A DNA stretch of 64,000 nucleotides, from NCBI GenBank assembly GCA_965222605.1, contig OZ244960.1, positions 5,472,001 through 5,536,000 on the forward strand, written 5' to 3'. The position numbers were made by a program, and so were the translations under genes. Positions within the stretch are counted from its first letter, which is position 1. Every line of letters starts with the position of its first letter. Of the stretch, positions 1 through 64,000 are shown in pieces. Under the pieces are notes generated by a model, which saw only the letters and a program-made list of their open reading frames with translations, did no database searches and was not told the DNA's origin. Source of the stretch: Candidatus Latescibacterota bacterium. GTDB lineage: Bacteria > Latescibacterota > UBA2968.

Positions 1-498
1 GATCCTAAGGCCACCCTTAAAGCCAAAATATGCTTCACTTTTGGCGGCACAAAAGCCTTTTGAGGGGGGAGGGAACTCAAAGACTGGCTCTCTTGTAAAT
101 ATCTTGCGATAATGTCGCCTTGCCAGTTTACAGATCGGTAAGGGTAGCGTATCTATGATCTGGCAGGATGCCTGATGCCCTTCCAAGCTGGCAACAATCC
201 GCTGTTGCATCCACATCTTGACAACCCACAAATTGGCACATTGACGCACAAAGGCAGGACGGTCTTTCAAAGTGGGAAACCAATCTATGAAGTGTTCTTT
301 CATCTGCTCATAAAGTTTTTTCTGGCTTGAATATCCCAAAAAGTGACCCACGATTTCTATGGTGAGGCATTCGGCATCACTTAAACCGGGGTCAAAGCCT
401 GCCCGACGGGGCTTGCCATGCACCTTACAGAAAGCCGGATAGAGTTCGTCTTCAATAAAACAGTAGATTGCAATGACAAAAAGGTCTAAATTATACAT
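1..498 (-). CDS. IS982-family DDE transposase, N-terminal part (runs off the window start)
   Basis: Not in the ORF track. Manual translation from ATG 498: MYNLDLFVIAIYCFIEDELY...LSDAECLTIEIVG...IIDTLPLPICKLARR...GFCAAKSEAYFGFKG, open to base 1. LSDxE, IDxxPlp and GxCAxKxxxYFGFK are IS982-type motifs. Confidence 0.85.
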   Translation of the reverse strand, partial: MYNLDLFVIAIYCFIEDELYPAFCKVHGKPRRAGFDPGLSDAECLTIEIVGHFLGYSSQKKLYEQMKEHFIDWFPTLKDRPAFVRQCANLWVVKMWMQQRIVASLEGHQASCQIIDTLPLPICKLARRHYRKIFTREPVFEFPPPSKGFCAAKSEAYFGFKGGLRI

Positions 499-592
499 CG
501 GAGGTTCCTTTCGTTGAATGGCTTCTTGTTTAGTGAACAATTCAAGATAGCCGAGGAACCTCTTTTTCGCTATTTAAAGTCACACATCACGT
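1..592 (-). mobile_element. IS982-family insertion sequence, left part
   Basis: Transposase as above. Candidate left end ACGTGATGTGTGACTTT at about 592-576. A 9-bp inverted repeat (GAGGTTCCT 501-509 / AGGAACCTC 554-562) covers the transposase RBS region. The other end is outside the window, so the boundary is unconfirmed. Confidence 0.6.
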
Positions 593-672
593 AGAATATT
601 ATAATTCTCTACTCGTTCTTTTTTCTTAAACCGATACCCTCACGTCAATCGGGGATCAACTCAATCAGGTTC

Positions 673-945
673 TCACATTACATCCAATATCGCTTGAGGA
701 TTTTTGTCTGCGATCATCAGTAGTGTCCGGGCTGCACCCGACGGACGACAGCGGCCCTGCTCCCAGTCTTGCAATGTTCGAACAGATACACCCATCAGTT
801 GGGCAAACTGAGATTGAGAAAGACCCACTTTCGCTCTCGTTTGGGCAATGTCAGGTACTGTGATGATACGACCGTGTTCGCCTCGCTTGATTTCCTGTAG
901 GCCGGATAGAATCTCTTGACCGATATTTCTATTCCTTTCATTCAT
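673..945 (-). CDS. XRE/HTH_3 transcriptional regulator, HigA-like antitoxin
   Basis: GLSQSQFAQLMGVSVRTLQDWEQGRCRPSGAARTLL is a helix-turn-helix. The ATG at 945 overlaps the stop of an upstream toxin-like remnant. Confidence 0.85.
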   Translation of the reverse strand: MNERNRNIGQEILSGLQEIKRGEHGRIITVPDIAQTRAKVGLSQSQFAQLMGVSVRTLQDWEQGRCRPSGAARTLLMIADKNPQAILDVM

Positions 946-1015
946 TTTCGATCTCCTCACGGATTTGTTTGAGAATTTGGATAGGAATATTATCTCTCAC
1001 GTTTTTCGTATAGAT
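938..1015 (-). pseudogene. C-terminal remnant of a RelE/HigB-like toxin
   Basis: IYTKNVRDNIPIQILKQIREEIENE* resembles RelE/HigB C-termini. It overlaps the antitoxin start (ATGAATGA) and has no 5' part. Confidence 0.65.
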
Positions 1016-1087
1016 CTTTTGTCCACTGATTTTTGCAATAATCTTTATACGCCAAATTGCCATTGCAAGCCCCTGTTTTTTCGAGTA

Positions 1088-1130
1088 AATTGCAGATAAT
1101 TGCAAATATCGAAAGAAAAAGGTGCATAAT
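1088..1130 (+). promoter_or_regulatory. Candidate promoter/operator for the + strand gene run
   Basis: AT-rich region with palindrome TTGCA-GATAAT-TGCAA (1090-1105), followed by CATAAT at 1125-1130. The TTGCAA-CATAAT spacer is a suboptimal 19 nt. Confidence 0.35.
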
Positions 1131-1287
1131 ATGACCAGACGCAGACTGCATCACGGCCTTTGAGGTCGTATCTGCGTGAGAAATGTGGGACGATTATTAC
1201 GACCGACTGGCCGCCGTCCACTGGGGGGACGGCGACGGGGGGTTTGGGGGTGATGGACTACGCGAATAAAATATGGAGGCAAAACCC

Positions 1288-1971
1288 ATGACACATACAC
1301 TTGATTTGTACGGCGGCACAACCCAATTGAAGGGAAAAAGCACCGGCTGGTTCCATCTCGAGGAACTGGACGGGCGCAGATGGTTCATCACACCCGAGGG
1401 CAATGCCTTTTTCCCCGTGTCGCTGTCCCATATCTACACCGGGAACAGTCAGCCGACCGTGCAAAAGCTTTACGACTGCGACAAGGATGCGTGGATTGAA
1501 AAGTGGTTCGACCAGATGCGCGCGCTCGGGTTTAACTGCGCACTCGCAGGCGCAACGAGCCAGTGTCGGGACCCCAGGGGCTATGTCGATGTCGAGAAGG
1601 TGGTGGCGCTGTTTCGCCGCGAATCTTTCCCTTACGCTGCCGGACTCTTCCTGATCCCTCACCCCAACGAGTTGCCGGAAGGTCAGGAACGACCAGATAT
1701 TTTCGCCCCTGCTTACCAGGAGTGGGTAGAAGAGTTGGTAGCCGATGTTTGCTCGCGGTACGCCGATGATCCGTTGATGAAAATGTCCGGCATGATGGAA
1801 GGCCTGTACGATTGGGACGGCAACCCAAAGCCCGGGCTCGTGGATGCCGTGAGGGAGGCCAACAAGGAAATCTATGAACGCGCAACAGATCCCTATGGTT
1901 CTTCTGAAATCGTCGAGTTGGATGAAAATCTGTGCCGCGTCAGAGATGAGGTCCACAAACATATTCGTTAG
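1288..1971 (+). pseudogene. Agarase/GH50-like glycoside hydrolase, probably internally deleted
   Basis: GGAGG precedes ATG 1288. TGWFHLEELDGRRWFITPEGNAFF, MRALGFN and PDIF...YADDP match the N-terminal half of agarase-like TIM barrels. The frame then jumps to a C-terminal-like GLYDWDGNPKP without the expected GYFxDNE catalytic strand. Confidence 0.55.
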
Positions 1972-1981
1972 GTGGATTGAA

Positions 1982-2738
1982 ATGATTTCTGTACAACAAT
2001 GGGATTTTTGTACAACAATGGGATTTTTTTCAAGAACACGGTTATCTGATCGTTGAAAATGTGCTCTCTGTGCAACGATTGGCAGCGTTGCGAGAGGCCC
2101 TGGAAAAGAGATATGATCTGGAGGGCGAAAAGGCAGGATCAGAAGGAGCGAACCCTCCGGGCGTTCGCAGATTGTGCAATCTCATTGGTAAAGGCCGCGT
2201 CTTAGAAGAGCTGGCAATCGAGCCGATTGCATTAGAAATGGCCAGGCTGGCGATTGGAGAGGATATGCGCTGGCAGGCCATGAATTTTCACGATCCCATG
2301 CCCGGTGATCCGCGTCCTCATCAGGCAATCCATGCCGATCGATCGTTCTTTAAGAATTGTACTGCATACCTCAATGTGGTGTGGGCACTTGATGATATGA
2401 CAGAAGAAAACGGTGCGACTCGCCTTGTGCCAGGATCGCATAAAAAACCCTGGCCCCGAGATGTTCTGGACGATCTCAAAGAGGCAGTTGCTGGAGAAAT
2501 CTACGTGACCTGTACGGCTGGAACTGGCATTTTTTGCCATGGTGATGTCTGGCATGGCGCACGTGCAAACCGTTCAAAATCGCCCAGGCGTGTGATCCAT
2601 ATGGGATACAGTTGTCCAAACACTGCGCCTCAATATGAAATTGCAGGCTCTTTGACGCAGGATATTCGCGAGCGGTTGGGCGAGCATTGTGCGCTCATTC
2701 CAGATCCCCTGGCGTCATTTGGTTTGGAGAAACCCTAA
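1982..2738 (+). pseudogene. PhyH-family dioxygenase frameshifted by a 19-bp tandem duplication
   Basis: Has HAD, NGATRLVPGSH and WHG motifs. Removing one repeat copy gives MISVQQWDFFQEHGYLIVENVLS, a typical PhyH N-terminus. A shortened product from GTG 2061 is possible. Confidence 0.85.
1990..2027 (+). repeat. Perfect 19-bp tandem duplication TGTACAACAATGGGATTTT x2
   Basis: Copies at 1990-2008 and 2009-2027. Confidence 0.95.
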
Positions 2739-2858
2739 GCATTGGGTTTTGCGCCACGGATGCATGTCTCAGGTGTTTAGGAGATCCAAGGGGATTTTGA
2801 GGGTTTTTTTTGTAGCGGGCAAGCTGTTTAGGGACACGACACTGGAGGAGCACAGGTT

Positions 2859-3665
2859 ATGGAACAAGCATTGACGGAGCGTGAAATCGAAGCCATCGTC
2901 CGGGAGGTCACAGACGAAGAAGTGGCCTTCTACCAGGAATACGGATGGGTCATGATAAAGCAACTCGTAGCCCCGGAGTTCGTCACGGAGCTCCTAACTG
3001 TCGGCCAGGATTGGCTGGAACGCTATGGCGCAGACGAGGACCGCAGACGGGCCGTCGGTCTGGTACTGCAGGAAGAGGCTGAGCCATTCCGCTCGTTCAT
3101 GTTCAGTGAGCGCATGTCAAAAAACGCGATGCGACTCGTGAATAGGAAGCGGCTCAAGGGCGTAGATATCCCACTTCGCTATCGCGCTGACGTCATCAGA
3201 GAAAAGCCCCCAGGGGCAGCCAGAACCCATTATCATCAGGACTCGTCACAGCACGGCTCTGATCGCGTGGGTGAGCTCCAGTTCTGGCTTGCTCTGGTGG
3301 AAGTGACACCGGAGATGAGCGCCATGCGATTCGTCAGTCGCTCGCATCGCGAAGGACCGCTTGGCTCGGTAGGCGGCGATGGCCAGGGCGACCTGCTCGA
3401 GCAATTTCCAAATCTGACGTCTGTGCTGGAGCTTTCTCCGCCTTTGCATTACCAGACAGGTGATTGCACAGTGCATCACGGGTACACGATCCATGGCGCT
3501 CCAGTCAACAGCACCGACAAGTCGCGCTGGTCATACCTCTTCTCATACTCTCCATCCGACACCCGATACTGGAATGGCACAGCAGGCAACTGGGGCAACG
3601 AGCGAAAGCATCTGAGTGACCGGGATAATCCAACGGTCCATTTTCCCGATTCAGACGCGGTATGA
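2859..3665 (+). CDS. PhyH-family Fe(II)/2OG dioxygenase
   Basis: YQEYGWV, HQD, MRFVSRSH, GDCTVHHGYTIHGA. Close paralog of 55215-56018. Confidence 0.9.
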   Translation: MEQALTEREIEAIVREVTDEEVAFYQEYGWVMIKQLVAPEFVTELLTVGQDWLERYGADEDRRRAVGLVLQEEAEPFRSFMFSERMSKNAMRLVNRKRLKGVDIPLRYRADVIREKPPGAARTHYHQDSSQHGSDRVGELQFWLALVEVTPEMSAMRFVSRSHREGPLGSVGGDGQGDLLEQFPNLTSVLELSPPLHYQTGDCTVHHGYTIHGAPVNSTDKSRWSYLFSYSPSDTRYWNGTAGNWGNERKHLSDRDNPTVHFPDSDAV

Positions 3666-3742
3666 CCTCATGTTTCTAAATGCAGGCGATGAGGTGGTTG
3701 ATCAGGATACCCTAAGAACCACATGATTGAAAGGAGTGCCAC

Positions 3743-4927
3743 ATGCCCCCAACTCAGAAATTTGAAGAACGCGTCGTTCGTGTGGAGAAACCTTCCGCTC
3801 ACTTCACGCTGTTGAGGAACGAAAAGGGTAATTTTTTAGGCACATCGGAAGGCAAAACAGCCGTCTTCGGCCACGTTGACGACAAAGCGATCTGGAAAGA
3901 AGAAGGCGACACCTATCGCCATGTGGTGTCAGACCTGACACTCGATGTGTCTGCCGCGAATGACGAAGGCGTGCATCTCGCCCTGAATGGGAAAGCACTG
4001 GGCGAAGATGGCTGCCAATCGTCCATACCGTGGCGTTTTCAGCCGGGTCACGGTCCTGCCCATCTCCCATCTGAATACCTTCAACAAATCCGCGAGAACG
4101 GATGGGTCTGCCTTCCGAGCATCTTGTCTCCCCACGCGATCGAAGAACTGCAAAGGGTGAGTTGCACCGGCAAGTGGGACCATGAAGAATTAGACAAAAG
4201 CCTGCCGACCCTCACGCAGTCTGTAGAAGTGGCGAGAGCCGCAACCGAGCCCGTATCCCTCTGGGTGATGCGGGAGTATATGCAGTGTCGGGAAATTCGG
4301 CTGGCTCACAGGCCCGGTTTCGCCGTCGTGGTCCCGGATGACGGTGAACGCAAAGTGGGGGGGTGGCATTCGGATTATCCGTATCTCTGGGGGATCGCCA
4401 GGAATTCCTCTGATGGCAATCGGATCGTACCGCACAATGCGTTAAATCTTGTGCTTGGCGTTCAGCGAAATTTATGTGTGACCGAATTTAAGCGTGAAAA
4501 CGGCGCAACCTGTTTCAAACTCGGATCGCATACGCTTGGGGAAGGACCTCCTCGGGAATGGGGGAGTGGGAATACGTACAGGGAGGAGGGATCTCGCAGA
4601 GCAAAGGGCCTCCCCTATACTGGCTCCGAAGCAGACGTCGTCGAGGCGCCGGCGGGCAGCTACGTCATCTATGATGCCCGAACCTGGCATCGGGCAGGCG
4701 TGAACCGTACGAACAAAAAGCGGGCAGCGATGCTTCAGTCCGTCGTTCCCATGTACATCATGCCTTTTATGGAGACCGTCCGTCCTTACAAAGAATTCCT
4801 TGCGAGTCCTCTGGCGATTCAACTGACGGAGCGGGAGCATATCGAGCTGGAAAACCTCCTGGTAAGCCGAATCGATGGGCCTCAAGGGCGTTTTGCGATT
4901 ACCATGGATGAGGAACTTTCCAGATGA
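3743..4927 (+). CDS. PhyH-family dioxygenase with an N-terminal extra domain of about 105 aa
   Basis: ENGWVCLP, GWHSDYP, ENGAT...GSH, YDARTWHRAGVN. AAGGAG RBS. Confidence 0.85.
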   Translation: MPPTQKFEERVVRVEKPSAHFTLLRNEKGNFLGTSEGKTAVFGHVDDKAIWKEEGDTYRHVVSDLTLDVSAANDEGVHLALNGKALGEDGCQSSIPWRFQPGHGPAHLPSEYLQQIRENGWVCLPSILSPHAIEELQRVSCTGKWDHEELDKSLPTLTQSVEVARAATEPVSLWVMREYMQCREIRLAHRPGFAVVVPDDGERKVGGWHSDYPYLWGIARNSSDGNRIVPHNALNLVLGVQRNLCVTEFKRENGATCFKLGSHTLGEGPPREWGSGNTYREEGSRRAKGLPYTGSEADVVEAPAGSYVIYDARTWHRAGVNRTNKKRAAMLQSVVPMYIMPFMETVRPYKEFLASPLAIQLTEREHIELENLLVSRIDGPQGRFAITMDEELSR

Positions 4928-5706
4928 ACGAATACAAGACGCACTTTGATACCCCGGAAGATGCTTACTTCGGCTTTTTTGAAGCCGACGCATCCCAAAA
5001 TGGAGATGCCTGGGCTGCCGTGATGAGCTATCCCCATGTCCGCGTTGACGCATCGGGACAGACCGTCTATTACGATACGGCACGGGACTACGCCGATGCC
5101 GCCGACTGGACGTCAAGGGTAGCGACGGGTTGGGTCCTGACGAGGGGGCGAGAACCTGTCCGGCTGCACGAGTCTCCCAACAAGGTTCACCTCGTAGGCG
5201 GGTGGACGCGATATAACGCAGACGATGATCCCATCTTGTGGAACCGCGTCACTTATATTGTCACCAAACCTGCTGATTCGTGGGGGATCCAGGCGCGGTT
5301 TGCGCTTGGTACTTATTACGATGGGAGTGACGACGAAACAGCTATCGCCCAGGCTACCGAGGCGGCAATTAGTCAGGTGCGACGCTATTGCGATGCACTG
5401 GACAAAAACGATGGCGATGCTTGCGCCAACCTCTGTCGTTTTCCGCTGATTGAGGTCGGCGTTGGCGCAGTAACACGGATCGAAGACGGCACCAAACTGG
5501 TGCAACAGGTCAACGAAAGAACCACATCGGTCAGCAATCTAAAAGTCGAGGCAGCACAGTCTGGTCCTGATGGCGTCCTTGTAGCGGTGACTGCTGACGA
5601 TGCCTCTGGCAACAGCGAGCAATCCATCGTGGTGGTCGGCAAAGAGGCTGACGCATGGCAGATTGCTGGCATTTCGAGAATGATTGAGGCAGAAAATACG
5701 AAGTAG
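4924..5706 (+). CDS. Hypothetical protein, possibly tandem NTF2/SnoaL-like domains
   Basis: ATGA overlap with the upstream gene. Two similar halves (YFGFFEA..NGDAWAAVMSYPHV / YCDALDKNDGDACANLCRFPLI), each ending in a W-x-I strand. Confidence 0.6.
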   Translation: MNEYKTHFDTPEDAYFGFFEADASQNGDAWAAVMSYPHVRVDASGQTVYYDTARDYADAADWTSRVATGWVLTRGREPVRLHESPNKVHLVGGWTRYNADDDPILWNRVTYIVTKPADSWGIQARFALGTYYDGSDDETAIAQATEAAISQVRRYCDALDKNDGDACANLCRFPLIEVGVGAVTRIEDGTKLVQQVNERTTSVSNLKVEAAQSGPDGVLVAVTADDASGNSEQSIVVVGKEADAWQIAGISRMIEAENTK

Positions 5707-5717
5707 GGAGGTATATC

Positions 5718-5792
5718 TTGAAGATTACATCGGTAAAGGCTGTCCCCGCATCATCTTCGCCGCAAGGCCGCGTTCCACCGTATCCGCACTGA
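5718..5792 (+). pseudogene. Gene stub: enolase/mandelate-racemase-like N-terminus fused to an unrelated tail
   Basis: GGAGGT RBS then TTG, giving MKITSVKAVPASSSPQGRVPPYPH*. Confidence 0.55.
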
Positions 5793-5801
5793 AAGGACTT
5801 T

Positions 5802-7049
5802 ATGAATCGTTCTGTTCTGGACTGGCCAACAGGCGTTACCGTCTACCACCCTGACCGATGTTACAACGGGTACACGCTCGTTCACGGGCGAGGGCCCTGG
5901 GATCCTGTGCGTGGTATTTCGGCCGAACAGGTTGATCGATGGCACTTGATAGACATGAAGGGTCAGGTGGTTCACGAGTTCTACGGAAACCCGGCGACGC
6001 AGCGCGGCTCTCAGCTATTTGAACGCGTCGCAAACGGCCACTATATCAGCAATGGGGCCTCCATCACAGAACAGGACTGGGATGGAAATATTGTCTGGTC
6101 TCTGTCCTCAGACTTCCGCAAGGATGCGCGACCAACGAGTTTCCATCACGACATCCAGAAGACTTCTGAACACACCTATCTCGCTATGGTCGCGGATCGC
6201 GTCGAAGCCCCCCAGGTATCGCGCGTCACACTCCAAGACGATCACATCATGGAAATAACTTCGGAGGGCGAGATCGTCTGGGAATGGTGGGGGCATCACC
6301 ACCTGGAAGAATTCGGATTCAGCGATCGTGCGAAGCAGATCATATTTGAAACTGGCGGGGGGCAACAGCCCAGACAGGAAGGAGACTGGCTCCATCTGAA
6401 TACGCTTCACACACTTCCCGACAATCCCTTATATGATCAGGGCGACACGAGATTCAAGCCGGGAAATATTCTCAGCTGTTCCAGAAATGGAAATCAGATA
6501 TTCATCATCGAGAAATCGACTGGAAACATTGTCTGGAAGTGGGGCTATTTGGACCAGATGGAAACTATGTGGTTGAACGGGACCGAAAGGCAGAATCAAT
6601 ATCTGGTAGGTCCACACGATCCCAAAATGCTGCACAACGGAAATATCCTGATCTACGACAATGGAGGCGGTACGGGCTATCCTCCGATTAATCGATTCTA
6701 CACTCGGCTTGTAGAAATCAATCCCGTGAGTGGAGAAGTCGTGTGGGAATATGCTGCGGGGCCTCAGGCCAGCAAATTCCTGAGCATTGTTACCGGCGGC
6801 CTGCAGCGCCTCCCGAATGGGAACACGCTAAGTCTGGATACGGATAAGGGACGGATCTTCGAAGTGACCTGGGAAGGTGAAATCGTGTGGGAGTACATCA
6901 ACCCGAGAGGCGGATTCTACAGAACCCAGCGCATTGCCTACCCCGATTGCCCACTGGACCCCCCTGACCTGAAGCCCGCAGACCTCCCGGTTCCCGATCA
7001 CCTCGGCCTACCTGTATCAGACACCCTGGATTACTCCCCATCTCCCTAA
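5802..7049 (+). CDS. Aryl-sulfate sulfotransferase (ASST)-like beta-propeller
   Basis: LIDMKGQVVH, FHHD, DWLHLN, GPHDP, ILIYDNG, QRLPNGNTL and GRIFEVTWEGEIVWEY motifs. Confidence 0.85.
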   Translation: MNRSVLDWPTGVTVYHPDRCYNGYTLVHGRGPWDPVRGISAEQVDRWHLIDMKGQVVHEFYGNPATQRGSQLFERVANGHYISNGASITEQDWDGNIVWSLSSDFRKDARPTSFHHDIQKTSEHTYLAMVADRVEAPQVSRVTLQDDHIMEITSEGEIVWEWWGHHHLEEFGFSDRAKQIIFETGGGQQPRQEGDWLHLNTLHTLPDNPLYDQGDTRFKPGNILSCSRNGNQIFIIEKSTGNIVWKWGYLDQMETMWLNGTERQNQYLVGPHDPKMLHNGNILIYDNGGGTGYPPINRFYTRLVEINPVSGEVVWEYAAGPQASKFLSIVTGGLQRLPNGNTLSLDTDKGRIFEVTWEGEIVWEYINPRGGFYRTQRIAYPDCPLDPPDLKPADLPVPDHLGLPVSDTLDYSPSP

Positions 7050-7090
7050 GATTCGATGTCACCCTTCATCCCGACTACAGGATTATGCTC

Positions 7091-8023
7091 ATGTCCGATT
7101 ACACGTTTAAACTTGCCATGTTCACGACCGAACTGAGACTGCCCTATGACCGGGCATTTCCCAAAGCGAAAGAGATCGGCGCGGACCGCCTCTGGTACGC
7201 GCCTTCGGCGGGCGACCTTCCGTTCGAAGCCATGACCGACGCGGATATGGACCGCATCGGCGAGTGCGCCGAGCAGCATCAAACGGATATCTTCCTGCTC
7301 TGCGGAGGCCGTAAGTTCAAAAAAGTGCATCTCTGCGATCTGGATCTGGACCATATGGCCGAACACCCCGAATTTCAGGAAGCCCGGAGGGAACTGACCG
7401 CCGCCATGAAGATGGCCGCCCGGCTCAAAATTCCGGCAGTGGCCACGTTTACATTCGCCTGGCCGGGTGAATATACTGCCGGTAAGCCGACCTGGCCCAT
7501 GCGATGGATGACCCGCGGCGGCGTCATTTCCGGTCTGGACATGGACAAACTGGTCCGGGCGTTTACGCTGCTGGCCGAAGACGCTGACCGCTACGATGTG
7601 GATCTGCCGCTGTGCATGATGCCGTGGAATTACACGAATACCACGGAACACATGCGGCAGGTGATCGAGGCGGTCGGCTCACCTCGCCTGAAAACGGTCT
7701 GGGGGCCAGCGGATACCATGAACTGCGGTGAATCGGACACCGCCACCCGCGGATTTCAGAATGTCCGTCCGTATCTTCATACGCTCCACATAAAAGATCT
7801 GAAAGTCATAGACGGTCTGAAATGTGAGTTTGAATACTATCCCATCGGCGAAGGGGACGTGGATTTTCCGACGGTACTGCGGAACCTGCGTGATCATCAG
7901 ATCGACGCCGCGATATCCATCGCTACCCACTTCAGGCCGGAAAGCGGATCGGCGGAAGAAGCGATGCGTATCAACTTTGCCAATATGAAAGCGTTGATCG
8001 ATGGGTTAAACGATAGGGGGTAA
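7091..8023 (+). CDS. Sugar phosphate isomerase/epimerase (xylose isomerase-like TIM barrel)
   Basis: LHIKD and PIGEGDVDFPTVLRNL motifs. Confidence 0.75.
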   Translation: MSDYTFKLAMFTTELRLPYDRAFPKAKEIGADRLWYAPSAGDLPFEAMTDADMDRIGECAEQHQTDIFLLCGGRKFKKVHLCDLDLDHMAEHPEFQEARRELTAAMKMAARLKIPAVATFTFAWPGEYTAGKPTWPMRWMTRGGVISGLDMDKLVRAFTLLAEDADRYDVDLPLCMMPWNYTNTTEHMRQVIEAVGSPRLKTVWGPADTMNCGESDTATRGFQNVRPYLHTLHIKDLKVIDGLKCEFEYYPIGEGDVDFPTVLRNLRDHQIDAAISIATHFRPESGSAEEAMRINFANMKALIDGLNDRG

Positions 8024-8074
8024 AAACAATCGGAACCCCCATCTCGACGCAAATTCGATCCTTTCCCTACGTAT

Positions 8075-9130
8075 TCATGCTTGTGGTACAGCGCTACTCA
8101 TGAACCCTTCGTCTCTCACCAGAACCTGGAGATCCAGGTTTGTCATAGGGAAATCCACCCGCGCGTTGCCCAACCGCTCCGATTCGTGAAGAGAAAGCAC
8201 CATTTCCAGCGCAGCCCGTCCGTCTTCTCCAGTGGATATTGTATCCTGATCGCGGTCGAGGCTTTCTACAATCTCCTCTGCCGACAACGGGATCACACAT
8301 CGGCCTGCGTTCGTTGTATTCAGCTTATGTTCCTCTGGTATTTCGGGGAATTTCTCCTCTTTATTTTTAACGAAGAGCTTGAACTGATGTGGCCGTGTAT
8401 TGACCACCGTTATCCGTCCCCTGGATCCAATCAATTCAAAGAGGTGCTGAGCCCTCGCTCCGGTAGATCCATTCACAATGCATTGTACGCCATTCTGAAA
8501 CTGAAAGTACCCGGCGCCACGGGGATCCAGCGCATCCGGATCCAATAGGTGACCAGTTGCCCACGCTACATCGCCTGCGAAGAAGCGCAGCATGTCAAAA
8601 AAGTGGGTTCCATTGTTGGCAAGCCCCGCGCTGTACTGAAGCGTCATAGCCTGAAGGGAGCCGATTACCTGCTGATCGATTATCTCCTTAATTTTTCGAA
8701 ATTGCCAATCCCATCGGCGCGTGTGGTTAATGCTCAGCTTTACATTGTTTCTCCGGCAAGCATCAATCATTTCGTCTGCCTCTCGCAAAGTAGTCGCCAT
8801 CGCCTTCTCACAGAATATGGCTTTCACACCTGACTGAGCCGCGGCAACAACGATATCTCGATGCGGAATGGGATAGGTGCAAACACTCACGATATCCAGC
8901 TTCTCAGTATCCAGCATTTCCTGCCAATCTGTGTACAGACCCGGAACATCCCATTTGCCTCCAAAACTCTGTCGGCGTTCATCGTCCCGATCTGCTGCTG
9001 CGACAATACGGGTTCGATCACAGTGATCGTAACAACCCGCATGAGTATTTGGCGTTCCGCGATGTATTTCCTGCTCCAGTAAACTCGCAATCCTGCCACA
9101 GCCGATAACACCAACGTTATAAACTTGCAT
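8075..9130 (-). CDS. Gfo/Idh/MocA-family oxidoreductase
   Basis: VGVIGCGRIA, CEKAMA, INHTRRW, GTHFFD. Confidence 0.9.
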   Translation of the reverse strand: MQVYNVGVIGCGRIASLLEQEIHRGTPNTHAGCYDHCDRTRIVAAADRDDERRQSFGGKWDVPGLYTDWQEMLDTEKLDIVSVCTYPIPHRDIVVAAAQSGVKAIFCEKAMATTLREADEMIDACRRNNVKLSINHTRRWDWQFRKIKEIIDQQVIGSLQAMTLQYSAGLANNGTHFFDMLRFFAGDVAWATGHLLDPDALDPRGAGYFQFQNGVQCIVNGSTGARAQHLFELIGSRGRITVVNTRPHQFKLFVKNKEEKFPEIPEEHKLNTTNAGRCVIPLSAEEIVESLDRDQDTISTGEDGRAALEMVLSLHESERLGNARVDFPMTNLDLQVLVRDEGFMSSAVPQA

Positions 9131-9195
9131 AGAAAAGCTCCGAAGAAAATCGTGGGAAGAACTCATTGTCGAACGTTCAAGGTCTCAGATCACAA

Positions 9196-10077
9196 TCAAA
9201 CCGAACGAGATCCGGCCATGCTGGGTGATACGCCATTGTAATCGTAGGGCCGGTTTCGGAAGAGGTAGTCTATTGGTTCGTCCACAAAAATTGTGTTTGG
9301 GTCCAGGTCGCTTTCTGCAAAGGCGGTTTCACAACCGGTATTGAACCGGAGAGGGGAAGGGCGACGCAGCCAGTGGCAGGCGTAGATCGTTGCGATCATG
9401 AACCGCGGTTGGTCGGAAAAATTTGGCATTCCCCGGTGCCAGAGCCGGGGGTCGCGGATCAGAATGCTTCCCTTTTTTGTATTCCCCCGAACCGGCGGTG
9501 CCACTTTCCGGCGTGCTTCCTGCAGGTGTGCTTCGACTTTGATATCATCTCCAATTACCTTTTGCGTTTCCAGATGGGAGCCGGGCCAGAGTTCGATACT
9601 TCCGTTGGCTTCGGTCACCTCGTCCAGGGCAATATTGACAATGACTTTGGCCGACGGGTGCGCAACATCCAGGTTCGGCCAGAGTTGTCCCGAGTCGACG
9701 TGTACCGGTTGGAGCTCGCTGCCCGGCAAGTTTGTGTTGCCGGTGTAGCGATTGTTGAAGATCCCCTCGCCGAGTAGGGCTTTCGAGACCTGGACCACCC
9801 AGGGGTTCGCTATAACGTCGCGAAAGACGTACGGGGGGCAGGGGGGCGGATCCTGCTGGACGTTTCCCCAAACGAAGTTATGGGGTGGCGCAGGGGCATT
9901 CATGATCTTCTCCAGGTCTTCGGCCATCCGCTCACGGAGAAGGTCGAGGTGTTCGTGCGCGACCACTGCATTGAGGACGATGTAGCCTTCCGTTCGAATG
10001 GTATCGAGGGCCTGTTTCAGGTGCGCGTCGGTGAGAGACTCGGCTGCGTGCTCTTCCGGTGTGACGGTGATTTCCAC
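9196..10077 (-). CDS. PhyH-family dioxygenase (KanJ-like)
   Basis: EGYIVL, GNTNLPGSELQPVHVD, NGSIELWPGSH, IRDPRLWHRGMPN. Confidence 0.9.
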   Translation of the reverse strand: MEITVTPEEHAAESLTDAHLKQALDTIRTEGYIVLNAVVAHEHLDLLRERMAEDLEKIMNAPAPPHNFVWGNVQQDPPPCPPYVFRDVIANPWVVQVSKALLGEGIFNNRYTGNTNLPGSELQPVHVDSGQLWPNLDVAHPSAKVIVNIALDEVTEANGSIELWPGSHLETQKVIGDDIKVEAHLQEARRKVAPPVRGNTKKGSILIRDPRLWHRGMPNFSDQPRFMIATIYACHWLRRPSPLRFNTGCETAFAESDLDPNTIFVDEPIDYLFRNRPYDYNGVSPSMAGSRSV

Positions 10078-10118
10078 GGCTACTCATCTCCCTGTCAGTG
10101 ATTACTCCCAACGCTAAA

Positions 10119-11327
10119 TCAGTTGGGCTTCTTGGCGATCAAGCCGCCTGACTTTGTAATCCCAAAGTCAATATTAACCTCCACAAGAATCATCTGAGCG
10201 ATTTCTTCTATGGTTCGATTATCAGTATCAATGCACAGGTCGCCGATCGCGTTGCGTTGTAGAGATTCTGCGGCCTCAATCGCCTTTTCAGCGATCTGCT
10301 GGAGGGCCGTGTCAGGCTTTCCTTTTAACTCGTCACCAGGTATCCCTGGGCCGAAGCCTTGACCTCGCAGTCTGATTCTATGCCTCAATTGCTCTGATCC
10401 AGCATGAAGCCGACATAACCTCAGAGTTGTTTCTGGTAGCGCTTCGGTATAGGTCTGGATAGCGTCGAGGTGGTTGATTGGACCGACGACAATGAGACAT
10501 CGCGCGCCGCTCTCGTGAAAGGTCTGCCACATAGCAGCGAGGTTGTGCGCCTTGATCTGGTGGTTGTCAGGATCGTTGTCCGGGACAGGCCGGTAGAAAC
10601 TGATCTGCTCAAGGTCGACAAAAGCTGCTGTGATACCAGCCCGCCTGACTTCCTCAAAGATTCGCCATCCGACAGTTGACTTTCCAACACCAGTCGTACC
10701 GCAAAGCCATAAGATCGATCCGGGAGTGGTGGGCAACTTGGGGAAGCGCGTCGAGGCGTGGCTGTTGGATAAGCAGGTTCTCTTGGGGAGAGTTGGCCAT
10801 CCGCCGGTCTTCCCATCCAGGAGCTGAATTACCTCAGAGACAGTCAATCCGCTGGTGTCGATGCATACGTCAGCGAAGTCGCTGCGATCCAGAGTATCTG
10901 ATTCACGCAGCATTGCATCCATCTGGTAAGATTCCAGACTGCGATTGGCCAGCCGCTCTGCCAGTATGTCGCGATCCGCTCGGAGTCGGCACAAGGTGAG
11001 ATCAGTATGCGATATCTGATCAACATAGTCGCGCACTCCGTGGATCTCGTCGACAACGCCGGACACAAGGACGCAATAGGCGCCCGCTGCTTTGAAGGTA
11101 GCTACCATCGCGCCGAGATTTTGCGCTTTTATGTGGTGACGCTCTGGGTCCGAAACTGGTGCGGGATAACACATGCCAAGTTGATCGATGTCGAGATAGC
11201 CAATTCTGATTCCATCCTGTGCTAGTTGAGAGAAGAATTGCCACCCAACTGTGGATTTACCGACACCACACGGACCGCACAGCCATAACAAAGGGATCGG
11301 ATCGCTGGTCTTCATTCCATTCATCAT
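10119..11327 (-). CDS. Tandem P-loop NTPase/kinase-like protein with two homologous domains
   Basis: Two Walker A motifs (LWLCGPCGVGKST and LWLCGTTGVGKST), each followed by D.DQ/D.EQ, KAxNLxAM, LCRLxA and CIDT. Confidence 0.8.
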   Translation of the reverse strand: MMNGMKTSDPIPLLWLCGPCGVGKSTVGWQFFSQLAQDGIRIGYLDIDQLGMCYPAPVSDPERHHIKAQNLGAMVATFKAAGAYCVLVSGVVDEIHGVRDYVDQISHTDLTLCRLRADRDILAERLANRSLESYQMDAMLRESDTLDRSDFADVCIDTSGLTVSEVIQLLDGKTGGWPTLPKRTCLSNSHASTRFPKLPTTPGSILWLCGTTGVGKSTVGWRIFEEVRRAGITAAFVDLEQISFYRPVPDNDPDNHQIKAHNLAAMWQTFHESGARCLIVVGPINHLDAIQTYTEALPETTLRLCRLHAGSEQLRHRIRLRGQGFGPGIPGDELKGKPDTALQQIAEKAIEAAESLQRNAIGDLCIDTDNRTIEEIAQMILVEVNIDFGITKSGGLIAKKPN

Positions 11328-11335
11328 TCTGTTTT

Positions 11336-14300
11336 TTAAAATCCGTCCGTCGAACGGCTCAAACTGTACCGGGCATTTGTGACCAGAGAGACAACATCCT
11401 CCAGAATCATATACAGACAGGGCACTAACAAAAGAATTATAGACGTCGCGAAAACAATACCAAATCCGAGAGAGATTGCCATAGGAATGAGATAATAAGC
11501 CTGGCGGGATGTCTCCAAAATAATCGGTGTCAAACCACCGAACGTTGTCAACGTCGTCAAAATAATGGGCTTGAAGCGCCGAAGCCCAGCAGTATGAATC
11601 GCCTCAAAAGCCGAGTACTGGGCACGCCTTTTATTTGCATAATCGATCATAATCAGTGAGTCATTTACCACAACACCCGACAAGGCGATCACCCCCATCA
11701 AACTGATAAGCGACAAATCATAACCCAGCAAAATATGACCGATCACAGCGCCCACAATCCCAAACGGAATCGCCGCCATCACAATCAAGGGCTGGACATA
11801 GCTACCAAATGCAATGGCGAGTAACATATACACAATGGCCATCGCCATGGCAAACCCGCCCCATAGCGCCTGCGTGGACTCGCGCATCTCAGCCTGCGTC
11901 CCCTGAAACGTCCAGGTTAATCCCGGATAATCAGCGCGAATTTGTGGCAACACATCGGTTTTAATCGCTTCCATAACGCGCGTCATCGCTCGCTTGGGCT
12001 CCACATCCATACTCACCGTCACCACGCGCCGACCATCTCGCCGATTAATACTTGTAAACGCTTCGCCACGCTCAATGTCTACCACATCCATCAAAGGCAC
12101 TTCTGTGCCATCAGGTGTACGCACAACAAATTCTTCGAGATAGCGAATATCCTTTCGCTCTGCCATCGGCAATTTCACGCGCATTTCAACTTCATTTGTA
12201 CCGCGCAACTGACGCATCGCCAGTGCGCCGTAAAACGCATCGCGCAACTGACGCCCTACCTCAACCGCCGTCAATCCCAAATTTCGGCCTTCGGGACGCA
12301 ACACAAAATCAAACTGCGCTTTACCTTTATTGTAATTGTCACTCGCATCGTGCGTCTCTTCAAACCCTTCGGCGCGCTCTAAAAATGCCCGACTGGCTTT
12401 GGCCAACACGTCAATATCCGAATGGCTCAAATCGACGCTGATATCCTGTTGCCAACCGCCCGGCCCACTCTCGGCCTCAAACGTAATCTGACTGACACCA
12501 TCAATATCCCCGATGTTATCGCGCCACAGTGAGATGATCTCTCCTGTCGTCATATCGTGTTCATCGGGCGGTTTCATCACAATTTCTACATCAATAAAAC
12601 TCCCCCCGCGCACATTGGTTTTAATCCCTTCGGCCACGCGATAAAGGTTGTGCGCTTCAAACATGCGATGGGTCGATTCGGTCACCTCATGCGCAACCCG
12701 CGCTGCTTGATCCCGCGTGGTCCCCACAGGCAATCGGATACCCGCTTCAATCTCATCGGCAGAAACTTCGGGCATCATAATCATACCCATATGATCGCTG
12801 TATCCATAACCGCCCACCACCACCAGCAAAGCAACAGCAGATGCAATCGTAACGTACCGATGCCGAATGCATAGATCCAGAAACCTGCGATAGTGTTGGT
12901 CGATAAACCGATTGAAATGGCTGGCAATAGATTGTTGCCAGCGATGCGCAGTGCCATTTACCGGCGAAACAGCACGTTTTGAAAGGTGCCCGAGATGCGC
13001 AGGCAAAATAAACAGCGCCTCCAAAAGAGACACGGCCAGCACAGTGATCACAACCGCAGGCAATGGCCACCAGAATTTTCCCGTGGTGCCGGGCATAAAC
13101 AAAAGCGGCACAAAAGCCACAATCGTAGTCAAAATGCTGAACGTAACCGGTCCGGCAATATCGCGGGTACCCGCAATGGCCGCCTGCATCGGGCTCATAC
13201 CTTGTTCCCGATATTCATGCACATTTTCACCCACAACAATCGCATCATCCACCACAATGCCGAGCACCACCAAAAATGCAAACATAGAAACCATATTGAT
13301 GCTCACATCAATAGCAGGCAGAAACACCAGACTGCCAATGAAAGAAATGGTCATCCCCATCATCACCCAAAACGCAAGCCGAAACTCGAGGAACATCGCC
13401 AGAATAAGCAAAACAATCACAATAGCCAGCACCCCGTTTTTGATCAGCAAAAACAACCGATCTTTGTAATCCTCTGCACTGTTGCTGTCGATCCGATACT
13501 TCACACCAGGCGGCAGGGTGGTCTCAAAATCTGCCATGATATTTTCAACAGCCTCAGCAATCTCAAGTGGCGATTGATTCCCAATCCGATAGATATCCAC
13601 ACCAACTGTAAGCTGCCGATTAAACCGTTCGTGAAATCCGCCTTCTTCAAAGCCATCTGTGACCTCTGCCAAGTCCGCCAGTGTAACCCCACCACCTCCT
13701 TCTGAAGGGATAATCACAATACGACCATATTCATCGGCCCACTGCTTGCGCTCTTTCATGCGCAACAAAATTTCCCCCGTACCCGTCTCCACAGAACCCG
13801 CAGGAATGTCTTCACTCGACGCGACAATCACGCGTGCCACATCGCGTAGTGTAATACCGTATTCACGCAACCTGTGCTGAGGAATTTCAATATGCGTCAT
13901 GTATTCTGGCACATTGCCAAGCTCAACCTGTGTAATGGCCGGATCGCTCAGCAATCGATCCCTTAGCTGTTCGGCCAGACTTCTCAGCGTACCGATATTC
14001 ACATCGCCATACAGCCCAATATCCATCACATTGCGCTGTTGTGCCCTCAGGCTGACTTCGGGTTGTTCTATATCATCGGGAAATGTCCGAATCCGATTGA
14101 CTGCCTGATCAATATCCTGAAAGGCTTTCCCGCGATCGGTGCCTGCCACCAGTTCAATGGTCACACTCCCACGCCCTTCGCGAGCCTGCGACGTCAGTTC
14201 CATGATCCCTTGCACACCGCGCACAGCTTCTTCTATCGGCTGTAAAATCCCCTGCTCCACCTCCGCAGGTGCCGCACCCGGATAGCCCACACTGACCGAG

Positions 14301-14470
14301 ACGATATCCAGTTCATACTGCGGATAGACCTCCTTCTGGATATGAAAAGCCGTCCAGATCCCGCCCACAACGAGGATGATCATAAACAGATTGGCCGCAA
14401 TAGCATTGCGCGCCATCCAGGCAATCGGACCTCGTGCTTCTTCAAATGTATCCTGTGTCTCATTCATCAC
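11336..14470 (-). CDS. RND efflux transporter permease subunit (AcrB/AcrD/AcrF family)
   Basis: 1044 aa with [30 protein letters not shown] and [12 protein letters not shown]. Confidence 0.95.
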
Positions 14471-15666
14471 TGGGTGTCTCCCAGGGTTTTAGGATCTTCC
14501 TTTCCAACGCTTTTCACACGCAATTCTGCACCCTCAGCGACTCGAGACAAATTGGTCGTAACCACCCGATCCTTATCCTGCAACCCATCCGATATATAAG
14601 CATAGTCGGTATCTCGAAAAACGATCTCAACAGACCGAATCTGCAACAGATCATCTTTCATCACCCAGACCGTATTGTCAGCCCGGATATAATCGCGTGC
14701 CAGACGCACCACATTGGGAATTTCGTTGGCCGCAATATGCGTCTCAACAAATGCGCCAATCATCAACGGAGACAGATGATCAGATCCATCCTGATGAGCA
14801 AGCGGATCAGAAACAGAAACCAGTACCCGCGCCATACGCGTCTTTTCTGCCAAAGCACCAATGAGTCTGTGAAGAGAGCCTGTGCGATAAGCACCTTTCT
14901 TTTCGGTCACACGATTGCGAATCTGCACCAACGATCCCTTTTCTGCCTCGCTGTTGGGAAAAGAAAGCCACGGAATTTTGGAAAGCGGAACGGTCGTCAC
15001 CACCCAGTATGTATCCAGACCAACCAGACGCCCGAGATTATCGCGTGGAGAAACCAGAGAACCCACATTGGCATTGCGACTTAAAATGTGCGCGTCAAAA
15101 GGCGCTTTAATGGTTGTTCTCTGCAATTCCAGTTCAGCCTGATTCACTGCCGCCTGCGCCGCTTCTACCCGTGCCCGAGCTGCATTGAGCTGAGGTTGGC
15201 GCAGCACAAGCGCCTCAAGCTCACCCGACAGCGTCTCTTCTAAAATCTGATAATCTTTTTGCGCCACATTCTGCCGTCCCATCTCAATATTCAAATCAGC
15301 AGTGGCACGACGCAGATCGCTCTTTTTCTGCAAAAGTGCATTCTGATAATCTGCCGGATCAATCTGCAACAGTACCTGACCCTTTTTGACAAACCCACCC
15401 GGCGTAAAAGTCGATGACAGCGAAAGTACCCGTCCACCGACTTGTGGACTCAAGATGATATCCTGTTCTGCTTCAACCGTCCCCGTCGCCACAATCACAG
15501 GGCGATACGTACCGCGTTGCACCTCAACCACATCAACGAGCATCGCGGTTTTCTTAGTCGCCGCAACGCGAGTCGCCGTAGGCTCCGTCATAAAAATCAG
15601 CGCAGTAACACCTGCACCCACAATCAAAACACAAAAACAAATAATCAGCGTTTTTTTGCTATCCAC
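14467..15666 (-). CDS. RND efflux periplasmic adaptor (membrane fusion protein)
   Basis: N-terminal transmembrane segment, [31 protein letters not shown]. Confidence 0.93.
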
Positions 15667-15701
15667 GTTATGCCTATCCGTTTATTATGATTTATTACAA
15701 T

Positions 15702-17063
15702 TCAACGCGCGTTGAACTTACGCGCTATTTCAAAACCACCTGCGAGTGCCCGATAAAGCGCAATGCGGAATTCCAGCAAATCGAGTTTCGCAGAGATCAA
15801 CGCTCGCTGGAGCCTCTGTTCGTTTGTCAGCGCGGTAAGCACGTCAAGATAATCGCTGATGCCATTTAAATACTCCAGCCTTAACTGATCATACGTCTGC
15901 CTCACCAGATCGACCTGCGCTTCGAGACTCGCGATGCGTTCAACCTGTTTTTGTTCTTGAACCAATGCATTTTCCACTTCGGCAAATGCCGTCAAAATCG
16001 TCTGTCCATAAGCCGAAAGTTGCGCGCTTTTGTTGGCTTTATTGCGCTTGATTTCTGCCCCCCGTTCACCACCATCGATAACAGGCAGCAAAAGATTGCC
16101 TATCAGATTGCCCACCCAATCTTTAAATAGACCACCGCGATCATCACCCGATGCCAATGCTGTCAGGCTCAAACGCGGATACCGATTGCTGATAGCAACC
16201 GCCACATCGCGATCCGCCGCCAGCAGCAGGTTATAAGCCCTTTTGACATCTGGACGTCGCTGAATCAACTCAACAGGCAAACCCGTATCCGGCAGAGGTG
16301 GCAGATCTGGCAAAGCGCGATGCGTATAGGCAATTCCATCCTGAGGGGCGTAACCCAACAAAACAGCGAGCTGGTGTTCCAACACCTCGATTCTGGATTC
16401 TGTCGCGATTTTTTGTTCGCGTGTGGATTCGAGCAATTGCCTTTGTCGCAAAATATCTACACTGCGAATCTGCCCACTGCCAAAACGCGCTCGGATCAGA
16501 CTCAGCACTTGCTGATTGGTCTCAATCTGATGCTCAAAAAGTTCGTGCTGATTTTGTGCTTCCATCAACTGAAAATAAGTACGCACGACCTCTGCAGAAA
16601 GCGACAATGCCGCAGTCTGATAATCCGCCTCAGTCGCCCGTGCTCGATAACGCGCGGCATCCACACCCGAACGAATTCGCCCCCACAGATCTATTTCGTA
16701 TTCAGACGTGATGCCCAAACGGATCTGCGCATCATTTCCAGAATCTGGACGTTGAACCTCACCGCGCCCGGATACTTCCAGCGTTGGAAACCGGCCAGCC
16801 CCTTCGCGATCCACAACAGCCTGTGCACTTCGCAACCGATGCCACGCCGTCTCCAAACTGAAATTGGACTGCAATGCGCGATCGACCAGGCTGTCCATAC
16901 GCGCATCTCCAAAAGCGGTCCACCACCGTTCAGAAAGCGCATGTGAGGCATGACTGGAAAAAGCTTTGGGAGGTTCAAAAGGAAGGGTAAGATTTGCAGA
17001 CCTGGGCGAACACCCAAAAACAAACACGGGCCAGATCAAAAGAAACAAGCGAACATATAGCAT
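15702..17063 (-). CDS. Efflux outer-membrane lipoprotein (TolC/OprM/NodT family)
   Basis: Lipobox VFG-C after ATG 17063, WWTAFGD, YEIDLWGRIR, RRPDV, YLDVLTA. Confidence 0.92.
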   Translation of the reverse strand: MLYVRLFLLIWPVFVFGCSPRSANLTLPFEPPKAFSSHASHALSERWWTAFGDARMDSLVDRALQSNFSLETAWHRLRSAQAVVDREGAGRFPTLEVSGRGEVQRPDSGNDAQIRLGITSEYEIDLWGRIRSGVDAARYRARATEADYQTAALSLSAEVVRTYFQLMEAQNQHELFEHQIETNQQVLSLIRARFGSGQIRSVDILRQRQLLESTREQKIATESRIEVLEHQLAVLLGYAPQDGIAYTHRALPDLPPLPDTGLPVELIQRRPDVKRAYNLLLAADRDVAVAISNRYPRLSLTALASGDDRGGLFKDWVGNLIGNLLLPVIDGGERGAEIKRNKANKSAQLSAYGQTILTAFAEVENALVQEQKQVERIASLEAQVDLVRQTYDQLRLEYLNGISDYLDVLTALTNEQRLQRALISAKLDLLEFRIALYRALAGGFEIARKFNAR

Positions 17064-17118
17064 GTGTAAGATAATTTCCATTCGTTGCAAAAGTTACTGT
17101 AATGTAAACCGCCAAAAT

Positions 17119-17147
17119 ATAATAACCAAATAGAATTATGGAGTCAA
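17119..17147 (-). promoter_or_regulatory. Sigma70-like promoter of the RND operon
   Basis: TTGACT-17 nt-TATTAT on the minus strand. Confidence 0.6.
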
Positions 17148-17188
17148 GTAACCACTTACTCACTTATGTGTTGATTCCGAAAAACAAA

Positions 17189-17299
17189 ATGCATTCCTCC
17201 ACTCGTAAACGCATTTTATGGCTTTTTGCAGCTCTTTTAATGTCGTTTATTCTATTTCTGTTCCTGCGGAGCTCGCATCGTGCCATTAAAAAAAGATGA
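17189..17299 (+). other. 36-aa hydrophobic small ORF or N-terminal stub, divergent from the RND operon
   Basis: MHSSTRKRILWLFAALLMSFILFLFLRSSHRAIKKR*: basic residues, one hydrophobic helix, basic residues. No clear RBS. Confidence 0.35.
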
Positions 17300-17302
17300 G
17301 AG

Positions 17303-18337
17303 CTATTTTGTCGGATCGTCCGACACCCGAATAACAAGCTTACCAAAATTTTCACCCTTGAGCAGACCAATCAAAGCTTCGGGCGCGTTTTCCAAACCAT
17401 CGACAATATCTTCCTTGTAGCGCAATTTATCTTCACGAATCCATCCGCCTAAAGTGCTAAAAGCTTCTTCCGTTTGGTCCGCAAAGTCCGAGACAATGAA
17501 ACCCCGAAAGGTGAGTCGTTTGGTGAGAATCTGGCGCAGCATATAATGCATCTGGTTGGGACCGGGTGGCAATCCCGTATCATTGGCAATGGCGATGGTG
17601 CCACATACGGGTATCCGGGCAAAGGGGTTGAACAGCGGCAACACCGTCTCAAACACCTTGCCAGCCACATTCTCAAAATAAACATCAATCCCGTCCGGAC
17701 AAGCACCAGCGATTTGTTCTTCAAAATCGTCGGCTCTGTGGTTCACACACGCATCGAATCCCAACGCATCGGTAACATACTGGCATTTTTCTTCAGACCC
17801 CGCGATGCCTACGGCCCGCGCGCCTTTGATCTTGGCGATTTGCCCAACCACCGAACCCACCGCTCCCGAGGCAGCCGCCACGACGACTGTCTCATCGGGT
17901 TGCGGTTTGCCGATATTGAGCAGCCCCGTGTATGCGGTCATGCCCGGCATGCCCAGCACGCCCACTGAGGTAGAGATCGGCCCCCAGGCCGGATCGATCT
18001 TGCGCAGCACCTTTCCAGGGAGAGCGAAAAGGGACTGCCACCCGCCCTTGCCCTCCACGATGTCGCCCTCAGCAAATTCCGAATCGTTTGAGGCGATCAC
18101 CTTTCCTACGCAGCCGCCCTCCATCACCATGCCAAGTTCGACCGGTTTGGCATAGTTTTTCGACTCATTCATCCTTCCGCGCATGTAGGGATCCAGCGAA
18201 AGATAAATCGTCTGGCACAAAACTTCACCCTCACCAGGGGCAGGCACGTCGGATTCCACCAACTGGAAATCACTCGGTTTCGGTTCTCCCTCGGGACGAG
18301 CAACCAGCAAGATTTGACGGTTTTTTAGATCGGACAT
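17303..18337 (-). CDS. NADP-dependent oxidoreductase (MDR; CurA/YncB/PTGR-like)
   Basis: YLSLDPYMRGRM, GVLGMPGMTAY, AASGAVGSVVGQIAK, GIDVYFENV, GENFGKL. Confidence 0.93.
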   Translation of the reverse strand: MSDLKNRQILLVARPEGEPKPSDFQLVESDVPAPGEGEVLCQTIYLSLDPYMRGRMNESKNYAKPVELGMVMEGGCVGKVIASNDSEFAEGDIVEGKGGWQSLFALPGKVLRKIDPAWGPISTSVGVLGMPGMTAYTGLLNIGKPQPDETVVVAAASGAVGSVVGQIAKIKGARAVGIAGSEEKCQYVTDALGFDACVNHRADDFEEQIAGACPDGIDVYFENVAGKVFETVLPLFNPFARIPVCGTIAIANDTGLPPGPNQMHYMLRQILTKRLTFRGFIVSDFADQTEEAFSTLGGWIREDKLRYKEDIVDGLENAPEALIGLLKGENFGKLVIRVSDDPTK

Positions 18338-18360
18338 ATGTATTCCTTTATAAGTGAAAG

Positions 18361-19464
18361 CTAAAGCGTCAACACACCGCGATTGATTTTACCGGCCAGC
18401 ATATCGGCATAAACCTCATTGATCTCTTCCAGGGGAGACTGGCGCGAGACCAACTCGTCGAGTTTGAGACGACCGGCTTTGTAGAGTTGAATAATCCTGG
18501 AAAAATCTCGATGATAATTACCGGTGCCGTAAAAACAACCCAGTATCCGAGTTTCCTGATGGTGCATGCGAAAGGTATCGAACGTAACGCGTGCATCGTG
18601 AGGTGCAACGCCTACCAGGGTGAGTGCACCGCCTCGTCGTAGGGAGTAGATGGCTTTTTCTTGAACGCCTGGATTGCCGGTGGCATCCAGGATGTGATCA
18701 AAACCTCTTCCATCGGAAAGGTCGAGCAATGCCTGCTGCACATCCTCTTTCCCATCTAAGGTATGCGTGGCGCCAAACGTGCGAGCGCTTTCGAATTTGT
18801 CGGGCACCGTATCGATTGCCACAATGGTCTCTGCGCCACAAAGAGCAGCGCCTTGCAAGACGTTGAGACCGATCCCACCACATCCAAACACGGCCACCCT
18901 TTCGCCAGGCTTGATCTGGGCTGTGTACATGGCGGCACCCACGCCCGTCATCACGGCACATCCGACCAGCGAAGCAGAGACCATGGAGACATCTGGATCA
19001 AGGTGGACACACGCCTGCTCGGGCACCACAGCATATTCGGCAAAGGTGGAATGGGTAGAAAATTGAGTTAACGCCTCTCCTTTCAGCCGTAGCCGAGTGG
19101 TGCCATCCATCGCGGTGCCTTTTTCAAGACCGGGCCGGTACGTTTCGCACATGTTCGCGAGTTCCCGTTGACAATAAAAGCACGTTCCACAAGCGGGCAT
19201 CCATGACAACATCACATGATCCCCGGGCGAAATTCGGGACACACCCTCACCCAACTCTTCAACCACCCCCGCGCCTTCGTGGCCCAATACGGCGGGTAGG
19301 GATTTGGGGATTTCTCCCATCACCTGATGCCAGTCGCTGTGACAGGCCCCACTGGCGGCAATCCGAACAAGGACTTCTCCTGGCCCCGGGTCTTGTACTT
19401 CAATATCCTCAATAACAAATGGCCCTCCTCGTTGATGAACTACGGCAGCTTTTGCTATCTTCAT
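18361..19464 (-). CDS. Zn-dependent alcohol dehydrogenase (class III-like)
   Basis: GACHSD, LGHEGAG, CGTCFYC...C, GCAVMTG, VFGCGGIG. Confidence 0.93.
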   Translation of the reverse strand: MKIAKAAVVHQRGGPFVIEDIEVQDPGPGEVLVRIAASGACHSDWHQVMGEIPKSLPAVLGHEGAGVVEELGEGVSRISPGDHVMLSWMPACGTCFYCQRELANMCETYRPGLEKGTAMDGTTRLRLKGEALTQFSTHSTFAEYAVVPEQACVHLDPDVSMVSASLVGCAVMTGVGAAMYTAQIKPGERVAVFGCGGIGLNVLQGAALCGAETIVAIDTVPDKFESARTFGATHTLDGKEDVQQALLDLSDGRGFDHILDATGNPGVQEKAIYSLRRGGALTLVGVAPHDARVTFDTFRMHHQETRILGCFYGTGNYHRDFSRIIQLYKAGRLKLDELVSRQSPLEEINEVYADMLAGKINRGVLTL

Positions 19465-19545
19465 AATGTATCCCTCACATTTAATTGCTGTCTTCACCGT
19501 CGGCTTCACATCCAGTATATCTGCTCCGAAGATTTGAGAAATACT

Positions 19546-19700
19546 GGACTCTTTCTCAAATTCGTGTCAACTACCCAACGCTGAAGCAGTTGGGCTTGTC
19601 GCTCGTGCATAAATGCACTCGGCAACTTTAGGCTTGTTGACACAAAGCCCTTGCTCGGATATTCCGAGCGGCGTTGCGGTCAGCATGGTCTTTATGACCA
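19546..19700 (-). ncRNA. Predicted TnpB omega/reRNA (scaffold plus flanking guide ACGAAUUUGAGAAAGAG...)
   Basis: TnpB reRNAs derive from the right end. Stem-loops after the stop codon covary with those of the second copy. The 5' boundary is approximate. Confidence 0.6.
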
Positions 19701-20719
19701 CACACTTTGCACAGGAAGGATGCCTGGGTATGTCTATTGTCTTTCTCGCAATGTCCACACTCGGCACAAGTTTGGCTGGTGTATTTCGGATCCACAGGTT
19801 CTATGTGGATACCAGCACGCTTTGCCTTGTATTCGACGAATGTGCGGAGCTGGAAGAAAGACCACCCAGACATTTTAGCACGCTGAGGCTTGCGAAACCG
19901 TTTCTGGCTCTTGCGTATGCCTTTCAAGTCTTCAAGGGCAATGGCCTTGCCAGTGTCTTTAGCCTTCTCAACGATACGTTTGGAAATGATATGGTTGGTA
20001 TTTCTACGAAACCTGCTCTCTCTGCCAGAGATAACAGAGAGTTTTCTGCGAACATTCTTGGGTCTCTTGCCTTGCTTGACAAAGGCAGACGCTTTCTGTT
20101 GGAGCGACTTTTTCAGATCGTGCATCTTCTGTCGGACATTTTCAACAGTGTCGCCAGAAAATGTTTCACCATCGTCTGTTACTGCAAGGTTTGTTGTCCC
20201 GAGATCGACGCCAATAAAGTCAGTGGTAGGTATTGGCGTGCCATCAGGAACATCTACAGAGACAAGCAAGAACCACTTGCCGTCTTTGCGGAGCACAAGG
20301 TCTGCCTGTCCTTTGGCATAGCCGAACTGCTCACGCTGATAGTTGCCCATCAACATTGGCACAAACACGCGGCCTTCAAGGGTAAGCAGAGATACCCTGT
20401 CTATGCCCTTAAAGCTATACAGTCGCTGATCGTAGGGCATAGTAGCATGGCGACGGAACGACGGCTGCACCTTTTTGTCCCGCTTGTATGCTTCAACGAC
20501 TTGAGCAATACAGCGAATAGTCATTTGTGCGGACAATCCGAATTGGCTACGCAAGTCCTTGTAGTATAGCTTTTGTAGTGCAAACTTATTCGCCAGCTTG
20601 CGCTCATAAGCCTTCGGAGCAAGCCAATTGGCAGCTTCGTTGAACCGCTCAACAGTAGCTTTTAGCTTCTCGCCTGTATTGGCGTCCGGTAACAGTTGTA
20701 TTTGAAGTGTCAGTTTCAT
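19628..20719 (-). CDS. tnpB: RNA-guided endonuclease TnpB (363 aa from ATG 20719), catalytic residues intact
   Basis: RuvC-I IGVDLG, RuvC-II IALEDL, zinc finger CAECGH...CKVCGH, RuvC-III HADRNAARNI. Confidence 0.95.
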   Translation of the reverse strand: MKLTLQIQLLPDANTGEKLKATVERFNEAANWLAPKAYERKLANKFALQKLYYKDLRSQFGLSAQMTIRCIAQVVEAYKRDKKVQPSFRRHATMPYDQRLYSFKGIDRVSLLTLEGRVFVPMLMGNYQREQFGYAKGQADLVLRKDGKWFLLVSVDVPDGTPIPTTDFIGVDLGTTNLAVTDDGETFSGDTVENVRQKMHDLKKSLQQKASAFVKQGKRPKNVRRKLSVISGRESRFRRNTNHIISKRIVEKAKDTGKAIALEDLKGIRKSQKRFRKPQRAKMSGWSFFQLRTFVEYKAKRAGIHIEPVDPKYTSQTCAECGHCEKDNRHTQASFLCKVCGHKDHADRNAARNIRARALCQQA

Positions 20720-20726
20720 ATTGAGA

Positions 20727-20755
20727 AATATACTCAGTATATTTTCGGTCATCAA
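20727..20755 (-). promoter_or_regulatory. tnpB promoter, probably giving a leaderless mRNA
   Basis: TTGATG-17 nt-TATATT-7 nt-ATG, no Shine-Dalgarno. Confidence 0.6.
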
Positions 20756-20844
20756 GGTGGTTTTCCAGCCTTGTTATACGCTAAAGCTATAACGGGAGAG
20801 CCACTTACACTCCCACAGCTAAAGGCTGTAGGCTTCACGGGCTG

Positions 20845-21684
20845 TTAGGTGAATTTTTGCAGTCGGTTGGGTTGGTAGGGCACTTCGGTGACGTAAATAT
20901 CACCGCGACTATCAACACAGATGCCGTGCGCAGGATCGATAAACTGCCCGGGATCTGAGCCTTCCTCACCCCATCGTGCCAGCAGAGCACCTTCCAGGTC
21001 AAAAATGCTGACGCGATGGGGCGCTTCGGCAATATAGACAATATGATCTGCATCGATGTGAATATTATTCGGAGATTGGACATCGGTCCACTCCTCCAGA
21101 AAGTTCCCATCAAAATCGAAAAGCTGAATGCGGTGGTTTGTCCGGTCGCTTACAAGCACACGGTCGCGTGGGTCAATGCATAAATCGTGTGGCAGGGCAA
21201 ACTGGCCGGGTCCTGTGCCTTCCTCGCCCCAGGAAAGAATCCGTTCGCCTTTCGCTGAAAAACGATGCACCCGGTGCTGGCCGTATCCGTCCGAAACAAA
21301 AATCTCACCTGAGGGAGCGGCCATTGCCTTGGTTGGCCTGTTGAACGGCTCGCCCGGTGAACCTGTCTGGCCTGGCATACCCAGGGTCTGAAGCACTTCT
21401 CCATCTGTGCTGAAGATACGCACAGTATGATCGTCAACATCCGCACAATAAATCCGATCCGCCGGGTCGATCCAGATATTATGCGGATTTAAGAGCACAT
21501 CATCACCCCATGCACCGAGAAAGCGACCTTCCGAATCGTAAACCAGAATACCCGCAGGCTCTCGCCGGGTGACATAAACGCGATCCTGCGAGTCAACTGC
21601 CACATCGGGCACGACTCCCCCCATCTCTTTCCCTTCAGGACCTCGCCCCCACCCTTCAACAACGCGGTATTGATAAGTTGCCAT
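20845..21684 (-). CDS. NHL-repeat beta-propeller (peptidyl-alpha-hydroxyglycine lyase-like)
   Basis: VAVDSQDRVYV, FNRPT, IFVSDGYGQHRVHRF, GQFALPHDL, HGICVDSRGDIYVTE. The stop codon is supplied by the IS left end. Confidence 0.9.
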   Translation of the reverse strand: MATYQYRVVEGWGRGPEGKEMGGVVPDVAVDSQDRVYVTRREPAGILVYDSEGRFLGAWGDDVLLNPHNIWIDPADRIYCADVDDHTVRIFSTDGEVLQTLGMPGQTGSPGEPFNRPTKAMAAPSGEIFVSDGYGQHRVHRFSAKGERILSWGEEGTGPGQFALPHDLCIDPRDRVLVSDRTNHRIQLFDFDGNFLEEWTDVQSPNNIHIDADHIVYIAEAPHRVSIFDLEGALLARWGEEGSDPGQFIDPAHGICVDSRGDIYVTEVPYQPNRLQKFT

Positions 21685-21710
21685 CGTGCACTCCTTTCAG
21701 ATATGCCTGA

Positions 21711-22538
21711 CTACCTGTCCAGTCTAACCCAATCGGGCCAAACTCTGGCAAAAAATGCTCGCTGGATGCCTCGTACGCTCTCCCCGCCGTCAACAACAAG
21801 ATTGGAGCCTACACTGAAGTTGCCTGCTTGCGAAGCGAGAAAGATGGCCATGCCTGCGATGTTTTCCTTCTCCCCAACCCGCTTGCCCGGAATGTTTTTC
21901 TTCATCTCGTCTGTGTGATCCCGAGCCACCTTATTCAAATCGCTGGGAAAATCACCAGGGGAGATGGTATTGACTTGAATCCCTTCCCAGGCCAAACTAT
22001 CACCTAAGTGTCGGCCTAAATGGATCACACCTGCTTTGCTGGCTCCGTAGGCATAATTGTAAGCTGTGTTGAGTTTACCACAGCCGTCGATAGACGCGAT
22101 ATTGATCACATTGCCTGGTGTTTCTGGAGAAGCCCCCACGCGCAGGAATGGCAGAAACGCCTGGGTCATAAAAAAGATGCTTTTGAGATTGAGATCCATC
22201 ACCGCGTCCCATGTTTCCTCCGTCACATCCTCGATCTCCCTGCGACCATCACTGATTCCGGCGTTGTTGATCAAAATATCGAGCGACTTTTCTCGTTCAC
22301 CGTAGGCCTTTGCCAGCGCCTTGATTCCCGAGACTGAACTTACATCGGCTGCGATATACTCGCAGGAGCCGATTTGTGCCAGCTCCTCCTGTTTCTTTTT
22401 CAAGACCTCTTCTCTGCGCGCGACAATGTAAACCTTCGCCCCAAAATTGACAAAGCCTTCGGCTATCATCGCCCCGATGCCAGTCGAACCACCAGTCACC
22501 AGTGCGGTTTTTCCCTCCAGTGAAAATAGATCTCTCAT
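21711..22538 (-). CDS. Short-chain dehydrogenase/reductase
   Basis: TGGSTGIG, INNAG, NIASIDG, YGASK. Confidence 0.93.
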   Translation of the reverse strand: MRDLFSLEGKTALVTGGSTGIGAMIAEGFVNFGAKVYIVARREEVLKKKQEELAQIGSCEYIAADVSSVSGIKALAKAYGEREKSLDILINNAGISDGRREIEDVTEETWDAVMDLNLKSIFFMTQAFLPFLRVGASPETPGNVINIASIDGCGKLNTAYNYAYGASKAGVIHLGRHLGDSLAWEGIQVNTISPGDFPSDLNKVARDHTDEMKKNIPGKRVGEKENIAGMAIFLASQAGNFSVGSNLVVDGGESVRGIQRAFFARVWPDWVRLDR

Positions 22539-22595
22539 TTTCGATTCTCCGTGAGGATAATGATTATGTTGGGTCTTTTCATTCTTAATTTGCTC

Positions 22596-23966
22596 CTAAT
22601 TCTGTTGCGCAGGTCTGTTTCTATTTCTCCGAGGTCTTCTAATCCTTGGCGCCATCTGGCTTCTCCAGGCCTTGAATTTTTTTTCTAACCGCTGAACAAT
22701 TTCCGGTTGTTGGTTTGCCAGATCATTTTTTTCACCTATATCTGCATCCAGATCGTACAATTCCAGCTTCTTAGACCTGCTAAATGTAAGCTTCCATTTC
22801 CCTTCTCGAATCGCCCAGGTTCCTGAATCGCCATCCCAATACAACGCATCGTGCAATGCCCCTTCTGTTTTACCTTGCAAGACTGGCAACATATTTTTGC
22901 CATCGTAGATACGGTCTTCGGGCAATGGAATGCCAACAGCTGCACAGACAGTCGGCAAAACATCCATACAAATAACCGGTTCATCACACACACTACCTGC
23001 TTCCAAATGCCCTGGCCAGGATACAAGAAACGGCACACGTAGCCCCCCCTCATAGACACTCTGCTTGTAATCGCGCAGGGGCATATTGTTTGCATTTGTG
23101 GCCCTTGCACCACCATTATCTGAAAAATAAAAGATGAGTGTATTTTCCCACACGCCATTGGTCTTGAGCGCTGCCACCACATCGCCAACAGCGATATCCA
23201 TTCTTTTGAGCATGCCCATCAAAATATCGCGTTTGGAATCTCCTGTATTAAATTGTTTGATATCCTCTTCGGGAGCTTGCAACGGCGCATGCACAGCATT
23301 AAAAGGAAGATAAAGAAAGAATGGGTCGTTTTTGTTTCGTTCAATGAAGCCAACAGCCTCTCGAGCCAGATTATCGGTCAAGTACCCGGTATCATTGATA
23401 ATCTCTTTATTTCGATATATCGCATTATGGGCGTTGTCCTCTTTATAATTCAAATCAAAATAGTCGTGCCCCCCATGCCCTAAAAATCCGTAAAATTCAT
23501 CAAATCCACGGTTGTTCGGATGATATTCAGGCTTCAAACCCAAATGCCATTTTCCAAATATACCCGTCCTGTACCCCGCTTTTTTGAGTAGATCTGCAAG
23601 TGTAATTTCATCAACCGGCATACCGGCGCGTGAGTCACTGGCCGTATAAAAACCAAAGCGCTGTTGGTATCGACCGGTCATCAAACCTGCCCTGGTGGGC
23701 GCACATACAAAGGCACTGGCATATCCATTTGTCATTCGAATGCCCGCGTTGGCCAGTGCGTCGATATGTGGTGTATAGACTTCTGCGGGATGTTCCTGGT
23801 AACTCACATCTCCAAAGCCCTGGTCATCTGACAAAATCACCACAATGTTTGGACGTTTGGCATCTTCGGCCCATACAAATGGGTTTGCTATCATTCCAGA
23901 TACTCCTATTCCCAACGCTTTTAAAGCTGCGCGTCGATCCATATAGCTTATCCTTTGATTACGCAT
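22596..23966 (-). CDS. Arylsulfatase-like formylglycine sulfatase with a Tat-like signal peptide
   Basis: DRRAALK signal, PNIVVILSDD, CAPTRAGLMTG, GKWHLG, SDNG. The start may be ATG 23942. Confidence 0.93.
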   Translation of the reverse strand: MRNQRISYMDRRAALKALGIGVSGMIANPFVWAEDAKRPNIVVILSDDQGFGDVSYQEHPAEVYTPHIDALANAGIRMTNGYASAFVCAPTRAGLMTGRYQQRFGFYTASDSRAGMPVDEITLADLLKKAGYRTGIFGKWHLGLKPEYHPNNRGFDEFYGFLGHGGHDYFDLNYKEDNAHNAIYRNKEIINDTGYLTDNLAREAVGFIERNKNDPFFLYLPFNAVHAPLQAPEEDIKQFNTGDSKRDILMGMLKRMDIAVGDVVAALKTNGVWENTLIFYFSDNGGARATNANNMPLRDYKQSVYEGGLRVPFLVSWPGHLEAGSVCDEPVICMDVLPTVCAAVGIPLPEDRIYDGKNMLPVLQGKTEGALHDALYWDGDSGTWAIREGKWKLTFSRSKKLELYDLDADIGEKNDLANQQPEIVQRLEKKFKAWRSQMAPRIRRPRRNRNRPAQQN

Positions 23967-24678
23967 CCCACCGCCACGTATTGCGACAGGCAAGCCGTGG
24001 ATAATCATTCATATTCTTGCTTCCCGCGTGTACAAAAAAGTTTTGGTAAAACAGAATGTCTCCACGCTTCGCCACCAATTCCACACCTTCGCCAATAACC
24101 ACCGTATGCATATCCGAATTCACATCCCACAGATAGGGATACTTCTCTGGATTGCTCTCTGCAATACCCCGCATCTTTTTATGTGAATCCGGCCATCCAA
24201 ACGTGCAACCCCCATGCGATTCTGTATCACTCAAATACAAAATTGAATGCACACTGATTGGAATCGGAAACGTCACATTAAACTTCTCCCGGTTGGTTCC
24301 GCCATCGAAGTGAGGTCTCTGGTGGCTCCATTCACCTTCCGTCGGAAACGTGTTCTGCGTCAGAATTTCCTTTGGCGCGTAGATCTCCTCGCGACCCACA
24401 CCCGTCAATTCAGAAAGTGCGGTCAAAATATCATCCGTATAACACACTAAGATATCCGGCGAGCCCATTCTTCGATTTTCCGGCAATGCGCGATGCCGTT
24501 GATTAATCGCATGCGCTGACACACGGTCCCAGGTTTCAGGATCGTCACGGTCCATTTCTAAAGCCGCCCACATCGCGTCTTCACCCTTGCGAGCTACATC
24601 CTCAGGAATCAAACCCGACGCCAGCAAATACCCTTCTTCGCGAAACTGCTTCTTCTGCTCATCTGTGATTAAGCCCAT
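23959..24678 (-). CDS. PhyH-family dioxygenase
   Basis: FREEGYL, PHFD, GGCTFGWPDSH, GDILFY..FVHAGSKN. Confidence 0.85.
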   Translation of the reverse strand: MGLITDEQKKQFREEGYLLASGLIPEDVARKGEDAMWAALEMDRDDPETWDRVSAHAINQRHRALPENRRMGSPDILVCYTDDILTALSELTGVGREEIYAPKEILTQNTFPTEGEWSHQRPHFDGGTNREKFNVTFPIPISVHSILYLSDTESHGGCTFGWPDSHKKMRGIAESNPEKYPYLWDVNSDMHTVVIGEGVELVAKRGDILFYQNFFVHAGSKNMNDYPRLACRNTWRWDA

Positions 24679-24770
24679 AGATCACTCCCAGGAATTAAGA
24701 CCAACCAATTTTCTGCCCACTTCATCGCCTGGTGCTCTGAGGCCGGAACGGGAACCGCATAACTAAAGCC

Positions 24771-25931
24771 CTACTCATAGACCATCTCCCCGGTCTTGTG
24801 GCCCTCGATCCAGTCCTGGTCGAACTCCACCCCCAGCCCCGGCCCCTCCGGCACTTCGACGCAGCCGTTCTCATCCACTGAATCCAACTCGTCGAGCCAG
24901 CGTCTTTCTGCGTAGACCGCCGGCTTGGTATCGCTGACCAGAGGATGCACCAAACCCAATTCGTAGTAATTGGCATTGCGCAAGGTCGCCATGATGTGGC
25001 GGTGCACCAGACTGCCGCCGTGCAACTCCACGTCCAGCCCGTGTGCCTCGGCCATAGCAGCGATCTTCATTACCCCGGTGATGCCGCCGTCGGTCTGGGC
25101 GTTGGCGCGCACGAAGTCGGTGGCACCGGCGGTAATCGTATCGGCCTTGGCCTCCAGCCCGCGCACGTGTTCGCCCATCAGCATCGGCGTATTGATCAAC
25201 TCGCGCAACTTGGCGTGGGCAAAGCGCGAAAACCCGCCGCCCCTGAACGGATCTTCATACCACATATAGCGCGCCTCGTCACAGGCGCGACCCACCTTGA
25301 GCACATCCTCGAATGTGGGAAAACACCCGGCCGGATCGAGCAACAGATCCATATCGTCGCCCACCGCTTCGCGGATGGCTAATACCGCCGCTACCTCGCG
25401 GTCGATCGGCCCGTTGATCCAACCGTGGATCTTAAAGGCCGGATAGCCGTATTGCTCCTTGCAGCGCAGCGCGAATTGCGCAAAGTCGTCCGGCGTCGTC
25501 AAACCGCCGTTTTCGTCGCCGTGGTAGGTCGAAGCGTAGGCCGGCAACTTCTTGCGCCAACCCCCGCCCAAAAGTTCATAGATCGGCGCGTCGTAGAGTT
25601 TGCCGGCGAAATCCCACAGCGCGATGTCCACCGCGCCCGGCGGCGTGCCGTCCTGCCCGCGGCGCGAGCGTTTGAGGTCGTGCCAGATGATCTCGCGGTC
25701 CAGTGGGTTGCGGCCGAGCAAGTACTGCGCCGGGCGGGAATCGATGCCACCGGACGCAATGCCGCTGATGCCGACGCTGGTCTCGATGGTCAGCAAGCCG
25801 CCGCCCAGAGTCAGGCGGCCGCCCTTGCGGAAGACCGTGTCGAAGCCCAATTGTTCCTCCAACTCCATATCGGCGATCTCATAGGCGAAACTCGTCGAGG
25901 TAATGCGGGTGATCTTGATATCTCGCGCCAT
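24771..25931 (-). CDS. Mandelate racemase/muconate lactonizing enzyme family (enolase superfamily)
   Basis: IKITRI, AVDIALWDFAGK..PIYELLGG, FKIH, LLLDP, WYEDP, GEH, PEGPGLGVE. Confidence 0.92.
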   Translation of the reverse strand: MARDIKITRITSTSFAYEIADMELEEQLGFDTVFRKGGRLTLGGGLLTIETSVGISGIASGGIDSRPAQYLLGRNPLDREIIWHDLKRSRRGQDGTPPGAVDIALWDFAGKLYDAPIYELLGGGWRKKLPAYASTYHGDENGGLTTPDDFAQFALRCKEQYGYPAFKIHGWINGPIDREVAAVLAIREAVGDDMDLLLDPAGCFPTFEDVLKVGRACDEARYMWYEDPFRGGGFSRFAHAKLRELINTPMLMGEHVRGLEAKADTITAGATDFVRANAQTDGGITGVMKIAAMAEAHGLDVELHGGSLVHRHIMATLRNANYYELGLVHPLVSDTKPAVYAERRWLDELDSVDENGCVEVPEGPGLGVEFDQDWIEGHKTGEMVYE

Positions 25932-25960
25932 GGTGCTCTCTCCTTCGCTGTGTGTTCGGC

Positions 25961-26191
25961 TTAAACTTCCGCAATTGCGTGATTATTCATGTGTACCTCA
26001 TACGGCCGAACGGACCGAATAAACCGCCTCGAGCGAACCGACGTTCGGGCGGCGGTTCTCATCGCTTTGCCGGATGAATTGAGGTCGTTTCGGGTCATGC
26101 ACAGTACTTTTTCTATGCTCTCGGGTTCACCCCACTGCAAATCGGCAAATGCACTGAACTGAATCGACCCAACTCTTACGAATCGTGCCAT
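25961..26191 (-). pseudogene. Chimeric stub: carbon-nitrogen hydrolase-like N-terminus fused to unrelated sequence
   Basis: AAGGAG RBS then MARFVRVGSIQF... It lacks the PE catalytic motif and is 76 aa. It is less GC-rich than both neighbours. Confidence 0.5.
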
Positions 26192-26237
26192 GCCTCTCTC
26201 CTTTTCAATCACAATGCTAATCGTGCCGGACAGTCCA

Positions 26238-27527
26238 TTAGAGCGCGGCGTTGCCCACCTCCGTCCGCAAGCTGTGCCGGCCCTCCATATGCGCGTGCCA
26301 GTCCATGCCGATCTCCGGTCGCGGCCGGGTCGGTCCGGGTAGCGCATTCGCCTGCTTCGCCACGATCGCCGGCACGCCCACGTCGCTCAGCAACTGCGCC
26401 AGATACTCCATCCGCACCAGCGTCTCGCTCTGATACAGGCTCATGCCGTCGACCCCCGCCGCGTACTGCCGCGCCGCCAGCGCATAGGCCGGTTGCGGCG
26501 CGTAAAAACCCGTATTCTTCTCTACCCGGCTCTCGATCAGCCCCTTGGATCCCACACCGCCAATGCACAGTTTGCCGTGTCGGTGCGCCACCGCTGCGTG
26601 ATAGCCGACGTGCAGGTCCAGATCCTCGCGGGTCAGAGGAAAGGGACTCAACATCAATCCGTCGACCAGGTCCTCCTTGCACCAGCGCTCGCTGTCCAGC
26701 CCATAGGCCAGCATCAGCCAGCGCGCGTTGTCGGGCACCCGGGCGATGATCGGGCAGCGCCGACCCAATTTGCCCTCCTGGACGCGCACCGCCCGCCGCA
26801 GTTCGGTCATAAATCCGGTCAGCACGTCGGCCCGGTACTGGAACCACGTCCGGTACTGCTCGAAGTCGTCCGAGTCGATTTCGCGCGGATCCATCCCCGT
26901 CTCCGCCATAAACGGCTCGACCAGCGTCGGATGGTATAGCAGCATCGGCATCTGCCGGCAGAAGTCGAGCACCAGCCCGTCGACGCCGATCCTCTGGCAC
27001 TCGAGCAAAATCTCGATCCGCTCGCGCCGCACTTCCGCCAGCGCGTAGCACAGCCGGCTGGCGTCCTCGTTGCCCGGCTTGGTCACCTCCCTGAGCGCTG
27101 GATTGTCCAGTGCGAACCTGGACGTGACCCCTATCCAGTCCATCTGGCCGTAGTGGCGATTCATCCCCAGGCGGCCCCATAGTCGCGTCCCACGATCGCG
27201 GCACAGCGCCAGCGCGTGCCGCAGCGGACACACCTCGTCCATCACTTTGCGAACGAAGCTCCAGGAGATGCCTCCAACCTGGTCGCCATTTTCGCACATC
27301 CACGTGATATGAGGCAACTCGGACCAGTAGTCCACCACCGAACGCCCCAGGTTCCAAACCAGATGGTCGCAGCCCGCTTGCAGGTGCAGGTCGACGCACT
27401 CGTCCAGTGCTTTAGGTCCCGGGCACGGCTTGTCGTAGTTGGCGTAGTAGCACATCCACTCCGAGATGCCGAACACCGGTTTTTCGTTGCCGCTTGCCTC
27501 GCGCAATTCGAGTTGCTCTTGCGCCAT
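26238..27527 (-). CDS. Glycosyl hydrolase-like (GHL10/DUF187) TIM-barrel protein
   Basis: LCYALAEVRRERIEILLE..GVDGLVLDFCR, WCKEDLVDGL and GVDGMSLY resemble GHL10-type proteins. Confidence 0.65.
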   Translation of the reverse strand: MAQEQLELREASGNEKPVFGISEWMCYYANYDKPCPGPKALDECVDLHLQAGCDHLVWNLGRSVVDYWSELPHITWMCENGDQVGGISWSFVRKVMDEVCPLRHALALCRDRGTRLWGRLGMNRHYGQMDWIGVTSRFALDNPALREVTKPGNEDASRLCYALAEVRRERIEILLECQRIGVDGLVLDFCRQMPMLLYHPTLVEPFMAETGMDPREIDSDDFEQYRTWFQYRADVLTGFMTELRRAVRVQEGKLGRRCPIIARVPDNARWLMLAYGLDSERWCKEDLVDGLMLSPFPLTREDLDLHVGYHAAVAHRHGKLCIGGVGSKGLIESRVEKNTGFYAPQPAYALAARQYAAGVDGMSLYQSETLVRMEYLAQLLSDVGVPAIVAKQANALPGPTRPRPEIGMDWHAHMEGRHSLRTEVGNAAL

Positions 27528-27592
27528 CTAAGGTGACCTCCTGATCGGGTGTATTTATTGAAAGCCGCATGGGCCCATAAATCCAAGCGACC

Positions 27593-27621
27593 TGTACGCC
27601 GAGCCTTTGGGTCGGCGTACA
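27593..27621. repeat. Perfect 10-bp stem hairpin directly after a stop codon (REP-like or terminator-like)
   Basis: TGTACGCCGA-GCCTTTGGG-TCGGCGTACA, no U-tract. Confidence 0.6.
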
Positions 27622-28557
27622 TTAAGCGGGCCATCGCGCGGTGCCGATAGCGTAATACTTGTGTACGAAAGGTGGTTTGGTGCGCGAAGCGTACCACAGG
27701 CGCAGGGAGCCGTCGGCCAGGCGCAAGAGCGAATGGCTGGTGGTAAAGTGCGATTCCCAGGGCCGCGAAGGGGCGGGGCCGAAGATCGGATTGTGAGGGC
27801 TTTTAGTCCAGTTGAGGCCGTCTTCGCTGACGGCAAATCCGATGGAGGTTTTCATGACCTCGGGCGGATAGCTGCTATAGCTGCCGTACCACATCAGATA
27901 ATAACCGTCCTCTTTGAGAACGGTAGGATAGACCAGGCGCTGGAACTCCCATTCCTGGTCCAATTCCAACACAGGCTGGGGATGGATTTGCCACCCAAAG
28001 CCATCGTCGCTGTGGGCGGCGCGTATGGTCCAGGGATCGGCGCTCACATCGGTGTACCACAGGTGGTAGCGGTCGTCTTCCCAAAACAGGGTGGGGGCGT
28101 AGGCATTTTCTAATAGGGGCTGGGAGGGCGCCTCCCAGCGAAGGCCGTCGTCGCTGGTCATGGCGTGCAGGGTGTGGCGTGTGTCGCCAGAGGGAAAATC
28201 GGTCGAGGAAAAAAACATACGCAGCTTGCCCGCCTCGCGCCGCAGGGAGCCGTCTGGGTGGCGTACCAGGGTGGGGGTGAGGATGGAGTGGTCGGCCACC
28301 AGGGTGCAAACCGGGGAGGCGGGGTGTCGCGTAAAATGCAGGCCGTCGTCGCTGATGGCCAGCCCCAGAGCAAAAACCCGCAGATCCACTTCGCCTCGCG
28401 AGCCGCTGTACCACATGTAATAGCGCTCGTTTTCCAAAGCGACACAGGGAGCAAAAAGGTGGGTGTCGTCAAATTGACCGGCAGCGCCCAGAGACAGACA
28501 GGGTGCATCGACGTCTCGTTCCCAGGGTTGTGGATCCAGCCATTGGTTTTTGTCCAT
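27622..28557 (-). CDS. Five-bladed beta-propeller glycoside hydrolase-like protein (GH43/32/130-like)
   Basis: Repeated blades: APCV..YYMWYSG..GLAISDDGLHF, YAPTL..YHLWYT..AHSDDGFGW, YPTVLK..YLMWYG..IGFAVSEDGLNW. Confidence 0.75.
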   Translation of the reverse strand: MDKNQWLDPQPWERDVDAPCLSLGAAGQFDDTHLFAPCVALENERYYMWYSGSRGEVDLRVFALGLAISDDGLHFTRHPASPVCTLVADHSILTPTLVRHPDGSLRREAGKLRMFFSSTDFPSGDTRHTLHAMTSDDGLRWEAPSQPLLENAYAPTLFWEDDRYHLWYTDVSADPWTIRAAHSDDGFGWQIHPQPVLELDQEWEFQRLVYPTVLKEDGYYLMWYGSYSSYPPEVMKTSIGFAVSEDGLNWTKSPHNPIFGPAPSRPWESHFTTSHSLLRLADGSLRLWYASRTKPPFVHKYYAIGTARWPA

Positions 28558-28584
28558 GATCTATTTTCTCCATATATGAACCAT

Positions 28585-30003
28585 TCACCTCGCCGTATAA
28601 TCCCCCTCCAAAATACAGGGGCGACCATCGCGGGCCATCAGTGCAATCCGCGCCAATCCATGCTGTAAAAAACTCGGCCCCATCTGCGACTCGTACCAAT
28701 CAATTCCCGACGCACCTCTCGGCAAATCGCCGTCCATATAGATGGCCATAAGCTTCTCGGCAAGGGCCATGCCCCCGTCCAGCCACCTGGCCTCTCCCGT
28801 CAGATCATATAAATCTGCCAACAACCCCAACCCCAATCCGGCATCCATCGCCGGTACGGCAATGTCATCCGGGAAATCGGTTTCCAAATAGCTCTTTCCA
28901 ACCGCGACGGCCCACGCAAAAAGCCCTTGATGGGTCCGAATGCGATGGCCACACAGGGCAAACAGTGCGACATAACAAGCGGGCCAGTTTCCATATACGC
29001 TGCCCCAAACCGACATCGTTCCATTCGCCTCGTTGGAACCCCGGTGAGAGGAAATCACATAAATACCCCGTTCCAGATCGTGGGGGGCCTTTAAAAATCC
29101 GTCGATATAAACGGCCGCCCGTTCTCTCATGCGAGTGGCCAGATTTGGTAACGCACCTGCAATCAACTCGGCGGATTCAAGCAGGCTCACCCCCAGGGAG
29201 AGCGTCTGCCCAGGCGCATTGATTTGATAAAAATCCTCATCGTCCTCGGGCGACCGGCTCTCCGACTGCAGCAGGCCCAGGTCGTCCCGCTTCTCCCACC
29301 AGTAGTCCAGCATGGTTTCGATCTGTTGTACAAAATCCGTCCGACCCGTCTTCAAGTGGGCAAACGCCCAATCGAAAATGTAAAATCCCCCATGCCTCGG
29401 GAAATCGCAGGACCGCGTCCCTCGGGCATAGGGGCGTTTCTCATCGATATAAGCATGTCGAATGTATTCCAGCGGCTTCCCTTCGGTCCAATGTCCGTCG
29501 ATCCCCTCGGCAAAGCGCTCGACGCATGGCGGATTGAAGGCATACAGTTTTTCCCACAGCCAGAGCGGTGCCTGTCGCAGGTGATCGTGTGTCGTCTTAC
29601 TGGGCCTTGCCCCCTCCCGCAACTGATAGCTGTCTGCCACCCGATTTTCCACCAGGTGCCAGTACGCGTGTTCTCCCCAGGGAAAAATACCCGTTATCGT
29701 ATCCGTGCAGTGGGTCGCAAACCGCTGCAAATACCGGTCTGCCGCCTGTGCATAATCCGGACGGTCCAACGCCTCGGCAAGCGCGTACATCGTCTTCAGC
29801 GCCGTCTGATCGTGGATCAGATTGCTGCCCAGGTGTGACCGATCGCCGTCTCGCTGTCCCGCAATCCCCGGCGGCATTTCCGTCATCATCTGATGGGTCG
29901 ATCTATCAATGATCGAAGGGAACAACCCCTCATAGGTCGCTCCCAATGCGATCAGAATATCCAGCGAACAGCACACCTTCTCAAGCATGGTTTCGGGGTT
30001 CAT
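28585..30003 (-). CDS. Uncharacterised alpha/alpha-barrel protein with no signal peptide; homolog of 50334-51878
   Basis: Shares GDR..GSN, WGEH.xW, E..RHA and FP.HGG.YI motifs with 50334-51878. GGAGG RBS. Confidence 0.7.
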   Translation of the reverse strand: MNPETMLEKVCCSLDILIALGATYEGLFPSIIDRSTHQMMTEMPPGIAGQRDGDRSHLGSNLIHDQTALKTMYALAEALDRPDYAQAADRYLQRFATHCTDTITGIFPWGEHAYWHLVENRVADSYQLREGARPSKTTHDHLRQAPLWLWEKLYAFNPPCVERFAEGIDGHWTEGKPLEYIRHAYIDEKRPYARGTRSCDFPRHGGFYIFDWAFAHLKTGRTDFVQQIETMLDYWWEKRDDLGLLQSESRSPEDDEDFYQINAPGQTLSLGVSLLESAELIAGALPNLATRMRERAAVYIDGFLKAPHDLERGIYVISSHRGSNEANGTMSVWGSVYGNWPACYVALFALCGHRIRTHQGLFAWAVAVGKSYLETDFPDDIAVPAMDAGLGLGLLADLYDLTGEARWLDGGMALAEKLMAIYMDGDLPRGASGIDWYESQMGPSFLQHGLARIALMARDGRPCILEGDYTAR

Positions 30004-30029
30004 CAGCGTCCTCCGGTCTAAAGAAAAGA

Positions 30030-30060
30030 ATTATATAGGGTCTTTTAGGGGGCAGGTCAA
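30030..30060 (-). promoter_or_regulatory. Internal sigma70-like promoter
   Basis: TTGACC-17 nt-TATATA(AT) upstream of the 30003 gene. Confidence 0.5.
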
Positions 30061-30087
30061 GCGGTGTAGGGTGTGGTTGGAGCGGCC

Positions 30088-31176
30088 TTACCTGGCCAGA
30101 CCTCGCTCGACCTTCCGCTCAAACTCGCGCATCTGATCCGCCCCATCTAACACGCCGATTTCCATGTTGAACTCGCGCACTTCGTCCGGTTCAATGTACT
30201 GCAAGGTCCCGTGCTTGCGGTTCCAGGCGCGACCGAGCACCGAGCAGTTGCCCGGCTCAATGCCGGTGACGTAGGTGCCCTTGTGGAAGTGCTGCCAGTG
30301 GTTGACGATGGGGATCTCGCTGTGCTTGAACTGCCAATACAATCCCAAACCGAGCTTTTCGTTGAGCAGGCCGATGTGGACGCGTCCCTGGCGATCAGTG
30401 CGGGGCCGATGCACGTACACATCGTCGTGGGCGCGCGGTTGCGGCCCTTTGGCCACAGTGTAGGCCTCGGGGCCGACGGGGCGGTCCGCGGTCCACTCGG
30501 TGCTCTCGCGGCTGTGGAGGACGAGGCGCGTTCCTTCGTCGAGGAGGGGGAAGCCGGGGTTGCAGTGATACACGAACATGAGGGGCGAACGGTCGACGGC
30601 GAGGTTTTCGATGCGGTCGCGGATGTGGATGCTCCGCTCGCCGAGCACGGTCGAAATCTCGCGCGACAGCTCTAAATTCTCGGCAAAGACCTCGGCCTGG
30701 CGCATTTGGCCGCGGATGCGCACGACGTAATCCGCGCCCTCCCAGCCAGCCTCAATGCCGACGTTCTTCGCCGGTATGTACGAGAGGCGACCGTGTAATG
30801 GCATCTCGGCGTTTTCTTCTTCGGGATCAACTTCTGGGTGGCCGACAAAGTCGAGGCCGCAAGAGGTTACTAGCCCGCCGAACCAGCCGCGCCCCCATTT
30901 GAAGCCCTCTGGCTCGTAGAAGGCCGGCCCGACGTCTCCGGGTCCGGAACGGAAGCACAGCGACTGGCCCTTGTAGTGGGCCGAGGCAATGTCGAGGGCG
31001 CGGCCGGGCAATACGGAAAACCCCAGGCCCGAAGCGTTGAATACGTCGATGAGATCGGCGCCGCGCTCGAATCCTTCGCTGCGCTCGGCGCGGCGGGCGT
31101 ACATGAGTTGGCTGATGTCGCCGACGCGGTTGAGCAGTTGGCGGCGAGTGAAGTTGCGGCCGAAGAGCTTGGGCAT
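30088..31176 (-). CDS. DUF4432 / aldose 1-epimerase-like protein
   Basis: VLPGRALDIASA, GLVTSCGL, LHGRLSYIPA, YHCNPGFPLL, YVTGIEPGN. Confidence 0.85.
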   Translation of the reverse strand: MPKLFGRNFTRRQLLNRVGDISQLMYARRAERSEGFERGADLIDVFNASGLGFSVLPGRALDIASAHYKGQSLCFRSGPGDVGPAFYEPEGFKWGRGWFGGLVTSCGLDFVGHPEVDPEEENAEMPLHGRLSYIPAKNVGIEAGWEGADYVVRIRGQMRQAEVFAENLELSREISTVLGERSIHIRDRIENLAVDRSPLMFVYHCNPGFPLLDEGTRLVLHSRESTEWTADRPVGPEAYTVAKGPQPRAHDDVYVHRPRTDRQGRVHIGLLNEKLGLGLYWQFKHSEIPIVNHWQHFHKGTYVTGIEPGNCSVLGRAWNRKHGTLQYIEPDEVREFNMEIGVLDGADQMREFERKVERGLAR

Positions 31177-31209
31177 GAGGAACCTCCTGTAGCAAATGCT
31201 GATCGTTAA

Positions 31210-32034
31210 TTAACGGACAAAGATCTGAAATTCGACCTGAACCGGTTTATGGTCGGATGGATAAACACCGTCGACATTGTAGTCCACGACCTCATACGAG
31301 CGGACTTCAACGTCCCCTCTGAACAAAATCCAGTCGATTCCGCTGCCGCCTTCTATACTGTCTTTCAGTACGCCAGGCTCTCCCGAGCCTTTATCTCCGA
31401 CAAATGCTCTATAGACATCGCTCTCCGGTCTTGCGTTGAAATCTCCCAACAGAAACACAGGGCGCGGCCTGGTCCATTCACCAAACCGGTCGAGCGCACG
31501 GACCCGCTCGACAATTAGTCTTGCACTATTCAGCCTTGCCAGAGCCATTCCCTCGCCTGGGGCCAGATGCGTGTTGAAGACATACAACTCCTGAGTATTC
31601 TCCCAGTGCCCCCTGTAGTCCATTGGGTAGGGACTCGTTTCTTTAGCTGCCGGTCTGTTGATGATCGCGAGGCGGGCCCATGTGACCATACGAGGATTGT
31701 CAGTAGGGCCGCTACCGATGACTTCCGGCGTTTCCGATAGCTGAAAACTGCCCATTTCCCTGAGGCGGAATCTCTCGCGCTTGAAGAAGATGGCCATATG
31801 CTCGTCATCATCCCCACCCTTTCGGCCTTCTCCGATGACCACGTATTCAGGCAAATGATCCATCAGATAGTCGATCTGCTCCTTCAAGCCTTCCTGGCTA
31901 CCAATGATGTCAGGACTGTGTTTGCGAATCAGCGCCACTTGCATATCGCGCCGTACTTCCCAGGGTGGCTCAAACATGGGACTGGCATACTTCAGGTTGT
32001 AAGTCATCAACTTGATCGTCTTCTCGTCCGCCAT
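31210..32034 (-). CDS. Endonuclease/exonuclease/phosphatase family protein
   Basis: MTYNL, PDIIGSQE, NTHL, GDFN, IDWIL, PSDHKPV. Confidence 0.9.
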   Translation of the reverse strand: MADEKTIKLMTYNLKYASPMFEPPWEVRRDMQVALIRKHSPDIIGSQEGLKEQIDYLMDHLPEYVVIGEGRKGGDDDEHMAIFFKRERFRLREMGSFQLSETPEVIGSGPTDNPRMVTWARLAIINRPAAKETSPYPMDYRGHWENTQELYVFNTHLAPGEGMALARLNSARLIVERVRALDRFGEWTRPRPVFLLGDFNARPESDVYRAFVGDKGSGEPGVLKDSIEGGSGIDWILFRGDVEVRSYEVVDYNVDGVYPSDHKPVQVEFQIFVR

Positions 32035-32069
32035 CAGATTTCCTCGAGTATATTTGGGTGTTTATTCAT
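32034..32069 (-). pseudogene. Sulfatase N-terminal stub (8 codons) joined to the next gene's RBS
   Basis: MNKHPNIL-EEI*. PNIL is the conserved sulfatase start and is followed directly by GAGGAAATCTG-ATG. Confidence 0.6.
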
Positions 32070-32073
32070 AAAA

Positions 32074-32168
32074 TCACATGAGGGGGAGGTCCTTCACATC
32101 GAGGCCGTCCGCCTCCATGCGGTCAATAAGATGTAGATAAGTCCCATAGCGTGTGTTGTCCCAATGTT
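32074..32168 (-). pseudogene. Orphan C-terminal gene stub
   Basis: Open frame (K)HWDNTRYGTYLHLIDRMEADGLDVKDLPLM* with no start, filling the spacer. Confidence 0.45.
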
Positions 32169-33239
32169 TCAGGCTCCTGCCACAGCGACCTCTTGTCCGG
32201 ACGACGCCGAGGCATAGAGCGCGTCCATCAGACGCTGGATGCGGATGATTTCCGGTCCTGAAACGGGAGATGCCTCACCCTGACGGACGGCACTCAGAAA
32301 ATCGTTGATCAGCCGCCTCATATCGTAGTCGCAAGGCTTCAACGTCCCTCTGGCGGGGGTCTCATCACGCCACGATCGTCCGTTGTCGGTCCAGATTCTG
32401 AGTGGTGAGATGGACGCGGTACCCCGGTCTCCGAGAAAGGCCCAGCCTTCGCGTCTATCAGAGGGTGCCTGAAGAAAATTCGCTTCCACAGTCAGGATGG
32501 TATTTCCAGACAGTCGAATGAAGCCAGCGCCGAAGTCCTCGAAATCCGGATCGAGCGACGCCGGATCGATGTCATCTCGTACGGGTCCGGCCGCCGACGG
32601 GTAATCGGAGACCCGCTGGTGGCGGAATGCGCTGGCGGTCAGCGGTTCGGGGTTGCCAAGCAGCCAGAGCACGAGGTCGAGGTTGTGGATCGTCCAGTGT
32701 GCGAGAACGCCGCCGCCGTTTTTTAGTCCACGCGACCGGTGCGCTCTCTTCGGCAGTCCGTAGGCACTCCCGCCCCACGTTCGAACGGCGTGTACGTGAC
32801 CGAGGACGCCGTCTGCAATTCGGTCTCTCAGGTATCGGGACTCGTCCCAGGTTCGGTATTCGAAGCAAATGCTCAGCAGTCGATTGTTCGTTTCGGCGGC
32901 GTGGACCATGTCCCGGGCCTCGCCCGCATTCATTGCCACGGGCTTCTCGCACAGGACGTGACATCCCGCCTCCAGGCACATCACTGCGAGGTTTCGATGA
33001 CTCGAGGGCAGCGTAGCGATGCTCACGACATCGGGCCTGGTCTTTTCGAGCATTTCTTCCGCGTTTTGAAATCCGGCGACTTCAAACTGCTTTCCGGCCC
33101 GCGACACCCGTTCGGGCTCCAGGTCGCATACGCCCACGAGCGAGCAGACCCCGGCATCTGCTGCCTCCCAGTAGGCTGGCAGATGTTGTGTGGTTGCAAT
33201 TTGGCCGCACCCGATTACGGCGACTTTCATCGGACTCAT
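32169..33239 (-). CDS. Gfo/Idh/MocA-family oxidoreductase
   Basis: KVAVIGCG, HVLCEKPVA, GGGVLAHWTIHNLD. GAGGA RBS before ATG 33239. Confidence 0.9.
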   Translation of the reverse strand: MSPMKVAVIGCGQIATTQHLPAYWEAADAGVCSLVGVCDLEPERVSRAGKQFEVAGFQNAEEMLEKTRPDVVSIATLPSSHRNLAVMCLEAGCHVLCEKPVAMNAGEARDMVHAAETNNRLLSICFEYRTWDESRYLRDRIADGVLGHVHAVRTWGGSAYGLPKRAHRSRGLKNGGGVLAHWTIHNLDLVLWLLGNPEPLTASAFRHQRVSDYPSAAGPVRDDIDPASLDPDFEDFGAGFIRLSGNTILTVEANFLQAPSDRREGWAFLGDRGTASISPLRIWTDNGRSWRDETPARGTLKPCDYDMRRLINDFLSAVRQGEASPVSGPEIIRIQRLMDALYASASSGQEVAVAGA

Positions 33240-33250
33240 GAGTTCCTCAT

Positions 33251-35356
33251 TCAATCTTCGATTAGCACGGTGTCCATCGCCGGAACCAGGACCGATCGGT
33301 CCGCCAGTTCCACGGATACGGATGCCGGTGTGAAGTTCGCAACGGCGATCACGTTGCAGGTGCGGGACCGGAAGCGATATGCCCTGACTCCTTCCAAACC
33401 CGTATCCAGCCGGTCTATCTCCTGGCCAATGCGGCGAGTTCCGGCACGACCCTGGCGTATGACACACGCGTAGTCCCGGACGTTTCTACCGCTCACTCCG
33501 GGGCACAGGAATACGCGGTCCTGGAGCAAGTTCTTCCACCGCTCAGGTGTATTTCTCTCCGAGGCATCTTCATAGAAAAGTTGCTCGCCGCACGTCTCGA
33601 TCCCCAAACATCCCGCGATCTTGATCCAGGTCGAATCTGTTTCAATCACCCGTGCTCGTCCACCTACGCCTCGCACGGTGCGACGACCGCCTTCGAAGGA
33701 GATCGGGACCCGGTTGCCGTTTACAAAGTCATTCATGATATAGACGCCAAATCCCTCGTTCAGCGAGAGCGCGACATCCGCGACTGTCCAGTCTATAACG
33801 AGCGAAGTTTCCCCGTCTTCGAGCGCGACGACGGCGATTGATTGTCGAATTCGACCGTCCGCGTATTCGATCGCACCCGTGGTCGTGAAGCCTTTCTCCG
33901 ATGTGTGATCGGTGTGGAAGAGCGGCGTGGGATTCAGGCGCTCGCCGTTGATTTCGAAACGTCCGATGAAGGCGTCCTGATCTGATCCGAGCGTGTCTTC
34001 TCCACCAGCCGGTACGACCATTCCCATCACGCTGTGTGCCAGGGATCGCCAGGCGAATGAGAACAGGCCCTGCTTGCTGCGGCGAACTTGCAGCCAGACA
34101 TAGGGATAGGCATCAGTTCCGACCTGTTCGCGTCTGAATTCCTCGACGGATATCGGCGAGACGTCGGGTATGCCGGCAATCACGAGGCCGGCCAGTTGCC
34201 CCATGATGCCCGTTTCGAACTGGAAGTAGCGACCACCAGCCGCGTGTGGCATTCGGGCGTTGAATCGGCCGTCTCCTGCGTCCCGCATCAACTCGTCCAG
34301 ATACACGAGGTTCTGCCACAGCATATGACCTGCAAATCGGTCGCCGAATTCCTCGAACATGACGGCGTGCTGGAAGCTGATGTCGGGTTCGTGGTAGGTC
34401 CAGTCCTGGCCGGATGGGTAGGCCGTAAATCCGTTATAGAGAAAAAAACGCCTTAGCACCTTCCAGGCATCGTGGACGTGGTGCAGGTAATGCGGGGGAG
34501 GTGTTTTGCCCGTCAGTGTGAAGGCGAGGCGCCCCGTCATCAGGAGGACACCACAGCCGAGGTACCCCGGATGGAAGGAACCGTGGTTCTCCACGGTGAG
34601 GTCGGGGTGGGCCGTTTGCGTGCAGATCCAGTCTTTCAGCGGGCGACCGTCGAAGAGTCGCGTATCGACCCGATCGAGGTCCGTGGTGAAGGTGTTGACG
34701 GCGAACAGCTTGCCCCGGTAGAGCCATTCGTCCGCGTGGGGATGGTCGGGAAGGAGGCAATACGCCCAGGCAAGCAGATAACTGTCCCACGCATTTTCCT
34801 CCTCCTTCGTGTCGTGCCAGCGGCCGTCCGGGGGATCGACACCGAGAAATCGGTCCGCTTCAAACGCGAGCACGCGATGGAAGGCTTCGCGCACGTCCGG
34901 CTCCAGTTCGTTCGCAACGTGGTTGGCTGCCATTGCGATGTCCGCGATCCAGAGGGACGATTCCCAGTCGTCGCCCCACTGGCCATTCCATTCGAACGGC
35001 TCCGTTCTTCGCGATCCGCTCAGATGGTGCGCGCAGATCCAGCGGAGACACTGGTTTAATCGGTCGAGCAGGACGGGCTTTTCGATTCCAGCAAGCATCG
35101 GATCGAAGAACGCGCTCTGATGGAGGGCTGCGTAGCCTCGAAGTTCATCGCCCAGGGATCGGATGATCATTTCGTTGATCGGTCCGCCCGGGGGTTGAAA
35201 CTCGTTCACATCGAGGGTTCCGAAGTAGCCGTGTTCCGCGCCCTCATCGACCCAGTACTGCTCGATGTAGGGGATGTGCCGACACATCAGGTGAACGAGA
35301 TCGGCCTCGGACGGAAAAGTCGGCGCGCTCGTGTCGAGTGGTGGGTAGTCGATCAT
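33251..35356 (-). CDS. Large hypothetical protein (701 aa), possibly polysaccharide lyase-like
   Basis: Long ORF with a helical-looking N-terminal half (WGDDWESSLW, DTKEEENAW, VENHGSFHPGY, YPSGQDW) and a beta-rich C-terminal half. The function is inference only. Confidence 0.6.
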   Translation of the reverse strand: MIDYPPLDTSAPTFPSEADLVHLMCRHIPYIEQYWVDEGAEHGYFGTLDVNEFQPPGGPINEMIIRSLGDELRGYAALHQSAFFDPMLAGIEKPVLLDRLNQCLRWICAHHLSGSRRTEPFEWNGQWGDDWESSLWIADIAMAANHVANELEPDVREAFHRVLAFEADRFLGVDPPDGRWHDTKEEENAWDSYLLAWAYCLLPDHPHADEWLYRGKLFAVNTFTTDLDRVDTRLFDGRPLKDWICTQTAHPDLTVENHGSFHPGYLGCGVLLMTGRLAFTLTGKTPPPHYLHHVHDAWKVLRRFFLYNGFTAYPSGQDWTYHEPDISFQHAVMFEEFGDRFAGHMLWQNLVYLDELMRDAGDGRFNARMPHAAGGRYFQFETGIMGQLAGLVIAGIPDVSPISVEEFRREQVGTDAYPYVWLQVRRSKQGLFSFAWRSLAHSVMGMVVPAGGEDTLGSDQDAFIGRFEINGERLNPTPLFHTDHTSEKGFTTTGAIEYADGRIRQSIAVVALEDGETSLVIDWTVADVALSLNEGFGVYIMNDFVNGNRVPISFEGGRRTVRGVGGRARVIETDSTWIKIAGCLGIETCGEQLFYEDASERNTPERWKNLLQDRVFLCPGVSGRNVRDYACVIRQGRAGTRRIGQEIDRLDTGLEGVRAYRFRSRTCNVIAVANFTPASVSVELADRSVLVPAMDTVLIED

Positions 35357-35592
35357 AAGGCGGCTCCCGACTCTACGGTTTCGTGTGGTTCGTCGCAGCG
35401 GAAAACGACGAGTTTGCCGCTGTCGATGCGGTTTTTCACATCCCGCACAAATTCACGGGCGAGGTTGGTATCGTAGAGTACCAGAGCACCCGGTGACTGT
35501 GTGTGGGTTTGGAGCCGCTCCGATTTTTCGCTCCAGGTCGATTGAAGCGTGTCGGATGCATCTCCCTCAGCGATAAGAATGACGTATGCCAT
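35353..35592 (-). CDS. Small hypothetical protein (79 aa)
   Basis: GGGAG RBS and ATGA overlap with the downstream gene. Confidence 0.5.
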   Translation of the reverse strand: MAYVILIAEGDASDTLQSTWSEKSERLQTHTQSPGALVLYDTNLAREFVRDVKNRIDSGKLVVFRCDEPHETVESGAAL

Positions 35593-35620
35593 GTGGTCTC
35601 TCCCTTTCTTTTTTTATCTT

Positions 35621-35719
35621 TTACGCCTCAAACCGATGCAACTGACGCGAAGGCACGAGCAATTTATCGCCGAGAAGCTTGTAATCCCGGCCATTACGGC
35701 CCAGGCATTGCTTACGGGT
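35621..35719 (-). pseudogene. Possible orphan C-terminal stub
   Basis: Frame ...KQCLGRNGRDYKLLGDKLLVPSRQLHRFEA* with no start. Confidence 0.3.
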
Positions 35720-35721
35720 GA

Positions 35722-36576
35722 TTAACTTCTCTGCACGGCAAAACCGGCTTCTTCGAGAAGCTGTATGATTCGGTTGGCGGCTTCAATGTAGTTCTCTCGG
35801 CCGGAGACGTGGAATTTCTGAGAATGAAGCAAGTGTGGCTCAGTGGTGATATAGCCTGAGTAGTTCATTTGGAAAAGGCGTTTGAAGATTTCGGGATATC
35901 CGCATTTTCCGTCGCCAGCAATGCAGTAGGTGCTGGTGTCGCCAGGTTCTCGGATGTCTTTGACGTGGACATTGGTGATGTAATCTTTCAGGTTTTCAAA
36001 AATGTCGATTCCAACTTCGCCATGTGCACCAAAGTTGCCGGGGTCAAAGTTGAGCCGGAAATTCGGAGAATTAACATCTTGAAGTGCTTTTAAACATTCG
36101 GAGGCGGTGCAGACGGCTGACGTTTTGTTGGGTGGATTTTCGAGTATAAGGGTTTTATTTTCCGCGGCAGCTATTTCGGCCATTGCGGTGTACATTTCAA
36201 TGGCGATTGCAAACCAGTCGGTTCCTGCGTCGCCTTTTTTATATCCCATCGTGCGCAGTTGGGTTGTGCCAACGTAGTCGGCACGTTGAACGGCGCGGGT
36301 GATGTGCGATATGTCCTGTGCGCGATTGGCTTCGTCGGGTACTGTGCGGCCCACCTGACCGAGATAAGTGGTGACGGTAAAACCTCGTTCTTTGACACGA
36401 TCTGCGACACGGATGAATGTGTCGTCATTCATCTGATCGACCATTTCACCATAGGCCGCACGCAGTTCAATAAATTTGATGCCAAGTTCATCGAGCACAT
36501 CCAACCCTTCGTCCAGATCCCACGATGGACTGGGTTCGTCGTTAACACCGGCGATACGGATTTTTCTATCAGTCAT
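35722..36576 (-). CDS. Sugar phosphate isomerase/epimerase (TIM barrel)
   Basis: IELR, LILEN, NFDPGNF, NVHVKD, ITTEPH. Confidence 0.85.
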   Translation of the reverse strand: MTDRKIRIAGVNDEPSPSWDLDEGLDVLDELGIKFIELRAAYGEMVDQMNDDTFIRVADRVKERGFTVTTYLGQVGRTVPDEANRAQDISHITRAVQRADYVGTTQLRTMGYKKGDAGTDWFAIAIEMYTAMAEIAAAENKTLILENPPNKTSAVCTASECLKALQDVNSPNFRLNFDPGNFGAHGEVGIDIFENLKDYITNVHVKDIREPGDTSTYCIAGDGKCGYPEIFKRLFQMNYSGYITTEPHLLHSQKFHVSGRENYIEAANRIIQLLEEAGFAVQRS

Positions 36577-36612
36577 CTTTTTATCTCCATTGGAGCTCTC
36601 TTTTTTGGACTT

Positions 36613-37008
36613 CTACGAGGAAGGGAGGAAAGCTACGGCTTCAATCTCGACCAGGTAATCGGGGTGAGCGATGCCACTGACGAACAACAGCGTGTTCGGG
36701 GGGGAAGGCGCCCTGAAGAAGCTGTTGCGGACACGACGAAAGGCCTCCAGGTGGCTGCGATCAGTCAGATAGGTAGTCAATTTGACGATGTCTTCCAGAC
36801 TGCCTCCGAGTTCCTCGATGATGGTCTGAAGATTCGCGTAAACCTGGTGAGTCTGTGCCTTGATATTGCCTTTCCCTACCAGATTGCCGTCCACATCCAG
36901 GGCGATTTGACCGGCGATATAGACGGTGTCGCCAGCCTTCGCTACGTGAGAGTAACCCACCCCCGCAGTCGAGTGGACACTCACCGGTTGTATAATCTCA
37001 CGAGCCAT
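36613..37008 (-). CDS. RidA/YjgF/UK114 family protein
   Basis: YSHVAKAGDTVYIAGQ, DIVKLTTYLTD, LVEIEAVA. Confidence 0.9.
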   Translation of the reverse strand: MAREIIQPVSVHSTAGVGYSHVAKAGDTVYIAGQIALDVDGNLVGKGNIKAQTHQVYANLQTIIEELGGSLEDIVKLTTYLTDRSHLEAFRRVRNSFFRAPSPPNTLLFVSGIAHPDYLVEIEAVAFLPSS

Positions 37009-37039
37009 CGCTTCCGACCTCCTGTGTTATTGGTTGTGT

Positions 37040-37990
37040 TCATCTCCCAGTCAGACCCGTCTTCCCGGGTGGGCAGATCGTGTCTATCTTGTCCAGGGTG
37101 GCTTTATCGAGCTCGCCGTCGGCTGCTGCTGCATTCTGTTTTGCCTGCTCGGGCGTCTTCATTCCGGGAATAGGGCAGGTGACAGCAGGATTGGCGAGGG
37201 TAAACTTGAGCGCGAAATCAACCATGTTTGTCCCGTCAGGTACTAACTCGCGCAGTGCCGCGACCTTGTCGAGTTTGGCGAGGAAATCATCGCGTTGACT
37301 TTCTCCTGGATTCCAGTGATCTCGAACCGAGTCTTCAAACTTTGTATCTGTGGAGAATTTATCCGCCAAAAGACCCTGAGCTATTGGTCCTCGCAGTAAC
37401 ACCCCGATATTGTTGTCCAGGCAGTGGGGGAGGATGTCATTCTCAGGCCTCCGGTTAAAGAGCGAGTAGTTGATCTGACACGATGCGCAGGCACCCTCTG
37501 AGTCGAGCGCTTTGAGCGAATTCAGGTCGTTGGTGGATATCGCGTAGTGACGGATCTTTCCCTCTTTCTTGAGCAACTCAAAGGCTTCGACAAAGATCTC
37601 GGGATTTTCCGGGGTTCCTATGTGACACTGATACAGGTCGATATAGTCTGTATCGAGACGGTAGAGGCTTGCGTGACAGCAGTTGATGATGCTGTATATC
37701 GACTTGTATCCGAGGGGATCTTCCTGGCGCCGCCCCCAGTTGCCAGCCTTTGTCGCGATGTAGGCCTCGGATCTCTTACTTTTGAGTGCTTTACCTGTGT
37801 AGATTTCACTCTGCCCCAGGCCGTAGCCATCCGCGGTGTCAAACAAATTAACGCCCGCCTCGAGGGCTGCGCTGATGGTGTCGAGGGCCTGCTTTTCTTC
37901 GACCGGTCCCCACTGGCCACCAATGCCCCAGCATCCCATAGAGACGGCGCTTACGTTCCACCCAGTTTTCCCAAGCGTTCTGTATTGCAT
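37040..37990 (-). CDS. Aldo/keto reductase
   Basis: YRTLGKTG, FDTADGYG, IATK, SLYRLDTDYIDLYQCH, IPGMKT. Confidence 0.93.
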   Translation of the reverse strand: MQYRTLGKTGWNVSAVSMGCWGIGGQWGPVEEKQALDTISAALEAGVNLFDTADGYGLGQSEIYTGKALKSKRSEAYIATKAGNWGRRQEDPLGYKSIYSIINCCHASLYRLDTDYIDLYQCHIGTPENPEIFVEAFELLKKEGKIRHYAISTNDLNSLKALDSEGACASCQINYSLFNRRPENDILPHCLDNNIGVLLRGPIAQGLLADKFSTDTKFEDSVRDHWNPGESQRDDFLAKLDKVAALRELVPDGTNMVDFALKFTLANPAVTCPIPGMKTPEQAKQNAAAADGELDKATLDKIDTICPPGKTGLTGR

Positions 37991-38057
37991 GATATTCCTC
38001 CGTATGTGTTGTGCCGTAGCTTCTACTCTGCTTCGACGGTCTGATTGAAGTCCAGGG

Positions 38058-38900
38058 TCATTCCTTGAGATCAGCAGCGTCCTGAGCTATCCACTGTTCC
38101 CAACTCACTTCATCTGGTTGCATAAATCCACTATTGGCTCGCCGAAATACATTCTCATCTTCTCCCAATAGGCGCAGCAGCCGACGATTTCCAGTCGCTC
38201 GGGCTCGCGCTTTAACAGCTTCAGAAATCGGCCCTGAATAATTGGCTCTGTGTTTGAGCCAGGAATGATTCATCGTTAAAAAGAAAAGATACCGATAGTC
38301 CTTTGAATAATTGGCTGTTCCCGAGTGTACGATAGCATTATGGAACACTGCGACATCTCCGGCTTTGGGATAAACAATGACCTCGTCGGGATGGGGTTGT
38401 TTTCTTTCTTCTGGCGTTAAAGACATGGCTTTCATGTGAGAACCTGGAATAATTCGCAGTGGGCCAATTTCGTCATCGAGATCCTGTAAATAGCTCAGGG
38501 CATTGAAGAGTAAGGGTCTATGGTAGATGCCTTCCTGAGGAAACTCGGCAAACATGTCCCGGTGAAAACCCAGTACTGGGTTTGTGTTTGGGTCCTGTGG
38601 CGCAGTGCGGCGGTACGTGATTGATTCAAGTTGGACATGAGGTCCGACGATCATTTCGGTAAAGTCCAGGAGGCGGTTATTTGTCAAGGCAGGAAAAACG
38701 AGATCGGGTTTATGTTCTAACACATCCACAAAGGCTTGGGGGCGGCTGCCATCAGGCTTGCGCAGGCGATCACCGATTTCATCAAACGAATCTCGCATAG
38801 CTTTGACCCAGCTATCGTCCAGCATCTTTGGAAAAACTGTAAATCCAACGGTTTTGAATTCTTCTAAGTGTTCCTCGAGAGATTTGGGATTTTCTTGCAT
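38058..38900 (-). CDS. PhyH-family dioxygenase
   Basis: FHRD, GPLRIIPGSH, AGDVAVFHNAIVHSG. Confidence 0.9.
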   Translation of the reverse strand: MQENPKSLEEHLEEFKTVGFTVFPKMLDDSWVKAMRDSFDEIGDRLRKPDGSRPQAFVDVLEHKPDLVFPALTNNRLLDFTEMIVGPHVQLESITYRRTAPQDPNTNPVLGFHRDMFAEFPQEGIYHRPLLFNALSYLQDLDDEIGPLRIIPGSHMKAMSLTPEERKQPHPDEVIVYPKAGDVAVFHNAIVHSGTANYSKDYRYLFFLTMNHSWLKHRANYSGPISEAVKARARATGNRRLLRLLGEDENVFRRANSGFMQPDEVSWEQWIAQDAADLKE

Positions 38901-38966
38901 TTCAGTCTCCTGGTACTTCAGTTTTCAATGGGTTTGTTGCTCGAATCTTCACCAGCCGGTTGCCCT

Positions 38967-40538
38967 CTAATGCGCCCCGATCACCACCAGATCACGCGGT
39001 GGTAACGGGAATGCCTGGAGCATGACTCGGTGCATCATTTCCTTCATCAGTTGTTGACGCGTCTGTTGGTACGCTGGATCATGCACGACGTTGACGAACT
39101 CGTCGGGATCTTTGGTGAGATCGAAGAGTTCTTCCCCTTCATCGCGCCCCGGCGTGACCGAGTACCGGAATTCACGGTTTCGCAACGTTTCTTTCCAAGG
39201 GTATTTCATAGCCCCCTCACGGAAGGGCGACTCGCACAGGCCGCCGAACGACTCGGAGAATGACGACTGCCTCCAGCCCGAAACCTGATCTCCCTTACAC
39301 AGAGGCATCAGGGAACGACCCGCACATATCGGATGGTCATCGGCTACCCCGCGTCTCGACAGGGGCCTCGGGTGATGTTCCAGAAGTGTTTCGTGCATAT
39401 CTAACACAGTCGGACAGATGTCTTCGTGCTGCACGATGTGGTCGCAAGTGCTGCCCTGCTTCAGGCCTGGTCCAGCGACAATCAGCGGAATGCGGATGAC
39501 GGCGTCATAGTGTCTGGCTGATTTGCCGCCCAGATTGTGATCCATGAGCATCTCACCGTGATCGGACACGAAGACGAAGTAGCTGTTCTCCATCCTGCCG
39601 GTCTGTTCAAGACGCTCCAGGATGCGGCTGATCTGTTCATCGAGGTGGATGAAATCAGCGAAGTAGAGCTTGCGGTAGTAGCGCCAGTTCGGTATCCGGT
39701 CAGGCCCATCCCAATGCTCCGTGTCGTAACCAACAGGGTCAGGGATGAGATCTTCGTTGACCATCTCAAGGAATCGTGCAGGCGGATGAAACGGGGGATG
39801 GGGCTGCACATAGCTGATGTGGGTGTAGAGAGGTTGATCGGCGGGCGTCTCGTTGATGAAGTCCAGGGCATGTTCCGTGATCCAGTTGGTTTGCGAGATC
39901 TCTTCCGGGAAGGGGAGGGGGTAGTAGCCTTCGGTGCGGGTTTTCAGGCCTCCGTCATCCCCTTTAGACCATGCCATTTTCTCCTTTGCCCGGCGCATCC
40001 TTTCGGTCAGGTTGACCCTCCGCTCGCCATACGAATCGTAATAAGGCAACTGAGAATTCCAGTTCGCCGGGGTTGCCATGATCGCATCATAGTGCTCGGG
40101 GTGCTCTTTCTCAATCCAGTCGTGCCACTCGCCGGTCCGGTTGTCCTCGGTGTTGTGGACCACATCCCAGCCGTACTCCCGGTAGTCCGGGTACGGGTAG
40201 TATTCTGAGTCAAAGGGATAGAAGTGGATCTTGCCAAACGCGCCGGTTCGCCACCCGGCCGTCTGCAATGTCTTCATGAAGGTGGGGATGTCGGGATTGA
40301 GCCGGTAGCCATTGGAGAGCAAACCGTGGCCTCGGCTGGTCAGACCCGTGGCTATGCCCGCCCGGGCAGGACAGCAGACCGGGTTGTTGGAAAACGCATT
40401 GGTGAAGGTCACGCCCATGCTCTGGAGGCGTTTCAGATTCGGCAGGTCGCAGATGCCGTTCATGGCCGCTTCCAGCCACTTTGCCCCCATCTGATCGACC
40501 ATAAGGAAGATGACGTTGGGTTTGTTCTTTGCGTTCAT
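38967..40538 (-). CDS. Formylglycine sulfatase (choline-sulfatase-like)
   Basis: KPNVIFLMVDQ, CCPARAGIATG, FGKIH, PHPP, SDHGE. Confidence 0.92.
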   Translation of the reverse strand: MNAKNKPNVIFLMVDQMGAKWLEAAMNGICDLPNLKRLQSMGVTFTNAFSNNPVCCPARAGIATGLTSRGHGLLSNGYRLNPDIPTFMKTLQTAGWRTGAFGKIHFYPFDSEYYPYPDYREYGWDVVHNTEDNRTGEWHDWIEKEHPEHYDAIMATPANWNSQLPYYDSYGERRVNLTERMRRAKEKMAWSKGDDGGLKTRTEGYYPLPFPEEISQTNWITEHALDFINETPADQPLYTHISYVQPHPPFHPPARFLEMVNEDLIPDPVGYDTEHWDGPDRIPNWRYYRKLYFADFIHLDEQISRILERLEQTGRMENSYFVFVSDHGEMLMDHNLGGKSARHYDAVIRIPLIVAGPGLKQGSTCDHIVQHEDICPTVLDMHETLLEHHPRPLSRRGVADDHPICAGRSLMPLCKGDQVSGWRQSSFSESFGGLCESPFREGAMKYPWKETLRNREFRYSVTPGRDEGEELFDLTKDPDEFVNVVHDPAYQQTRQQLMKEMMHRVMLQAFPLPPRDLVVIGAH

Positions 40539-40566
40539 GAATAAGGCTCTCTTTTGCAAATGATTT

Positions 40567-42204
40567 TTAGTGAATGCCAAACAAAAACAGATCCCGGGGC
40601 GGTAGGGGATAATCCTGGCGGATAATCTGTTCCATCAGGCGGTCTTTCAGTTCGCGGCGTAAAGCGGCCTGCTCCGGATCGTTGACAAGATTCTTCTGCT
40701 CGTCCGGATCTGCCTCGAGATCGAATAGCTGCTCGCCGTGTCCATCGGGATAAAACGTGTAACGATATTTGGATGTGCGTACGGTGCGCGCCCAGGCTCC
40801 CAGGGTCCCTGGACCGAAACATGGAAAAGATTCAACATACGCCTCCTCCCGCCAATCGTCCAGGACTCGTCCACGGCAGAGGTCAACCAATGACCTTCCT
40901 GTAATTGCTGGCGAACTGTCGAACGAGCCAGTGCGAAAATTGCGAAAGCGCACGTGAGGCAGGGGCACGCCGGTCATTTCGAGAATGGTGGGACAGATGT
41001 CTTCCAACTGCGCAATTTCCCGGCACACGGCGTTCTTCTGCAGGCCGGGGCCGGCAATGATCAGTGGCACCCGGATGCCGCCGTCGTAGTGGCGCTCCTG
41101 TTTTTGCCAGAAGCCGTGATCGCCGAGAAATTCACCGTGATCAGACGTGAAGATGATGTACGTGTTGTCCTGACGCCCGGAGTCCTCCAGGGCTTTCCTG
41201 ACCCGACCGAGTTGTTCGTCCAGGTGGGTAATGTCGGCAAAGTAGCAATGACGCTCGTAGCTGAGATCCGTCGTCAGGCTGGATGGCCGACCGTCTGAAT
41301 CGAGTACAGCAGCCAAATCTTTCATCCAGGCTGGTCGGTCGTCGCTCTCGCCGTGCAACACCCGCGCCATTTTCCGAAAATATTCGGGCGCGTCAGCATC
41401 GTTGAGCCATTCCGCCGGGACCGGGGCGGGGATTTTCTCCGGCTCAACGCGGTCCATGAATTCGGCTGGTGGACAAAACGGGCCATGGGGCGCCACATAG
41501 CTGATATGGGCAAAGAAAGACTGATCCGCACCGGTGTCGCGGATGAAATCCAGCGCCCTTGCGGTTATCCAGGATGACTGCGACACTTCCTCGGGAAACG
41601 GCAGCGTATAGGCCTTGCGAGAGTTCTTGGGCCACGCTTCGGTGGCGCGTGGGAAACGCTTTTGAGCGGCGCGTATGGCCGGTCTCAGATCGATACCGCC
41701 GTATTTGTCGAAACCCGGAACGTCGCGCCATGCCGTTGAAAGGGCCGCTTCGTAATGTTCAGGATGCGCCTCTTTGACCCAGTCGAGCCACTCGCCGGCG
41801 CGGTCATCCTCTGTGCCGTGTACGACATCGAAGCCATAGGGACGGTAGTCGTGCCTGAGGCTTTCGTGATGCGGCCTGAGGTGCAGCTTTCCAAAGGCAC
41901 CCGTCCGCCACCCTTTCCGCTGCAGCGCTTGCATGAAGGTCGGGATGGATGGATTGAGCGCGTACCCGTTCATGATCAAACCATGTGCTCTCGAACAGAG
42001 CCCGGTGGCAATCGTTGCCCGGGTAGGTGAGCATACCGGATTGCTGGAGAATGTCCGGGTAAAGGACGTGCCGTTTTCACGCAGCCAGTCCAGGTTCGGC
42101 AGGGCACAGATTCCTTTGTCCCGAGCCACTTCGAGCCACTTGGCCGACAACTGGTCAACCATAAAAAGGATAACGTTGGGTTTATTTGGAATTTTGCGTT
42201 CCAT
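40567..42204 (-). CDS. Formylglycine sulfatase, paralog of the adjacent gene
   Basis: KPNVILFMVDQ, CSPTRATIATG, FGKLH, SDHGE. The C-terminus PLPPRDL..GxH is shared with 38967-40538. Confidence 0.92.
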   Translation of the reverse strand: MERKIPNKPNVILFMVDQLSAKWLEVARDKGICALPNLDWLRENGTSFTRTFSSNPVCSPTRATIATGLCSRAHGLIMNGYALNPSIPTFMQALQRKGWRTGAFGKLHLRPHHESLRHDYRPYGFDVVHGTEDDRAGEWLDWVKEAHPEHYEAALSTAWRDVPGFDKYGGIDLRPAIRAAQKRFPRATEAWPKNSRKAYTLPFPEEVSQSSWITARALDFIRDTGADQSFFAHISYVAPHGPFCPPAEFMDRVEPEKIPAPVPAEWLNDADAPEYFRKMARVLHGESDDRPAWMKDLAAVLDSDGRPSSLTTDLSYERHCYFADITHLDEQLGRVRKALEDSGRQDNTYIIFTSDHGEFLGDHGFWQKQERHYDGGIRVPLIIAGPGLQKNAVCREIAQLEDICPTILEMTGVPLPHVRFRNFRTGSFDSSPAITGRSLVDLCRGRVLDDWREEAYVESFPCFGPGTLGAWARTVRTSKYRYTFYPDGHGEQLFDLEADPDEQKNLVNDPEQAALRRELKDRLMEQIIRQDYPLPPRDLFLFGIH

Positions 42205-42223
42205 TAAAAATCCTCAATAATTA

Positions 42224-43180
42224 CTACTTATATTTGGGTCCCTTATAAGGTTGGCCGATAGGGAATCGGTGCGGTTCAAGGTGCGGACGAAACGGTACCA
42301 TATCGGCGATCTCCTTAAGCCCGGAGAGTATCTCTGGTGGAAGAGGTCCTTTTTCAGCAGCTGCCACATTTTGTTCGACTTCCTCTATAGATCCTGTCCC
42401 CATGAGAACGGTGGAGACGTTGGGATTGGAAATTACCCAGCGCAGAGCGACTTCTGCAAGTGGTAATCCGATTTCATCCACAAAAGCGTAGAGTTTTTTG
42501 AACTGCTCCAGACGTGGCGGACTCAGCCATCGTGCGCCATTTTCCAGTTCCGGGATGTCGCGACGGGCCAGAAGACCCTTGAAAAAGGCTGCACCTATGA
42601 CAATTCCCATATTCTGTTTCTTAGCTTCAGGCAATCCAGAAATAGCGAATTCCTGCCGGACCAGATTGTAATTACCCGCTGCCAGAACCACATCGTAGTT
42701 ACCTGTGGCCATGATGTGTGTAAGTTCATAGGAACTGGTGCCAGCCAGCCCTGTGAATTTGATTATTTTTTCCTCTTTAAGTTCCTCCAGGACTTCACAC
42801 ACAGGTCCATGGAAATTGTCATAGTCAGTCCACCAATCGAATATTGAGGGATGGTCAGGTTCATGGATTTGCAGAATATCAATACTGTTGCGCTTAAGTA
42901 ATCGGAGGCTCTCATCAACTGACCGACGTAGCATATCTTTATCTTGTGCGTCAAATGGTTTGGGCCTTCCTCCGAGCTTAGTGGCTATGTAATATGATTG
43001 ACTCGCCCCCTCCAGACCGATCCCTATATTTTCCTCACTATTTCCGTAGCCGGGAGCCGTGTCAACATAGTTTACGCCCAGTTCCAGCGCGCGCCGCACA
43101 GTCTCTGACTTTGCTCCAACCCCTCCCATACCGAGAACAGTGACTTCAAATCCCGTGCGTCCAAGAATTCGTTTCTCCAC
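42224..43180 (-). CDS. Aldo/keto reductase
   Basis: KRILGRTG, VDTAPGYG, IATK, SLRLL..IDILQIH. AGGAG RBS then GTG start. Confidence 0.92.
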   Translation of the reverse strand: MEKRILGRTGFEVTVLGMGGVGAKSETVRRALELGVNYVDTAPGYGNSEENIGIGLEGASQSYYIATKLGGRPKPFDAQDKDMLRRSVDESLRLLKRNSIDILQIHEPDHPSIFDWWTDYDNFHGPVCEVLEELKEEKIIKFTGLAGTSSYELTHIMATGNYDVVLAAGNYNLVRQEFAISGLPEAKKQNMGIVIGAAFFKGLLARRDIPELENGARWLSPPRLEQFKKLYAFVDEIGLPLAEVALRWVISNPNVSTVLMGTGSIEEVEQNVAAAEKGPLPPEILSGLKEIADMVPFRPHLEPHRFPIGQPYKGPKYK

Positions 43181-43315
43181 AGAGCTCTCCTATTCAGTTT
43201 TCTACCCCCTGATGCGCTGTTTGAGCTTTTTAGTCGATAATCTTTGTTCCCACAGTCATTTTATTAATCAAATCCCAATTCCACTGAATAAGGGTTCATA
43301 CTTATTTGGCAGAAA

Positions 43316-44662
43316 TCAGGATTGGAAAATCGTCCCGGGCCACGGGTAAGCGTTGGATCCAGCCTCATCATCGATGGGGCCTTCCGGCAGTGTGGCTTGC
43401 CAATCCATGACCTGCTCTGACATCTGCTTGACCAAGGCCTCTTCAAATTTGGCGTGATTGACGAGTTCCATCGGGTCTGCAGGAATGTTGTAAAGCTCGA
43501 CACGACTTCTGTCCGGGTTGAGAAGCAGCTTCCAGTCACCCTCGCGGATTGAAAGGATCGGGCTTTTGTGAAGGCAATGGCCGTGAACCCGAAATCGCCA
43601 CTCCCACATCAACGGCGTCGTGCGATCTACCGAGTTACCTCGAAAGGCGGCTGTCATATCCTCGCCCTGCAGACCAATGTTGTCGGGAATATCTACGCCA
43701 GCGATGGAACAAAAAGTAGGCAACAGGTCTATGGCACATAAGGGCGTCGTGTTGTCAACTTTGCCTTTTGGTCCGCCACTGCTTGGCCACCGAAGAATGA
43801 AAGGGGTTCGCACACCGCCTTCGTAGAGGCTTCTTTTTCGACCTCGAAAGGGACCAGAAGAACCGACGCCACTGTGTGACGCATTTCGAACGTGGATATC
43901 CTCAGGGCCGTTGTCAGCTGAGAAGATGACAATCGTGTTGTCGGAAAGGCCCAGTTGATCCAGCCGATCCATGAGCCGTCCAATGTGGTAATCTGCGTTG
44001 GTAACGACAGAATAGTAGATGCGTAGTGCACCTTTGTGTTTGTCTTCCAGGCCTTGAGCGGTAAAATTCATATAGGGTTCCATCTGCTCCTCTGTAGGAT
44101 CCAGAGTGGCGTGGGTGTCAAGCAACCACGCTTGAACAAAGAAAGGCTCATCCTGATGTCTTTCGATGAAGGATATGGTTTCATCTATAATTACCTCTGT
44201 AGACTGAGATCTGCCTTCGGGAATCTCAATGGCGGGTCCGACCGCATTGAATGTTTTGGATTCGTCAATCCCATAAGCCGTGGTATCGGGTGCTTCTTCG
44301 CCCCTTCCCAGGTGCCACTTGCCAAAGTGTCCAACAGCATAGGCACTTTGTTGCAGGAGACCCGTGATGGTTGTTGCATCGGGATCCAACCAGTCTGGCA
44401 TGCCGCGTTGGTCGTTCAGCTCATGACTGGCAAAATGGCCATGTATGCCCCAGTGGGCAGGAAATCGACCCGTCATGACCGCTGCCCGGCTGGGTGAGCA
44501 CACACCCGAGCAAACATAGAATTGTGAGAAGAGAATGCCCTGCGAAGCGAGCCGATCCAGATTTGGCGTTTTTACAAACTGGTGGCCGTAGCAACTCAAG
44601 TCACCCCACCCCCAATCGTCGGCGAAGACAAATACGATATTGGGTCTTTTCGATTCAGCCAT
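43316..44662 (-). CDS. Formylglycine sulfatase (N-acetylgalactosamine-6-sulfatase-like)
   Basis: RPNIVFVFADD, CSPSRAAVMTG, GKWHLG, ADNGP, YEGGVRTP. Confidence 0.93.
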   Translation of the reverse strand: MAESKRPNIVFVFADDWGWGDLSCYGHQFVKTPNLDRLASQGILFSQFYVCSGVCSPSRAAVMTGRFPAHWGIHGHFASHELNDQRGMPDWLDPDATTITGLLQQSAYAVGHFGKWHLGRGEEAPDTTAYGIDESKTFNAVGPAIEIPEGRSQSTEVIIDETISFIERHQDEPFFVQAWLLDTHATLDPTEEQMEPYMNFTAQGLEDKHKGALRIYYSVVTNADYHIGRLMDRLDQLGLSDNTIVIFSADNGPEDIHVRNASHSGVGSSGPFRGRKRSLYEGGVRTPFILRWPSSGGPKGKVDNTTPLCAIDLLPTFCSIAGVDIPDNIGLQGEDMTAAFRGNSVDRTTPLMWEWRFRVHGHCLHKSPILSIREGDWKLLLNPDRSRVELYNIPADPMELVNHAKFEEALVKQMSEQVMDWQATLPEGPIDDEAGSNAYPWPGTIFQS

Positions 44663-44706
44663 TGCGGTTCTCCTTCAGGTTGTAGGGACCAGGCAGAGTC
44701 TTAACC

Positions 44707-44796
44707 TTATGCTGATTTTCCGGGCGGGCAGATCGTGTCTATCTTGTCCAGGGTGACTTTATCGAGGTCGCCATCAGCGGCAGCCGCATTCTGTTT
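44707..44796 (-). pseudogene. C-terminal 29 codons of an aldo/keto reductase closely related to 37040-37990
   Basis: KQNAAAADGDLDKVTLDKIDTICPPGKSA* versus KQNAAAADGELDKATLDKIDTICPPGKTG. The DNA shares GGGCAGATCGTGTCTATCTTGTCCAGGGTG. Confidence 0.9.
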
Positions 44797-44803
44797 TCAC
44801 CTG

Positions 44804-45652
44804 CTATGATTTTTCCCGACGCGGCGTCACTCGCCAGTCGGTTCGCAGTTTGGCAACGCGATCGGCTGGCGGCTGCATGAAGCGCTTGACCCTTTCACTG
44901 GCTTTCGCTTGCAACTCAGGCCCGACCAGTTCCCAGGCATTGTAGAACAGCCGGTCGCCGTTTGGTACGATGCGGATGTTCAGGGTGCGCCGGGGCTCGC
45001 GAGTCTGATTTACGCCTGCGCAATGCAGGCCCCCCGCATTTACAATCAGTAAATCACCCGGATCACCAGTAGTCTGGATCTTGTTGCTGTCTGAATCCGG
45101 CTCGGGATCCATCATTTCGGGTTCATCGGCTTTAAAACAATGTGTGCGCGGAATCAACCGGGTGCCGCCATTTTCCGCTGAATAGCCGTCAAGCATAAAG
45201 AAGAACCACAGGCCGTTGTGCTTGCCTTCGTCCGTGAGGCCGGGCCTGAAGTCGCGATGGAAACGTCCCTGCCGCGCTTCGGGGTGATAGCGTACGGTGT
45301 TGGCAACAAGATCTAAAAAATGGTAAGTACCCAGAGCACGTTCGCAGATCCTGTGAACGGTGTCATGGTCGAGCAGATCCATGGCTGTTTTACCCCACAT
45401 GAAACAGGCGCGGGCGTTCGGATTGATTGTGAAGTTGCGTTTCCCATTTCCGTCGAGAATGCGCACTTCAGGCAACTTCATCCCCCCTCGCCACTCGGCG
45501 ATATAATCATCCGCAGCACGCTGGGCGATATCCCGAAGAGGGGCGAGATACCCGGGGGCGATTTGCTCCCGCAGGATGACATAACCGTTTTCTTGCAGAT
45601 CGGCTACGCGTGAGTCCAATTCTTCGCCGCTCATTGGATGGACTGGTTGCAT
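44804..45652 (-). CDS. PhyH-family dioxygenase
   Basis: ENGYVIL, FHRD, ENGGTRLIPRTH, GDLLIVNAGGLHCAGVN. Confidence 0.9.
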   Translation of the reverse strand: MQPVHPMSGEELDSRVADLQENGYVILREQIAPGYLAPLRDIAQRAADDYIAEWRGGMKLPEVRILDGNGKRNFTINPNARACFMWGKTAMDLLDHDTVHRICERALGTYHFLDLVANTVRYHPEARQGRFHRDFRPGLTDEGKHNGLWFFFMLDGYSAENGGTRLIPRTHCFKADEPEMMDPEPDSDSNKIQTTGDPGDLLIVNAGGLHCAGVNQTREPRRTLNIRIVPNGDRLFYNAWELVGPELQAKASERVKRFMQPPADRVAKLRTDWRVTPRREKS

Positions 45653-45682
45653 AGGTTGACTCCTTATTGTTCGTCTACGCCC

Positions 45683-45880
45683 CTACGGTGCCAAGGCTTT
45701 CAGGTAGGTGGTGCCTTGCGTGTCGGCGTGTGCCTGGACCCAATCAGATAGTCGGTTTCGGTGATCCGTTAGGATCTGAATGAATTCAGGATCATTGGCG
45801 AGGTTCTTTGTTTCAGTGGGATCCGAAACCATATCGACAAGCATTTCTTCCGACGTGCCATCGTAGTGGAAGATTGAAGT
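45683..45880 (-). pseudogene. Sulfatase C-terminal stub
   Basis: EEMLVDMVSDPTETKNLANDPEF...HRNRLSDW matches the ELYDLxxDPxExxNLA sulfatase tail. No N-terminal part. Confidence 0.75.
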
Positions 45881-45893
45881 TACGTTCAAGATG

Positions 45894-47366
45894 TCAACGA
45901 GGGTCGCCAGCTTCAATTGTTCGTTCCAGCAGCCTGCTGCGCATTGCTTCTTCCCGATCTCGATAATCCGGGTTTCCTGCCAGATTCACCAGTTCGCCCG
46001 GGTCGTTCTGCAAGTCGTAAAGTTCAGAACGATCATTCACATAATGTGCGTATTTCCACTTCTCGTTTCGAACCATGCGACCCCGAGAAAGGAAGAACGT
46101 TCCCGACTCAACCAGCGGCAATTCAGGTACGGGTTCAGTCCGACTTATGCCGGCTTTCAGCGCGTCCAGTTCTGCTTCTGGTCCTCCCTCTGGCAATGGC
46201 TGACGGCTGCCAACTTCCGCATAGGTACAGTCTCTTTCTGGAGCCATACCCGACATCATTTCGGTCACACTTCTACCCTGAACACCCGGCGGGATCGAGA
46301 TTCCGCTACTCTGGAGTAATGTAGGCATCAAGTCGATTTGCTCAATTTGCAGTGCGTTTGTTGCACTATCCCGTGCATGTTCCAAACCCCTTACGATCAA
46401 TGGGACCTGGACAATGCAGTCGTAGAATGCAGCTGTTTTCCGAATGAGTCCGTGTTCGCCCAGGTACTCACCGTGGTCACCTGTGGCAACAATGATAGTG
46501 TCGTCCCAACGACCAAGCGCTTTTAGTCCATCAAAGAATTTGCCCAAGCATTCATCCAGGTGCCTAAGCATGCCATAGTAATACGCCATTGTCTGCCGCA
46601 GCTGCTCGTCATCCATGAGATGCAGCCACCCGCCGTGATAGTAGACTTGCTGAACGAATGGTTTTGAGTCCAATTCACCCTCAGGTCTATGTGGGAGAAG
46701 CATGTCCTCTGGTCTGTACATCGTGGCAAAAGGTTCGGGAGCCCGATAGGGCGGATGAACATCGGAAAAGCTCAACCACACAAACGAAGGCTCGTCACCC
46801 TTCCGTTCAAGATAATCGAGGGCCTGATTCACGTTGGCTCTTGCTGGAGATTCAGCAGGATCGAAAGGGTAGGTTCCGCCATACCAGATTGGGTTTGGGT
46901 GATCTCCCCAACGGAAACGTCTTGTTTGTGATTCGAACACGGATGGGTCGATGGGTATTGCAGGCCCAGGAAATGGCTTCCCATAGGCTTCTCGCTGCTT
47001 TTGCCGAAGTGGTGACTCTTCAATACACGCTTCAAATCCTGCAGTTTTGGCATCTGGAAAACAGTGGTTTTTCCCAAATAGGCCACAGCCGACACCAGCA
47101 TCTTTCAAGAGCCCTGGAAGATGAAACCCTTCCTTTTCTTGCATCAACAGCGTGTTGTCTCTGGAACCTGTAACGCTGGGATAACGACCCGTGAAAAATG
47201 CGACCCGCGATGCGACGCAGAGCGGAGAAGGTACGGTGCAGTTTTCAAACCTGATGGCTTCGCTGGCAAAGCTATCCAGATGAGGTGTCGCTCCGACGGG
47301 ATTGCCATAGCATCCTAATGCGCGAGCGGCAAGATGCTCAATGGTGATTACGACAATGTTTTTCAT
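45894..47366 (-). CDS. Sulfatase-like hydrolase with variant motifs
   Basis: MKNIVVITIEHL, CVASRVAFFTG, FGKNH, HPPY, GDHGE, ELYDLQNDPGE. The true start is ATG 47366, abutting the IS. Confidence 0.88.
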   Translation of the reverse strand: MKNIVVITIEHLAARALGCYGNPVGATPHLDSFASEAIRFENCTVPSPLCVASRVAFFTGRYPSVTGSRDNTLLMQEKEGFHLPGLLKDAGVGCGLFGKNHCFPDAKTAGFEACIEESPLRQKQREAYGKPFPGPAIPIDPSVFESQTRRFRWGDHPNPIWYGGTYPFDPAESPARANVNQALDYLERKGDEPSFVWLSFSDVHPPYRAPEPFATMYRPEDMLLPHRPEGELDSKPFVQQVYYHGGWLHLMDDEQLRQTMAYYYGMLRHLDECLGKFFDGLKALGRWDDTIIVATGDHGEYLGEHGLIRKTAAFYDCIVQVPLIVRGLEHARDSATNALQIEQIDLMPTLLQSSGISIPPGVQGRSVTEMMSGMAPERDCTYAEVGSRQPLPEGGPEAELDALKAGISRTEPVPELPLVESGTFFLSRGRMVRNEKWKYAHYVNDRSELYDLQNDPGELVNLAGNPDYRDREEAMRSRLLERTIEAGDPR

Positions 47367-47434
47367 TTTACCTCCGGAAACCACGTCCTTTGGGACGTGA
47401 TCAGAGAAAATGGGCTTTGCCGTAAAAGTTGATG

Positions 47435-47463
47435 TTGACAAACCATTTCATACTGATTACATC
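47435..47463 (+). promoter_or_regulatory. tnpB promoter, probably leaderless
   Basis: TTGACA-17 nt-TACATC-7 nt-ATG, the same geometry as copy 1. Confidence 0.55.
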
Positions 47464-47470
47464 TATCAAC

Positions 47471-48210
47471 ATGACACTTACTTTACAAATACAACTGCTA
47501 CCGGATACGGACACAGCACAGAAGTTAAAAGCGACTGTTGAGCGGTTCAACGAGGCTGCCAATTGGCTTGCACTGAAGGCTTATGAGCGCAAGCTGGCAA
47601 ACGGCATTGCGTTACACAAACTATATTACTACGAGTTGCGTGCGCGATTTAGCCTTTCGTCCCAGATGGCGTGTCGCTGTATTGCCCAGGTTGTAGAGGC
47701 GTATAAGCGCGACAAAGAGGTGCAACCGTCGTTTCGTCGCCATGCTGCTATGCCTTACGATCAACGCCTGTATAGCTTCAAGGGCATAGACCGGGTATCT
47801 CTGCCATCTCCGGCAGGGAGAGCAGGTTTCGTAGAAACACCAACCATATCATCTCTAAACGCATCGTTGAGAAGGCCAAAGACACTGGCAAAGCGATTGC
47901 TCTTGAAGACCTCGAAGGCATACGCAAGAGCCAGAAACGGTTTCGCAAGCCTCAGCGTGCAAAGATGTCTGGATGGTCTTTCTTCCAACTTCGCACCTTT
48001 ATCGAATACAAGGCCAAGCGTGCTGGTATCCACGTAGAACCTGTTGACCCCAAATATACCAGCCAGACGTGTGCCGAATGCGGACACTTTGAGAAAGACA
48101 ATAGACATACCCAGGCATTCTTCCTGTGCAAAGTGTGTGGTCATAAAGACCATGCCGACCGCAACGCTGCTCGGAACATCCGAGCAAGGGCTTTGTGTCA
48201 ACAAGCCTAA
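47471..48210 (+). pseudogene. tnpB: tnpB pseudogene (352-bp deletion, frameshift, RuvC-I lost)
   Basis: Colinear with 19628-20719 except for a jump from GIDRVSL to ISGRESRF at TCTCTG (47798-47803). 740 nt versus 1092 nt. Confidence 0.93.
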
Positions 48211-48294
48211 TGTAGCGAATCGCCCCGCTGGGTGTGACAGCTACAAGCCACCGACTCTGGCGGTGGTAGTTGACCTCTTATCCAGTCTCTGTAG
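48140..48294 (+). ncRNA. Predicted omega/reRNA of the second element (guide CUCUUAUCCAGUCUCUG...)
   Basis: TGTAGC..GCTACA and CCACCG..CGGTGG stems are retained. Boundaries are approximate. Confidence 0.5.
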
Positions 48295-48306
48295 ATGTGT
48301 AACAGT

Positions 48307-48942
48307 TTTGTAGGAGAGCGTTACAAAAAAGGGATCCTCCCGGTGGCGCTTGAGGAAGTCGATTGTTGCGTCGGTGAAGATCTCCGTCAGGTAGCCCTCC
48401 CCAAATTCTTTGTAACCCCGGTTGTGCATGAGCGGCCCAACAACCGCGCTGTGCCCCTTTGGATCGGGCGTACGATCTTCGATATCTTTGGTGAGCAGGA
48501 AATAGTCGTGGCCGTGCGCCGAGAAACCGAGAAACTCGTCATAGCCATGGTTCAACGGATATTCGTGAGCCTCGTGATCATGAAAACCCAGACCATAATC
48601 GTTCTTGCCAAAGCGCGCTGTGGTATAGCCGTTTGCCTTCATGATCTCGGCGATATTCTTTTCGGTCTGGGGATGCCCGCATAAGAAGGAGGATTTCGGA
48701 TCCCAACGCACCTGGTGCCGTCCCGTATTCCATCCGGCACGCGAAGGGCTACACACGGGAGCCGTAAAGGCCTGCGAAAAGAGAACCCCGCGCTCAGCGA
48801 GCCGATCCATGTTCGGCGTCTGCACGTCCGGCGCATGGTGTTTGAATGCGGTCAGGTCGGCGTACCCCTGGTCGTCCGTGACGATGATGAGGATGTTCGG
48901 TAAGGAAGAGCCACTTCTGCATCTATCCGAATCTGCGCCCAT
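48307..48942 (-). pseudogene. 3'-truncated sulfatase (N-terminal half)
   Basis: LPNILIIVTDDQG, CSPSRAG, FGKND. Homology ends at PFFVTLSY and the frame reads on into the IS right end. Confidence 0.85.
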
Positions 48943-48944
48943 GA

Positions 48945-50012
48945 TTAGACCTCAGAGCCTGCAACAGTGCGAACGGCCTCGCTCCAGTCATCCCAAAGCC
49001 CCGGACCCTCCGCGCGTGGTTCAGGAGGCGGGACGGCCGGCCCAAGTTCAAGTCCGTAGTCCTTCCTCACCGAGGGCGGTGGCGATGGTCGTGGCCCTTT
49101 GACATAACGGCCGTTGTATGTTCTGTCATATACAGACTTTTTGTAGGCATCATAAAGAATCATCTGTCGAATCTGCGGAGGGTTGCTGTGGTTCGGCGTT
49201 GCCGAGTGGAACATTCGTCCGTGCGACAAGACCACATCTCCCTCGTCACCAAAGAACTCAAAGGGTTCAATGTTGGCGAGTGCGTCCTTGAGACCTGGAG
49301 GCTGTGGCAGCACGAATGCCGCAGCGCCACTATCTGGATGGGGCGAGTGCAGGATCGAATAGCGGGCGAGGTCTACGGAATCCGGCTCTGCTTCATAGAG
49401 CAAGCGGTGACTGCCGGGAAAGAGAGCAATGCCACCGCCGTCCTTTGGAACCTTATCAACGTATCCGATCGCCACCAGATGCATCGGCTCCGGGTCAATG
49501 TGTGCACCGGCACGGGCGGCATCCGCCAGAGAAGGTGAAGCGCTCTTACGCTCTCTCGGCAACACGCAGTACATACCGCGCAACTCCTTACCACCCCAGA
49601 CCGGCCAGCCACGTAGTCGGCTTCCACGAGGATCCGGATCGGCCGCGGAGGAACTGACCTCTGGTGTCACAACTTCACCTTTGCCGAGGAGTTGCTCAAA
49701 CCAGGGGAATACACGGCGTGGAAGCAAGTTGATCAGGTCCTCGTCGCCGGAGAGTTCACGCAGTCGCCAGCCGTGGTTACCGGTGCGATCATTCAGGCCA
49801 TCAGGCGTGCTTTGACGATCTGCCTCCGGGAGACCGTTTAGCCAGGTTTGAGGATCGTCTCGGCGCAAATGACTTGAGGTGTTTCCTGCCCACAGCCTGT
49901 CCCGCGCTGCAGCACAAAGTTTGGGGTCGAGAATATTTCGTTTAACGAGGAATCCGTTCGTAATAAATTGTTGGATCTCTTCTGTACTCAGTGCTGCCAA
50001 TGCTGTATTCAT
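48945..50012 (-). CDS. PhyH-like dioxygenase
   Basis: FITNGFLV, AHIDP, GGGIALFPGSH, GDVVLSHGRMFHSATPN. Confidence 0.85.
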   Translation of the reverse strand: MNTALAALSTEEIQQFITNGFLVKRNILDPKLCAAARDRLWAGNTSSHLRRDDPQTWLNGLPEADRQSTPDGLNDRTGNHGWRLRELSGDEDLINLLPRRVFPWFEQLLGKGEVVTPEVSSSAADPDPRGSRLRGWPVWGGKELRGMYCVLPRERKSASPSLADAARAGAHIDPEPMHLVAIGYVDKVPKDGGGIALFPGSHRLLYEAEPDSVDLARYSILHSPHPDSGAAAFVLPQPPGLKDALANIEPFEFFGDEGDVVLSHGRMFHSATPNHSNPPQIRQMILYDAYKKSVYDRTYNGRYVKGPRPSPPPSVRKDYGLELGPAVPPPEPRAEGPGLWDDWSEAVRTVAGSEV

Positions 50013-50039
50013 GGAAATAAGCCTTCTTTCTTCAATACT

Positions 50040-50130
50040 GAACCATTGTTGGTTCTCCTGCCTTCTAATTAATTTGACTCTGTTACATGATAATAAATCA
50101 GAAATTGATTATCAATTCATTATACTTCGA
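50040..50130. promoter_or_regulatory. Divergent promoter region with a 7-1-7 palindrome (Fur-like box)
   Basis: AT-rich. AATTGAT-T-ATCAATT at 50103-50117 lies just upstream of TATACT (50121-50126). Confidence 0.5.
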
Positions 50131-50182
50131 ACAAGAGCCTTAAAAAAACAGTCTTTGAGATTATCGAATACAAGGAGATGAG

Positions 50183-50260
50183 ATGGATAGTCACACCGCC
50201 ACCACTTCCAGCACTTCCAGTGTCGTCGATCTGCTTGACGAATTGATCGCCAATTTGTAG
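50183..50260 (+). pseudogene. 25-aa ORF or N-terminal stub at the head of the + operon
   Basis: AAGGAG RBS then MDSHTATTSSTSSVVDLLDELIANL*. Confidence 0.4.
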
Positions 50261-50333
50261 TATGCATCCGGATCCTGCCCTTGGACACCAGCAGTAGTTT
50301 TGGTGATTTCAAATACATTGAGGAGGAAGAAAA

Positions 50334-51878
50334 ATGAAAGCAAGACCATTCAAAGGTGCGAAGATAGGCAGGGCTCTGACCATTGCGTTGCTATTGGCTT
50401 TGACCGCGGGCAACGTCGCGGCCCAAAGCCCCACCGAGCTGCCGGCCAAAGATTTGAGCACGATTGATTTGTCAAAATCGGAAGGTGCTAAATACTTTCT
50501 CATAGTAAAGGCTTATGCCGATTATATGATTACCCACGGGCGCGACCGTTACGGAAAAGAACATTCGCCCCTTTTTGCCACAACGCTTAACCGGGAAACC
50601 GGAAATGTATATCGCGAAAATCCTCCCGATGCACCCAAAGGTATCCGCAATGGCGATCGCACTTGGCGTGGTTCAAATACGTCAAAAGATAATGGTTTAT
50701 ACAGCATACTTTATCATTTGACAGAAATCACCGGAGATGACAAGTATGCACAGAAAGCGGATAAAGCAATCAAATGGTTTTTTGCCAACTGCCAAAGTCT
50801 TGAAACAGGATTTATGGCCTGGGGAGAACACATCGGTTGGGATTTTTTTACAGAGGCGCCTATTAAAATGGGTACTCGATCTTTGACACACGAGTACAAA
50901 ATTTTCAATTATTGGGACAAGGTGTGGGAATTTAATCCGGAAGCTGCTGAAAAGTTTGCACTGGGATTATGGGAACACCAGATTTATGCGCACGAAGGAC
51001 CAGAAGCGGGTGAGTTTAGCCGACATGCCAGTTATGACACGCATAGTCCTGGAAAAGGAAGAGCTTTTCCCGCACATGGCGGCAATTATATCTATGTTTG
51101 GACAAAAGCATATCGGGAAACTGGCAAAGAAGTTTTTTTAACCGCCATTGAAACCGTATTGAATTATTATGAGCGAAATACAACCGATAAAGGTGCGATC
51201 TTATATGCATCAGATTTTCCTGAGCAATATTCTTTGAAACAAAGTATGAATCTGGCATCCAATCTTTATCGCGCAAAGGATTTTATGCCCGCAGACCTTG
51301 CAAATAGGATGAAGAAATTGTCAGAAGGAACAGATCCTTTGTATTTAAGTTTTGATCACGATCCGTCAAAAGGCGGAAAAGGATTTCTTGAATCTGCCAA
51401 TCTTATGACCCTTGTACCGGGGAATTTTCGGAGGTCAAGTACTGGAACGGATGCCTGGACTGAAATGTGGTCGGCTGGTTATGGGGTGGGATCGGGAAGT
51501 ACCGAGCAGGCAAACAAATGTTATGCGCGGTATAAACTAACAGGTATTGAAGGCTATAGAATCCTTTTTATGAAATCGGTGAATGCCTATTACAACGAAG
51601 ATCCTCCGCCGTCAGCAGTACTTTATCCCAGCAATTATTCCAGCATATTTAATATGATGATGAATGCGTATGAATTAACAGGGGCAGAACGTTTTTTAAG
51701 CAAAGCAAAAACGTATATGGACTTATCGGTAGAAACTTTTCTGAGTGATCAATCACCTCTACCAAAAGCATCAAACCAAAGTGAACATTATGAAGCCATA
51801 ACAGGTGGCCCAGAATTAATGGAAAATGTGCTGCGTTTATGGATGGTAATGAACCCTCAGGATCGTGCTGGCGAATAG
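50334..51878 (+). CDS. Secreted alpha/alpha-barrel protein, possibly PL2 pectate lyase-like
   Basis: Signal peptide (..VAA-Q), YADYMITHGRDRYG..SPLF, WGEH, EFSRHA, FPAHGG. AT-rich gene. Confidence 0.7.
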   Translation: MKARPFKGAKIGRALTIALLLALTAGNVAAQSPTELPAKDLSTIDLSKSEGAKYFLIVKAYADYMITHGRDRYGKEHSPLFATTLNRETGNVYRENPPDAPKGIRNGDRTWRGSNTSKDNGLYSILYHLTEITGDDKYAQKADKAIKWFFANCQSLETGFMAWGEHIGWDFFTEAPIKMGTRSLTHEYKIFNYWDKVWEFNPEAAEKFALGLWEHQIYAHEGPEAGEFSRHASYDTHSPGKGRAFPAHGGNYIYVWTKAYRETGKEVFLTAIETVLNYYERNTTDKGAILYASDFPEQYSLKQSMNLASNLYRAKDFMPADLANRMKKLSEGTDPLYLSFDHDPSKGGKGFLESANLMTLVPGNFRRSSTGTDAWTEMWSAGYGVGSGSTEQANKCYARYKLTGIEGYRILFMKSVNAYYNEDPPPSAVLYPSNYSSIFNMMMNAYELTGAERFLSKAKTYMDLSVETFLSDQSPLPKASNQSEHYEAITGGPELMENVLRLWMVMNPQDRAGE

Positions 51879-51937
51879 AGCTATAATATAACTGTCCGTC
51901 AGCAATAAAATTTCAGTATCACATTGAGGTGTTACTT

Positions 51938-52189
51938 ATGAGCGATGACGTATCAAACAAAACCAACAGGCGTGCGTTAAATATCTTGTACATCATGACC
52001 GACGAACAGCCGGTCAGTTGCGTGGCGGGGTTTGGAAACCCGGTTATCAAAACACCTAACCTGAATCCGGACTCTCCGGGGAAAAAAGCCTATACCGGGT
52101 TCCTGATGGATAGATATAAGGACAAATTGAACACACTCAAGGAATATTACAGGCTTCCGGACTCAGCCTTTCATGATAAAGTTTATTAA
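51938..52189 (+). pseudogene. Chimeric stub: sulfatase N-terminus fused to an unrelated C-terminus
   Basis: LNILYIMTDEQPVSCVAGFGNPVIKTPNL then NPDSPGKK...KVY*. No CxPxR motif. Confidence 0.8.
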
Positions 52190-52247
52190 TTCTTGAATTG
52201 TGAGAAAACCAAGAAGATTATAAAGATTCTGAGAAAAGGAGATCAGT

Positions 52248-53459
52248 ATGAGCCTGGCAATCGAAAATCAGAAGTGGGATGAAAAATTAAAGACGTTGTT
52301 TGGAGACCACGCACACAGTGAATCCCCATTTTCCCAAAGTGGGGCTGGTGTGCGTTTTACAGGTATTGATTTGTACCATCCTTTGAATGAAGCGCAAGCG
52401 GGTTTTTTACTTGATGCCTTAGCTTATTTTCGGATCGTGTGTATTGCGGGCCAAGATTTGGATCGGTTTTCCCTAGCTCACTTTGAACGTTTTGCCAATC
52501 ATTGGGGCGCGCCTGTTCCGCATCCGAATAATTTTATGCGGGGTGGTAAACCTGCACAGCAGGATGGCGATAGTGAGGGGGAGATCGAGATGATCCCGTA
52601 TGCAAACAGGAAGGTGTCCCATGTTGATAAGACCTTTCCTGGGCAGTTGCAGTGTTTGCCTCATGAATCGCCGACGGTGTTGGTGACTTCCAATTTTAGT
52701 GGGAAAGTGGGAGAGGGAGAAATTCGGGTGGGTGGTGGTGGGTCATGGCATACAGATATTGAATATGAACCGTTGCCGATCTATGTGTCGATGTTTCTTG
52801 CTCACAGTATGCCAGTGTTGCGCGATGCGCCAGGTGGAACTTGGGTGGAAGTGCCTGTCAGCGATAGTCCCAAACCCTACTTCGAAGGTTCTGATGATGA
52901 ACTTATTCGGTTGTGCAAGCAGTTGCCGCTAAATGGCGAAACGGCTTTTGCTGATGCAGCAGGCGCTTTTGCTGCGTTGCCCCTAGGAGAACAGGCAGAG
53001 TTGGAACGCGTGCAAGTAAGGCGGCGATTGAATGAGGGAGATGAAGGATGGCTGGCGCCCTTGGTGCGCACCAACCTGCGTTCGGGGATCAAGTCTTTAC
53101 ACAGTCCCATTTGGGCATCGCGACCGAATCGGCGACCAGCGATTGAGGTAGACGGGATGACAATGGAAGAATCGCGTGCTTTTTTGGACCGCTTAGAAGC
53201 CCATGTGTTACAGCCACAATTTCGGTACGATCATTTGCACAAACCGGGTGATGTGGCGATTTGGGATAACTATATGACGCTGCACACCTCGACGCCAGTA
53301 AAGTTGAATATCAACTCGATTGATGATGCGCGGTTGCTCTATCGCTTGAGTTGCAAGGGTGAACCCGCATTGTCGTTGCCAAGGAATGATGATCCAGAAT
53401 GGCTTGCCGAGCATGTTGTTGGTGGGTATGCGACACCTCAGGAAATTCTTGATGTTTAG
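52248..53459 (+). CDS. TauD/TfdA-family dioxygenase
   Basis: WHTDIEY, GETAFAD, PLVRT..SG.KSL, GDVAIWDNYMTLH. Confidence 0.88.
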   Translation: MSLAIENQKWDEKLKTLFGDHAHSESPFSQSGAGVRFTGIDLYHPLNEAQAGFLLDALAYFRIVCIAGQDLDRFSLAHFERFANHWGAPVPHPNNFMRGGKPAQQDGDSEGEIEMIPYANRKVSHVDKTFPGQLQCLPHESPTVLVTSNFSGKVGEGEIRVGGGGSWHTDIEYEPLPIYVSMFLAHSMPVLRDAPGGTWVEVPVSDSPKPYFEGSDDELIRLCKQLPLNGETAFADAAGAFAALPLGEQAELERVQVRRRLNEGDEGWLAPLVRTNLRSGIKSLHSPIWASRPNRRPAIEVDGMTMEESRAFLDRLEAHVLQPQFRYDHLHKPGDVAIWDNYMTLHTSTPVKLNINSIDDARLLYRLSCKGEPALSLPRNDDPEWLAEHVVGGYATPQEILDV

Positions 53460-53521
53460 ATAAATTGAGCTATAAGGTAAGTCACTTACTGTTGCCGCTG
53501 GGTCAACTCGCCCTTGATGCC

Positions 53522-53573
53522 AGCGTGCTCGGAGTTCGTCGGCCAAGATCAACAGTATGTTTGGGGTGCTCAC
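53522..53573 (-). pseudogene. Sulfatase N-terminal stub
   Basis: AGGAG RBS then GTG, giving MSTPNILLILADELRA, after which homology is lost. Confidence 0.75.
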
Positions 53574-53634
53574 ACGCTATCTCCTGATTGCGATATGAAA
53601 ATCCTATGCCAAATTGGGTCGCAAATCCATCAGC

Positions 53635-55104
53635 TCAGCGTTTCACCTGGGTATAGGGGCTTGAAATATACTGCTTGTAGCCGTTAACCACTCGTCCATG
53701 ATTGCTGAAGAAATCGATCTGGGAAAACCCATCCTTTAACGGTATGGCTGCAGTCCAGGCACCAGTCTTTGCATCACGTTCCATATCCATCCATTGGTCT
53801 GCGGGGATTTGCTCGTGCAAGAATGGGGCGGAACCTGCCGGAGCGCGATCATAGATCCACCATATGCGTCCGTTTATCGGCTGAGGTCCTTCATTAAAAC
53901 TCACGCTGACACTTAGTTTGTCCTTGGCGATTTTATAATTTGACTTCGGAGGCTGTAGCAAGGGCTCGCCGCCAAAGAAGTGATTCCAGAGGAAGGCATT
54001 GAGATTCTGATTGTCTTTTGCTGCAGCGCTATGCGGTTTTTGTTGGTGTCCACCATTGGGTTCGTAATAGACCGGCAACTGAGGATGGTTTTGCGCGCCC
54101 CAAAGAATGTCATATGCAACATAGTCATGTGATCCCGGCTGAAAAAACATATCGACGCCTCGCTCTTTTAGCCGATCCCAATTCTCCGTAACACACAATC
54201 TGCTAAGAAGGCAATCTGCCAAGTTGTGTATTTCGTCCCAGGACCTTCCCGCTTTCAGCGCAAGTTCATGCACACTCCTCTTTGATCCCACCATGTTGGC
54301 TTGATACCATTTCGCCCGTTGTTTCTTTAGATCTACATTGCCAGCCTTGCCAGCCTCAAAGAATGCTTTGTTTGCCGCTTCCACTTTGCCCATTTCTTCC
54401 CTATCGATCCTTCGAGTCGGCGAAAAGTAAGCAGGGGCTCTATTGGAGCATGTCGCAGTAAAACGCTCGTCATTAATCAAGGCGATTGCGGGCGCAACGC
54501 CGTTCTTCGAGCCGCCTGAGCCGGCCACTTTGCCTTTTTCAAAATGATTGACCTCTGCATACGCCGCGGTTGTAGCCCTCATTAAGGTCATCGAAAAAAT
54601 CCAGAGCTTCATGTAGCGCGGATTAAGGTCTTTCAGGAACAATTGTCCCATCTCTTGTTCCAGCCCCTGTTTTCCCGGAATCTGATTTAGCGACTTGACA
54701 ACAGTCTTGACTATGCCAACGCCATTGGCTAGTAGTTTTGCCTGAAAGGCGTTTGGTTTCGAATCTTTCATCAGTGCTTCATATGGATTTCCGCCTGTGA
54801 TATGAAAGCCCTTTGCTTTACCTTCGAGCGGCACAATCATGCGCACAGGAATCCGATAATCTTGTCCTGGCCACCATTCAGCGACCTTGATTTCGATAAG
54901 TTTCTGTCGCGTCGAGCCTGTCGGCTTGTCCGTGTGCCAATCTTCCAACGTCTTTATATCCAGCGTGCTTTCGTCAAGAATCTCTTCGGTATTGAATATG
55001 TCCCATTTCACAACAGAATCCTCCGCAGAATCGGCGGCAGACGCTGCGAGAATCATAAAAGTTGCGAGAATAACCAGCGATGCCATTATTCTAATTCTAT
55101 CCAT
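53635..55104 (-). CDS. Secreted hypothetical protein, alpha/beta-hydrolase-like (PqaA-like)
   Basis: Signal peptide, GGSKNG nucleophile-elbow-like motif, GSHDY, PNGGH. Confidence 0.6.
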   Translation of the reverse strand: MDRIRIMASLVILATFMILAASAADSAEDSVVKWDIFNTEEILDESTLDIKTLEDWHTDKPTGSTRQKLIEIKVAEWWPGQDYRIPVRMIVPLEGKAKGFHITGGNPYEALMKDSKPNAFQAKLLANGVGIVKTVVKSLNQIPGKQGLEQEMGQLFLKDLNPRYMKLWIFSMTLMRATTAAYAEVNHFEKGKVAGSGGSKNGVAPAIALINDERFTATCSNRAPAYFSPTRRIDREEMGKVEAANKAFFEAGKAGNVDLKKQRAKWYQANMVGSKRSVHELALKAGRSWDEIHNLADCLLSRLCVTENWDRLKERGVDMFFQPGSHDYVAYDILWGAQNHPQLPVYYEPNGGHQQKPHSAAAKDNQNLNAFLWNHFFGGEPLLQPPKSNYKIAKDKLSVSVSFNEGPQPINGRIWWIYDRAPAGSAPFLHEQIPADQWMDMERDAKTGAWTAAIPLKDGFSQIDFFSNHGRVVNGYKQYISSPYTQVKR

Positions 55105-55214
55105 TGCTTTCTCCTTTGCAGATTTGGTGTGACTCGCTAAGACCTATTTTGGTGCCCCATTTTTCGTAAACAAACTCCGAAAAATGCAAGAACGCGCCTG
55201 ATGGGTAAAGCTAC

Positions 55215-56018
55215 CTATTGTAAGGATTCCGGATCGTAGACAGTGGGATTGTCCGGTTCACTCAAACGCTTCCGCTCGCTGCCCCAGTTGGCTGCGGTAC
55301 CGTTCCAATAACGGGTGTCCGAAGGGGAGTACGAGAAAAGGTAGGACCAGCGCGACTTGTCGGTGCTGTTGGGTGGGCCGCCGTGTACTGTGTATCCGTG
55401 ATGCACGGTGCAGTCACCCGGCTGGTAATGGAAAGGGGGAGAAAGCTCCAGCACAGACGTCAGATTTGGATATTGCTCAAGCAGATTGCCCTGGTCATCT
55501 TTGAATACCGAGCCAAGTGGTCCTTCGCGATGGGAGCGACTGACGAACCGCATGGCACTCATCTCGGGGGGCACTTCCGCCAGTGCAAGCCAAAACTGGA
55601 GCTCGCCCACGCGATCAGAACCGTGCTCTGACGAGTCTTGATGATAGGTGGCTCCGGCTGCTCCAGGAGGTTTGTGTTGGAGGATGTCGATGCGATAGCG
55701 AAGAGGGATGTCTACACCTTTGAGGCGCTTCCTGTTCACGAGTCGGGTCGCGTTTTTTGACATGCGCTCGCTGAACATAAACGAACCGAACTGCTTGGCC
55801 TCTTCCTGCCGCGCCAGGCCGACGGCCCGTCTGCCTCCCTTATCTGCGCTGTAGCGTTCCAACCACGCCTGACCGACGCTCAGGAGCTCTGTTGCAAAAT
55901 CCCGGTCCACGAGCTGCTTCATCATGACCCACCCGTATTCGTGGTAGTGGGCTACTTCTTCGTCTGTGACCTCCCGAACGACGGCTTCGATCTCACGCTC
56001 TGTCAATGCTTGTCCCAT
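55215..56018 (-). CDS. PhyH-family dioxygenase, paralog of 2859-3665
   Basis: HQD and long stretches identical to 2859-3665. Confidence 0.9.
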   Translation of the reverse strand: MGQALTEREIEAVVREVTDEEVAHYHEYGWVMMKQLVDRDFATELLSVGQAWLERYSADKGGRRAVGLARQEEAKQFGSFMFSERMSKNATRLVNRKRLKGVDIPLRYRIDILQHKPPGAAGATYHQDSSEHGSDRVGELQFWLALAEVPPEMSAMRFVSRSHREGPLGSVFKDDQGNLLEQYPNLTSVLELSPPFHYQPGDCTVHHGYTVHGGPPNSTDKSRWSYLFSYSPSDTRYWNGTAANWGSERKRLSEPDNPTVYDPESLQ

Positions 56019-56058
56019 AACCAGTGCTCCTCAAGTGTAATGTCCCAATTCAAAACCA

Positions 56059-57543
56059 TCATACCCTGTCAGCCCCGCCGAGAAGTTGCTCTTTGGTCAT
56101 CACCTTGACTGGTGGCAGGTTATCGACCATTCCCGCGTCCGTGCGTCGCAGTTCATCAATGGTCCCTTGCCGAAATTGGGCGAGCAACTCGTGGTAATCA
56201 GATTCCAAAGCGAGGTTTTCCAGTTCCTCAGGGTCATTCTCGAGATCGTACATCTCTTCGATCTCCCCGGGGACGAGCCAGCGGATATATTTGTACTTTC
56301 CCGTACACAGAGATACCCACCAGGGGATAGGAGGATTGCCTATTGGCTCACCACAGCCGACATCGGTGTCTTCTCCAAAATAATGACCCGTACACTCCAT
56401 CAGCAGCGGGCGATCCCATTCGGCGTTGGGGTCGGAGAGCAATGGTGTCAGGTCCTCCCCGTGCATCTTCCATGGTTGTTCCATGCCGATCAACGAGAGA
56501 AAGGTAGGCGGGATATCCTGGCCGCCGATTGGCATATCGCATACTGTGCCTGCAGGAATCCGTCCCGGCATCCGCATGATCATCGGCGCTTTGATATTGG
56601 CATCATAGGGAGCCACCTTGAGTCGAAAGCCGTGCTGTCCCCAGGCAAATCCCTGGTCCGACGTAAAGACGACCAGAGTATCATCCAACTGCCCCATCTC
56701 CTCCAGGGCGCCGATCACCCTACCAACCCCTTCATCCAGGGCGCACACGCCTCGGTTGTATTGTTGTTCCCAATCGGTGAGGGTCCGTCCATCCCGGATG
56801 CCTACCGGTTGGCCCTGATCTCCCTCACGCCAAACACCATAGTCCCGCATATGTGTCGCCTTGGTCGGGCGCGGCGGATAGATGTCTTCTGGCGTGGGGA
56901 CCTGGGGAACATCTGGATAGTCCTGGAGATGGCGGTCAGCCACTGCCCAGGGTCCGTGCACTGCGTCATAGCACAGCCAGAGGTGCCATGGCTTATCCGG
57001 TTCCTCTGCTCGTCCACGGAGAAATTCAAGTGCATACTCCGTGTAGTTATCGGTAGAATAGCCGCCAACCGGTTCCGGCGGCCCCCCGTTGATACTCATA
57101 TTCTGATTGACATAATAGGGCCCGTATTTCTCGGGTTGGCTGTGGTCCCAGATGGCAGAAAAATCCCAGTACCGACCGTGACCATGATCGGGACCTGTGT
57201 GCCATTTGCCGACGATGCCTGTGTACCAACCGTTTTCACGGAGATTCTCGAGCCAGTACGGACACCGGTCTGGATCACGGACATAGTTTGGGTAGCCCGA
57301 GGGCAGGTGCATGCTCATCACGCCATGCGGCAATTTTCCGGTCAGGTACGTGGCGCGTGAAGGAGCACACCAGGCACTGGTATAGCAGTTGGAAAAACGC
57401 ATCCCCTCATGGGCGAGGCGATCGATGTTTGGCGTACTGATCCACGAATGCGCCTCGGGATAGCAACTCACAGACCGAAAGCTCTGATCGTCGGTGAAGA
57501 TGTACAAAATGTTGCGCGGACGGTTCGATTGATCATCGTTCAT
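56059..57543 (-). CDS. Formylglycine sulfatase
   Basis: RNILYIFTDDQ, CAPSRATYLTG, GKWH, SDQG, EMYDLENDPEE. Confidence 0.92.
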   Translation of the reverse strand: MNDDQSNRPRNILYIFTDDQSFRSVSCYPEAHSWISTPNIDRLAHEGMRFSNCYTSAWCAPSRATYLTGKLPHGVMSMHLPSGYPNYVRDPDRCPYWLENLRENGWYTGIVGKWHTGPDHGHGRYWDFSAIWDHSQPEKYGPYYVNQNMSINGGPPEPVGGYSTDNYTEYALEFLRGRAEEPDKPWHLWLCYDAVHGPWAVADRHLQDYPDVPQVPTPEDIYPPRPTKATHMRDYGVWREGDQGQPVGIRDGRTLTDWEQQYNRGVCALDEGVGRVIGALEEMGQLDDTLVVFTSDQGFAWGQHGFRLKVAPYDANIKAPMIMRMPGRIPAGTVCDMPIGGQDIPPTFLSLIGMEQPWKMHGEDLTPLLSDPNAEWDRPLLMECTGHYFGEDTDVGCGEPIGNPPIPWWVSLCTGKYKYIRWLVPGEIEEMYDLENDPEELENLALESDYHELLAQFRQGTIDELRRTDAGMVDNLPPVKVMTKEQLLGGADRV

Positions 57544-57545
57544 TT

Positions 57546-58427
57546 CTATCCTCCGTAATCTATTCCATATCTTTTTTCAACAACCGGCCTGATCTCCGGC
57601 GCTCCGTTCTGTTCACACCACGGCGTAAGCGGGCTATCTCCACCACCGGGTTTGTATCCCTCTATCTTTGGATATCTTTCACCAACCAAATACTGACCCA
57701 ATTCATCCAGCTTATTCAAGAAGGCAGGCTCTTGACTTCTATAGTCCAGCGGCATAACCCAACGATATCCATAACCAAACATGATCGCCTTCCGGATGTT
57801 ACACGATGCGTTTATACCCGCCGCATGCGCTGTTCGATTTTCGAAGAATAGACAATCACCAGCCTTTAAAGAAGCTTCAACATAACCTTTTGGCCCAAGC
57901 TCTCCTTCTGGTATATCAATGGGTTTGCCGTCGCGATTGGTGCCAGGCGCAACCAGCGTCATTCCCGAGTTTGGTTGGGTCATATCGTTGAGATAAAACG
58001 CGCACTTCAACAAAACGCGGGGGACATGAACGCCAAACACTTTTGTAGCTGCGCCATAATCGCGATGCCAGCCCGGCCGCCGAATCTTGCCAGAGGGATC
58101 GGAAGGGGATTTGTAAACGAGGTGTGATACCATCAGCTGGATATGCGCGCCTAAAAGCTGTACGACAACCGACAGCGATTTGGAATGTGTCAGAAGTGGG
58201 ATAAAAGCATCATCTTTCACAATACAATTCTTAAAGCCACCCCCTGTGCGCATTTCGCGATCATCACTCGCAATCAACCGATCACCAGCTTCAACAATCC
58301 GATCAATCATTTCCCGATCGAGTACGTTGCGCACAATGAGATAGCCTTGCTCATCAAACTGCCTGATTTCTTGTTCTGAAAGTGCATGCCAGTCCAAATC
58401 AATCGACGATTCTGTCATCTGAGCCAT
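57546..58427 (-). CDS. PhyH-family dioxygenase
   Basis: AAGGAG RBS before ATG 58427, FDEQGYLIV, GWHRD, AGDCLFFENRTAHAAGIN. Confidence 0.9.
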   Translation of the reverse strand: MAQMTESSIDLDWHALSEQEIRQFDEQGYLIVRNVLDREMIDRIVEAGDRLIASDDREMRTGGGFKNCIVKDDAFIPLLTHSKSLSVVVQLLGAHIQLMVSHLVYKSPSDPSGKIRRPGWHRDYGAATKVFGVHVPRVLLKCAFYLNDMTQPNSGMTLVAPGTNRDGKPIDIPEGELGPKGYVEASLKAGDCLFFENRTAHAAGINASCNIRKAIMFGYGYRWVMPLDYRSQEPAFLNKLDELGQYLVGERYPKIEGYKPGGGDSPLTPWCEQNGAPEIRPVVEKRYGIDYGG

Positions 58428-58512
58428 TGTTTGCTCTCCTTCTGTTCCTGCGTTAATATTTGCTCCATTACATCTCCAGAAAATCAGTATTGATAAAAAC
58501 ACAGAGGGGATT

Positions 58513-59940
58513 CTAAACACTCGGCAAAGGCACAGTATCTCCTGTTTCATGTTGCCACACTCGAATCTTCGCCGCCATATCGCGAATGCGATCGCGATGT
58601 TCAGGAACATCAAACAGATTGTTTTCTTCATAAGGATCTGTATTAAGGTCGAACAACTCACACTGATCACCAGCACACAAATTCAACTTCCAGCGATCAC
58701 CCGTCACCACAGATCGCCAAGGCAATGTCGCCATCAAGTTAATGCTTGGATTCCCTAAATTGCGATCGCCAATCCCATTCCACTCTATAAATGCAACGTG
58801 ATCCTTCAAATCGCGCTCACCGGTGAGTGCACCAGCCAAACTCACCCCTTCACACTGATCTGAAACTTCAACGCCCGCCAGATCCAAAAGTGTCGGCACC
58901 AAATCCGCATGCCCAAACACACCATCGATTCGTTTCTGTTCCTTATTCAACCACGGCACACTGAGCAAAAACGGCACTCGCGCAGACTCTTCGTAAAACG
59001 TCCGCTTTTCCATCATCGCATGATCGCCCACCATTTCCCCATGATCACTCGTGTAAGCAATAATCGTATTCTCCAGTTGCCCTGTCTCTTCCAATGCCTG
59101 AATGATCCGCCCCACAGCATCATCCACAATCTTCATATTTCCGAAGTATTGCGATCTCACTTTCCGCCATCCCAATTCCGTACTTAAATCTTCACCTGCC
59201 TCCATCTTCGTTGCATAATGCTCTGCTCGCACCTGATTAAATCGCGAATGCCCTTCAGGCTGTTTCAAAAACGTCGGGCCAACCGGCAATTCCTCAGGAT
59301 CATACAAACCGTCATACGGCCCTGTATACGGAGGGTGCGGTTCAAACGTACTGCACACCAGCAACCAAGGCTGATCGACATTTTCTCGAATAAACCGATC
59401 CGCTTCCTGCGCGACAAACGCCCCGACCTGTTGTTCCGCTGGCAAACGTGCGCGATCTCCTGCAGAAAATTGTTTCAAGTCCGGTGCCAAATGCGAGGGT
59501 GGTTCAACGCCCTGCGCCACCAACCACTCATAGTGGGCACTCATCGGCGCATCTTGAATCGTATTCAAATGCCGCAAATTATCCTGAATACTGATCCACT
59601 CATCAAACCCATGTTGGCGAACGGTATCGTTGCCCAAATGCCATTTGCCCATATATGCCTTGCGATATGTATCTGGCATCATTTCCGCAATCGACTTTGT
59701 ATCTTCCCGTAGATGAATCCCATTCGCCACACATCCGTGCGAATGAGGGTACAGCCCAGACATCAACGTACCCCGCGATGGCGTACACACAGCCTGACTA
59801 ACATACGTATTCTCAAAAACAAAAGACCGCTCCGAAAGCGCATTCAAATGCGGCGATTGAATCCAATCATTGCCGTAACACGACATGGTATCTGTGCGTT
59901 GCTGATCTGTGAACACAAAAAGAATATTCGGTTGATTCAT
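58513..59940 (-). CDS. Formylglycine sulfatase
   Basis: QPNILFVFTDQQ, CTPSRGTLMSG, GKWHLG, PHPP, SDHGE. Confidence 0.93.
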   Translation of the reverse strand: MNQPNILFVFTDQQRTDTMSCYGNDWIQSPHLNALSERSFVFENTYVSQAVCTPSRGTLMSGLYPHSHGCVANGIHLREDTKSIAEMMPDTYRKAYMGKWHLGNDTVRQHGFDEWISIQDNLRHLNTIQDAPMSAHYEWLVAQGVEPPSHLAPDLKQFSAGDRARLPAEQQVGAFVAQEADRFIRENVDQPWLLVCSTFEPHPPYTGPYDGLYDPEELPVGPTFLKQPEGHSRFNQVRAEHYATKMEAGEDLSTELGWRKVRSQYFGNMKIVDDAVGRIIQALEETGQLENTIIAYTSDHGEMVGDHAMMEKRTFYEESARVPFLLSVPWLNKEQKRIDGVFGHADLVPTLLDLAGVEVSDQCEGVSLAGALTGERDLKDHVAFIEWNGIGDRNLGNPSINLMATLPWRSVVTGDRWKLNLCAGDQCELFDLNTDPYEENNLFDVPEHRDRIRDMAAKIRVWQHETGDTVPLPSV

Positions 59941-59983
59941 ATCTATCCCTCTCGTCGTTGTCGTTCACGGTATTTTCCTACTC

Positions 59984-61975
59984 TTACCCAGAGGACAATT
60001 CGATTCTTTTCATCACTCGCTCCAATACCCACACCCTGACGATGCCATCCCGCTGCCCACCAAGCCCGCCTCTGTAATTGTTCTTTTCGAGCTGCGCATT
60101 GTGTTCTGGCCCACACATCTCCTGTTTGTTTATGGCGTGCTCCAGGGCGGGAATAAGCGGCACCATAGGTTGCAATTCTTCGCGGCTGCGGTATGACAGA
60201 TAAGCGCCGGCCCGTAGCCGCGCCCAGAGGATATCGCTCGCCAGTGCCCGCTCAAAAGCAGGCAGGGCCAGGGCGCCTTCGCCTGCCCGCATCAGATAGT
60301 CTCCGGCGGCCAGGCTGACGCTGATTGAGGGATCGTCAAGAAGGGGGGAAAGTCGCTCGATCATCGTATGTTCCACACCAAGTGAGCAAAGGCCGGTAAC
60401 GGCCCAGAAACGCACGGCGCTGTCGGGATCACCAAGCCGTTTTGCGAGTTCTAACTTTGCTTCTTCGCCCATGCGCGCCAGGTCTGCTGTTTCCAGGATC
60501 CGCTCTAAATTATCACAGTTCACACCGACTGCATGGCTGATGCCGTTGTACTGCTCGGCTCGCGCGGCAATCTCCGGTTCATCGATCAACCCCAGATCAC
60601 GGGTCTCGATCATCCATCTGAACAGTTTCTGCCGCAGCTCATCCACGACAGCACTGAAAGCGGGATCATCTGCCAGGTTATGTATCTCTTCAGGGTCCTT
60701 TTCAATATCGTATAACTCTTCGGCGGGTTTGTGATCCTGCCAGATCTGGAACTGCCGGTAATGCTCTGGTAGCCCGTCCGGTTTGATCATCACTGGCGGG
60801 CCGAGCATCAAAAACACACCGTCGGGGTCGTGGACCTTTTGTTTGCCTGGCAGGCAAGAGGTCTCCCAGAAGGCGCGCTCCGGCGTTCCCTCCTCCGGGA
60901 CGGTCGCAAAGAACCCGCCGTCCGGATAGAACGAAGCGTATGGCTGGTGGGGCAAGAAGTTACGCATGTAACGGTATTTTTCGGTGCGGATCGTACGGAT
61001 CACTTCCGGATTGTTGTCCAGCCGATCCCTGGCACTGCAGACGAACTCCCTCGGTTCATCTCTATCGGGACCGCACAGGTTTCGACTCTGAATGTGTTCG
61101 GCGATAGGGACGCCTGCCAATTGCAGAGTCGTCGCACAGAGGTCCATGTGCAAGACGAGTTCATCAACCGCAGTGCCGGGGTCTGTCGGGGATAGGTGCC
61201 GGTATTTCTCCGGGAATCGCATGATCAGTGGGATATTCAGTCCGTCGTCGTAGGCGTGGATCTTGCCCCGGGGATAACCCGTGCCGTGGTCTCCCCAATA
61301 GACAACAATGGTGTCTTCATGGAGTCCCTGTGCTTCAAGCTCATCGAGGATCTCTCCGACCTGCTTGTCGATATTTGTAAGAGCATCGTAGAAGAGCGCC
61401 ATCCGTTCCCTGAACAGGGGGGTGTCGGGAACGAAGCTCGGAACTGGCACATCATTCGGATCGTGCAGTTCGTCGTCGCTCAAGAGCGGGGAACGCCCTT
61501 TTCGCGCCTCACCGGGCGTCAGCTTAAAAACACTGGCGTGGGAATTGCCCAGTTTGTAATACAAGAAAAACGGCTTGTCTTCAGGGCGCTTCTCCCAGAA
61601 ATCGCCAGAGCTGTAATACTGTTCACGCTCCTCTTTGGAGACGTAAAGATTGATGTCTCCGTCCGGCTCCGTGCAGGCGTAACCGGCATTCGTCAGCATT
61701 GTGTTTAACAACTTAACCCCTGCGGAGCGGATGACCGCGCTGCGGTGATGATGCGTGCCCAGCGTCGTCGGATGCATGCCGGTATAGATGCCCGTGCGCG
61801 ACGGTGAGCAGATTGGGCCGGCGGTGAATGCGTTGGTGTAGCGCACACCTTCTGCCGCCAGGCGGTCAATATTTGGGGTATGTGCGTATTGATCCCCGTA
61901 GCAACCGTAGTTCCAGGCACTGGAGTCGTGGTTACTGATCCACAGGATATTGGGTCTGTCTTGTTTTGCGTTCAT
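59984..61975 (-). CDS. Sulfatase with a C-terminal HEAT-repeat domain
   Basis: RPNILWISNHD, CSPSRTGIYTG, GDHG, EELYDIEKDP, then LGDPDSAVRFWAV and LLDDPSISVSLAA repeats. Confidence 0.9.
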   Translation of the reverse strand: MNAKQDRPNILWISNHDSSAWNYGCYGDQYAHTPNIDRLAAEGVRYTNAFTAGPICSPSRTGIYTGMHPTTLGTHHHRSAVIRSAGVKLLNTMLTNAGYACTEPDGDINLYVSKEEREQYYSSGDFWEKRPEDKPFFLYYKLGNSHASVFKLTPGEARKGRSPLLSDDELHDPNDVPVPSFVPDTPLFRERMALFYDALTNIDKQVGEILDELEAQGLHEDTIVVYWGDHGTGYPRGKIHAYDDGLNIPLIMRFPEKYRHLSPTDPGTAVDELVLHMDLCATTLQLAGVPIAEHIQSRNLCGPDRDEPREFVCSARDRLDNNPEVIRTIRTEKYRYMRNFLPHQPYASFYPDGGFFATVPEEGTPERAFWETSCLPGKQKVHDPDGVFLMLGPPVMIKPDGLPEHYRQFQIWQDHKPAEELYDIEKDPEEIHNLADDPAFSAVVDELRQKLFRWMIETRDLGLIDEPEIAARAEQYNGISHAVGVNCDNLERILETADLARMGEEAKLELAKRLGDPDSAVRFWAVTGLCSLGVEHTMIERLSPLLDDPSISVSLAAGDYLMRAGEGALALPAFERALASDILWARLRAGAYLSYRSREELQPMVPLIPALEHAINKQEMCGPEHNAQLEKNNYRGGLGGQRDGIVRVWVLERVMKRIELSSG

Positions 61976-61986
61976 TTTTACCTTGA

Positions 61987-64000
61987 TTACTTTTTTGTGG
62001 CGTTCCTTTCAGTATCTACTGTAGCGCCTGTTACAAACAATAAGGCATCTTTGGAAAGCTTCTTACCTCCCACGTACATCCCCCATCGAAAGGCACTACG
62101 ACCACTGGGTCTTTCCCAGTCGTGGCGTCCTGCAAATTCCCCATTGATGTAGCATTCAGATGTATGGCCGTTGTCGCGAATGCGGACATCAAAAGACTTG
62201 CCTTCCATGTTCTTTAATACAGTCTCAGGGGTCGCTCTGCGTGGCTGGTATATGACGTCACCATCAGCGGTCATAACCAACTGTATAGACCAGTCTTCGC
62301 CATTGTTTTTCACCTGAAAGATGGCACATCCTTGCGCTTTCACAATCGTGTAGGTGCCAATCCATTCATGCCAGGTACCACGGTTCCACCTCTTTTTGCT
62401 AAACGCCTCGATCCGAGCCGCATTGGCACGTGCATTGCGCACATTGTGCTCACCATCAAAAAGGCGAAACACCTGTGTGTTTTCGTCCTCCTGATACCAT
62501 CGCGACCATTTGTGAAAATCACGTCGAGGAATCAAACTGTTGCCCAGTGTGTGAATGTTGATTTCACTTTCTATGGAGCGAAAGGCATGAGGTCCCTTTT
62601 CTACCACCTCGTTATTGACGTCAATTATTGAACCTGTTATTCCCGCATATGAGTTCGTACCGATCGGAATCTGTTTCTCTTCGAGAATGGACGACCAGGA
62701 AGGATCACTGTCGTGCCTGGTGTAAAGGAACCGATCAGGATTGTCTTCTGCCTGTTTTGTAAAATCCAGGACCTTCTTTCGCGTCCCTTTGCTGATGGTG
62801 ACAACCCCGCTGTTCCACTCAGCATTGAGAAAGGGGCTTTCAAAGACTTTCTTTGGAGCGTAGTCAACCGGCTTGCCATTGATTGAGGGGACCGCTTTGG
62901 CGCTGGTATCAAAGGTCAACTGATCGCCATAGATGGTTTTGTAGTGCAGCACCGTCCCATCCATATGAACTTTACAGACCTTCACCTTTTTATTGAAAGC
63001 GTCGAAACTCGTGACATCGCTCTTGGCCATGACTTCAATGATCACTGGTGCGTATTCATCATTGGGGATCATGGTCGCGTTTTCGGGAACAAAGCGATCC
63101 GTTTCAAACTCGCCATCCATCCACTTGAAACCGCCTGTGGCCACGCGGACCGCCGCATAAGCGCCTTTGGCCTCCACATAGACCACGCCATTCTCTTCCA
63201 CTGGCGTGCTCAACCCGCTCTTCGACATCCAGATGATCATCTCGGCACCGTCCTTATGGTGCTTAAGCTTCTGGGTAATCAAGCTTCCCTTGCTCTGCAC
63301 AGACCACTGTGCGTTCATGGCCACCCGGTTGTCTTTGGGGCGAACGATGGGAACAATACGCGCATCGTGTTCGCCGGCAAAGATCACGCCTTGCCAGCGG
63401 TTTTGCGCACTGATCGCAGCCCAATCCTCCAGGGGCCTCGCTTCCGTCATCGGCGTTCCCATGATGAAGGCGGGATCACAGTAGCTGTAGCGCAGAATAC
63501 CACCCCCGTCGGTTCGCATCCTGGTCGGCACTTTTGTAGCAGCAATCTTCAAAGGGCGCCCCGTTTTTCCCAGACCCTGGGGACGTTGCCGCACCTCGTA
63601 TCGTCCTCGTCCTGCCACGTCGATTGCGATATCGGCCACCACGGCTGGTGGTCGGTAGTCGCTGAGAGCTGCGTTCATGTCATGACCATAAACAGCAGGT
63701 TGCTTGCCGATGCCAAAGTAGAACCAAGCCAGCGGCGCATTGCCATGCTCCCGGTTTTGCTTAAGCCCTTTCCAGAAATAGATGCGCGACCGTCCACCAC
63801 CTTGAACGCCGTCAATCTGTTCCTGCGCCCAATAGGCAAAATAAAGATCGAGCAACAGCCCGGCCGACCGTCTCACCTGCGGGTCACCAAAGTCGTAGAA
63901 ATTGTAGAACCTCTTGATCAGTGTGCTGTTATAGTCGTCGCACATCATCTCGATGCACAGGCTTTTGCGCGCACGTTCACGGCAGTAAACCACAAAATAC
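61987..64000 (-). CDS. Large multidomain protein (5' end outside the window) with a C-terminal PL7-like beta-jelly-roll domain
   Basis: The frame is open to the window edge. The C-terminal RIEAF, IFQVK and FRWGMY motifs resemble PL7 RxEL, QIH and YFKAGxY. Confidence 0.6.
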   Translation of the reverse strand, partial: YFVVYCRERARKSLCIEMMCDDYNSTLIKRFYNFYDFGDPQVRRSAGLLLDLYFAYWAQEQIDGVQGGGRSRIYFWKGLKQNREHGNAPLAWFYFGIGKQPAVYGHDMNAALSDYRPPAVVADIAIDVAGRGRYEVRQRPQGLGKTGRPLKIAATKVPTRMRTDGGGILRYSYCDPAFIMGTPMTEARPLEDWAAISAQNRWQGVIFAGEHDARIVPIVRPKDNRVAMNAQWSVQSKGSLITQKLKHHKDGAEMIIWMSKSGLSTPVEENGVVYVEAKGAYAAVRVATGGFKWMDGEFETDRFVPENATMIPNDEYAPVIIEVMAKSDVTSFDAFNKKVKVCKVHMDGTVLHYKTIYGDQLTFDTSAKAVPSINGKPVDYAPKKVFESPFLNAEWNSGVVTISKGTRKKVLDFTKQAEDNPDRFLYTRHDSDPSWSSILEEKQIPIGTNSYAGITGSIIDVNNEVVEKGPHAFRSIESEINIHTLGNSLIPRRDFHKWSRWYQEDENTQVFRLFDGEHNVRNARANAARIEAFSKKRWNRGTWHEWIGTYTIVKAQGCAIFQVKNNGEDWSIQLVMTADGDVIYQPRRATPETVLKNMEGKSFDVRIRDNGHTSECYINGEFAGRHDWERPSGRSAFRWGMYVGGKKLSKDALLFVTGATVDTERNATKK

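Follow-up and report, generated by a model that had tools for sequence, protein, structure and literature searches.

A co-oriented array of sulfatase and dioxygenase genes in a sponge-associated Candidatus Latescibacterota bacterium, reordered gene by gene and probably evolving by general recombination

Long co-oriented arrays of catabolic genes raise the question of what adds, removes and re-orders their members, and for the locus described here the original prediction proposed a dedicated, undescribed system resembling an integron. The analysed stretch (G000:C1:5472001-5536000, hereafter the window, 64 kb, with positions counted from its first nucleotide) comes from a metagenome-assembled genome (MAG) of an uncultured, sponge-associated Candidatus Latescibacterota. 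It carries about 50 ORFs, and gene calls were made with a crude longest-ORF caller, 52 ORFs being searched with Pfam. In our judgement the window represents the core of a hotspot on the chromosome and belongs to an additive flexible genomic island evolving by general recombination within a co-directional array (rough probability 0.65), and the observations leading to this reading are set out below together with the alternatives.

The Pfam searches of the 52 ORFs recovered ten PhyH dioxygenases and nine sulfatases (one truncated), two copies each of GFO/MocA, xylose-isomerase-like TIM, aldo/keto reductase, PL2-like and Zn-ADH genes, single copies of TauD, ASST, MR_MLE, SDR, RidA, DUF4432, EEP, GH130-like, NHL and APS-kinase-like genes, as well as three RND efflux genes (11336-17090) and one TnpB gene (19628-20755). 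Regulator and importer families had no match among these ORFs, in line with the predicted head-to-tail packing of a few families lacking both, and six array ORFs had no Pfam or NCBIfam match, even at relaxed thresholds. A polysaccharide utilisation locus of the Bacteroidota type was considered and rejected, as neither a TonB-dependent receptor nor SusD nor a regulator family was matched by Pfam among the 52 ORFs. The array holds a library of sulfatases, Fe(II)/2-oxoglutarate dioxygenases, sugar/sugar-acid oxidoreductases, isomerases and dehydratases, whose substrates are probably sulfated glycans and other sulfated compounds. Genome-wide, our own HMMs found approximately 167 PhyH and 154 sulfatase genes. 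Very large and diverse families of both kinds have been described in the sponge symbionts Poribacteria (PMC3909097) and PAUC34f (PMC7081726), and the parts of these accounts considered here concern gene abundance rather than locus architecture or gene-order dynamics.

The co-oriented run of about 42 kb that had been predicted was recovered at 8075-50012, where approximately 35 genes lie on the minus strand and the sole exception among the called genes is a TnpB remnant. It is preceded by a plus-strand block (2061-8023; PhyH_a, PhyH_b, PhyH_c, hyp2, ASST and a xylose-isomerase-like TIM), found in all seven relatives with additional genes interspersed, and a second minus-strand run lies at 53635-63999 (hyp6, PhyH_i, Sulf_f, PhyH_j, Sulf_g, Sulf-HEAT and hyp7). 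The shuffled array extends at least 18 kb beyond the right end of the window, this flank being likewise rearranged. Shifts in base composition at gene borders were also borne out, the computed values matching the GC-rich and AT-rich intervals that had been picked out by eye. GC3 per gene ranges from 0.384 (PL2_b) to 0.835 (hyp4), its standard deviation places the window in the top 4% of the genome's 64-kb windows, and the difference between neighbouring genes in the top 1.5%. Only 13 of 3882 genes in the genome exceed a GC3 of 0.78, and three of them (MR_MLE, hyp4 and DUF4432) share one GC-rich minus-strand segment at 24771-31176, while the AT-rich unit of the PL2-like gene with a GC3 of 0.384 (50254-51887, plus strand) is 98.6-99.0% identical in four relatives. 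Judged by base composition alone, the genes may stem from several donors.

The locus was compared with those of seven genomes of the same genus, giving a set of eight chromosome-level genomes, all MAGs. It is present in all seven, with differing gene content and order, and its alignment supported the predicted turnover by one gene or a few genes at a time, revealing order variants, microhomologies and breakpoints at gene borders. Of the 30-41 neighbour pairs formed by shared genes, 11 to 18 are broken up. Orientation is nevertheless unchanged for 253 of the 260 matched genes, and the seven inverted matches all belong to PhyH_i (55215-56018, minus strand), whose counterparts are plus-strand genes located between hyp1 and PhyH_a. 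Distinct ends of homology blocks lie no more than 25 nt from the edge of a gene in 75 of 111 cases, compared with 7% of random positions, a figure that is inflated because HSPs also break in spacers, which diverge faster. In G015, G014 and G007, three of four control regions of 20 kb were colinear; the remaining one is another sulfatase/PhyH array, with one same-strand swap that left the 3' stub of an RraA-like gene.

Sequence identity was elevated in the same comparison: of the 46 genes at the locus, 24 reach an identity of 94% or more in all relatives that have them, whereas most control blocks lie at 88-94%, and cross-genome values reach 95-97% for the RND genes, 96-98% for Sulf_d and Sulf_e, 98-99% for Sulf_g and 98.6-99% for PL2_b. 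Identities of 95-99% across species whose core genomes share only about 88-94% imply recent exchange, although gene-specific constraint could account for part of the elevation. These values also bear on the alternative that the orders are old and stable, i.e. ancient arrangements inherited vertically within each species with no present turnover. Such inheritance would fit the independent assembly L053, which has the same order as G000 at 98-99.7% identity, and the orders common to groups of genomes (G014 with G004, and G015 with G009). It sits poorly with the cross-species identities and with events private to G000 (the insertion of GFO_b and the position of the RND block), and the same metagenomes also contain alternative joints, though possibly contributed by co-resident species. 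We thus regard a standing polymorphism as unlikely.

The spacers preserve a record of lost genes. Nine of them had been read as gene stubs, and homology searches supported six, one of these weakly. The first 20 codons of the enolase-superfamily gene n1, intact in all seven relatives, remain at 5718-5777 (plus strand; blastx 95%, E 3e-7), while ORF 25961-26347 is a pseudogene scar holding two remnants of n22 (26001-26221, minus strand; blastx 92%, residues 113-161 and 419-443 of a protein of 443 aa in relatives). Downstream of PhyH_g, an 81-nt 3' stub of AKR_a (44717-44797, minus strand) is 89% identical to 37062-37142 and also recovered by blastx, and in four relatives the intact AKR_a follows PhyH_g. 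The last 64 codons of the sulfatase n39 persist at 45686-45877 (minus strand; blastx 97%). At 48241-48942 (minus strand), only the N-terminal half of a sulfatase is left (Pfam profile positions 1-171 of 301), its 204 aa matching residues 5-208 of an orthologue of 461 aa at 92.6% identity; it is truncated by an inverted remnant of a TnpB element (47450-48216, plus strand; inverted repeats I2/I3, 80-90% to 19622-20740). The weak case is an 86-aa ORF with a sulfatase-like N-terminus (51929-52189, plus strand; E 1e-4 to 1e-5), a probable stub. For the claimed stubs at 32034 and 32074 no homologue was found by searching; by eye, the tail that came along with GFO_b (32035-32168, minus strand) holds the C-terminus of an unknown gene together with a stub resembling the N-terminus of a sulfatase. 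The stub claimed at 53522 was not confirmed by homology search.

Three scars beyond those predicted were noticed. Fifteen codons of a sulfatase N-terminus (22539-22583, minus strand) lie in frame with the start codon of the SDR gene and resemble Sulf_d and SulfN at their 5' ends (repeat family D5), the last 19 codons of the enolase-superfamily gene n38 remain at 43233-43289 (minus strand; blastx 84%, E 4e-7), and hyp1 (1273-1971, plus strand) is an internally deleted derivative of n10 (397 aa, intact in relatives), having lost 485 nt at the 11-nt direct repeat TCCGTTGATGA.

Several genes can be followed through successive states across the genomes. In G004, the 3' end of AcrB survives as a remnant of approximately 38 nt between ADH_N2 and AAAkin, the position taken by the RND block in G000, and the intact block is located elsewhere. 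The Zn-ADH gene ADHzn (18361-19509, minus strand) is kept in G000 and L053, reduced to a 5' stub in G014 and precisely deleted in G002. AKR_a left reciprocal stubs, the 3' one after PhyH_g in G000 and a 5' one after PhyH_f in G009; AKR stubs are also found before the RND block in G015, G009 and G004, where G014 has the intact gene. G007 shows a tandem duplication of XylTIM_a-GFO_a with a stub of PhyH_d. To judge from these sequences, several apparent translocations are really duplications followed by the loss of one copy.

At clean indel junctions (72 records, with orthologous events counted separately), the overlap was at least 5 nt in 36, several of them resembling a Shine-Dalgarno (SD) sequence, and only 0-2 nt in 33 (approximately 46%), the latter counting against the preferred reading. 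GFO_b (32046-33240, minus strand), which is absent from all seven related loci, lies exactly within the RBS between hyp5 and EEP and has GAGGAA at both ends. Rearranged junctions are mostly spacers of 20-40 nt holding just an RBS. Together with the stubs and the retained orientation, these microhomologies uphold the predicted pruning by short homology that leaves ORF stubs and keeps RBSs. A chimera of Sulf_c and Sulf_b in G014 and G004, with an overlap of about 90 nt, was read as the product of an unequal crossover.

Taken as general recombination, the order of events that we infer would begin with the duplication of a segment, in tandem or by copying. Deletions and insertions at microhomologies of 5-16 nt, often the SD/start region, which is the sole motif common to all spacers, would then remove one copy and leave ORF stubs, and unequal recombination between adjacent paralogues would occasionally follow. 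Single genes or short blocks would also be imported from co-resident congeners, possibly by transformation with one-sided homology, so that many array genes would be closer between species than the core genome. Selection would retain only those products with intact co-oriented ORFs behind a usable RBS; as duplication and deletion cannot invert a gene, the order would be permuted without inversion and breakpoints would come to lie at ORF edges. No machinery building the array was found.

A bolder version of this scheme would make the array a recombinase-free equivalent of an integron, in which template switching or strand annealing at microhomologies of the SD and start codon copies, drops and re-orders ORFs in register. 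The RBS would double as recombination site, an evolvable enzyme library would be exchanged among co-resident species, and an unrecognised dedicated factor might raise the rate; we offer this as a tentative and rather doubtful extension.

Likewise doubtful is a dedicated cassette system of the integron kind, in which single genes would be excised and re-inserted in one orientation at an unrecognised site, by a recombinase encoded elsewhere. Units of one gene, an orientation that is strictly kept and breakpoints at the edges of ORFs are what such a system would produce. It could also fit the RND efflux block (OEP-HlyD-AcrB by Pfam; 11320-17160, minus strand), which occurs in at least four upstream contexts across the genomes and whose upstream end varies by no more than a few bases among three or more of these, something that random deletion does not predict. 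We attribute this constancy to a sigma-70-like promoter site predicted by sequence scan at 17147-17119, which starts about 13 nt inside the block, though a defined end is also possible; promoter and terminator scans were at chance level. Degenerate tyrosine-recombinase fragments do lie 3-4 kb left of the window, but they are short and one has a stop codon. The genome lacks IntI: the best TIGR02249 match in the whole genome reached 88.4 bits (cut-off 265) and lies at 2.66 Mb, distant from the locus. A crude regular expression of our own (RYYYAAC-N35-125-GTTRRRY, not the covariance model of IntegronFinder) found no pair of attC-like cores on either strand, compared with 6.2 ± 4 in random sequences, a hairpin excess (z below -2) was seen in just 4 of 24 spacers, and no spacer repeat family common to the array was found. 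The original prediction was therefore right that attC sites, integrase and a shared spacer repeat are missing. Its proposal of a dedicated, undescribed system was not supported, since neither recombinase nor site was found, unit ends vary and several apparent translocations are accounted for by duplication and loss. The ends of the PhyH_f unit, for instance, shift by approximately 20-45 nt from context to context, and this variation among moved units speaks against a fixed recombination site. Stubs of genes that have 'moved' persist at their former sites, which fits copying and decay and not clean excision.

Mobilisation by IS200/IS605-type (TnpB) elements or by 77-nt hairpin repeats would preserve orientation through strand-specific single-strand transposition, and both kinds of sequence occur inside the array. 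Besides the remnant described above, there is a TnpB-only element at 19566-20850 (minus strand; PF07282 E 3e-23, PF01385 E 1e-7) carrying OrfB_IS605 and Cas12f1-like TNB domains, present in five copies in the genome. The 77-nt dispersed repeat (22 genome copies, many in relatives) supplies the APS-kinase-like gene with its 3' end at 10098-10174 and partly resembles the sequence downstream of TnpB (repeat family D15), and in G007 the TnpB-related gene n41 splits the RND operon. However, such elements are found at few junctions, most rearranged ones being the RBS-only spacers, and their insertions are simple polymorphisms with no linked rearrangement: the element-free joint 19565>20849 is present in runs X3, X5 and X15, and the 77-nt repeat is missing from its site in G014 and G004 and from a form seen in the reads. 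TnpA (Y1 transposase) was not seen among the Pfam matches of the window, and we consider this route quite improbable.

An assembly chimera of co-occurring strains, conceivable where all genomes are MAGs and several relatives co-occur in the samples (extra depth, alternative joints), can practically be dismissed, given that X1 short-read contigs match 10144-12819, 12875-19595 and 21086-24839 with 0-2 differences, the OEP/ADH_N2 junction specific to G000 is spanned by contigs of X1, X3 and X5, L053 repeats the gene order and block structures are consistent among seven assemblies. The spanning contigs come from three separate studies, so the 20 kb of the window covered by this check, which the GFO_b junctions lie outside, are no assembly chimera.

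The preferred reading, a hotspot evolving by general recombination, has its closest described counterpart in the additive flexible genomic islands of Alteromonas (Lopez-Perez and Rodriguez-Valera 2016, PMC4898812). Those occupy a genus-wide fixed hotspot where cassette numbers and orders vary by illegitimate recombination, and their cassettes, with metabolic content including degradation pathways and efflux pumps, are near-identical across species with drifted cores. Here, too, the site is the same in the seven relatives, complements and orders vary, the content is metabolic with efflux, and 24 of 46 genes exceed the identity typical of the controls. In contrast to the islands in the part of that account considered, the present locus has no tRNA, tmRNA or integron at its site (no tRNA was found in the window or in 20 kb of left and 40 kb of right flank, and no Rfam family in the window); its units are mostly single ORFs, strictly co-oriented over 42 kb, its junctions fall at RBSs and ORF edges, and it has many ORF stubs and clear scars of duplication and loss.

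With chromosomal (sedentary) integrons the array shares its length and co-orientation, single-gene units that may be mostly promoterless, short spacers and variable content and order, but it has no IntI/attC, its unit ends are unfixed and old copies decay in place. Tandem duplication-random loss is a model of gene order in animal mitochondria, where it yields permutations that preserve orientation and leave pseudogene remnants in spacers. Neighbouring genes are likewise permuted with orientation kept and remnants in spacers at this locus, as seen in the G007 duplication and the stubs of AcrB (G004), ADHzn (G014) and AKR_a (G000 and G009); the differences are that protein-coding enzyme genes of a bacterial chromosome are involved and that import from relatives and insertions are superimposed. 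Recombination also rearranges co-oriented island paralogues in the lpl locus of Staphylococcus aureus, where multi-genome comparison revealed the evolutionary unit (Tsuru and Kobayashi 2008, PMC2568036). As described in the part of that study considered, each ORF has a conserved core in which recombination takes place, and two half-genes make up the unit, whereas breaks in the present array lie mostly at ORF edges between unrelated families, the Sulf_c/Sulf_b chimera being the lone case of the lpl type.

The eight chromosome-level genomes provide a well-resolved case of an uncultured symbiont diversifying its catabolic enzyme repertoire gene by gene: the order of single ORFs changes but not their orientation, spacers retain the scars, and congeners exchange genes faster than their cores diverge. 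If SD-centred microhomology were general, co-directional operon-like arrays would be intrinsically prone to shuffling without mobile-element machinery, which would bear on the evolution of operons and enzyme libraries and on the interpretation of 'integron-like' arrays missed by integron finders. At the left edge there are only IS66, IS3 and IS982 elements, along with a recombinase fragment of 84 aa. Outside the array, positions 1-540 (minus strand) hold a fragment of an IS982-family transposase (NCBIfam NF033520, E 1.9e-25, below the cut-off), of which the genome has six copies with 97-100% identity.

The gene content of the window was obtained with a simple longest-ORF caller, and 52 ORFs were searched with Pfam profiles. 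These comprised 10 PhyH-type dioxygenases and nine sulfatases (one of them truncated), two copies each of GFO/MocA oxidoreductase, xylose-isomerase-like TIM barrel, aldo/keto reductase, PL2-like lyase and Zn-dependent dehydrogenase, and one copy each of TauD, arylsulfotransferase, enolase-superfamily (MR_MLE), SDR, RidA, DUF4432, EEP, GH130-like, NHL and APS-kinase-like proteins, together with an RND efflux trio and one TnpB gene. None of the 52 ORFs matched a regulator or importer family, and six ORFs of the array had neither a Pfam nor an NCBIfam match. All genes called from 8075 to 50012 lie on the minus strand. The genome holding the window (G000) is complete (6.34 Mb, 51% GC), and HMMs built from the window copies retrieved ~154 sulfatase and ~167 PhyH genes scattered along its chromosome, with sulfatase density peaking at the window.

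Every window gene was mapped in the homologous 100–120 kb of seven same-genus relatives, to which the window has 84–99% nucleotide identity. Each genome had lost 11–18 out of 30–41 adjacencies among shared genes, and orientation was unchanged in 253 of the 260 gene matches. All seven exceptions were PhyH_i, whose counterpart in the relatives is on the plus strand within the plus-strand block and is thus also co-directional with its neighbours. The RND block (OEP-HlyD-AcrB, ~11320–17160, minus strand) follows ADH_N2 in G000, DUF4432 in G015, G009, G002 and G004, EEP in G017, AKR_a in G014 and gene n13 in G007. Four genomes show PhyH_e and Sulf_a in the swapped order, and the positions of PhyH_f, AKR_a, DUF4432, Sulf_f, PhyH_h and hyp6 also vary. 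All seven loci lack counterparts of six window genes (hyp0, ADHzn, TnpB, GFO_b, a TnpB remnant and TauD), and each genome carries private genes of the same families (sulfatases, PhyH, enolase superfamily, GFO, TauD, AKR). The ends of homology blocks were located ≤ 25 nt from an ORF edge in 75 of 111 distinct cases (7% for random positions), an enrichment partly due to spacers diverging faster than genes.

Of nine spacers that the original prediction listed as gene stubs, those at 5718, 25961, 44707, 45683, 48307 and, weakly, 51938 have homologues that are intact either in the relatives or at another place in the window; 32034 and 32074 resemble stubs by eye only, and the one at 53522 found no confirmation. 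Additional scars are a sulfatase N-terminus of 15 codons (22539–22583), in frame with the SDR start codon, and the C-terminus of the enolase-superfamily gene n38 at 43233–43289. A 485-nt internal deletion in hyp1 occurred at an 11-nt direct repeat (join: TCCGTTGATGA). Comparison between genomes gave further scars, which are read as duplication followed by loss of a copy. In G004, where the intact RND block lies upstream of hyp5, ~38 nt from the AcrB 3′ end remain at the G000 site of the block, flanked by ADH_N2 and AAAkin. ADHzn was deleted precisely in G002, and its upstream region and first 7 codons are retained in G014. In G000, 81 nt of the AKR_a 3′ end follow PhyH_g, where the gene is intact in four relatives; in G009, its first 19 nt follow PhyH_f, where it is intact in G000. 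The parent copy of the G000 stub was sought by identity, which did not discriminate (82–90% to all candidates over 81–88 nt). In G015, G009 and G004 an AKR stub lies before the RND block, a place that the intact gene takes in G014. G007 contains a XylTIM_a-GFO_a tandem duplication with a PhyH_d stub, and G014 and G004 share a Sulf_c/Sulf_b chimera with ~90 nt of overlap, classed as an unequal crossover.

Junction overlaps were tabulated for 72 clean indel records (all genome pairs, orthologous events unmerged): 36 had an overlap of ≥ 5 nt, several of them Shine-Dalgarno-like, and 33 had only 0–2 nt. GFO_b, found only in G000, lies within the hyp5–EEP RBS and is bordered on either side by GAGGAA; this insertion and the hyp1 deletion are counted as cases of microhomology. 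The PhyH_f unit has no fixed ends: depending on context, it includes ~5–26 nt upstream and between 0 and ~37 nt downstream.

Four 20-kb control regions were compared with G015, G014 and G007. Three of them (the recA neighbourhood, a random region and a sulfatase/PhyH-rich region at 2.44 Mb) were colinear, with block identities of 85–97%, mostly 88–94%. The fourth, at 3.40 Mb (G000:C1:3406000-3410000), is a second sulfatase/PhyH array 2 Mb from the window and showed one same-strand swap of [PhyH, X] with [Sulf, RraA-like], with a 3′ stub of the RraA-like gene remaining in G000; shuffling is therefore not unique to the window locus. Shuffling also affects the right flank of the window (20 kb). 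Taken together, shuffling concentrates in sulfatase/PhyH arrays and is strongest at the window.

The original prediction had proposed an undescribed system of gene addition and pruning. We instead read the array, with a probability of roughly 0.65 and with its events unpolarised on a tree, as emerging from general recombination that acts on co-directional enzyme genes. Duplication and deletion, being incapable of inverting DNA, would reorder genes with their orientation kept, and selection for co-directional expression would maintain that orientation, which together would account for the orientation rule. That a dedicated mechanism builds the array is, in our judgement, improbable; it is kept in play mainly by the high density of events and by the RND block, whose upstream end, as an exception to the variable unit ends, varies by no more than a few bases among at least three contexts. 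We attribute this constancy to a sigma-70-like promoter with a predicted start ~13 nt inside the block; an ORF start or signal peptide at this end was ruled out by in-frame stops, and the promoter-like site fits better. It was the sole exception in consensus promoter and terminator scans, which otherwise stayed at chance level and gave no operon map. A hairpin downstream of the RND block in the relatives is missing from the window and is thus no general unit end. The absence of attC sites, an integrase and a shared spacer repeat, claimed from the sequence alone, holds: a regex plus folding (not IntegronFinder) found no attC-like core pairs and no general hairpin excess in the spacers, no integron integrase was found anywhere in the G000 genome, and no shared spacer repeat was detected. 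Neither a tRNA nor, at the gathering threshold over the whole window, an Rfam match was found.

According to the available portion of PMC4898812, additive flexible genomic islands of Alteromonas are hotspots in which cassettes are added by illegitimate recombination; the number and order of cassettes do not follow phylogeny, and the cassettes themselves are almost the same from species to species. The window array behaves like these islands as described there, but it differs in having no tRNA or integron anchor, in units that are mostly single ORFs, in strict co-orientation, in junctions at the RBS and in its richness in duplication-loss scars.

A chimeric G000 assembly does not explain the gene-by-gene identity mosaic, since this mosaic is the same against all relatives. 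In raw nucleotide identity (not dS), 24 of 46 locus genes reach ≥ 94% in every relative holding them, above the control level (e.g., RND 95–97%, Sulf_d and Sulf_e 96–98%, Sulf_g 98–99%, PL2_b 98.6–99%), next to neighbours down to 84–90% (PhyH_j, hyp6, Sulf_b, Sulf_c and Sulf-HEAT). Contigs from public sequencing runs were checked over 20 kb of the window, with the GFO_b junctions outside this range. Those of run X1 match 10144–12819, 12875–19595 and 21086–24839 with 0–2 differences, and the G000-specific OEP/ADH_N2 junction is spanned by contigs of X5 (12848–17637) and X3 (16390–18215), which come from other studies. From Sulf_a to PhyH_a, gene order is unchanged in an independent assembly (L053, 98–99.7% identity). 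Alternative joints in the same metagenomes included a TnpB-less form, SDR/PhyH_e with PhyH_e/Sulf_a (swapped order), NHL-SDR before ADH_N2, and MR_MLE/PhyH_e; their source may be co-resident relatives and not a single population. The contigs of an RNA run (X15) cover 9001–17103 and 20849–21701 and as such show neither a transcript nor its level.

Base composition is heterogeneous along the window. GC3 per gene ranges from 0.384 to 0.835, a spread in the top 4% among 64-kb windows of G000, and GC3 jumps between neighbouring genes place the window in the top 1.5%. Only 13 of 3882 genes in the genome exceed a GC3 of 0.78, three of them inside the window. MR_MLE, hyp4, DUF4432 and PL2_b are the GC3 outliers of the window. 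GC skew has its extremes at 3.05 and 0.05 Mb, and gene-strand bias is weak.

The left edge is a graveyard of IS982, IS66 and IS3 elements with an 84-aa tyrosine-recombinase fragment. The stretch left of the window (G000:C1:5461000-5472000) contains IS66 and IS3 transposases, a HEPN protein, an AAA-ATPase/PD-(D/E)XK protein, two short tyrosine-recombinase fragments, a PEGA-domain ORF and a CAAX-protease-like ORF. Inside the array, a TnpB-only element (5 genomic copies; three runs include an empty-site form), an inverted TnpB remnant that truncates a sulfatase, and a 77-nt repeat (22 copies in the genome, many in relatives) are simple insertions unlinked to the rearrangements. TnpB-only elements are active enough for polymorphism. 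The copy at 19566–20850 was inserted directly after TTCAC at the NHL gene end, altering the last NHL codons, and in G007 the RND operon is interrupted between HlyD and OEP by n41, a related TnpB gene. The 77-nt repeat at 10098–10174 has three small hairpins, and the final 56 nt of the APS-kinase-like ORF come from it; given its partial resemblance to the sequence immediately 3′ of TnpB, it may be a miniature derivative of an IS200/IS605 right end. A 92-nt structured stretch in the hyp4/GH130 spacer (27519–27610) is single-copy in the genome, and contigs in three runs carry the joint 27518>27611 without it.

As judged from its families, the enzyme set suggests the breakdown of sulfated glycans and other sulfated compounds as putative substrates. 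Public runs containing the window stretch include one labelled sponge metagenome (share of sampled words 0.23). At the repertoire level, the available portions of PMC3909097 and PMC7081726 describe an expanded PhyH family in Poribacteria and an enrichment of sulfatases in both PAUC34f and Poribacteria, two sponge-associated lineages; when the literature was searched for such loci in Latescibacteria or sponge symbionts, all papers retrieved stayed at this level. The window may encode sulfation chemistry in addition to desulfation, given an arylsulfotransferase gene at 5802–7049 and, directly after the RND operon, a 402-aa protein (10119–11327) with two P-loop kinase-like halves and weak adenylyl-sulfate-kinase similarity. 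The apparent start ATG of Sulf_a (23942) encodes a twin-arginine-like leader (MDRRAALKALG), and several other sulfatases start right at the catalytic-domain N-terminus with no space for a signal peptide, which suggests a mixture of exported and cytoplasmic enzymes. Positions 35357–35600 (minus strand) hold a small conserved ORF (~80 codons) that has its own RBS and an ATGA overlap with the hyp5 start, and that accompanies hyp5 in all seven relatives.
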